DNA from: Chitinophagaceae bacterium
GTDB lineage: Bacteria; Bacteroidota; Bacteroidia; Chitinophagales; Chitinophagaceae
Direction of reading: 5' to 3'
DNA: 36,336 nucleotides
Assembly: GCA_947468255.1 (NCBI GenBank)
Contig: CANIMM010000001.1
Location: 1-36,336 of the forward strand
Made by a program: the position numbers and the translations under genes. This document shows, one piece after another, positions 1 through 36,336 of the stretch. Every line of letters starts with the position of its first letter. Position 1 is the stretch's first letter. The notes below the pieces were generated by a model. That model saw only the letters and a program-made list of their open reading frames with translations. It ran no database searches and had not been told where the DNA came from.

Positions 1-1251
1 ATGCAAGTAAACACCAAATGGATTATCGAAATTTAATTTTAATAAACCCAATGCATTGTCACAACCAGTACTTTGACGGATAAGATAGGGGAAGAACTTT
101 GCACTCAGTGATTTCCAATCAATGGAATATGGATCAAGGATGGCTCCTTGCTTATTTAAAATTTGATAGTTGCCAGTTTGAATATATGCAGGATTACGCT
201 TAATTAGAGGCAATAACTCCTTGGTAGCAATGCTATAGGGCACATGCCAATATGGATAGAGTACAACCTCCTTTATTATACTGCAAAGTGTGGGTGTAGG
301 AGTTGATTTTTTCCCAACAATCATTTTCATTTCAAGTGATACAGCATTATTTTGATACACTTTTAAATTTGCAGCGGGAATATTAACAAGAAATATAGTT
401 TGTCTTTGAGTAGCACAAGATAACCATCGATAGTAGTTTAATGAAAGAACCAACTGCTTTAATCTAACTTCGATAGGAATATTTAATTCTTTAAGAAGAT
501 TATTTCGCAATACCCCATCAGGAAATAGGTTAAATTGCAATTGCGCTTCTTTTATTTTTAATCTAAGAATGCTATCTGTTAAAATAAAATGATCAGATTC
601 GATGAAACCCAGTTGGTAGAGTTTTGAAATAAGAGAAAGGTTATTTGCAGTAACGATTCCTTTTGTTACAGTTATTTCCTTGAAATCAGTTGCAGCTAGC
701 ATTGCCAAGTACCTTCGAATTTCAAATTGCATCAAATTAATTTCCGGTAAGGAGGGCGAAAGTTGAGTAATTAAATTAGAAATATTATTATGAAGAATAT
801 GCTCAGCTAATAGTTTAGGAACATTTCTATAGCTAGTATCAATTTTAAAGCCATTAAACCCCAAATTTGGCCTAGAATTTCCATAAGCAATATCACTGAA
901 AAAATGAATTGCTGATACACTAATTAGAATATCAGATTGAATTGAGTCCAAATTAAACCCTGTTTTTCCCTGGTCATTTAAAATTGAAACTGAAGAAATA
1001 ATAGGATAATCTGATTCACGGAGGCCAAGAGCTGTAGAAAACATAAGCACCTTTTTTAAAGCTAGGTAGTTGACTTGGTTTTCCTTCTTTACCCAAGCTG
1101 TTTGATATTGAATTTGAGTGTAAAAATCCTTTACGTCTTTATTTAAAATTTTATTAGCCAAAATATAATCACGTACCAGATTAGGAGTAAGCTGAGGGTA
1201 AAGGGCTAAATTCCAGATACTAAAAATCAAAACAAATATTGTTCGTTTCAC
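1..1251 (-). CDS. L,D-transpeptidase (YcbB/YkuD-type), 3' end runs off the window
   Basis: Not in the ORF track. Read by hand from GTG at 1251 (MKRTIFVLIFSIWNLALYPQ, signal-like). The same frame contains VNIPAANL, MIVGKKSTPTP, YPYWHVPYSIATKE and RQSTGCDNALGLLKLNFDNPFGVYLH at the window edge, which are typical YcbB-family motifs. Confidence 0.85.
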   Translation of the reverse strand, partial: MKRTIFVLIFSIWNLALYPQLTPNLVRDYILANKILNKDVKDFYTQIQYQTAWVKKENQVNYLALKKVLMFSTALGLRESDYPIISSVSILNDQGKTGFNLDSIQSDILISVSAIHFFSDIAYGNSRPNLGFNGFKIDTSYRNVPKLLAEHILHNNISNLITQLSPSLPEINLMQFEIRRYLAMLAATDFKEITVTKGIVTANNLSLISKLYQLGFIESDHFILTDSILRLKIKEAQLQFNLFPDGVLRNNLLKELNIPIEVRLKQLVLSLNYYRWLSCATQRQTIFLVNIPAANLKVYQNNAVSLEMKMIVGKKSTPTPTLCSIIKEVVLYPYWHVPYSIATKELLPLIKRNPAYIQTGNYQILNKQGAILDPYSIDWKSLSAKFFPYLIRQSTGCDNALGLLKLNFDNPFGVYLH

Positions 1252-1262
1252 TTGTGGGTATA

Positions 1263-1694
1263 TCAACTATTTTGCGTATTTTCTATGAGGTAATTATTAA
1301 AATTGTATTTTAAAATACCAAATTGCTTTTCAGTGGCATTAATATTATTTCGAAAACGCCTAAATCTCCTATTTGTATTTTTAAAAAAAACATCCTCCTT
1401 AAATATAATATTTTCAAGCAAATTTTCTAGTTCACTGATTTCGTTGCGTAGCAATAAAAACAAGTCATCTTCTTTTATTATTTTACTATAAAAGTGTTCA
1501 ACTTCATCTAATAAATTATTGTCAAATTTATTTTTTAGTACCGATGCAAGTCTTATTTTTAAGTGAATATTTTCTTCGATCATAAAACCCAATAACCTTT
1601 TCCAGGTATCTATTTCATATTGTAATTGTTTCAATTTAAAATCTGGGATATCATCCAGTTTTATATGACTTGTATTAGATAAATTTTCTTGCAT
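1263..1694 (-). CDS. Hypothetical helical protein, paralog-like to 16750-17148
   Basis: 143 aa ORF with pattern E-x2-W-x4-F-x2-E-x7-LA-x-V; tandem-box promoter directly upstream. Confidence 0.7.
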   Translation of the reverse strand: MQENLSNTSHIKLDDIPDFKLKQLQYEIDTWKRLLGFMIEENIHLKIRLASVLKNKFDNNLLDEVEHFYSKIIKEDDLFLLLRNEISELENLLENIIFKEDVFFKNTNRRFRRFRNNINATEKQFGILKYNFNNYLIENTQNS

Positions 1695-1754
1695 AAGAGA
1701 GTACTAATTGATTTTACATAATTCGAAAATATTGTAAATAAAATAATTTTGATA

Positions 1755-1788
1755 TTACTTTAGTCATCAGATGTAATGATATTAGTCA
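1755..1788 (-). promoter_or_regulatory. Tandem TGA-N6-TCA box pair
   Basis: TTA-CTTTAG-TCA (1755) and TGA-TATTAG-TCA (1777); -7-like TATTTTCG on minus strand at 1724-1731, 23 bp gap. Confidence 0.7.
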
Positions 1789-1957
1789 AGGACAAAACGT
1801 TCATTTATTGAATGCTTACTATTGATTTATCTAACTAGTTTTGGATAAATTCGATATTTCCGAATTTTTAATAAAACTTTTCAACAAAAAAAAAGGTTTC
1901 ACTCATTTACAATAAGCTTGCATTTTATTGAAATAAAATTTAATATATGCTATATTA

Positions 1958-1990
1958 AAAATGCCCACCAATTTACAAAGGGGGCATTTT
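1958..1990. terminator. Intrinsic terminator after hsp20
   Basis: Inverted repeat AAAATGCCC / GGGCATTTT with A/T runs at both ends, just downstream of the hsp20 stop. Confidence 0.6.
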
Positions 1991-2011
1991 GCAAATTCAT
2001 TCAGCTACTAA

Positions 2012-2455
2012 TTACTTGACCGATATATGTTTGCTGATTGCTGTTTTTTTAGCTTCTTCTTTTTTGGGTAAGACAAGTTTTAACAGTCCGTCTTCATAGT
2101 GGGCCTCAATTTTTTCCTTGTTCACTTCATCAGGAAGAGTAAAGCTTCGTTCAAATGAAGAATAACTATACTCTCTTCGAGTATACTTTCCCTCCTTTTC
2201 CTCTTTTTTATCCTCTTTTTCACTACTAATGGTAAGCAAATTTCCATCGATATCAATATTGAAATCATCTTTCTTTAAACCTGGTGCAGCCAATGATACT
2301 TGGTAATCATCCTTTTGCTCTGTAATATTTACAGCGGGTATGCTCATTACCCTACTAGATAATCCACCATCAAACCATTCGTTCCAAGGTTTAAAAAAAT
2401 CGTCAAATACAGACGGTACACGTTCTGTTAATTTAGCTAATGCTGAAGTTGCCAT
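2012..2455 (-). CDS. Hsp20/alpha-crystallin small heat shock protein
   Basis: PAVNITE, LAAPGLKKDDF, RREYSYSSFERSFTLP, AHYEDGLLKLVLPK. Confidence 0.95.
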   Translation of the reverse strand: MATSALAKLTERVPSVFDDFFKPWNEWFDGGLSSRVMSIPAVNITEQKDDYQVSLAAPGLKKDDFNIDIDGNLLTISSEKEDKKEEKEGKYTRREYSYSSFERSFTLPDEVNKEKIEAHYEDGLLKLVLPKKEEAKKTAISKHISVK

Positions 2456-2529
2456 AAGTCCTCCTTTTTTATTGTGAATTGATAATTTGTTTGATTAACA
2501 AATGTATTTTTAATATAAAAAAAAACAAA

Positions 2530-2563
2530 AGACATTGGTCAGTAGTATAACTGAGATTGGTCA
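2530..2563 (-). promoter_or_regulatory. Tandem TGA-N6-TCA box pair (hsp20 promoter)
   Basis: AGA-CATTGG-TCA (2530) and TGA-GATTGG-TCA (2552); perfect -7 TACATTTG on minus strand at 2499-2506, 23 bp gap. Confidence 0.8.
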
Positions 2564-2753
2564 GTGTAAAAAATCAGTAAAGAAATACCTGCTTTTAAGC
2601 TAAATGAAAATTCTATAAAACTTATTTTCTTATCATTCTGATTTTGCTTTTAGGCTTAATTTTCAACTTCATTATTTTGTTGATGCTGATATAATAACCA
2701 ATACTAATAATGAATAAAAAATACAATTGACAACCAAATATGGATTATTCATT

Positions 2754-3155
2754 TTAATTTAATTGTAATATTGCCTTTTCTAATTTCATTCCTACTTCTT
2801 CGGCAATATCCTGTAGTTTTTTATTTTTAATGGATTGCATAGAAGCTGATGGATCTATGGCAGAAACTTCTATTATTCCGGATGCTTTCTCCTGAACAAT
2901 TACATTGCAAGGCAGCATAGTTCCAATTTTATCTTCCGCTAACAAAGCCTGGTAGGCAAATGGAGGGTTGCAGGCTCCCAAAATTGTATAATTATGAAAG
3001 TCAACTTGTAGTTTTTTTTGCAAGGTGGCTTTCATGTCAATTTCGGTTAAGATACCAAACCCTTCTTCTTTCAAACTCTCTTTTATCTTTTCTATTGCAT
3101 TTTCGAAACTGCAGTTGATTGTTTGGGTAAAATAGTATTTTTTTATATTGGGCAT
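2754..3155 (-). CDS. DUF302 domain protein
   Basis: GFGILTEID, ILGACNPPFA, IGTMLPCNVIV signature. Confidence 0.9.
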   Translation of the reverse strand: MPNIKKYYFTQTINCSFENAIEKIKESLKEEGFGILTEIDMKATLQKKLQVDFHNYTILGACNPPFAYQALLAEDKIGTMLPCNVIVQEKASGIIEVSAIDPSASMQSIKNKKLQDIAEEVGMKLEKAILQLN

Positions 3156-3185
3156 CCTGAATGATTTAAATTTTCTTATTGATGG

Positions 3186-3506
3186 CTATTTCTTTTTCAT
3201 TTCCATATTGCATTTTTTACATTTCCCTGCTTGATCGCTTTTCTCATTAGGGTGCATTGGGCATTGATACAATTTCATAACTTCCGATTTCATTATTTCT
3301 TTTTTTGATTGCACCAGATCCATATTGCATTTAGGACATTTCCCTGGGTTAACACTCACTACATCCGGATGCATCGAGCAACAAAATTTACTTCTTTCTG
3401 ACTTTACCCCACTACTTCCAGTTGATTTAGCACTTGAATCCTGACCATACCCTACACATGAAATAATTGTTAAAATCGCAATTAGTATAATTTTATTTGT
3501 TTTCAT
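3186..3506 (-). CDS. Exported heavy-metal-binding domain (HMBD) protein
   Basis: Signal peptide plus two C-x-MHP...GKC-x-KC-x-M repeats. Confidence 0.85.
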   Translation of the reverse strand: MKTNKIILIAILTIISCVGYGQDSSAKSTGSSGVKSERSKFCCSMHPDVVSVNPGKCPKCNMDLVQSKKEIMKSEVMKLYQCPMHPNEKSDQAGKCKKCNMEMKKK

Positions 3507-3657
3507 TTTATTTTAATTGAATAGTTAAAAAAAGGGATTTTATTTTATAAAAATTAGCCCTCAATCCTTGTATATAAATATCTTTTTTTGAAATGTATTT
3601 ATTGAAGGAAAAGGGTTTAAGCTTATGCAATTAACTTAATTTCTCTTAGTAAGGAAA

Positions 3658-3714
3658 TGACAAACTGCATGAATTTTAATGATATTAATCAGATATTACT
3701 TCTGATTCAATTCA
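3658..3714. promoter_or_regulatory. Triple TGA-N6-TCA box array
   Basis: TGA-CAAACT-GCA (3658), TGA-TATTAA-TCA (3680), TGA-TTCAAT-TCA (3703); spacings 22 and 23; no clear -7 at the usual distance. Confidence 0.6.
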
Positions 3715-3744
3715 CCCAATACGTAATTATTAATAGGCATACAC

Positions 3745-3778
3745 TGACCAATATCAGTTTATTAATTTAGAAAGGTCT
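3745..3778 (+). promoter_or_regulatory. Tandem box pair upstream of the P-type ATPase
   Basis: TGA-CCAATA-TCA (3745) and degenerate TTA-GAAAGG-TCT (3767); weak -7-like TATTTTAA at 3802-3809. Confidence 0.55.
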
Positions 3779-4019
3779 TTCACTTGCATCGTTATTTGTT
3801 TTATTTTAACCTATAATATGATGGAGCTGTATTGTAAACATCAACTGCCTTCCATTTTACAAATACTTTGCTTTATTATTTTTATTAAAAAAAATATACT
3901 CATTAAAAATTATCCATTAGAATCACTATTGATCATTCGCTACTTTCTGAAAAATTTTATCCGTCTAAATTAAAATTAAAATTAAGTAATTTGATTTACT
4001 CTTTATTTAAAAATTTTAC

Positions 4020-6590
4020 ATGAACTGGCACAAGTTAAGTATTCAAGAAGTATTTGAAATACTAGGTACCAATCAGCAGGGTATACATTCGGCAATGGCT
4101 GAAGAGAAGTTAATTGAATATGGTCGCAATGAATTAGATACTGGGAAAAAGAAAAATATTGCTATTCAATTTTTAGAACAGTTTAAAGACCTGATGATTA
4201 TTATTTTATTGTTTGCAGCATTGATCTCAGGTTTCATTGGTGACGTTGTTGATACCATTGTTATTGTAATAATTGTTTTGCTGAATGCTATTGTAGGTTT
4301 TTTTCAGCAATATCGAGCTGAAAAAGCAATGCAGGCATTGAAGCGAATGACCGTTCCACAATCAAGGGTGATGCGTAATGGGGTGCTTAGCTTTTTGCCG
4401 GCTAACGAATTGGTTGTAGGAGATATTGTTTTGCTTGAATCCGGAAATGCTGTTCCAGCTGATATCCGCCTTATTGAATCAATCAATTTAAAAATAGAGG
4501 AAGCGGCACTTACTGGTGAATCCCTTGCGGTTGATAAAATTACTCAACCGCTCACTATAGGTGACCTGTCATTAGGTGATAAAATCAATATGGCCTTTAA
4601 AGGTACTTTTGTAACCCATGGTAGAGGTACTGGCGTGATAATAGCTGTAGGAATGCAAACCGAATTAGGTCGAATTGCCAAAATGTTGCAGGAAAATGAG
4701 TTACTCACACCCCTTCAACAAAGGATGGTTGTTTTTAGTAAAAGGTTATCTTTTCTTGTTTTATTTCTATGTATTTTGTTTTTTACTGTAGGCTGGTATC
4801 GAGGAGAGGAACTTTCGAAAATGGTATTAACTAGTATCTCGCTCGCAGTTGCAGCCATTCCAGAAGCATTACCAGCCGTTATTACCATTTCATTGGCCCT
4901 AGCTGCAAGGAAAATGATTCAATTCAATTGCCTTATCAGAAAATTGCCTGCTGTAGAAACCTTAGGTTCAGTAAACTATATCTGCACTGACAAAACAGGT
5001 ACGCTTACCAAAAATAGTATGCAGGTGGAACAAGTGTATCTAAATGGACAATTGTTTGATAAAAATAATTTTACGCAGATGGCGCAACAAAATAGTGCAG
5101 ATTTGTTGCTACAAGCCATTTATTTAAACAATAACATTATTGAGGATAAGGATAAAAACTATATTGGAGACAGTACAGAGAAAGCGCTAAAAGAATTGGT
5201 GAGAGACAACAAAATGAAGGTAGTAGAATTGCCTCGAGTAGCAGAAATTGCTTTTGATGCTGATCGAAAACTGATGACTACTTTTCACCCCTATAACAAT
5301 CAATTCGTTTCATTTACTAAGGGTGCACCTGATTTGTTACTCAAAAAATGTTTATTGGTTGATCAACCTACTATTTTGCATCATATAGATGAAATGGCCT
5401 TGAGAGGTTATCGGGTATTAGGATTTGCTTGCCGTTTTTGGGATACACTGCCAACAAAGTTAGATGCAAATTTGCATGAATCAGGGCTTAATTTTTTAGG
5501 GTTAACCTCAATGATTGATCCTCCTAGAGAAGAAGTAATTGATGCCGTAGCAGAATGTAAATCAGCTTCCATTATTCCGGTAATGATAACAGGAGATTAT
5601 CCAATTACAGCAAAAACAATTGCTTCAAGAATCGGAATTATCAATAGCGAAAAGGACCTAGTAATGACAGGACAGCAGCTATCAATTGTAGAGGAAGATC
5701 ATTTACTATCTATAATCGAATCTATTAAGGTGTACGCAAGAGTTTCTCCCGAACAAAAATTGTATATTATTAAAATGCTTCAAAAAAAAGGTCATTATGT
5801 TGCTATGACCGGGGATGGTGTCAATGATGCTCCTTCTTTAAAAAGAGCCAATATAGGAATTGCAATGGGTATTACTGGTACAGATGTATCAAAGGAAGCC
5901 GCTCATATGATTTTGCTGGATGACAATTTTGCTACCATCATAAAAGCTGTAAAAGAAGGGCGAAGAATTTATGACAATATCCTAAAGTTTATTAAATACC
6001 TAATGACAACCAACTCTGGTGAACTGTGGACCTTACTGATAGGTCCATTAATCGGTCTGCCAGTCGCATTATTGCCGATTCACATATTATGGATTAATTT
6101 GGTATCTGATGGATTACCTGCGATTGCGTTGTCATTCGAAAAGGAAGAAAAGGGAATTATGAATAGGCCCCCTCGACCTTCCCGTCAAACTGTATTTGCA
6201 AACGGAAGGGGAATACATATAATTTGGGTGGGCATGTTAATGGCAGGCATAGCATTATTTATACAGACATGGGCTATTGAAAAAGGGTTTCATTGGCAAA
6301 CTATGGTATTTAATGTTATTTGCCTTAGTCAGATGGGGCATGTACTGGCAATTCGATCAGATAATCAATCAGCATTTTCAAAAAATTCATTTTCTAATCC
6401 TTTCTTATTAAGTGCAGTTATATTAACTATTTTGCTTCAGTTTATTGTTACCTACAGCTCAATTTTTCATCCTATATTCCATACAGAAAATTTATCAATA
6501 ACGGAATTAATTACAGTTATTGTAGCATCTTCAATTGTTTTTTTAGGAGTAGAAATTGAAAAAAGGATTTTAAAAAAAAAATTGAAATAG
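4020..6590 (+). CDS. Cation-translocating P-type ATPase, type IIA (Ca2+-like)
   Basis: LTGES, IPEALP, DKTGTLT phosphorylation site, MITGD, TGDGVNDAP, LWINLVSDG. Confidence 0.95.
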   Translation: MNWHKLSIQEVFEILGTNQQGIHSAMAEEKLIEYGRNELDTGKKKNIAIQFLEQFKDLMIIILLFAALISGFIGDVVDTIVIVIIVLLNAIVGFFQQYRAEKAMQALKRMTVPQSRVMRNGVLSFLPANELVVGDIVLLESGNAVPADIRLIESINLKIEEAALTGESLAVDKITQPLTIGDLSLGDKINMAFKGTFVTHGRGTGVIIAVGMQTELGRIAKMLQENELLTPLQQRMVVFSKRLSFLVLFLCILFFTVGWYRGEELSKMVLTSISLAVAAIPEALPAVITISLALAARKMIQFNCLIRKLPAVETLGSVNYICTDKTGTLTKNSMQVEQVYLNGQLFDKNNFTQMAQQNSADLLLQAIYLNNNIIEDKDKNYIGDSTEKALKELVRDNKMKVVELPRVAEIAFDADRKLMTTFHPYNNQFVSFTKGAPDLLLKKCLLVDQPTILHHIDEMALRGYRVLGFACRFWDTLPTKLDANLHESGLNFLGLTSMIDPPREEVIDAVAECKSASIIPVMITGDYPITAKTIASRIGIINSEKDLVMTGQQLSIVEEDHLLSIIESIKVYARVSPEQKLYIIKMLQKKGHYVAMTGDGVNDAPSLKRANIGIAMGITGTDVSKEAAHMILLDDNFATIIKAVKEGRRIYDNILKFIKYLMTTNSGELWTLLIGPLIGLPVALLPIHILWINLVSDGLPAIALSFEKEEKGIMNRPPRPSRQTVFANGRGIHIIWVGMLMAGIALFIQTWAIEKGFHWQTMVFNVICLSQMGHVLAIRSDNQSAFSKNSFSNPFLLSAVILTILLQFIVTYSSIFHPIFHTENLSITELITVIVASSIVFLGVEIEKRILKKKLK

Positions 6591-6652
6591 GCTTATACTA
6601 AAAACGAATACTATTTGATTTGAAAATTTAACTTCCTGCTGACATTAAAATT

Positions 6653-8302
6653 TTAATCGCTATAGAGTTGTTCATAATACTCAGTAGCCATCCTATTACT
6701 GTCAAATTCAGGTAAAATGTCTTTTAATCCATTTTTTACAATTTCTAGCCATCTATTTGGGAAATCATAATACATGGGTAAGACTTCATTTTCTAGTAAT
6801 TGATATAAACTTGCAGCATCCATATCATCCTGTATATGTTCAGGAAGATTAATGTCGCAAGGGGGAATAATAAAGGAATTAATTTTATCCCTGGCAAATT
6901 CCGGAAACCATCCATCAGGCAGTCCTACATTGACAGCGCTATTCATTGCAGCTGCCATTCCACTGGTTCCAGAAGCTTCGTGGGTCATACGCGGCACATT
7001 CAGCCACACATCTGCACCTTGCTTTAATAATTTGGAAAGCTTTATTTCATATCCAATAAGGATAGAGCAGTTAGTATAGGTTTTGCAAATATTTACAATT
7101 TTATCAAATACACCAATAGCAGGATAATCCATGGGGTAAGGCTTTCCAGCCCAAATAATTTGAACAGGTCTTTCTATATTAGTTACTAAACGGTGAAATC
7201 TTTCCATATCATGGAAAAACAAATCCGGTCTTTTATATCCAGAAAACCGCTTGGCAAAAACAATGGTACATACTTTAACATCATATATTTCTCCACATTG
7301 ATCTGCCACCACTTCAAAAAGATATTGTTTTCCAAGTTGTTTCTTTTTAAGTAATGCTTCATCATTATTAGTAGACAAAGCATGGTACATAGTATCGTCA
7401 TGCCAGTAATTATAATTTTGAGCATTTGTTATTGAAATTACTTTGCAAATACTTTCGTTTTCCGACCAAATTTTGCAAAGGGTTTGTTGATGCAATTTTG
7501 AAACCCCATTTGCTTTTTTTGATAAAAGAAGTGCTGTTAAAGTATGATTTAGTTCGTCGTTGGATGATTGAGTAATTGCTTTTACTTCAGTCATTGGAAT
7601 ATCACAAAAGAATCCCATTTTCTCAAGCAAACTTAAGCTTGTTTTCTGGTTGCCCGCTTCTTCTGGGGTATGATTGGTAAAGACTAACTTTTTTTTAACG
7701 GCATCTGCATTTTTATATTTATTGTATAAATAAAATGCCAGTGGCAAAGCGTGTGATTCATTTAAGTGATAAATGTCAGGCTCCCACTTAATAGCCTCCA
7801 GTAATTTAACTCCACCTTCACCAAGTAATATGGCAGATGCGATTCTTGTTTCTGGATTTGCATCATACAACTTATCAGAAATTGTTTTGGCTAGATAATC
7901 ATTTTCCGGCAAATCGGTAGTAAGCAAAAAAAGGGGTGCAGTATTGAAAATTTCAGGAGGTAAATAAAAAGCTGTAACCCAAACGTCATGCCTTGAAACT
8001 TTAATGGTGAATTTTAAATTGGTAGGCACTAGAAATCCGTAATTTTTTTCTTCAAACAATACGTCCATGGTTTGATCTTGTTTCCGAACTTGGTCGTAAT
8101 ATCCATACTTCCATAATATACCTATTCCAATGAAATTTTGCCTTAATTCAAATGCACTTCTTAAATGGGATCCTGCTAAAAAACCTAGACCACCAGCATA
8201 GATTTTTAAGGGCTGGCTTATCCCATATTCCATACAAAAATAGGCTACCCTTTTTTGAAAGGAAGGATTAATTGAATAAGGTGGGGTGAATGTAAATTCC
8301 AT
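6653..8302 (-). CDS. glgP: Short alpha-glucan phosphorylase-like protein (GT35), PLP lysine substituted
   Basis: VAYFCMEYG, YAGGLGFLAG, HLNESH, FTNHTP, KRFSGYKR, EASGTSGM(A)AAMN. Confidence 0.85.
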   Translation of the reverse strand: MEFTFTPPYSINPSFQKRVAYFCMEYGISQPLKIYAGGLGFLAGSHLRSAFELRQNFIGIGILWKYGYYDQVRKQDQTMDVLFEEKNYGFLVPTNLKFTIKVSRHDVWVTAFYLPPEIFNTAPLFLLTTDLPENDYLAKTISDKLYDANPETRIASAILLGEGGVKLLEAIKWEPDIYHLNESHALPLAFYLYNKYKNADAVKKKLVFTNHTPEEAGNQKTSLSLLEKMGFFCDIPMTEVKAITQSSNDELNHTLTALLLSKKANGVSKLHQQTLCKIWSENESICKVISITNAQNYNYWHDDTMYHALSTNNDEALLKKKQLGKQYLFEVVADQCGEIYDVKVCTIVFAKRFSGYKRPDLFFHDMERFHRLVTNIERPVQIIWAGKPYPMDYPAIGVFDKIVNICKTYTNCSILIGYEIKLSKLLKQGADVWLNVPRMTHEASGTSGMAAAMNSAVNVGLPDGWFPEFARDKINSFIIPPCDINLPEHIQDDMDAASLYQLLENEVLPMYYDFPNRWLEIVKNGLKDILPEFDSNRMATEYYEQLYSD

Positions 8303-8391
8303 TAGCTTAATTTAGTTACTATTTTTATTTAAAATATAAAATACTTAAAATTTTCCTTATTGACTTATGAGTGAAAATTGTATAAATACAA

Positions 8392-8736
8392 CTACCGCTT
8401 ACGTGCCAAATGATTTGACAACATTACATTGATACAGGAATCATTGAATTCTTGTAATAATTTTTTTTTGTTTTCATCTGATTCATTCAATTCGTTATCT
8501 ATATTATTTAATTCAGCAACTTTTCTTGTTACCACCTTCCTGTCTTTTCTTAAAACACCCTCGTTTTCTTCCTTTTTTTTATCCCTAAATTCTAATTCAT
8601 TTTTATTAACTGAAGTCCTTAGGTCTTTATCCTTTTTATATAAATAAGATTTAGGTCTTTTGGTCGATCCAACCATTTTTAATTTCGAACTGCCTTTTTC
8701 TTTAATTAGCACTGTTTGATCCGGCTTCGTTTCCAT
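8392..8736 (-). CDS. Hypothetical Lys/Glu-rich protein
   Basis: 114 aa ORF starting 24 bp after the ftsH stop with an A-rich initiation region; no recognisable domain. Confidence 0.45.
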   Translation of the reverse strand: METKPDQTVLIKEKGSSKLKMVGSTKRPKSYLYKKDKDLRTSVNKNELEFRDKKKEENEGVLRKDRKVVTRKVAELNNIDNELNESDENKKKLLQEFNDSCINVMLSNHLARKR

Positions 8737-8760
8737 TGTATTATTTTTTATTGTATCTAT

Positions 8761-10743
8761 TTAAAAAATTGCATCCGCTGTAATTTTTTCTACTGTTGAT
8801 TCTATATTCAAATATTTTTCAGTCCGTTTACCTAATATACTTTCAAGGTCTTCCTTAAAAATCACCTCTTTTTTAAGAAGGAGTTCTGCTACAGATTTCA
8901 AAGAAGTTTTATTTTGTTGTAATAATTTTATTGTGCGTTGGTAGGCTTCGCTAACCAATTTTCTTACTTCATCATCTATCAATTTGCCAGTTTCTTCACT
9001 ATATGGTTTTTGAATACCCATGTCCCGCTGTCCGGTAGAATCATAAAAACTGATATTTCCTATAATTTTATTGAAACCATAATACATTACCATCATATAT
9101 GCCTCTCTAGTAACTTTTTCTAAGTCATCGATTGCCCCTGAAGAGACTTCGCCGAAGATGATTTCTTCAGCTGCCCTTCCACCAAGTGTGGCGCATATTT
9201 GCTCTGTAAACATTGATTCGCTGCGTAATTGTTTTTCTTCTGGTAAGTACCAGGCTGATCCCAATGATTTTCCACGAGGTATGATGGAAACTTTAATGAG
9301 TGGGTCTACCCTTTTTAGCAACCAACTTACCACTGCATGGCCCGCTTCATGATAAGCTATTATTTTTTTTTCTTCAGGTGAAATGATTTTACTTTTCTTT
9401 TCTAGTCCAGCTACAGTTCTGTCGATAGCATCTAAAAAATCCTGTTTATCAACGAATTTCTTTTTTTTTCTTGCTGCTATGAGTGCCGATTCGTTGCAAA
9501 TATTTGCGATGTCTGCCCCGGAAAATCCAGGAGTTTGAGAAGCTAGGAAATCGGTATCTAAACTACCATCTAAAACAAGGGGACGAATATGCACTTTAAA
9601 AATTGCTTCCCGCTCTTTCATATTGGGAAGTTCAAGATAGATATGTCTGTCAAATCTTCCAGGGCGAAGTAAAGCTGGGTCTAACATATCTGCACGATTG
9701 GTCGCTGCCAATACAATCACTCCACTATTCGTTCCAAATCCATCCATTTCTGTTAGTAATTGATTGAGGGTACTTTCCCTTTCATCATTGGCCCCACTAA
9801 GAAATGCTCCTTTTCCCCTAGACCTTCCAATGGCGTCTATTTCATCAATAAAAATGATACAGGGGGCTTTTTCTTTTGCTTTATTAAATAAATCCCTGAC
9901 CCGCGAAGCCCCTACACCTACAAACATTTCTACAAATTCAGAACCGGAGATAGAAAAAAAAGGTACTTGGGCTTCACCGGCAACTGCTTTCGCTAGCAGT
10001 GTCTTACCAGTACCGGGTGGCCCCACTAGGATGACACCTTTTGGGATTTTAGCACCCAGCTTTGTAAATGTTTCCGGATTTTTTAAAAAATCAACAATTT
10101 CCCTTACCTCCATTTCGGCTTCTTCTAAGCCTGCAACATCTTCAAAATTGATTTCAGTTTTCTGTTTTTCAACTAATGTAGCGGTTGATTTTCCAAAATT
10201 GAAAATATTTGATCCGCCAGAACCCATTCCCATGCCCCCAGATTTTTTTATTAAAAAATTCCAAAGTATGAGTAGAAAAAAAAGAGGCAATAGCCAACTA
10301 ACTATGTTCCAAAAAAAATTTGTTCTTTTTACATAGCTAAGTTCAGTTTTATCTTTGATAGCCAATTCATCTTCGGCTTGACTGAGCTTTCTTTCAAATG
10401 ATTCAACTGAGCCGATGGTAATGAAATAGTGAGGACCTAAATTGACACCATTTCCTATAGCTGGTTTGAAAACATCTTTGAAGTAAGGTGTTTTTTCAAA
10501 CTCTTTTTTTATATAAATCTCCGCCTTTTCATTATTTACGATTACAATTTTTTCAACTGCTTTTTTATTTAATATTTCATTTTTAAATTTTTGCCAGCTA
10601 ATTTCTTTATCCGAAAATGAATTGTTCAGCAAAGAAGGCAAAAAAAGCATGCACATTATTACTATATAAACCCACCAAAAACTGAATCTCCTACCAGATG
10701 GATTGATTTTTTTGTCGTCATTTTTGTTGATTGTATCAGCCAT
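8761..10743 (-). CDS. ftsH: ATP-dependent zinc metalloprotease FtsH
   Basis: Two TM segments, [19 protein letters not shown] (ATNR...LLRPGRFDR), HEAGH zinc motif. Confidence 0.97.
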
Positions 10744-10778
10744 ATATTAAAGTTTAAAAACAATATTATTTAGTTGAA

Positions 10779-10812
10779 TGACCAGTATCAGTTATAAGGA
10801 TGATTTTTTACA
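10779..10812. promoter_or_regulatory. Tandem box pair between divergent ftsH and htrA
   Basis: TGA-CCAGTA-TCA (10779) and TGA-TTTTTT-ACA (10801); perfect -7 TACATTTG on plus strand at 10836-10843, 23 bp gap. Confidence 0.8.
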
Positions 10813-10844
10813 TTGTAATCAACAATAGGCTTAAATACATTTGT

Positions 10845-10962
10845 GTTAGTTGACATAATGGAAATATCCGAATGTCAGTTAGCATTCAGTAGATAATAAT
10901 GTCAATAAAATGACACAAAAACTACTTTGCCACGGAACTGGATAATACCAGTTCCGTTTTTT
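10845..10962 (+). ncRNA. Candidate ~115-nt sRNA or attenuator leader
   Basis: Begins at the predicted promoter, two potential hairpins, ends in a strong terminator about 105 bp before the htrA start. Confidence 0.45.
10932..10962 (+). terminator. Intrinsic terminator
   Basis: ACGGAACTGG-ATAATA-CCAGTTCCGT followed by a T run. Confidence 0.8.
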
Positions 10963-11067
10963 AATCCATCGATATTTCAGTTGAGCCATCCCATTTTTAT
11001 TACTCTTTGTATTGTCCGAAAATTACATATTAAGAATTAGTATTTAATTCAATAAAAGTTATCGAAA

Positions 11068-12549
11068 ATGAAAAAATATATTTCGTTGTTACTTTTTGGT
11101 AGTTTTTTTCTGCTTGGTTGCCATGGGCAGCAAAGTAAATTTGCTGGAAACAACGAAAATGAAACTGCCTTCATATTTGAGGAAAAACAGCATCAATCGC
11201 TTAAAAATGAACAGGCTCAAATATTAAGTACATCTGTATCTGGATTCAATTTTAGATATGCTGCAAAAAAAGCTACCCCAGGAGTAGTACATATTAAATC
11301 ATTAGTAGCGGTTAAACCATCAAGGGAGATGCCTGATTTTTTCAAAGATTTTTTTGACCAAGATTTTTTGCATCGCTATTTTCCATCTCAAGATAATACG
11401 CCTCAGTACCAGATGGGAAGCGCTTCAGGAGTTATTATAAGTGAGGATGGATATATAGTAACTAACAACCATGTGATTGATGGGGTGGATAGTATCGAAG
11501 TAGTGTTACATAATCAGCGAAGTTATAAGGCTACCATTATTGGAAAAGATCCAGCTACCGATTTAGCCTTACTTAAAATTGATGAAAACAAATTATCCTT
11601 TATTGAATTTGGGAATTCAGACTCAGTAGAAGTTGGTGACATGGTGTTGGCAGTAGGCAATCCATTTAATTTAGCATCCACTGTTACCGCTGGCATTGTG
11701 AGTGCTAAAGCAAGGAATATCAATATTCTTACAGATAAAGCGGCTGTAGAATCATACATTCAAACAGATGCAGCCGTTAACCGTGGTAATAGCGGAGGGG
11801 CCTTGGTAGACATCAATGGAAAATTAATAGGCATCAATGCAGCTATTTCAACTCCTACAGGGGTTTATGCAGGTTATTCATTTGCCATACCGGTTGAAAT
11901 AGTCAAGAAAACAATGGACGATCTTTTAAAACATGGAAAGGTGATGCGTGGTTATCTTGGAATAATGATTAGTGAAATGAATAGTGCAAAAGCTAAAATG
12001 CTTGGAATTAATACTTCTACCGGTGTAATGGTGGACAGTCTGTTACAAAATGGTGCAGCTGTTTTAGCTGGAATTCAACGCAAGGATGTAATCATTAAAA
12101 TTGACAACCATTTGGTGGAAACAGCCCCTCAATTACGAGAAATTATTGCTAGGCAGCGCCCGGGTATAAAATTAGATATTACGGTAATTAGAGCGGGAAA
12201 GGAAAAAGTGATTTCAGTTACCTTACTTCCAGAAAAACAAATTCCTGTAACCGTAAGAGTAGGCAATGAACTTTTAAAATCGCTTGGCATAGAAATTGAA
12301 AACCTATCCACGAAAGAAAAAAGTCAATTGAAAATTTATGGCGGCGTTAAAATAGTAAGTATAACAGATGGCAAAATTTCAAATTACACTGATATTAAAG
12401 AAGGATTTATTATTACTAAGGTAAATAATAAGGCGATCAATAATACGAATGAGTTTATTCAACAGTTGCAGGATAAAAAAGGGGGTGTTTTAATTGAGGG
12501 TTTGTATCCTGGTGTTACAGGAACATATTATTATGCATTTGGATTATAG
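11068..12549 (+). CDS. HtrA/DegP/DegQ serine protease, probable lipoprotein
   Basis: Lipobox-like LLGC; triad TNNHV, DLALLK, GNSGG; two C-terminal PDZ domains. Confidence 0.95.
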   Translation: MKKYISLLLFGSFFLLGCHGQQSKFAGNNENETAFIFEEKQHQSLKNEQAQILSTSVSGFNFRYAAKKATPGVVHIKSLVAVKPSREMPDFFKDFFDQDFLHRYFPSQDNTPQYQMGSASGVIISEDGYIVTNNHVIDGVDSIEVVLHNQRSYKATIIGKDPATDLALLKIDENKLSFIEFGNSDSVEVGDMVLAVGNPFNLASTVTAGIVSAKARNINILTDKAAVESYIQTDAAVNRGNSGGALVDINGKLIGINAAISTPTGVYAGYSFAIPVEIVKKTMDDLLKHGKVMRGYLGIMISEMNSAKAKMLGINTSTGVMVDSLLQNGAAVLAGIQRKDVIIKIDNHLVETAPQLREIIARQRPGIKLDITVIRAGKEKVISVTLLPEKQIPVTVRVGNELLKSLGIEIENLSTKEKSQLKIYGGVKIVSITDGKISNYTDIKEGFIITKVNNKAINNTNEFIQQLQDKKGGVLIEGLYPGVTGTYYYAFGL

Positions 12550-12819
12550 AAAACACTTTAGGAGGCAGTTTTTTCTTAATTGAGAATTAAAAAAAAATGA
12601 AATTTAAATTTTCTTTTTAGAACTACTCTGCAATAATAAATTCGTACAAGGTGTAAAAAAAATATACCCAGATTCTTGACAAAGTTTTTAAGAGACTAGT
12701 TCAATTTTATTTTCATGAATTTAATAATCATGTTATGAAATTTATATTATCTATTACAGCGAATAAAAAAAATAATTTAGATCGTATTTTAACAATTTGT
12801 ATTCTACTTAAGTTCCAGC

Positions 12820-13390
12820 TCCCAGTATTTTGAAAAAAAAAGTTATTTATGAAAAATATAATAACAAAATCCTTCAGTCTACCCATTACACTTTTTAATA
12901 CCACCCTCCTGTAGATAAGTCAATACAAACTATTGCCAAAATGGCGGAGCTTTGGTACGATCGATATGATTCGCTCTTGCAGTGCAAATTTGAAAATCAA
13001 AGCCCGATCATTGTTTATGCAAATGATGCAGATTATCACCAAAGGGGAATATTGTCTGATTTAATTGAAGTTGATGAGGGCGGCGCTACAAAAGAAATAA
13101 GGAATCGCTTGAATATGCCACATGCAGAATCATTTTCAACCACCAATCATGTATTGGGACATGAGATTACTCATGTGTTTCAATTTGACATATTGCGTAA
13201 CTCGGATAGCACAAATATATATTCAATTTACAATCTTCAACTTTGGATGGTTGAAGGTATGTCAGAATATCATTCTTTAGGATCTACTAATGTAAATAGG
13301 GCTATTTGGATGAGAGATGCCGTTTTAAAAAACAAACTACCATCTATAGACCAGTTGTCAACCAAATTCCAGTATTCAGAATTGGCGTAA
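12820..13390 (+). pseudogene. Remnant of a large Bacteroidota secreted protein with an N-terminal HExxH (peptidase MA-like) domain
   Basis: HVLGHEITHVFQFD and LWMVEGMSEY motifs. The upstream in-frame continuation (VIYEKYNNKILQSTHYTF*YH) has a TAA at 12896-12898, a probable frameshift lies in the A run at about 12833-12841 after QYF, and the ORF ends early at 13390. Confidence 0.7.
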
Positions 13391-13694
13391 CATACAGAAT
13401 AAATTAAAACGGCTCATTGGCAGCAGAAATATATATTGCAAATTCTATGCAAGGGCCTTCAAAAATGTACTATTGGGATTTACAATCACCCAAGTTTTTT
13501 GAAAAAAGGTAGAACTGATAAAAATTATTTAAAAATTGAAAATGTTGTTATAATGAATATTCAATTAAAAGAAATTGACTAATCATGTTATCAATAAAAA
13601 GGGGAAATTAAAATCTCTAGATCTAAAAGAATAATATTGCAGTTATAGTTAAGTAGAAAAATTGCACTTATTACTTTAACTTACAAACTAAAAT

Positions 13695-13728
13695 AAAAAA
13701 ACAAGGCAGATCTATTAAACCTGCCTTG
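13695..13728 (-). terminator. Intrinsic terminator of the candidate sRNA
   Basis: CAAGGCAG / CTGCCTTG stem (13702-13709 / 13721-13728) with a 7-U tract on the minus strand. Confidence 0.75.
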
Positions 13729-13907
13729 AAACCAACTGATAACAGTTTATAGTCTTTTACAACTTTTATTCTGAACCAGTCTATTCAATTCGGAAATCGT
13801 CCTTGTTTAGTTAGCAATTTCTATTCTGCCTTACGGTCAAACAGTTTACTGCCATTTAAACAGCTATCTCTGTCCTCCTTCTTCACCGACCTAACCCGAA
13901 TTGTATT
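13695..13907 (-). ncRNA. Candidate ~210-nt structured sRNA
   Basis: Own tandem-box promoter, long interrupted hairpin 13786-13903, intrinsic terminator, only a 14-codon ORF noticed. Confidence 0.6.
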
Positions 13908-13943
13908 GAAGTAAAGATAATAAGAATAACCACTGTTAATATA

Positions 13944-13977
13944 TGATGGACATCAGGGAAACAAATGTTAGTAATCA
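13944..13977 (-). promoter_or_regulatory. Tandem box pair with no adjacent protein gene start
   Basis: TGA-TGGACA-TCA (13944) and TGT-TAGTAA-TCA (13966); -7-like TATCTTTA on minus strand at 13912-13919, 24 bp gap. Confidence 0.7.
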
Positions 13978-14064
13978 TTTTGGAAATTGAAAGAGTAAAA
14001 AAAATCAAATTAAAAACTTACTTAAGCAATCCTATTCAATTAAGCCAGAAAATTATCTTGATTA

Positions 14065-15195
14065 TCAATACCTAGTAATTAACGCAATGTGCTGGTAATC
14101 TTTCAAAAGATTATTATCGGTCAAAAAAACTTGTCCCCCACTATCCAATACCATTTCCATAATATCGTCAACAGCATCTGTAATAATTTTATAGGCCTTA
14201 TCTGTCGGTCTTTCATGAAACTGGTAACCACCATCGGTAATGAAACCAGATTTTCTGAAATCCTTTTCTACCAATAATTTAAATGCCTTACCATCTTTAG
14301 TTGCTTGCCATATATGCTGAATACCAGTAATAACAAGATGACTGCCAACTTTTTCATCCAATTCCTTGACTAATAATTTCCGTTGATGTTGCAAATGTTC
14401 AAACATAACTGGCCAGGAAATATCAGTTAGTTGCTTCTCATTAAAGGAATCATAATTCCCAGTAATTGATTGTATAAAGTTTTCAGCGTAGCTGGAAACC
14501 TCTTCAAACCAAGCAATATCTTTTTGCACACCCAGTAATAGGATAGGTAAACCAGTATTGACATATTGATTGAGGAGTTTATCTGCTTTGTGATAAAATT
14601 GCTTGAATCTGATTTCTTGCATATTAGTTTTTTCCTTTTCAAAATTCCTGACAGTAGTATGGCCGGTAAAAGGAGTTCCTCTACTTGGTGGATTGTAAAG
14701 ATATTCTTCTTCATAAGTCAACGGAAAGTTAATGTCAATAACTTCTTTCAATTCATCTAATATACCAGTGAAGAGTCGAATACTATTTTTCGAAAGCGAT
14801 ATTACCAGATAAGGAATTGAATAATTTTCTTTATACAAAAGATCTCGAATTTCAAAGCTATCTCCAACCAATACCTTCTCTTCTACTGTAAATGGAAACT
14901 GGACTGCAAGTTTAACATCAGATGAAATGAAAATCCCAAGTCCCAATGAATTATGAGAAAAATCAATATTTTCGAAAATTTCATCAATTGAATCAAGTAG
15001 AATTTCAATATTAGAAACAGTGTATTTAAATTTCAATAATTGCTTAGCCGAATTAATTGACTTTTTTAAATTTAATTGATCTACTCTTCTATCTGGAGAC
15101 AATCGGTGGGTAGGCAAAATAATAGAAACGCAGACTTTACCTTTGCTATTTTGAAGCAAATCCAGTTGCTTATTTGCGGCACTTTCTATAAACAT
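14065..15195 (-). CDS. baeRF3-family (aeRF1-like) protein, Balon-like ribosome hibernation factor candidate
   Basis: CVSIILPTHRLSPD, LGLGIF, IGD/VGD-x-FEIRDL, DAVDDIMEMVL-x2-GGQV, IALITRY. No GGQ in the catalytic-loop region. Start moved from TTG 15273 (inside the predicted promoter) to ATG 15195. Confidence 0.8.
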   Translation of the reverse strand: MFIESAANKQLDLLQNSKGKVCVSIILPTHRLSPDRRVDQLNLKKSINSAKQLLKFKYTVSNIEILLDSIDEIFENIDFSHNSLGLGIFISSDVKLAVQFPFTVEEKVLVGDSFEIRDLLYKENYSIPYLVISLSKNSIRLFTGILDELKEVIDINFPLTYEEEYLYNPPSRGTPFTGHTTVRNFEKEKTNMQEIRFKQFYHKADKLLNQYVNTGLPILLLGVQKDIAWFEEVSSYAENFIQSITGNYDSFNEKQLTDISWPVMFEHLQHQRKLLVKELDEKVGSHLVITGIQHIWQATKDGKAFKLLVEKDFRKSGFITDGGYQFHERPTDKAYKIITDAVDDIMEMVLDSGGQVFLTDNNLLKDYQHIALITRY

Positions 15196-15273
15196 AAATT
15201 TGATTTTAATGTAAGAAAAAAAAGGAGTGAAATGAAAAAAAATAAAAATATAAAAAGTGAACTTTTTCGACAA

Positions 15274-15307
15274 TGATTGACTTCAATTAATCGTATGATA
15301 TCAGTCA
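15274..15307 (-). promoter_or_regulatory. Tandem box pair (baeRF3 promoter)
   Basis: TGA-TTGACT-TCA (15274) and TGA-TATCAG-TCA (15296); TATTTTTA on minus strand at 15243-15250, 23 bp gap. Confidence 0.8.
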
Positions 15308-15559
15308 CATTTTTTAAAATAAAAAAACAACAATTAAAATTTAGAAAAAAATGTAAAAGCGTTTGAAATATTATTAAAAAAAAGAGGCTAAAGAAAGTGA
15401 ATAGGAAGCAAAGAAATAAGTAAAAACTAGCTAACGCAAGGATTAATGATGTTAAAAATAATAATTAGGATAATAAAGTATACAACAGTGGAAATGATTA
15501 CAGTTAGAGGAGCGCTAAGTAAATTATTAAAAAAGATTATATAATCAATAAAATTATCT

Positions 15560-15593
15560 TGACTAAGGTCACTTAATACACTAATAGTCGTCA
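15560..15593 (+). promoter_or_regulatory. Tandem box pair (nitroreductase operon promoter)
   Basis: TGA-CTAAGG-TCA (15560) and TAA-TAGTCG-TCA (15582); perfect -7 TAAATTTG at 15617-15624, 23 bp gap. Confidence 0.8.
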
Positions 15594-15674
15594 TTGAAAA
15601 GAGAAGAATTTGAAAATAAATTTGATTTAGCTTAAATACTTTCAGAATTTAATTTATACCTATAAATATATATT

Positions 15675-16208
15675 ATGGAAACAGTACTTCTAAAAGACGC
15701 CTTAACTGTTATTGAAGAAAGAAAAAGCGTGAGAAACTACACTGGTGAAAAAGTCAGTAAGGCAGATTTAGAAAAAATACTTCATGCAGCGATGTCAGCA
15801 CCAGCAGCAATCCATATGCTTCCATGGAAATTTATTGTAGTAACCAATAAAGAAAAGTTAGAAAAACTGGCAGTCGGTTTACCCTTTGCAAAAATGATTT
15901 CAAAGGCAGGAACATGTATTGCAGTTTGTGCATTCCCAGATGAGGCTGCTTTAAGTAGTGATATATTTGCAATTATGGATTGCAGCTGCGCAAGCCAAAA
16001 TATCCTCTTGGCTGCAGAGGCACTTGGTTTAGGGGCAGTATGGACAGCAGTATATCCTAATCAAGAATCGATCGATTTTGTAAGAAAAGAATTAAGCATC
16101 CCTCCTCATGTAATTCCGCTAAATATAATTCCTATTGGATATCCTACTGGAGAAGATAAGCCGAAAAACAAGTATGATCCAAAAAATATACACTGGGAAA
16201 AATGGTAA
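15675..16208 (+). CDS. Nitroreductase family flavoprotein
   Basis: ERKSVRNY, PWKFIVV, QNILLAAEALGLGAVW, IPIGYP. Confidence 0.95.
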   Translation: METVLLKDALTVIEERKSVRNYTGEKVSKADLEKILHAAMSAPAAIHMLPWKFIVVTNKEKLEKLAVGLPFAKMISKAGTCIAVCAFPDEAALSSDIFAIMDCSCASQNILLAAEALGLGAVWTAVYPNQESIDFVRKELSIPPHVIPLNIIPIGYPTGEDKPKNKYDPKNIHWEKW

Positions 16209-16226
16209 TCATTCAAATTCAGTACT

Positions 16227-16634
16227 ATGCACATTGAAATTAACGACCATACAACCATTCGTTCAATACAGAAAACATTTTCAAATTTTTACCCCTATCT
16301 GAAAATTGTATTTATAAAAAACCCAGATCTTAAAAAAAACCTAACGGATGAATCAAATATAATTTTTGAAGGCAAAACAATTGAAGAAGTAAAATATACC
16401 CATTTATCAAGTTTAATTGAAATATCACCCATTTCAAAACTGTCTGATATAGAAAATGAATTTTATGAGCGCCTGGGCTTGTGTATTCGAATATTAATTA
16501 ATCAAAAAAACAAATGGGAGCAAGCAACCGGTATGAATAATTTCACATTAAAAGAATTAAATGAGTTAGGAAGAAGTTCATTTGATGAGTTTATTCTTTC
16601 TGAACCTGATTCAGAATTTAGGGATGAAAAGTAG
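16227..16634 (+). CDS. Hypothetical protein
   Basis: 135 aa ORF 18 bp after the nitroreductase; IQKTFSNFYPYLKI resembles conserved Bacteroidota hypotheticals. Confidence 0.7.
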   Translation: MHIEINDHTTIRSIQKTFSNFYPYLKIVFIKNPDLKKNLTDESNIIFEGKTIEEVKYTHLSSLIEISPISKLSDIENEFYERLGLCIRILINQKNKWEQATGMNNFTLKELNELGRSSFDEFILSEPDSEFRDEK

Positions 16635-16659
16635 GTGACAAATTATTATTATAGTAAGT

Positions 16660-16701
16660 AACAATTATTTTATGGTAATTTTTTAATATAAAATAATTGT
16701 T
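16660..16701. repeat. 14-bp perfect AT-rich inverted repeat
   Basis: AACAATTATTTTAT (16660-16673) / ATAAAATAATTGTT (16688-16701); possible weak terminator or mRNA-stability hairpin. Confidence 0.45.
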
Positions 16702-16749
16702 GTGATAACTTTTAAAAATAGGCATTAATTGAATTTATTAAAATAAAAT

Positions 16750-17148
16750 ATGGCCACTACAATTGCAGAGTATTATATAGCTGAACTTTTAGATTGGAAC
16801 AATGCGATCATTTTTTACAATGAAGAAATGGAAGAAATTGAACAAAAATTAGCAGCAGTTATCAGCAGAAACTCTATAGTAGGCATTGCAGATAAAGTTG
16901 AGGTTCAGCAAAATTTACTCAATAATGTGTCGGATAAATTTTACAAAATACAAAATGAAATACAAGAGCAAAGCGGCTCCTTACAGTCAGATGGGAAATT
17001 AAAAGACGATGCCCTTATAACAAATGAATATGAGTTAAAACAGTTTGATATTCGCCTAAGAATGAATACAGTTGAAAAAGACTATGTTGATAAAAAATTA
17101 AATTGTTACAATTTTATATCAACTACGTTGAAAAAAAATGACACCTAA
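16750..17148 (+). CDS. Hypothetical helical protein, paralog-like to 1263-1694
   Basis: 132 aa, ELLDWNNAIIFYNEE...KLAAVI. Confidence 0.7.
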   Translation: MATTIAEYYIAELLDWNNAIIFYNEEMEEIEQKLAAVISRNSIVGIADKVEVQQNLLNNVSDKFYKIQNEIQEQSGSLQSDGKLKDDALITNEYELKQFDIRLRMNTVEKDYVDKKLNCYNFISTTLKKNDT

Positions 17149-17214
17149 TCAAATTAATTTCAAAATATAACAATCAGCCAATATTATTAGATTAATTAAC
17201 ATAAAAAATAAAAT

Positions 17215-17484
17215 ATGAAAAATGATATTTTTTGCCAAAGTTGTAGTATGCCGCTGAATCAACAATCATTATTTGGAACTGAAAAAGACGGTTCTAAAAA
17301 TGAATCCTACTGCAACTATTGTTACCAAAATGGAAAGTTTACTAGTAACATTGAGCTAGAAGGGATGAAAAAGCTCGTGACTGATAAAATGCGCCAGATG
17401 AAGATGGACGAGGCACTTATTAAGAAAACGATTGCTATTTTGCCTACTCTTAAAAGATGGAAAAGTGAAAAGGTTTCAATTTGA
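17215..17484 (+). CDS. Zinc-ribbon domain protein (Zn_ribbon_2 type)
   Basis: CQSCSMPL...GTEKDGS...YCNYCYQNGKF...LPTLKRWK. Confidence 0.9.
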   Translation: MKNDIFCQSCSMPLNQQSLFGTEKDGSKNESYCNYCYQNGKFTSNIELEGMKKLVTDKMRQMKMDEALIKKTIAILPTLKRWKSEKVSI

Positions 17485-17609
17485 AATCTTTTTGTGAAGA
17501 GATTCATTTACTCGAAAAAATAATCAACGTTTGGGCATTCAAGATTATACCCGATTTTAAAATTCAATTATCTTCTATATTTTAAAAAAACCGATAATTT
17601 ATGAGTAAC

Positions 17610-17643
17610 TCAATGGGGTCATATTTATTGATGATGATTATCA
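17610..17643 (+). promoter_or_regulatory. Tandem box pair (hpf-SDR promoter)
   Basis: TCA-ATGGGG-TCA (17610) and TGA-TGATTA-TCA (17632); TAAATTTA at 17667-17674, 23 bp gap. Confidence 0.75.
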
Positions 17644-17708
17644 TATAATCTATTATAGGATGACCTTAAATTTATGCATTATTAAGTGTTAATAATAAAA
17701 CTATTTTT

Positions 17709-18041
17709 ATGACAATTGAATTTCATACAACCTTTGGAAAGGTTTCTGAAAAAATCATAAGTGAGATAAGAAATGAAATAATAAATCTTACCCATTTTTC
17801 AAAAAATATTACTAGAGCTGAAGTGTTAATGAAAGAAGATAAAACCATTATACCATCAGAAAATAAAATTTGCGAAATTAGGCTTACAGTTTACGGTGAT
17901 AATTTAATTGCCCATGCCCGTACTGAAAACTTTAAGGACTCCGCCAAAGATGCGCTGAAAGATTTAAAAAGAATGGTTAAGCAGCAGATTAAAAAAATGA
18001 AAGAACTCCCAGATCAAGTGATTAGTTCAGTTAAGGTGTAA
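17709..18041 (+). CDS. hpf: HPF/RaiA-family ribosome-associated protein (short form, divergent)
   Basis: 110 aa; ITRAEVLMK...NKICEIRLTVYGDNLIA...F-x2-SA-x2-AL-x2-LKR pattern of Bacteroidota S30AE/HPF proteins. Confidence 0.75.
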   Translation: MTIEFHTTFGKVSEKIISEIRNEIINLTHFSKNITRAEVLMKEDKTIIPSENKICEIRLTVYGDNLIAHARTENFKDSAKDALKDLKRMVKQQIKKMKELPDQVISSVKV

Positions 18042-18065
18042 TAAATAAACAAATACATACATATT

Positions 18066-18827
18066 ATGAGTAAAATATTTGAAGGAAAGGTAGCGCTAGT
18101 AACAGGAGGAAGTTTTGGTATCGGGCGCTCTACGGCTGTTGCTTTTGCAAAACTAGGCGCTTCGGTTGTGGTGGCAGATTATATAAAGGATGAGAATAAT
18201 GAAACTATTCAAATTCTAAATTCGCTGAATGCCAAGTCACTATTTATTCAATGTGATGTATCCAACGCATCTCAAGTTATCAGTATGGTTGAGCAACTCA
18301 TTCAACGTTTTGGCAGATTGGATTTCGCATTTAATAATGCCGGAATTGAAGGTGTTACCGGTAAAACTCATGAATGCACAGAGGAAAATTGGGATAAAAC
18401 AATTAACGTCAATCTTAAAGGTATATGGATTTGCATGAAAAATGAAATACCTCATATGCTTAATCAAAAAAAAGGCGTTATTATCAATTGCTCTTCTGTA
18501 GCGGGCTTGGGTGGCTATGCTGGTTTACCATCTTACGCAGCCTCTAAGCATGGTGTAGTCGGTTTGACTAAATCTGCTGCTCTTGAATATGCTGGTCAGG
18601 GCATTCGAGTCAATGCAATTTGCCCCGGCGTCATTCATACGCCAATGATTGATCGGATTACTGGAAAAGATAAGACAGTTGAAAATCAATATGCAGCAAT
18701 GGAGCCAATTGGAAGAATGGGTGACCCTGAAGAAGTAGCCGAGGCCGTTGTATGGTTATGTTCTGATGCTGCCTCATTTATTACAGGAATAGCAATGCCA
18801 GTTGACGGTGGATATACCGCAGGATAA
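18066..18827 (+). CDS. Short-chain dehydrogenase/reductase
   Basis: TGGSFGIG, NNAG, YAASK, VDGG. Confidence 0.95.
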   Translation: MSKIFEGKVALVTGGSFGIGRSTAVAFAKLGASVVVADYIKDENNETIQILNSLNAKSLFIQCDVSNASQVISMVEQLIQRFGRLDFAFNNAGIEGVTGKTHECTEENWDKTINVNLKGIWICMKNEIPHMLNQKKGVIINCSSVAGLGGYAGLPSYAASKHGVVGLTKSAALEYAGQGIRVNAICPGVIHTPMIDRITGKDKTVENQYAAMEPIGRMGDPEEVAEAVVWLCSDAASFITGIAMPVDGGYTAG

Positions 18828-18849
18828 AATATTTTAACATTTTTAAAAT

Positions 18850-18885
18850 ATACAGTCCCAATATTTAATAGAATTGGGACTGTAT
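18850..18885. terminator. Bidirectional terminator between convergent SDR and BON genes
   Basis: 13-bp perfect stem ATACAGTCCCAAT / ATTGGGACTGTAT. Confidence 0.75.
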
Positions 18886-18917
18886 TGCATTTTTTAATAT
18901 TTAAGACGAATTGTATT

Positions 18918-19592
18918 CTATTCTTCAAAAGCAAACTCTGGAGCTTCAATTTCCAATTTACTTTCAACACTTGTTATACCAGGGGCATTCCATACAGCAG
19001 TTTCTGCATCTTCCTTTTCTGCCATTGATCTAACCTTTCCTCTAAGGGTAACTCTTCCGCCCAATACTTCAGCTCTGATTTTTGCAGCATCAATAGTGGC
19101 ACTCCTATGGAAAGCAGAGTTGATCTTAAGCTGAATATCCGAGGTGGTGATTTTTGGCTTTACAATGATTGCATTTATGACTGATCGAACACCAGTTAAA
19201 TTTTCAATGGCAACTTTTGCATTGTTTCTTTGGTACTCCCATTCTACTTCTCCCTCAAGTCGCACGTTGCCGTTTTCAACTTTCACTTTAATTTTTTCTT
19301 CTTGAACAGCAGTATGCCATCTTAGAGCATTCAAAATTGCTTCAGCTATTTCTGTGTCGGATTTCTTATAGGCAGGAGAAACGCCAATTTGAATTTCTTC
19401 TGCAATTGCTTTTACACCAGCAATCTTTTTAGCTGCATTTTCAGCTGTAAGTTTCTTTGAATACGAATCAACTTGCCCCGAAAGGGTAACTATCCCGTTT
19501 TTTACTGACACACCGATTTCTGATGCATTTAAAAAAGGTTCCCATTTCAACTGATCCATCACATCTTTTTGAATTTGAATATCACTTTTCAT
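18918..19592 (-). CDS. Triple BON-domain (OsmY-like) protein without signal peptide
   Basis: Three repeats of D-x2-I...V-x2-G-x-V-x-L-x-G-x-V...A...G-[VI]-x2-V. Confidence 0.92.
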   Translation of the reverse strand: MKSDIQIQKDVMDQLKWEPFLNASEIGVSVKNGIVTLSGQVDSYSKKLTAENAAKKIAGVKAIAEEIQIGVSPAYKKSDTEIAEAILNALRWHTAVQEEKIKVKVENGNVRLEGEVEWEYQRNNAKVAIENLTGVRSVINAIIVKPKITTSDIQLKINSAFHRSATIDAAKIRAEVLGGRVTLRGKVRSMAEKEDAETAVWNAPGITSVESKLEIEAPEFAFEE

Positions 19593-19675
19593 TTTTTACA
19601 ATTTAATTGTTACTTAATTTAATTTTCACTATTTAATTATAACTTAAAGTAACATATTATTTTATAAGTCTTCAA

Positions 19676-19709
19676 TGAGTCAAATCAATAATGTTATTGA
19701 TTCTAATCA
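19676..19709 (-). promoter_or_regulatory. Tandem box pair (BON promoter)
   Basis: TGA-GTCAAA-TCA (19676) and TGA-TTCTAA-TCA (19698); TTACTTTA on minus strand at 19645-19652. Confidence 0.8.
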
Positions 19710-19814
19710 GTAAATTGTTATTATTATAGATGTCTAAAAATATTACTGACTTAGATTTTATAGCTTTTAAAGCAAACAGGATGTTAAAACAGTTCATTCT
19801 TTACTCTATCATGT

Positions 19815-20447
19815 TCATTTTACTATTTCCATATCATTTATTTTATCTAACAATTCATTCACTTCTTCGTCACTTACTTGTTCAAAATCTTCATAAAACT
19901 CCCCTACTCCATGAAATATCTCCGGAATCAGTAATGCTACAATTTCATCTACCTCTTTGGAGAGTTTATAAAAAGCTATTTTAGAAGCTACCGGCACAGC
20001 AATCACCATTTTTTTAGGGTTGCTTTTTTTTAAAAGATTTACAGTGCCCATTAGCGTATTACCTGTCGCTACCCCATCATCTACAATGATGATAGTTTTA
20101 CCCTCTAACTGTATAGGCGATTTCCCTTTCATAAATTTTCGACTCATTTCATTGAGTCGACTTCTAATACTCACTAATTCTTCTTCTATGTATTGCGTTG
20201 TGACATTTTCGTGAGGAACTATAAAATAATCATACAAACTCGCTGCTCCTATTGCATACTCCTTATTGCCGGGATGGCCAATTTTTTTGGTGAGCACCAA
20301 TTCTAAAGGCATATTAAATTCTTTTGCCAGTTCAAAAGCAACTGGCACACCTCCACGTGGAATAGCCAATATAACTCCTGGTTCATTTTTATATTTTTTC
20401 AATTTAACTGCCAGTTGCCTTCCCGCATCTAATCTGTCTCTAAACAT
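19815..20447 (-). CDS. Phosphoribosyltransferase family protein
   Basis: FRDRLDAGRQLA, AIPRGGVPVA, PRPP motif IIVDDGVATGNT, FYEDFEQVSDEEV. Confidence 0.93.
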   Translation of the reverse strand: MFRDRLDAGRQLAVKLKKYKNEPGVILAIPRGGVPVAFELAKEFNMPLELVLTKKIGHPGNKEYAIGAASLYDYFIVPHENVTTQYIEEELVSIRSRLNEMSRKFMKGKSPIQLEGKTIIIVDDGVATGNTLMGTVNLLKKSNPKKMVIAVPVASKIAFYKLSKEVDEIVALLIPEIFHGVGEFYEDFEQVSDEEVNELLDKINDMEIVK

Positions 20448-20643
20448 ATTTTTAAATTATTATAAAATACCCTGTCGCTGTAAATATTGTCTTTAAATTT
20501 TTTATTAAAAATTACTACTTCTACATTAAATTAATACAAATTAGCATTTTACTTAAATCAACCTTTTATTGATGATTATTTTTTTAAAAATTTGCTCATA
20601 GCGAATATTTAAAATAATTCTACTTCAATGCAATTGCGACTAT

Positions 20644-21291
20644 TCAAACTTCAACCGATGTTAAATGGTTTTCAAACCAGTTTGCTGCCAATGCTGAAAC
20701 AATTTCCATTTTTCCTGACTCTTCAAAAAGATGGGTAGCACCTTCAACAACTGTTAATTTTTTTTCACATTTTAGTTGCGCAAATGCATCTTTATTTAAT
20801 TGTATCACTTCTGGATCTAAGCTTCCAACAATTAATAATGTAGGTGATTTTACTTTGGACAAGTCCTCTCTTGCAAGGTCTGGTCTACCCCCACGAGAAA
20901 CTACAGCTCCAATTTCATGCATATTGGCTGCAGCCTTTAAAGCGGATGCAGCACCGGTACTAGCGCCAAAATATCCGATTACACAATCTTTTGCTTTTGG
21001 CAAAACTTCCAACCATCTCGTTGCAGTTACCAACCTATCGGTAAGTAGATTGATATCAAATCTATTGCGGTAATAAATATCCTCAGCTTCGGTCAATAAG
21101 TCAAATAAAAGGGTGCCGATATTTTTCAAATGAAGGTACTTTGCAACCTGTTTATTTCGCATACTAAACCTGCTGCTTCCGCTGCCATGTGAAAATATTA
21201 CAATTGATTTTGCACCTGCTGGAATTACTAGTTCACCTCGAAGACTAATTTTTCCGGCTGGAATACTTACTTCTTTTTGATAATCATCCAT
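20644..21291 (-). CDS. Dienelactone-hydrolase-like alpha/beta hydrolase
   Basis: HGSGSSRFS, FGASTGAA nucleophile elbow, VSRGGRPDLA, GATHLFEE. Confidence 0.92.
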   Translation of the reverse strand: MDDYQKEVSIPAGKISLRGELVIPAGAKSIVIFSHGSGSSRFSMRNKQVAKYLHLKNIGTLLFDLLTEAEDIYYRNRFDINLLTDRLVTATRWLEVLPKAKDCVIGYFGASTGAASALKAAANMHEIGAVVSRGGRPDLAREDLSKVKSPTLLIVGSLDPEVIQLNKDAFAQLKCEKKLTVVEGATHLFEESGKMEIVSALAANWFENHLTSVEV

Positions 21292-21300
21292 GTTAAACTA

Positions 21301-21828
21301 CTATTCGTGAAGGCTAATAGGTGCCTTTGCTTTAATATTAATTTCAAACTCGGCTAATTGTGATAATCGATCATTGATTTGCTTTTCACTAACTTCCGCT
21401 TCGTGAAATAACGACGCTTGTTTTTCTTTGTTTAACGCCAACGCAAATGCTGCTGCAGTTCCATAAGTGCTTATTTTAAAATGGTTAATTGTTTGGATAC
21501 AAGATAATAGACAAGCGTCTCTAATTTCTGCATCCGTACAATTTGATAATTTCTCATCGACCTCTTTTATAAAAGCCTCCATTACATGGTTAGTGAGCGC
21601 CATTGAATTGATTTTTTCCTCCTTAAATATCTCTTCCAATTTTTGTAAATGATCTAGTATATAATCATAATACTTCTGCAGCACCGTTTTAAGTTTTAAT
21701 GACCCTGCATTACTGATCCAATTTGGCAATCGATTTTTTAATTGAATTTCCGAACTAGTGAATTTTCGAGTATCGAAATTTAATAAATTATTCAAATTGG
21801 TTATTGACTCATTGTTATTTGTTTCCAT
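21301..21828 (-). CDS. DUF892/YciF ferritin-like protein (degenerate metal ligands)
   Basis: SSEIQLKNRLP, LEEIF, IRDACLLSCIQTINHFKISTYGTAAAFA aligns by eye to YciF RDAALI-x-AAQKVEHYEIA-x-YGT. Confidence 0.75.
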   Translation of the reverse strand: METNNNESITNLNNLLNFDTRKFTSSEIQLKNRLPNWISNAGSLKLKTVLQKYYDYILDHLQKLEEIFKEEKINSMALTNHVMEAFIKEVDEKLSNCTDAEIRDACLLSCIQTINHFKISTYGTAAAFALALNKEKQASLFHEAEVSEKQINDRLSQLAEFEINIKAKAPISLHE

Positions 21829-21879
21829 GTGTTTATATTTTTATTGTATAAATTTAACTAACTAGTGGTGCTTTTAAAA

Positions 21880-21913
21880 TGAGCTTCATCATCGAATATC
21901 CTGACATTTCTCA
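21880..21913 (-). promoter_or_regulatory. Tandem box pair (DUF892-DLH-PRT promoter)
   Basis: TGA-GCTTCA-TCA (21880) and TGA-CATTTC-TCA (21902); TAAATTTA on minus strand at 21849-21856, 23 bp gap. Confidence 0.8.
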
Positions 21914-21940
21914 GCAAGGTTTTTGCCTTCAATTTAAAAC

Positions 21941-21974
21941 TGATAACAATCATTTAATAGGTTGATTAGAAGCA
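21941..21974 (+). promoter_or_regulatory. Tandem box pair (Ere-like gene promoter)
   Basis: TGA-TAACAA-TCA (21941) and TGA-TTAGAA-GCA (21963); TTGGTTTG at 21998-22005, 23 bp gap. Confidence 0.7.
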
Positions 21975-22098
21975 TTATTTGTATGACCGAAATTTCGTTG
22001 GTTTGAAATGTACAATCGTTTGTTGAATCATTATTTTCTTTGTAATAATTTATAATGGTTGTTTTTATATTATTTAATCTCTCCGTTAAATTTTATTT

Positions 22099-23436
22099 AT
22101 GCGACATTATTTTACTAAAGAAGCTTTATTGGATGAACCGGAAGTAGTTAGTGCCATTAAACAATGGGGCTATCCGCTTCAAAGCAAGGCAGACCTTCAG
22201 ACCCTTTTTGATAAAATTGCAGATGCTCGTATTGTAATGCTGGGAGAAGCAAGTCATGGTACACATGAATATTACACTTGGAGGAGCCATATTTCTAAAA
22301 GATTAATTGAAGAAAAGGGATTTAATTTCATTGCTGTTGAAGGAGATTGGCCAGACTGTTATCGATTGAACCGATATATAAAGGGGCTCGATAAGGATCC
22401 CAAAAGCGCTTTTAATGTACTACACGCTTTTAACCGCTGGCCTACCTGGATGTGGGCAAATTGGGAAATAGTTGCATTGTCGGATTGGATCCAAACGCAT
22501 AACAATTTACTTCCTTCCAATAAGAAAGTTGGATTTTACGGATTGGATGTATATAGTCTTTGGGAAAGCCTGGACAACATCCGTCAATATTTAAAAAAGA
22601 CCGATCCTGCTGCGCTAATTGTTGCAGAAGAAGCTTTTCGTTGTTTTGAACCCTATCGAAAGGAAGAAGGCAGTTCTTACGCTCGTGCATCACAATTTGT
22701 TCCCGAATTGTGTCAAACTGAGGTGGTTCATCTACTGAATGCCATTCAGCAAAAATTACCTACTTATAACTCAGACCATGAAAATGTTTTCAGTGCTGAA
22801 CAAAATGCTTTGATTGCCGTAAATGCAGAAAGATACTACCGTGAAATGATAAAAGGGGGACCGCATAGTTGGAATATTCGGGATCGTCACATGTCCGATA
22901 CCCTTGATAGATTACTGACTTTGCACGGCAATGAATCAAAAGTGATTGTGTGGGCACATAATTCGCATATCGGTGATGCAAGGGCGACAGATATGGCAGA
23001 ACAAGGGATGTGTAATTTGGGAGAACTTGCTCGAATGAAACATTCAGATAAAGGAGTATTTCTTGTAGGCTTCGGATCTTATAAAGGGAGCGTAATTGCT
23101 GGAAAAAATTGGGGTGCCACCATGCAGAATATTTCGTTGCCAGAGGCAATAAAAGGAAGCTGGGAATATTTATTACACAAAGCTAGCAGCGCAAACAAAC
23201 TTTTACTGATGGAAGATTTTGCAAATAATGACACGATGATGGAAAATCACATAGGGCATCGTGCTATTGGAGTGGTGTATCAATCACAATTTGAGCAATA
23301 TGGCAATTATGTTCCTACTATTTTACCTATGAGATATGATGCATTTATTTATTTTGATGAAACCAGGGCTTTATATCCCTTACACAATACAGTAGATGGA
23401 ACTCAAATACCCGAAACTTATCCTTTTGGAATTTGA
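22099..23436 (+). CDS. Erythromycin esterase-like family hydrolase
   Basis: LGEASHGTHEYY, AVEGDWPD, FYGLDVYS, WNIRDRHM, WAHNSHIGDARAT, ETYPFG. Confidence 0.93.
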   Translation: MRHYFTKEALLDEPEVVSAIKQWGYPLQSKADLQTLFDKIADARIVMLGEASHGTHEYYTWRSHISKRLIEEKGFNFIAVEGDWPDCYRLNRYIKGLDKDPKSAFNVLHAFNRWPTWMWANWEIVALSDWIQTHNNLLPSNKKVGFYGLDVYSLWESLDNIRQYLKKTDPAALIVAEEAFRCFEPYRKEEGSSYARASQFVPELCQTEVVHLLNAIQQKLPTYNSDHENVFSAEQNALIAVNAERYYREMIKGGPHSWNIRDRHMSDTLDRLLTLHGNESKVIVWAHNSHIGDARATDMAEQGMCNLGELARMKHSDKGVFLVGFGSYKGSVIAGKNWGATMQNISLPEAIKGSWEYLLHKASSANKLLLMEDFANNDTMMENHIGHRAIGVVYQSQFEQYGNYVPTILPMRYDAFIYFDETRALYPLHNTVDGTQIPETYPFGI

Positions 23437-23482
23437 ATGTCAATTTTCACAAATTAAGTATTCATTTTTTTAATTATTTTTT

Positions 23483-23668
23483 ATGCCCAAGAAAATACAC
23501 CCTAGCAAACCATTTGAAATTCCAACACCCGTAAAAATGCCGGATATTGAACCTCCGGATGATCCTGAACAACCTTTTATTCCGGTGGAGGATCCAGATA
23601 GTATACCAGATGAGGATCCATTTGAAACACCCCCCTATGAAATCCCTCCCCCTGCTGAAGGTCCTTAA
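23483..23668 (+). CDS. Small Pro/Asp/Glu-rich protein
   Basis: 61 aa, fills the gap between the Ere-like and PEBP genes on the same strand; repeated EDP/DP units. Confidence 0.6.
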   Translation: MPKKIHPSKPFEIPTPVKMPDIEPPDDPEQPFIPVEDPDSIPDEDPFETPPYEIPPPAEGP

Positions 23669-23678
23669 ATTCAATAAT

Positions 23679-24167
23679 ATGAGTATTAAAAGAGTAAATA
23701 TGGAAGCTACAAGGGCTATTGATTACAAGCAGCTCAAACTTAGTAGTACTGATTTTGAACAGAATGGCTTTATACCTCCAAAGTTCACCTGCGACGGCAG
23801 TAACATCAGCCCATCTTTAACAATCGAAGACATTCCAGCTGAAACAAAATGTTTTGCACTCATTGTAGATGACCCTGATGCACCAAAAAGAGACTGGGTT
23901 CACTGGTTGGTATGGAATATTCCTGTAACACATTATATTAAGCAAAATGAGGTACATGGCATTCAGGGAGTAAATGATTTTCAACGCCCTTCTTACTCAG
24001 GCCCCTGCCCTCCCTCAGGAACCCATCGCTATTTTTTTAAAATATATGCGCTTGATTCATTACTAGATCTATCTGCCAATGCTACTAAAAGTCAGTTAGA
24101 AAAAGTCATGAGTGAGCATATCATTGGTTTTGGTGAATTGATTGGTTTGTATAAAAAAATAAAGTAG
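23679..24167 (+). CDS. YbhB/YbcL (PEBP, Raf kinase inhibitor-like) protein
   Basis: FTCDGSNISP, VDDPDAP, WVHWLVWNI, YSGPCPPSGTHRYFF. Start moved to ATG 23679 (or 23700) to avoid overlap with the Pro-rich ORF. Confidence 0.93.
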   Translation: MSIKRVNMEATRAIDYKQLKLSSTDFEQNGFIPPKFTCDGSNISPSLTIEDIPAETKCFALIVDDPDAPKRDWVHWLVWNIPVTHYIKQNEVHGIQGVNDFQRPSYSGPCPPSGTHRYFFKIYALDSLLDLSANATKSQLEKVMSEHIIGFGELIGLYKKIK

Positions 24168-24286
24168 TTAAAAATGAGGCTTCTAGATAAAAAGATAACA
24201 ACTCAAAATTATATCAATTTAAATACCCCCTAATAAAAATCATAGATGGCTAATAATATTAACTAACCTGAAATAATTTTAATTGA

Positions 24287-24673
24287 ATGAAGGCCTTTTT
24301 GTTTTTACTAATTTCTTTCATTGCTGTTACCGCTACCTTGACCGGTTTACTATTAATTAGTCAGCCTAATGGCTCCTTACTCAATCTTCCCCTGAATTTA
24401 CTGGAGGGTACATTTTTTAAAAGTTACCTGATTCCTGGAACGTTATTGGTGATTTTTGTAGGGGGTGTAAATATGCTCGCAGTATTTTATAATTTAAAAA
24501 AAGACCGAAGTAGATATGATTGGGCAATGGCAGGCGGCTTTGTTGTTTCGGGATGGGTTACCATACAGTTACTGTTAATTCATACCGCACACTGGCTACA
24601 TATTTTATATTTTGGAATTGGGGTAATTATTTTTTTATTAGCCTATCAGTTAAAAGGGAAATGGATTGTTTGA
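24287..24673 (+). CDS. Hypothetical 4-TM membrane protein
   Basis: Four hydrophobic segments; P-x-G-x2-L...F-x2-YLIPG motif. Confidence 0.8.
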   Translation: MKAFLFLLISFIAVTATLTGLLLISQPNGSLLNLPLNLLEGTFFKSYLIPGTLLVIFVGGVNMLAVFYNLKKDRSRYDWAMAGGFVVSGWVTIQLLLIHTAHWLHILYFGIGVIIFLLAYQLKGKWIV

Positions 24674-24792
24674 TTTTTTCAGCTCCCCTACACTGATTTC
24701 TTGTAAACGAAGTAAACGAAGCTGTTTATTCATTATACTATTAAATATTCGGCCCACAGTTTCATAGTCTATTTTTTATAAATAAAAACATC

Positions 24793-25977
24793 ATGAAAAA
24801 AATTTACCTTTTTTTGATAATGGCTATTAGCATCTATCCTGCAGCTGCATTTCGTATTGAATATGGAAAAGATATTGTCATTTCCCAACCTGTGTATGAA
24901 AATTTGTATATAATGGGTGGTAAAGTAACCATTAATGCTCCCATTCATGGGGATTTGATAATTGCCGGTGGCACCATTGTTATTAATGACAGTGTTACCA
25001 ATGATATCAACATTGCAGGCGGTGAAATAACCTTTAACGGGTGGGTGGGTGGAGATATTCGCTGTGCAGGGGGCAAAATCTTTATTCGAAAAAATGTGTT
25101 GGGTGAAGTGGTGATAACCGGGGGGGATATAATGGTAGATAAGGGAATAGAAATTGGCGGATTATTAGCAAGTGGAGGAAATATCACCATCAATGGAAAT
25201 GTGAATGGGAAAATACTAGGTGTATTTGGTGAATTTTCTTTAAATGGAAATGTGTTGAATGATGCGGATCTCAGAGGTGGTCATCTTTCCATCAATGGTT
25301 TGATTGGCGGAAATACTGTATTGGCAGCGAGAACAATTGTGTTGGGTGAATCTGCAACATTCAAGGGAAATATTCGCTATTGGAATAAAGAAGGCACCCT
25401 AGGTATAAAAAACAACTCAATCAAAGGAAAAGCGATTTTCGATCCTTCTTTACGTATTCGAACCGGGGAATGGTATTATCTCGGTGCTGTAACTATTTTT
25501 GGTTTTCTTTGGTACATTGGTATGGCTTTGCTAATGATTGTTGTTGTTCAGTATTTATTTTCCGCTACTATCAAAAAGTCTGCGGCTACTGCTTTTAGCA
25601 ACAGTTTGCAATCCCTAGGAGTTGGATTTTTATTTTTAATTTTAATTCCAATGGTTGCAGTAATTGCATTGTTTACCATCATTGGTGTTCCAATAGCCAT
25701 TTTCTTGTTTATAGGGTACGTCTCGCTCATCTTGCTTTCAACGGTCATCACTTCTGTGGTCGCGGCCAACTGGATCAATAATCAAAATAATTTTCATTGG
25801 AATATGACCCAACTTGTTTTGATATCGATTATTATTTTTGTTGTGTTGAAGCTCCTTACATTTATGCCCTTTTTTGGTTGGTTCGTGATGGCCTTACTAG
25901 TTTGCATATCATTTGGTGCAATTTTATTAAATATCAATTGGAAGGGAAAGCGCCCACAAATAGTTGCAGATAAGTAG
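24793..25977 (+). CDS. Membrane protein with N-terminal Gly-rich beta-helix (bactofilin/polymer-forming-like) repeats and C-terminal TM bundle
   Basis: Signal peptide, ~15-residue repeats (GD-x3-AGG-x-I-x-I), then about 5 TM segments. Confidence 0.8.
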   Translation: MKKIYLFLIMAISIYPAAAFRIEYGKDIVISQPVYENLYIMGGKVTINAPIHGDLIIAGGTIVINDSVTNDINIAGGEITFNGWVGGDIRCAGGKIFIRKNVLGEVVITGGDIMVDKGIEIGGLLASGGNITINGNVNGKILGVFGEFSLNGNVLNDADLRGGHLSINGLIGGNTVLAARTIVLGESATFKGNIRYWNKEGTLGIKNNSIKGKAIFDPSLRIRTGEWYYLGAVTIFGFLWYIGMALLMIVVVQYLFSATIKKSAATAFSNSLQSLGVGFLFLILIPMVAVIALFTIIGVPIAIFLFIGYVSLILLSTVITSVVAANWINNQNNFHWNMTQLVLISIIIFVVLKLLTFMPFFGWFVMALLVCISFGAILLNINWKGKRPQIVADK

Positions 25978-26010
25978 CAATAGGATACAATTTTTATAGA
26001 TTATAAAAAA

Positions 26011-26184
26011 ATGAGTAAGCTAGGATCGATAGAGAAAACCCGGACAATTGCAAGGACATACGGTTTCTTGATATTGCTGGTATTAATTTTATTAAGTCGT
26101 TACGGAAGAACACTATTGGAATGGATTTTTGCTAAGCTATATCAATTTTTTATTGAAAATGGAGTTCTGAATATAGGTGCGTAG
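26011..26184 (+). CDS. Small membrane protein (57 aa), not in the ORF track
   Basis: Hand translation MSKLGSIEKTRTIARTYGFLILLVLILLSRYGRTLLEWIFAKLYQFFIENGVLNIGA; A-rich upstream; fills the intergenic gap. Confidence 0.55.
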   Translation: MSKLGSIEKTRTIARTYGFLILLVLILLSRYGRTLLEWIFAKLYQFFIENGVLNIGA

Positions 26185-26192
26185 GCGATAAA

Positions 26193-27224
26193 TTATTTAC
26201 GTGCCAGCAATAGGTTGATTGGTTTCCATTGCTCAATATGATCACTGATAATTTTTAAAATTGCAACAAAGGGAATAAATAACACCATTCCAGCCATCCC
26301 CCAAATAATGCCTCCTACTATTACGGCAATTAACATAGCCAAAGTACTTACCTGTAATTGGGTACCTACTACTTTTGGAAATATCACATTGGCCTCGAGG
26401 TATTGAACAAAGCTAAAAATTGCAATTACTCCCAGTGGATACCAAATATTGCCAGTTTGTATCCATATTATAGAAATAGGTAAAAGGGCACTAACAAAAA
26501 TACCAATGTAAGGAATGATGGTCATCACTGCGCAGAGCATTCCAAAAAGAATGGCATTTTGAACACCCAATGCATATAGACCAATGCTGTTGAGAACCCC
26601 CACAATGAGATAAACCAACACCATTCCTTTGATAAAGTTATAATATGTGTGGATTGTTTGCTGTAAAATGGTGGCTAACTTAATTTGGCTTTCGAATGGC
26701 GTGATTAATTGCAGATATCTTACCAATACTTTTCTATGGTACAAAAATAGTGCTGAATACACCGGAATCAGAAAGGCAGTAAAGAGGGTGCTGATGGAAG
26801 TTTCAACTGTGGCCTGCAACATTGTTCCCAAACTTCCGGTAAAGTTACTATTCCATGTATTGTGAATATTGGTGGCAACCCCTAAATGGGTATTCATCCA
26901 TTGTTGTAGAAGCTGTACTGTTTTATCAATTTTACTAAGAATTTGAGGAACATCTGTAAGGAATATATTTATTTGCCAAATCAGCAGCCATAAAATTGAA
27001 GCAAACACAATTGTTACTATTAGAAGACAGGCGGAGATGGCAATTGGCTTTTTCCAGCCATGATTCTCCAGCCATTTGCAAACAGGATATAAGATGATAG
27101 CGATGAGTAACCCAAAAAACAAGGGTACAAAAAGAGTTTTTCCTGCGTATAGCAATAAAGCGGTAAAACCGATTGCTTGCAAGTATCGAATATAAGTGGA
27201 AAAAGGGCGGGTGGTAGACTCCAT
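26193..27224 (-). CDS. AI-2E family transporter
   Basis: IPYIG, QYLEANVIFPKVVG, GGIIWGMAGMVLFIP. Confidence 0.93.
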   Translation of the reverse strand: MESTTRPFSTYIRYLQAIGFTALLLYAGKTLFVPLFFGLLIAIILYPVCKWLENHGWKKPIAISACLLIVTIVFASILWLLIWQINIFLTDVPQILSKIDKTVQLLQQWMNTHLGVATNIHNTWNSNFTGSLGTMLQATVETSISTLFTAFLIPVYSALFLYHRKVLVRYLQLITPFESQIKLATILQQTIHTYYNFIKGMVLVYLIVGVLNSIGLYALGVQNAILFGMLCAVMTIIPYIGIFVSALLPISIIWIQTGNIWYPLGVIAIFSFVQYLEANVIFPKVVGTQLQVSTLAMLIAVIVGGIIWGMAGMVLFIPFVAILKIISDHIEQWKPINLLLARK

Positions 27225-27267
27225 AATTTTTACAAATAAAGTTGGTTGAATTAACTAGATAATATTA

Positions 27268-27301
27268 TATCTGTAATCAGTTTTCAATATGACAGAGGTC
27301 A
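27268..27301. promoter_or_regulatory. Tandem box pair between divergent AI-2E and Na/Pi genes
   Basis: TAT-CTGTAA-TCA (27268) and TGA-CAGAGG-TCA (27290); degenerate nnnnTTTA octamers 23 bp away on both sides. Confidence 0.6.
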
Positions 27302-27340
27302 GGTGCTCATTGAAAATAACAAGTAACCTTTAGATAAATT

Positions 27341-29008
27341 ATGGCTTCATATTTTGATAGTTGGAAAATGCTTGCTGGAGTTGCTTTTTTTCTGCTGGCA
27401 ATGAATTTCATGGAAAGTACGTTAGGTATTTTGGGTGGACGGAGATTTAAGCTATTTTTAAAGAAGCATACAACTAGCAAATTGGAAGCTATTGGCGGGG
27501 GCGTAATCGTTACCGGCTTACTTCAAAGTAGTTCTATTGTGAACTTGTTGGTATTAAACATGGTAGGTGCAGGGGTGTTAAAAATGGAAAACGCATTAGC
27601 CTTAATGCTAGGTTCTAATCTAGGAACTACGGTAAACAGTTGGTTACTGGCCACCATTGGCTTTAGTTATTCTTTTGAAGTCTTTGTATTGCCAGTAGTA
27701 GGAATAACAGGAATTGCAATGGCCTTTATTTCAATGGAGAATAAATGGTTTTTAGTGTTTAAATTTTTATTTAGCCTAGCATTTCTATTTGTAGCGCTTG
27801 GGTATATTAAAACAGGTATGGAGGAATTTGTAAAGCAAACCAATTTGTCTGCAATTGCATCCTATCCTTTAATAATTTTCCTTTTGCTAGGCATATTATT
27901 GACAGCAATTGTTCAGTCTAGCTCTGCCGTAATTGCACTTACCTTATCTGCTTTGTATACCAATGCCATTACTTTACTGATCGCAATGGCCATCGTATTG
28001 GGTGGCGAAATTGGGACAACTTTAAAATTGTTTTTGGCAGCTGCAAAAGGTTCTGCAAGCAAAAAAAGAGTAGCGCTTGGGAATTTTCTTTTTAATTTGA
28101 TTACTGTAACAGTCATATTTTTTTTACTTCGGCCGCTTAATTATGTCCTCAGCAAAGCGCTACCGTTAAACGACCATTTGATTGCATTGGTAATATTCCA
28201 AAGTTTAGTAAACCTATTATGTATTATTCTATTTTTACCATTTTTACGAATTTTCGGAAATTTTCTTTTGAAGCGTTTTGAAGAAAAGGAAGAAGGGAGT
28301 TTGTATATTAGTAAAGTGTCAGTAAGCGACATGGACAATGCCTTAGATGCATTGGATCAAGAGACTAAATATTTTATCAACCATGTGATTCAATATAGTC
28401 TGAATTCATTTAATATAAATGAGGGTAAAATATCAAACATAAATGTAAGTAAAAATTTCACTCGTAAATCTGTTTCCCAACAGTATAATTATATCAAACA
28501 GCTACATGGTGAAATGCATGGATTTTATTTAAAATTGCTCAGCGAGGCTTCCGATAAAATTGTTACCGAAAGGCTTGAACAGTTGATTTCGGCTATCCGA
28601 AACAGTATGTATGCAGCTAAAAATATAAGAGATGCCCAACATGACATTGAACAGATGCGCAATTCCTCTAATGACATCAAGTATAATTTTTATATTCAGT
28701 CAAGTGAAAAATTGGAACATTTATACGAAAAAATTAAATTTCTACTCAATAGCAAGGAAGTCGAAAACTGTTTGCAAGACTTGACTTTACTATACCATTC
28801 GATAACTAGTGGCTATACTTCAACCCTAGGGTCGCTTTATAAAGACAGTGTAGCTAACAAGGTCAACGAATTAGAAATTACTACACTAGTGAATTTTAAT
28901 CGTGAATTGTACACTTCCTTCAAATCGATTTTATTTGGTTTGAAGGATTATTTACTTACTGTTAAGGAAGCTGAATTTTTTGATACCCAGCCAGGTTTTA
29001 TCAGGTGA
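27341..29008 (+). CDS. Na/Pi cotransporter family protein with soluble helical (PhoU-like) C-terminus
   Basis: Two QSSS motifs, GSNLGTT and GGEIGTT repeats. Confidence 0.92.
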   Translation: MASYFDSWKMLAGVAFFLLAMNFMESTLGILGGRRFKLFLKKHTTSKLEAIGGGVIVTGLLQSSSIVNLLVLNMVGAGVLKMENALALMLGSNLGTTVNSWLLATIGFSYSFEVFVLPVVGITGIAMAFISMENKWFLVFKFLFSLAFLFVALGYIKTGMEEFVKQTNLSAIASYPLIIFLLLGILLTAIVQSSSAVIALTLSALYTNAITLLIAMAIVLGGEIGTTLKLFLAAAKGSASKKRVALGNFLFNLITVTVIFFLLRPLNYVLSKALPLNDHLIALVIFQSLVNLLCIILFLPFLRIFGNFLLKRFEEKEEGSLYISKVSVSDMDNALDALDQETKYFINHVIQYSLNSFNINEGKISNINVSKNFTRKSVSQQYNYIKQLHGEMHGFYLKLLSEASDKIVTERLEQLISAIRNSMYAAKNIRDAQHDIEQMRNSSNDIKYNFYIQSSEKLEHLYEKIKFLLNSKEVENCLQDLTLLYHSITSGYTSTLGSLYKDSVANKVNELEITTLVNFNRELYTSFKSILFGLKDYLLTVKEAEFFDTQPGFIR

Positions 29009-29131
29009 AAAAAGTGAACCATTTTTTTTTAAATGATCCAGATTAGCCTGTAAGTAAATGTTCAATTACTAGTAAATTTGAATCTGAAGGCATGTTATTC
29101 AAACCATGATTTTTCTTGAAGAGTGTTGACC

Positions 29132-29752
29132 CTACCATCTTAGTAGGAAAACAAAGTAAATTGCTATAGCAAAACCTGCTATCAGTGTAAGGTATCCCCA
29201 GGAGTAATCCTTTCGAATTTTATACCACATCATCCAACTGCTAAAAGATAAAAAAATAAGCCCTATCGCAATTGCATCCATAGAAAATCGCCATACGCGG
29301 GTAAGTAGCCAATTAGGTTGTAAACTAGGATTATTTCTATTGGCGCCATTGAAGGTGTGAAGGTTTCTTAGTTTTCCCCAAATGTTATAAGAGAACTCGT
29401 TTTGAATATATATTGACTTTTTAAAATCAGCATGGATATTGTTCACATGACCTGGATATGAAATGCTAAAATCAATACTATCAGCAGTCAATTTTACATT
29501 ATTTACCTCGCCTGAAATTTTTAATTGAAGCAGCATATTTTTAATTATTTGAATGCTATCTAAACCCGGCGGAATATTGATTGGTGTTACCTTTATATTT
29601 TGCTTTCTCTCTTCCCAAAAACTAGCAAACTTCCAATCGCTATGGTTTAACAATAACCCTGATACAGAAAACAGCCATATAAACAATACCAAAAATAAAC
29701 CAATATGGATATGAAGGCGACGATTTGTATAGGTGATTTTTTTAATTAGCAT
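29132..29752 (-). CDS. PepSY-associated TM helix protein
   Basis: RRLHIHIGLF...SVSGLLLNH, second LH motif; start moved to ATG 29752. Confidence 0.8.
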   Translation of the reverse strand: MLIKKITYTNRRLHIHIGLFLVLFIWLFSVSGLLLNHSDWKFASFWEERKQNIKVTPINIPPGLDSIQIIKNMLLQLKISGEVNNVKLTADSIDFSISYPGHVNNIHADFKKSIYIQNEFSYNIWGKLRNLHTFNGANRNNPSLQPNWLLTRVWRFSMDAIAIGLIFLSFSSWMMWYKIRKDYSWGYLTLIAGFAIAIYFVFLLRW

Positions 29753-29760
29753 TTTGAATT

Positions 29761-30369
29761 TTATCTCAGTAAAAATAATAAAAGTCCTGTAAAACTGATG
29801 GCTCCCAATATAATGACTATCCATCCTAACTTCCTTTCTGCTTTAAGGAAATACCATAAAAAAACACCGCTGGCAGAAAGGAATAATAGCAAGTAAACCA
29901 CCATATCTGCTATCATTCTCCAGTTCTGCATGAATAAAGAATTACCTCGGATTTTTACATTATGAGGACCAGGCATCTTATGAAGAAAATTGGTCGCTCT
30001 TAAGGAACCTTCTTCAATTCTAGTTATTAAGACTTCATTTGTTTGTTTATTTATTTTAATTTTTGTAGTTAACCCTGGTAATATTACAGGAAAAGAAATT
30101 TGACTGTCATTTTGCGAAACATAATCTATCTCCCCTTTTATTCGAAGTTTTTTAATAATCCCTTTGGCAGTTTGCAAATCAGTGGTATCATAAGGGATTT
30201 TATCAATGCTAGTTTTGATATCGGGTAACTTTTTAATCGGATTAGTTCTATTAATGTAGTCCGTATGATTTAATACCAGCGCACTTATACTAAAAATAAG
30301 CACGATAGGACTAATGAATAATCCAACATACAAGTGAATGGTACGAACAGATGGATAGTATTTTTTCAT
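29761..30369 (-). CDS. PepSY-associated TM helix protein (paralog)
   Basis: RTIHLYVGLF...LVLNH, NFLH, SGVFLW. Confidence 0.8.
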   Translation of the reverse strand: MKKYYPSVRTIHLYVGLFISPIVLIFSISALVLNHTDYINRTNPIKKLPDIKTSIDKIPYDTTDLQTAKGIIKKLRIKGEIDYVSQNDSQISFPVILPGLTTKIKINKQTNEVLITRIEEGSLRATNFLHKMPGPHNVKIRGNSLFMQNWRMIADMVVYLLLFLSASGVFLWYFLKAERKLGWIVIILGAISFTGLLLFLLR

Positions 30370-30405
30370 TCAATAAATTGAGTTCGTATATTTTAAATTT
30401 TCACT

Positions 30406-31896
30406 TTAATTAATTGCCTCGGCCTCCTTTTGTGATGTAGCCTTTATAGCAATATCAACATAACTGTGCATTTGGCCTATCTCATCTAAATATTGATTGG
30501 TTGAAAATTCTTTTCCGTCAACTTTAATATGTCTAAAATTCCCTTGAAACATGGCACGCCAGGTAATTTTTTTAGTTGATTTATTGGCAAATGCCGTTTT
30601 GACTGCAGACTGATGTGATACTGAAATCAATCCGCTGAAAATTGGGATATTTTCAATCGATATCCAAGTAGTTTTGGGAGTAAGTCGAGCGCAAGTAGTG
30701 ACGATACCTTCTGCAGCCGATGGCTGAACACCCATTAGTCCGTGAACAATTCCTTCAATACATCCACTTGATGCTTCAGGATATTGACGACGCTTATTAG
30801 CATAAATCTTTTGTAAGAACCGGTAGCCATTTTCATTGTTTCCAAATCGGTAGAATAACTGTGGTAGATAGGACATTCCCTCAATTTCATAATAATCCCA
30901 AATATTGTTATTACTTAAGGTTTGGATAATCTTTTTAGGATCTTGAATTACCCCATACCATAGCATATAAAGATTGGAACCTCCTCCATGAAATTTGCCA
31001 TCGGAAAGAAAATAATTGAAGTAAGAATTTGTTTTTTGATTCCACCAAAGGGAATCAATCAGTTGTCGATAAGCTAGGGCTTTCTTTTGGTATTGTTTGC
31101 TTTTAGCCAACTCCCCTCTTAGTGCCAATATTTTTGAATAGGTTGAAAATCCATTATAAATCATTGCAATCAAGTCGCTTGTAATAACTAACCCTTCTAC
31201 GCCTTCATCATAAGAAGGTAATCCTCTAGCGTTAACTTTCCACCTTTTTTTTTCTTTTATAAATTTTTCTGAGGCATTCATTACAGAAGGTCGTTGCATG
31301 ATTTTATCAGATTGCAGCTGCCAGCGATCAATATATTGGTTGAGTGAAATCTTGAAAAAATTATCAAATAATGGATCGTTGATATAGGCCTTATTGCCGG
31401 TCCATAAATAAAGTTTGTAACTAGCATCGATGATATCAAAATTTGCATTGAGGTTATACCAAAAGTCTTTATCGGAAGTGTAATCAATTGGTGCCGGTTT
31501 ATTGTACCGATTGATTTCCCAATAAGTACACCAATCTTTAGGCTCTGATATGTTTTCAACAAACTTGTAATACATATTCAAGTTCTGCTTACTATGAGAA
31601 ATAATTTCAGCACCTATACATTGGTGAGATACATCCCGAATACAAAAAGCTTCCCTGCCCGATAAGGCCGACTCGTACCAGGGGCCAACTGGATCGCTGT
31701 CTTTACCGAGATATCCATTGGAAGTAGCATGTGCCCAGTTAAATATTGATACCAAGCTTGTATCAGATGAGCTGACCTTGATGGTATCATTCTCCGTGCT
31801 TAGTAGACTTAATGCTTTATTATTAGCAGGTTTACTAAAAGAGAAGCAACCAAGTAAAATGATAAATAATAGGAATTGGGATGCGTATAATTTCAT
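30406..31896 (-). CDS. Exported putative glycoside hydrolase, (alpha/alpha)6-like; family unassigned
   Basis: Signal/lipobox-like LLGC; REAFCIRDVSHQ, YLWTGNKAY, LPSYDE, YPEAS; neighbours a GH and LacI. Confidence 0.55.
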   Translation of the reverse strand: MKLYASQFLLFIILLGCFSFSKPANNKALSLLSTENDTIKVSSSDTSLVSIFNWAHATSNGYLGKDSDPVGPWYESALSGREAFCIRDVSHQCIGAEIISHSKQNLNMYYKFVENISEPKDWCTYWEINRYNKPAPIDYTSDKDFWYNLNANFDIIDASYKLYLWTGNKAYINDPLFDNFFKISLNQYIDRWQLQSDKIMQRPSVMNASEKFIKEKKRWKVNARGLPSYDEGVEGLVITSDLIAMIYNGFSTYSKILALRGELAKSKQYQKKALAYRQLIDSLWWNQKTNSYFNYFLSDGKFHGGGSNLYMLWYGVIQDPKKIIQTLSNNNIWDYYEIEGMSYLPQLFYRFGNNENGYRFLQKIYANKRRQYPEASSGCIEGIVHGLMGVQPSAAEGIVTTCARLTPKTTWISIENIPIFSGLISVSHQSAVKTAFANKSTKKITWRAMFQGNFRHIKVDGKEFSTNQYLDEIGQMHSYVDIAIKATSQKEAEAIN

Positions 31897-31944
31897 CTTT
31901 ATTTTTTTGTGCTACAAATTACTAAAAATGTTTTTTTGATTCAA

Positions 31945-34128
31945 TTATTTTATTTCTACTATTTGGTGTATTGGCAATTTTGGAATAATCATTTCAGTTC
32001 TACCCTTAAAATATTTGAATTTCAAAACCATTGCTCCTGGTTGAAGTAGAACCGAAACTGGTTTTGTTTTGGTTAACACCGACATTTTCAAATTGTATAA
32101 TGGTAGAATTTCATCCAACCCTTTCACATTTTCATTGGCATGATTGCCAGAAGTATTGATTAATTGAATTAGTATTTTTTTATCCTTAGTGGTTGGTACA
32201 ATATTTACTAGGTGAGATCCTTCAATTTTAACGAAAGGGGCAGGGAGTAGTTGGCCAACAATATTCGACAATAAATCTCTAATCACCGTCGAGGTGTTAT
32301 CTAGATAGGATTCGCCTAGTGAAACATAAATGCCTGCGATTTTCCCTTTCCCATAATCACGGATGGTGGCCGACACATCCATGGGGTCGACTAAATCATC
32401 CAACGGATATAACTGGTTTAATATAGTTGTACCAGGTAAAGCAGCTACTGATCTGGTAGCTGCATCTAATTCTATAAACCGATCAGCTACATTTAAGTAA
32501 CTCCTTCTGGTAGTAGTAGCTTTTAATTCTTTTACCCCCAGCAGGTCATCAAACCTTGCAGTGGCAGTTGCTCCTACAATGAGCAGTTTCCCTCCTTCAC
32601 GAACATATTTACGAAAAGCTGTTTCCAATTCGGGTTCAATCACCTGCCATTCAGGAATCACCACTACGGGGAATTCATTTAATCTTCTAAGCATTTGGTG
32701 CGTCATGATTACCTCTACGGCATGCTGTCCATCCAATAAGGAGTTCAGAATTCCTTGCATCTTCCCCATCTTTGCAGATTGGTAAATGATATCGACAGTT
32801 TCTTTCCATCCTGCAGTAGAATAAAGCAATGCAATTTGAGGAATGACATTTATCCCTTTGCAGAAATCCCTTCGGGGCAGGATGAAATCTGCTAATTCTT
32901 TAATAACCCGAAAGTCTTTTCGTTTAAATGAAACGTCCTCCTTCTGATTAAAATAAGTTTGAACCCCACCTCCCATACTTATGATGGGAGCTAACTCCTG
33001 GCATAGTTGAAGCGAAGTCTTGGGAGCCCTCATCCAAGTCTTGAAATTCATTGTAAAGCTCCAAGCCATTAGATCAAAGGGGATTCCCTGACCAGCCAAT
33101 GTTCTTGCATGCCAATTTGCCTGGTTTACAGAGTTATTAGCTTCATTATCGCCTGAATAAAAATTTAAACCTATATCTTCTGGTATGGGTTCGGGCATCA
33201 TGCCACTAAATGCCCAGTTGGAACAAAGCTGAAAATCAGGTGCAGCCTGATGTACTTCTTTTGTGTAGTGAGTGATATATTTCAGAAAAGATTTCCTATT
33301 AAATTCTAAGAACTCCTTATAGTATTTATCGATAGGCTTTCGGGGCACTGAATCTATACCGGTTGTTTTTTTAAATTCTGCCAATGCAGCCGGATGGTAA
33401 TCTGGTTGAAGCGCCCATGCTTCCCCATCGATCCAGGCTCCATCAATTTTATATTTCAGGGCAAGCTCTTTAAGTTGAGGAATTAGCAATTTGTCGGAAT
33501 AATCTCCCCAAAAACTGGTCTTGTTAGGATCGGGCGTTCCGTTGGGTTGAACGCGTGCTTGATCGGGGTGTAATCGCACATAATTTGCATCCCAAACACC
33601 CGAATAATGGACATATAAACTTACCCGTTGTTTTGCTGTTATTTTTCGTATCAGCGCCAAAGGGTCTTTATCGAAGCTTAGGGCCTGCTGCCCCACTTCA
33701 GTTGGGTAGGAAGAGACGCCGGGATGCCCTTTGCAATCAACTTGGATATAATCGGGACGACCGTACAGTAATAAGCTATCGACCATTCCTTCAGTTAATG
33801 TGGCACCAACATGACCACTAGTGATACTTAGGTGATGGTCGAAATGTAGTCCCCAATAGGAATCCTTGCGAGAAATCTTGGTTTTATGCAGCGGCAAGTC
33901 TTTGATAAATCTGTCCGCATTCCTCATGCCTAAAACATGGCTATTTGCTTTGTCTTTTTCAATAAGATGATCTCCCGGGGAGCTTTTCTGGATTATATTT
34001 TCAGTGATTTTATTAACCCGTTGACTATTGGCAGTACTAACTAACAAAAAAAAGGAGGCGCTGGTAATAAAAATAAATCTACAAACCAATCCAATTGATC
34101 TAGATTTAAAATTAAATTTCATTTTCAT
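31945..34128 (-). CDS. Putative alpha-L-fucosidase-like glycoside hydrolase (GH151/GHL6-like TIM barrel plus GH42-type trimerisation domain)
   Basis: GLHFDHH, QVDCKGHPGVSSYPT, IDGAWIDGE, C-terminal YVREGGKLL; start probably ATG 34128 or 34122 rather than TTG 34155. Confidence 0.65.
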   Translation of the reverse strand: MKMKFNFKSRSIGLVCRFIFITSASFFLLVSTANSQRVNKITENIIQKSSPGDHLIEKDKANSHVLGMRNADRFIKDLPLHKTKISRKDSYWGLHFDHHLSITSGHVGATLTEGMVDSLLLYGRPDYIQVDCKGHPGVSSYPTEVGQQALSFDKDPLALIRKITAKQRVSLYVHYSGVWDANYVRLHPDQARVQPNGTPDPNKTSFWGDYSDKLLIPQLKELALKYKIDGAWIDGEAWALQPDYHPAALAEFKKTTGIDSVPRKPIDKYYKEFLEFNRKSFLKYITHYTKEVHQAAPDFQLCSNWAFSGMMPEPIPEDIGLNFYSGDNEANNSVNQANWHARTLAGQGIPFDLMAWSFTMNFKTWMRAPKTSLQLCQELAPIISMGGGVQTYFNQKEDVSFKRKDFRVIKELADFILPRRDFCKGINVIPQIALLYSTAGWKETVDIIYQSAKMGKMQGILNSLLDGQHAVEVIMTHQMLRRLNEFPVVVIPEWQVIEPELETAFRKYVREGGKLLIVGATATARFDDLLGVKELKATTTRRSYLNVADRFIELDAATRSVAALPGTTILNQLYPLDDLVDPMDVSATIRDYGKGKIAGIYVSLGESYLDNTSTVIRDLLSNIVGQLLPAPFVKIEGSHLVNIVPTTKDKKILIQLINTSGNHANENVKGLDEILPLYNLKMSVLTKTKPVSVLLQPGAMVLKFKYFKGRTEMIIPKLPIHQIVEIK

Positions 34129-34285
34129 AAGATGATGATTAAGGGATACAATCAAAGAGGAGAAGCAATCTCGTTAGGCAAATATATCCTAAATGTAGTA
34201 TTGAAATAAAAAGGGGAGGGATAATATATCTTGTAGCCGATGCGTTAAAAATGGAATTTTACTATGGTCCCTTTCAGATCATAAT

Positions 34286-35320
34286 TTACAAAGCCAGATT
34301 GATTGCGGTGGATTCTCTTATTTTTAATAAAGGCTCCAAAACAATATCCTGTATTTTCTTACTAGTTTCCGTTTTGCTTGAATTAATCATATTAATCAAA
34401 AGCCTAGCCGCGGTTTTACCCATTTCCACCGTTTGCTGATCTACGGAAGAAAGTGAAGGGCTAATATGTTCCCCAAAAGTTTCGTTGGCAAAACCTATTA
34501 CACCAAAATCATTCGGCATATTTACTTTCCTATCTTTTAATCCTTTGATTATACCTAATGCCGAGAAATCTTCTGCAGCAAAAACGGCATCGGGGATTTC
34601 TTTTAACCCAAAAAAATATTCCACCGATGCTATACCGCATTGAATAGATAAATCGCCCGAATAAATAAGCTCGTTATCGATGGATATTTCATTTGCTCTC
34701 AAAGCAGCTAGATATCCTCGTAAACGATTATTAAAATTTGATAACTGCTGGGGCCCACTTACATGGGCAATTCTTTTATACCCTACATTAATTAGATGTT
34801 GGGTTGCATTAAAAGCCCCCTTATAATCATCAATTACTACAGTAGGTACATTGAAATCAGCAAAGGTTCTATCAAATAAAACCAATGGAATGGCTTTTGC
34901 AGATAGATCCTTGAAATGGCTGTAATTAGTAGTTTCTTTTGCAATGGATGCTAATATCCCATCTACCTTCGCTTCTAGAAAAACCTCAATCCCCTTTTTT
35001 TCAAGCGAGGTACTCTCTTCGGTCTGGTACAATAATATATTCAAGCCTAAACTACTGGATATCATTTCAATACCACGAACTACCGATCCGAAAAAATTCA
35101 TCTGGGCACTTGGAATCATTACTCCGATGGTATGGGATTTACCAGAGCGCAGAGAGGAAGCAATTGCATTTCGTTGATAATTGAGTTCTTTAGCTTTTTC
35201 CTTTACCAATCGAATGGTTTCTGAACTGATGCGAGGATTATCATTCAATGCTCTTGAAACAGTGCCAGAAGTAATTTTTAACTCCCTGGCAATATCATGG
35301 ATCGTAATACTTTTTAGCAT
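34286..35320 (-). CDS. LacI family transcriptional regulator
   Basis: ITIHDIARELKITSGTVSRAL HTH plus periplasmic-binding-type effector domain. Confidence 0.96.
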   Translation of the reverse strand: MLKSITIHDIARELKITSGTVSRALNDNPRISSETIRLVKEKAKELNYQRNAIASSLRSGKSHTIGVMIPSAQMNFFGSVVRGIEMISSSLGLNILLYQTEESTSLEKKGIEVFLEAKVDGILASIAKETTNYSHFKDLSAKAIPLVLFDRTFADFNVPTVVIDDYKGAFNATQHLINVGYKRIAHVSGPQQLSNFNNRLRGYLAALRANEISIDNELIYSGDLSIQCGIASVEYFFGLKEIPDAVFAAEDFSALGIIKGLKDRKVNMPNDFGVIGFANETFGEHISPSLSSVDQQTVEMGKTAARLLINMINSSKTETSKKIQDIVLEPLLKIRESTAINLAL

Positions 35321-35565
35321 ATTTGGATTTTAAAAATCTCTTTGCGCTAGTTTCAGATTTAGTAATTCGTTTAACTAAAAGTAAATAATATATAAATTTT
35401 GTAAAACAAATATATCGGAAATATTAAATTTAACCTAGAAAATAGCCAATTATATATTCCAACCAACATTATAAGTGATAATTGGGCTATGGAAATGAGA
35501 TTTCCCTGATATTTTATGACTATCAGTATATTGTTATAAACGCTCTTATTTAAACGTTTTATAGT

Positions 35566-36024
35566 CTATAAAATGATTTCTGTCCCTACCAGACTTTGTT
35601 TTACGAATTTCTTTAATGCTGCTGGCAGAACATCCATAATATCCTGCATTTCATCATCCGATATAAAATATTTCAAGGCCTTAAAAACTGCAGCAACTGC
35701 CGTTTTAGTATTGGGAAGATCTCCAAAATCAAATTCTGCCAATCTACCATCTTCCTTCCTTACTTCTTCTAGAAAATCAGCAATATGGTTAATCCGATTA
35801 AAATCCTTATTAAATTTCCACCCATCTACATAAACTCCCTTGAGCGACATAGGTAATTGCGCCAGCAACTGAAATGATTCTTCATGAGTTAATCGATTTC
35901 GAAGTGAATGAAAAACGGCACGGATAATTCTTGCTGCTTTATCTTTTGGTATTGAAAGCTCATCGGTTATCAGGTGAACAACTTCATTTCCCATCAATGC
36001 ATATTTTTCAAAATCAATTGACAT
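35566..36024 (-). CDS. DUF2267 domain protein
   Basis: RAVFHSLRNRL-x3-E-x2-QLLAQLP-x2-LKGVYVDGW. Confidence 0.88.
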   Translation of the reverse strand: MSIDFEKYALMGNEVVHLITDELSIPKDKAARIIRAVFHSLRNRLTHEESFQLLAQLPMSLKGVYVDGWKFNKDFNRINHIADFLEEVRKEDGRLAEFDFGDLPNTKTAVAAVFKALKYFISDDEMQDIMDVLPAALKKFVKQSLVGTEIIL

Positions 36025-36091
36025 AAATTATTTTTTTAGATCAAGAATTCAAAAGAATGGCATCTAATACTTCAACAGGGTAAGTGGTATA

Positions 36092-36336
36092 TTACCTCGC
36101 ATCAGATTTAACCTTGGAGAATAAATTTACTCCAAAAGCAAAGACAGTATTTAATAAATTAGGTTCATCGGCTTTGATGAATGGTATATTTTTCACTCCA
36201 TCGATTATAGCCTCACTGAGCAAATGTTCTGGTCGAAACATTTGTTTTAATTCTTTCCAGTTAACTTGTATTTCATCTGCCAAGCCATCTCGATATTTTT
36301 TAAGCTGCTGTTTTTTTATTTCCAGCTGTTGAATAG
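36092..36336 (-). CDS. Hypothetical protein, 5' end outside the window
   Basis: Frame is open to the window edge (IQQLEIKKQQLKKYRDGLADEIQVNWKELK...), so the TTG start in the track is internal. Confidence 0.6.
   Translation of the reverse strand, partial: IQQLEIKKQQLKKYRDGLADEIQVNWKELKQMFRPEHLLSEAIIDGVKNIPFIKADEPNLLNTVFAFGVNLFSKVKSDAR

Follow-up and report, generated by a model that had tools for sequence, protein, structure and literature searches.

Paired Crp/Fnr-type boxes and a neighbouring receiver-fused regulator suggest a low-oxygen persistence regulon in a Chitinophagaceae bacterium

Introduction

Class II promoters of the Crp/Fnr family, such as those of CRP and FNR in E. coli and of Anr in Pseudomonas, have a TGA-N6-TCA core centred at −41.5 that is bound by a Crp/Fnr-domain protein. 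A Glu and two Arg residues of the CRP recognition helix make contact with DNA. In alphaproteobacteria, the FixL-FixJ-FixK cascade joins a FixL-like PAS kinase to a Crp/Fnr output and cbb3 oxidase targets, and a distal Arg of FixL is part of the oxygen pocket.

Tandem sites are known from other regulators. The available passages of PMC3177182 describe strong and weak DevR sites in helical phase at −42.5 and −63.5, bound cooperatively, and a Dev box with a GGGACT half-site in which G5 and C7 are indispensable. At the whiB1 gene of M. tuberculosis, the corresponding passages of PMC2844151 report adjacent CRP sites 21 bp apart with opposite effects; binding to the downstream site is better when the upstream site is there, and double occupancy represses. 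The lxa locus of Burkholderia cenocepacia is presented in excerpts of PMC3721108 as carrying TGA-N6-TCA at 17 intergenic points and as needed for anoxic survival.

Aerobic Bacteroidota are common in soil and water, and no account of their low-oxygen sensing was found in the literature searched. Nor was a paper found on the tandem layout or the regulator described here; neither is described in the parts of PMC3590769 and PMC8510549 that we consulted, the latter filing near MalR Crp/Fnr proteins of Flavobacteriales and Saprospiraceae that are left unassigned.

Paired boxes in the window

The DNA analysed, hereafter the window, comprises 36,336 nucleotides of a Chitinophagaceae bacterium (GCA_947468255.1, contig CANIMM010000001.1) whose genome assembly (G000) is 76% complete. 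An earlier note on it had described 13 tandem pairs of TGA-N6-TCA boxes spaced by 22 bp. All 13 were recovered in place, with one or both boxes of every pair an exact TGA-N6-TCA. Counted over both boxes, mismatches number no more than one in 11 pairs and two in 3745/3767 and 27268/27290. These 11 have a start-to-start distance of 22 bp, and the other distances between 12 and 39 gave 0–2 pairs each. All 13 pairs are intergenic, and intergenic DNA makes up 16% of the window. The controls proposed in the note agreed: 500 block shuffles of the window yielded a mean of 0.16 and a maximum of 3 pairs against the 11 observed, and 1000 order-2 Markov resamples of the intergenic DNA a mean of 0.034 (maximum 1) against 11 at one mismatch or fewer, or 0.55 (maximum 3) against 13 at the two-mismatch threshold. 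Two more two-mismatch pairs in coding DNA (7767 and 12428) are consistent in number with chance. Furthermore, a matrix trained on 90 sites from relatives only found 11 oriented promoters within the window and another 20 in the rest of G000, and ten altered spacings or gaps gave 0–2 in the window and 0–3 outside it.

Promoter geometry and target genes

Most pairs had been said to be followed by a −7 octamer after a 23-bp gap. All seven octamers quoted for this are present, each towards a gene, and 8 of the 11 best pairs score at least 5 of 6 at a gap of 23 (0–1 at gaps 18–22 and 24–28). At pair 3658 the octamer is not convincing (3 of 6), at pair 3745 it is weak (4 of 6), and at pair 13944 the gap is 24. 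Pairs 10779 and 27268 have octamer scores on both sides, the remaining 11 on one side at most.

In Flavobacterium psychrophilum, four start sites in the supplements of PMC9723704 have a −7 element preceded by a box at 23 nt and rise by about 1.9–6.3 log2 on oxygen deprivation; a start site overlapped by the box is not raised. Our search there covered six 12-mers together with ccoI and its neighbour, and the promoters with the geometry that it found are these four, all induced. The tables give 50 nt upstream, so the proximal box alone was assessed. These start sites set the centre of the proximal box at −41.5, as proposed (−41/−42), and the 22-bp spacing then puts the distal box at a predicted −63.5. 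The −33 TTTG element is nearly missing from the tandem promoters, in line with replacement of the −33 element. A class II Crp/Fnr reading of the paired boxes is supported by the palindromic TGA-N6-TCA core, by a site near −41.5 with the geometry carried over from the F. psychrophilum start sites, and by a linked Crp/Fnr-family protein (on contig C151, in three relatives and by co-occurrence across genomes).

The leftmost pair (1755..1788, minus strand, octamer TATTTTCG at 1724–1731) faces a hypothetical gene (1263–1694) and an L,D-transpeptidase gene (1..1266, minus strand) that is truncated by the contig end and resumes its reading frame on C151. The pair at 2530..2563 (minus; TACATTTG, 2499–2506) faces an Hsp20 gene (2012–2455), and that at 3658..3691 (minus; 3 of 6 at gap 23) a heavy-metal-binding gene (3186–3506) and a DUF302 gene (2754–3155). 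With two mismatches, in its proximal box, and its weak octamer at 3802–3809, the pair at 3745..3778 (plus) points towards a P-type ATPase (4020–6590). The pair at 10779..10812 scores in both directions, with TACATTTG (10836–10843) towards a DegP-like gene (11068–12549) and with AAACTTTA (10748–10755) towards FtsH (8761–10743), behind which lie a hypothetical gene and glucan phosphorylase (6653–8302).

Further along, a baeRF3 release-factor-like gene (14065–15195) is faced by the pair at 15274..15307 (minus, both boxes exact; TATTTTTA, 15243–15250), and a nitroreductase (15675–16208) with three further genes to 17484 by that at 15560..15593 (plus; TAAATTTG, 15617–15624). An S30AE/HPF-like gene (17709–18041) and an SDR (18066–18827) follow the pair at 17610..17643 (plus; TAAATTTA, 17667–17674). 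Both boxes are also exact at 19676..19709 (minus; TTACTTTA, 19645–19652), towards a triple-BON gene (18918–19592), and at 21880..21913 (minus; TAAATTTA, 21849–21856), towards DUF892 (21301–21828), a gene at 20644–21291 and a phosphoribosyltransferase (19815–20447). The pair at 21941..21974 (plus; TTGGTTTG, 21998–22005) faces an erythromycin-esterase-family gene (22099–23436) and three further genes to 25977. Finally, the pair at 27268..27301 scores weakly both ways, with octamers at 27237–27244 towards an AI-2E transporter (26193–27224) and at 27325–27332 towards a Na/Pi cotransporter (27341–29008). The types of cargo in the proposed regulon are presumably similar to those of the DosR regulon (Hsp20, nitroreductase, S30AE, P-type ATPase, Usp).

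Regulator and kinase beyond the left end

The window itself encodes no regulator of the Crp/Fnr type, as had been noted; one lies about 1.2 kb beyond its left end. That end and the start of C151 share an exact 44-nt overlap within one split gene, the L,D-transpeptidase. Beyond the overlap, C151 carries a 14th box pair (C151:412), a lipoprotein-like gene, a receiver-Crp/Fnr gene (C151:1276-2334; REC-cNMP-HTH) and a FixL-like PAS histidine kinase gene (C151:2479-4134). The block of Hsp20, hypothetical and transpeptidase genes also adjoins regulator and kinase in G001, G013 and G017, with pairs among them.

The recognition helix of the C151 regulator retains the CRP Glu and second Arg and has Thr for the first Arg; such a predicted helix fits the bare TGA-N6-TCA core. 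The fusion was rejected as CRP proper (no RE-R helix, the first Arg being Thr; 90 bits, curated family cut-off 266) and as FNR proper (a receiver and not an N-terminal cysteine cluster; 68 bits, cut-off 228), and none of the curated NCBIfam models fits it. Its unfused relatives have N-terminal cysteines and score 100–110 against the FNR family cut-off of 228.

The best solved relative of the kinase PAS domain is the haem PAS of FixL (E 1.6e-14), with the His aligned, and this His is present in 34 of 34 pattern-matching kinases, out of 57 that neighbour regulators. The position of the FixL distal Arg is occupied by Met in the C151 kinase, so its ligand may not be oxygen. G000 also encodes another fusion (C309) and a pair of Dnr-like Crp proteins of 206 aa, and their helices suit the core as well. 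In a genome of this completeness, the C151 regulator is therefore one candidate binder among several.

Comparison with described systems

The locus shares the core, proximal centre and Crp/Fnr domains of class II CRP/FNR promoters. It differs from them in that most of the regulon's promoters have a second, abutting box (predicted at −63.5), in its sigma-A −7 promoters, in a core without CRP or FNR flanking bases and in a receiver domain as input. Like the FixL-FixJ-FixK cascade, it combines a PAS kinase bearing a conserved His (a haem-ligand candidate at the level of sequence) with a Crp/Fnr output and cbb3 oxidase targets. Unlike that cascade, it has receiver and Crp/Fnr module in one protein, Met for the distal Arg, and tandem boxes; instead of a separate receiver-LuxR regulator the neighbour is REC-cNMP-HTH, and C151 and C309 carry no LuxR gene.

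As far as the DevR passages go, that regulon has strong and weak tandem sites in phase at nearly equal positions. The resemblance is one of working only, since the DNA-binding fold and motif are unrelated: here the base before GA is T and the one after it is C in about 30%, in disagreement with GGGACT and its G5 and C7. Convergence is likely rather than membership. With lxa, as excerpted, the locus shares the aerobic host, the size and co-regulation of the cluster, genes of the Usp, alpha-crystallin and nitroreductase types, and an intergenic TGA-N6-TCA common to clustered stress genes; the lxa passages show single motifs and no 22-bp pairs, in another phylum and with other candidate regulators. 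The whiB1 sites, in the text available, concern a single promoter repressed by double occupancy, whereas the layout here is regulon-wide and predicted to activate.

Distribution across genomes

The note had treated the regulon as island-wide. The 13 island pairs stand, but the confinement does not, as the layout is genome-wide and class-wide. Scanning G000, as had been suggested, revealed further promoters with the layout, including those of ccoS-ccoN and a Usp gene, and the Dnr-like genes beside nosZ (C132, C229) each have a pair upstream. Of 151 Bacteroidia genomes, 107 carry the full layout (pair and −7 element), compared with 5 for a control pattern. It is found in 103 of 123 genomes matching a related Crp/Fnr regulator profile versus 4 of 28 without, a co-occurrence that is overstated because the profile (A1), with one Dnr-like row, also picks up the Dnr-like type, the genomes are related and the doubly negative ones are mostly small. 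Exceptions are 20 genomes with the regulator and no layout, and 4 with the layout and no regulator match.

The exact pair alone, in a draw across the phylum, matched 119 of 301 genomes, mostly with 1–3 matches outside the class; this is noisy, and the pattern with the −7 element was therefore used. The full-length regulator search scored 51 candidates per genome, possibly missing genes in G005 and G011, and the regulator tree came from a quick search that leaves 26 of 65 inner branches open. A related-locus search with one protein reached close relatives only, 13 of its 16 matches being full or near-full.

Unfused cysteine-type regulators are also flanked by pairs, in genomes where no fusion was detected, suggesting that the tandem layout is independent of the receiver domain. 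A receiver that bridges the two dimers was rejected on the same observation.

Distal and proximal boxes

An exact distal with an imperfect proximal box is more frequent than the reverse, both in relatives (38 vs 19) and in G000 (15 vs 5), and the central A+T fraction is 0.74 in distal, 0.56 in proximal and 0.84 in single boxes. The distal box (predicted at −63.5) is thus the stronger of the two, which indirectly supports our inference that two dimers would cooperate at the tandem boxes. Such abutting dimers across a regulon would leave the polymerase alpha C-terminal domain no room in its usual place.

Near the native regulators of family f19, the distal box is missing from 54 of 54 promoters, and one box serves both directions at four loci. 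The clade thus appears able to activate from one box; if the paired-dimer reading is right, this family may have reverted to single boxes, though we lean slightly against it. Single and tandem boxes also form a natural contrast within one genome, as in both G061 and G090 the box beside the cysteine-type regulator is single and those beside the fusion are tandem (2/2 and 1/5). The host polymerase alone is a doubtful reason for tandem use given this mixture.

Proposed regulon

We consider it probable that the paired boxes bind two dimers of the receiver-fused Crp/Fnr regulator encoded past the left end, activating a stress-survival cluster. As oxygen falls, the adjacent FixL-like PAS kinase would phosphorylate the regulator, whose dimers would occupy the distal −63.5 and proximal −41.5 boxes and switch the cluster on. 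Genomes without the fusion would have the same promoter design read by an unfused, cysteine-bearing relative with an identical recognition helix. The predicted output comprises heat-shock, protease, ribosome-hibernation, envelope and storage functions in the window and, in the rest of G000, genes for the cbb3 oxidase, a universal stress protein and the nosZ-linked regulators. The likely reading is a regulon for persistence at low oxygen, in which tandem Crp/Fnr dimers would act cooperatively and which would have converged on the mycobacterial DevR geometry.

Candidates for the sensor, the regulator, the motif and the promoter geometry are thus available, and sequence alone suffices to recognise them against a very low background, so that regulons for low oxygen would become predictable across the class, among them cbb3 oxidase genes and genes linked to nosZ (nitrous oxide removal). 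More tentatively, and at a little short of even confidence, most Bacteroidia might use for their low-oxygen response a Crp/Fnr clade not described before, whose inputs (phospho-receiver or cysteine cluster) are interchangeable and which activates as a DNA-templated pair of abutting dimers at −63.5/−41.5, with convergence on DevR in promoter layout and in dormancy-type cargo that includes new small RNAs.

Alternative explanations

That the pairs are a by-product, of chance in A+T-rich DNA or of single-box divergent promoters set back to back, has negligible probability: 2 of the 13 do score in both directions, but the counts exclude chance, 11 do not score on both sides, and f19 manages both directions from one box. 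The distal box could be something other than a cooperative activator, tuning or limiting expression or binding a second Crp/Fnr paralogue under the same regulator and signal. The opposed whiB1 sites in the passages cited above, the sufficiency of single boxes in f19 and the four candidate binders in G000 would suit this. We hold it to be unlikely, as the distal box matches better than the weaker proximal one, like primary and secondary DevR sites, and the layout is kept in G078, G121, G320, G074 and G294, with only one fusion relative detected in each. It is quite unlikely that, with the same promoters and proteins, the signal read by the kinase is nitric oxide, carbon monoxide or redox state; the Met, the pair at a Dnr-like gene beside nosZ and the largely general stress cargo favour such a signal, but the box marks promoters induced by oxygen deprivation in F. 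psychrophilum, and ccoS-ccoN is a G000 target.

The 206-aa Dnr-like proteins beside nosZ (C132, C229) are improbable binders. Their helices lack the first CRP Arg and a pair lies upstream of each; however, they are unlinked to the island, whereas the fusion is linked in G000 and three relatives, and a pair in their own promoters suits a downstream target. A response regulator of the NarL/DosR type, which the note had offered as an alternative, or of the LytTR type is very improbable as reader of the pairs. It would explain tandem cooperative sites such as those excerpted for DevR (−42.5/−63.5) and a presumably DosR-like cargo, but the Dev-box half-site disagrees (T before GA, next base C in about 30%), and 0 of the 5 LuxR-type and 2 LytTR genes of G000 lie on the 25 contigs bearing pairs with at most one mismatch.

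Candidate non-coding RNA

The pair at 13944..13977 (minus; TATCTTTA, 13912–13919, gap 24) faces a non-coding stretch. It holds a candidate structured RNA of about 215 nt (13688..13907, minus strand) ending in a hairpin and T run. An Rfam search of the window and C100 gave nothing credible, with one sub-threshold match and none for this candidate. The candidate RNA is kept, together with box-like sites, in four other genomes of the genus.

Paired boxes and promoter geometry

All 13 box pairs described in the earlier note, each made of two TGA-N6-TCA boxes starting 22 bp apart, were recovered in place, and in each of them one box or both match TGA-N6-TCA exactly. Allowing a single mismatch per pair, 11 pairs in the window are spaced at 22 bp start to start, against 0-2 at any other distance from 12 to 39. 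This is beyond chance, as 500 block shuffles of the window gave a mean of 0.16; furthermore, all 13 pairs are intergenic, and resampled intergenic DNA yields 0.034 compared with the 11 observed. In the rest of the genome, pairs with both boxes exact occur 10 times at 22 bp and 0-3 times at other distances.

The proposed lock between the proximal box (the one nearer the gene) and a TAnnTTTG-like octamer, the Bacteroidota sigma-A -7 element, holds for most of the pairs. The octamer scores at least 5 of 6 at a gap of 23 bp in 8 of the 11 window pairs with at most one mismatch. Among all 13 pairs, those at 3658 and 3745 have a poor octamer, and at 13944 the gap is 24. At the same threshold and gap it follows 15/32 pairs elsewhere in the genome and 85/130 pairs from relatives, compared with at most 1 (window), 2 (genome elsewhere) and 9 (relatives) at other gaps from 18 to 28. 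Two window pairs score for the octamer in both directions. A promoter matrix trained on 90 sites, all from relatives, picks out 11 oriented promoters within the window, covering 10 of the 13 pairs, and the genome-wide scan called for earlier adds 20 outside it; ten altered geometries used as control gave 0-2 and 0-3 matches, respectively. By the predicted starts, FtsH (10743) has a 0-nt leader and the Na/Pi cotransporter (27337-27341) one of about 4 nt, which means either leaderless messages or later start codons.

An exact pair is present in 36/41 near relatives, and the full layout of pair plus octamer, one mismatch allowed, in 107/151 class-level genomes (reversed control: 5). The paired-box layout is thus real and class-wide. 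It is found in 103/123 genomes matching a profile of the regulator clade discussed below, a profile that also catches Dnr-like proteins, versus 4 of the 28 without a match (G518 among the four; eight of the 28 deduced by subtraction), an association inflated by kinship of the genomes. Three genomes (G567, G569 and G564) carry 7-11 regulator-profile matches and 20-55 promoter matches, which suggests that the regulon expanded along with paralogues. Outside that trend are G521 and G535, with 8 regulator-profile matches each and 4 and 9 promoter matches.

A candidate regulator beside the window

The earlier note found no regulator gene and proposed searching beside the island for a Crp/Fnr gene; one is indeed there. 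The left end of the window and contig C151 overlap by 44 identical nt within a single L,D-transpeptidase frame, and past this overlap C151 carries a 14th pair, again with an octamer at a 23-bp gap, as well as a lipoprotein-like gene, a REC-cNMP-HTH (receiver-Crp/Fnr) fusion and a kinase. The block of Hsp20, hypothetical and transpeptidase genes also adjoins regulator and kinase in three other genomes (G001, G013 and G017), and the nearest named records are Ferruginibacter assemblies at 93% identity. Two cultured environmental relatives, Flavisolibacter ginsengisoli and Flavihumibacter profundi, likewise combine the fusion with tandem sites. Five genes of the genome encode a Crp-type HTH, two of them such fusions adjoining histidine kinases. 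The protein encoded at 1263-1694 resembles one on contig C309 that adjoins the second fusion, with further homologues encoded next to the regulator in relatives.

Aligned to that of CRP, the recognition helix of the fusion keeps Glu and the second Arg, and Thr replaces the first Arg. Under the CRP and FNR recognition rules, such a helix is predicted to read a bare TGA-N6-TCA core, and a bare core is seen. FixL is the best match of the kinase's first PAS domain, in which the His lines up and Met takes the place of the distal Arg; the His is present in all 34 kinases that the search pattern could read among 57 related ones.

The class II position inferred for the proximal box finds an experimental anchor in Flavobacterium psychrophilum. 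In the start-site table of PMC9723704, where the -7 element lies at -12 to -5, the box of ccoI spans -47 to -36, centred at -41.5 and 23 nt before that element. The ccoI gene is divergent from a Crp/Fnr gene and rises 4.94 log2 on oxygen limitation. Searches with six 12-mers matched four further starts. At three of them the box precedes the octamer by 23 nt and expression rises by about 3.8, 6.3 and 1.9 log2; at the fourth the box lies over the start site and there is no rise, these values being derived by counting table columns and subtraction. The table gives 50 nt upstream, covering the proximal box and stopping short of the distal one, and the portions of the article's text covered do not mention the box.

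Why two boxes

The receiver domain might be what creates a need for a pair. Unfused Crp/Fnr relatives, most with N-terminal cysteines, have the same recognition helix as the fusion, and pairs adjoin them in five genomes (G027, G320, G078, G121 and G294) in which no fusion was found. The receiver is therefore not what requires the pair, and this explanation was ruled out. In one family, which we infer to be Flavobacteriaceae, 54/54 promoters located close to native regulators, whichever their form, carry one box at gap 23 and lack a distal one. Tandem boxes occur in 45/59 promoters of island loci from the order of the window, loci partly chosen for holding pairs, and two genomes (G061 and G090) mix both types. 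In a quick tree of the regulators, whose deep branches are weakly supported, tandem use is seen next to fused and cysteine clades alike, and single use in the two clades of the single-box family.

Where one box of a pair is exact, it is more often the distal box (38 vs 19 in relatives; 15 vs 5 in this genome), which is also nearer the single-box consensus than the proximal box. A TTTG starts within -36 to -30 in only 9/90 tandem promoters, with no peak. A strong distal site may promote occupancy of a weak proximal site by a dimer that would contact polymerase.

A similar tandem is described for the DevR (DosR) regulon, where a strong and a weak site lie at -42.5 and -63.5; the motif, however, differs. 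This difference speaks against the NarL/DosR-type regulator offered earlier as an alternative, as does the finding that no LuxR or LytTR gene lies on any contig of the genome with pairs. The main caution against activation by two filled sites, and also the main point of interest, is whiB1, where adjacent CRP sites are described as repressing when both are filled. The Burkholderia lxa locus, as far as it is described in the source consulted, shares the core motif and similar cargo. Functionally the paired-box system resembles FixL-FixJ-FixK and the DosR regulon; membership tests placed it outside both, and the candidate regulator outside CRP proper and FNR proper. Searches of the open-access literature yielded no account of the tandem layout or its regulator. 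New here are the linkage of the regulator to the window, the anchor at -41.5, the receiver independence, the single-box family, the asymmetry between the boxes, the dormancy-type cargo and two RNAs as candidate targets.

Genes and candidate RNAs faced by the promoters

The cargo of the paired-box promoters is dormancy-type. By Pfam name, the genes that these promoters face in the window encode Hsp20, DUF302, a heavy-metal-binding protein, P-type ATPase, glucan phosphorylase, FtsH, a DegP-like protease, baeRF3, nitroreductase, an S30AE/HPF-like protein, SDR, BON, phosphoribosyltransferase, DUF892, an erythromycin-esterase-family protein, and AI-2E and Na/Pi transporters. Outside the window, predicted targets include ccoS, with a gene read as ccoN behind it, a Usp gene, another baeRF3 and a gene for a Dnr-like Crp protein of 206 aa. 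The last of these is divergent from a cytochrome c gene and a nosZ-like gene that we take to be nosZ. Near-identical loci of these nosZ-like, cytochrome c and Dnr-like Crp genes lie on two contigs (C132 and C229), which may reflect strain mixing in the assembly or duplication.

Behind the 13944 pair lies a candidate RNA (13688-13907, minus strand) with no long ORF and no Rfam match. It folds better than 200/200 shuffles (z -3.9, terminator included), is kept at 74-93% in 4/60 further genomes of the genus, where box-like sites also lie upstream of it, and shows compensatory change at 4/57 predicted pairs. On contig C100 (8890-9480, minus strand), box pair, -7 element and a second candidate RNA, roughly 65 nt long and equipped with a terminator, form three tandem copies of 215 bp each. 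This RNA family, also without an Rfam match, is present in 53/81 genomes of the bacterial family, often in several copies. A box pair precedes only 3/32 copies examined, namely these three. The 5' part of the RNA is complementary to an ATG-AAA-AA start region.

A 149-codon ORF (12941-13390, plus strand) has no Pfam match and resembles a fragment of a longer gene; small proteins without family match are encoded at 1263-1694 and 16750-17148, and at 2142-2525 on C309. What lies past the last pair, at 29132-35320, appears to be a separate unit for sugar use, comprising two PepSY-like membrane genes, a LacI regulator and two glycoside-hydrolase-like genes.
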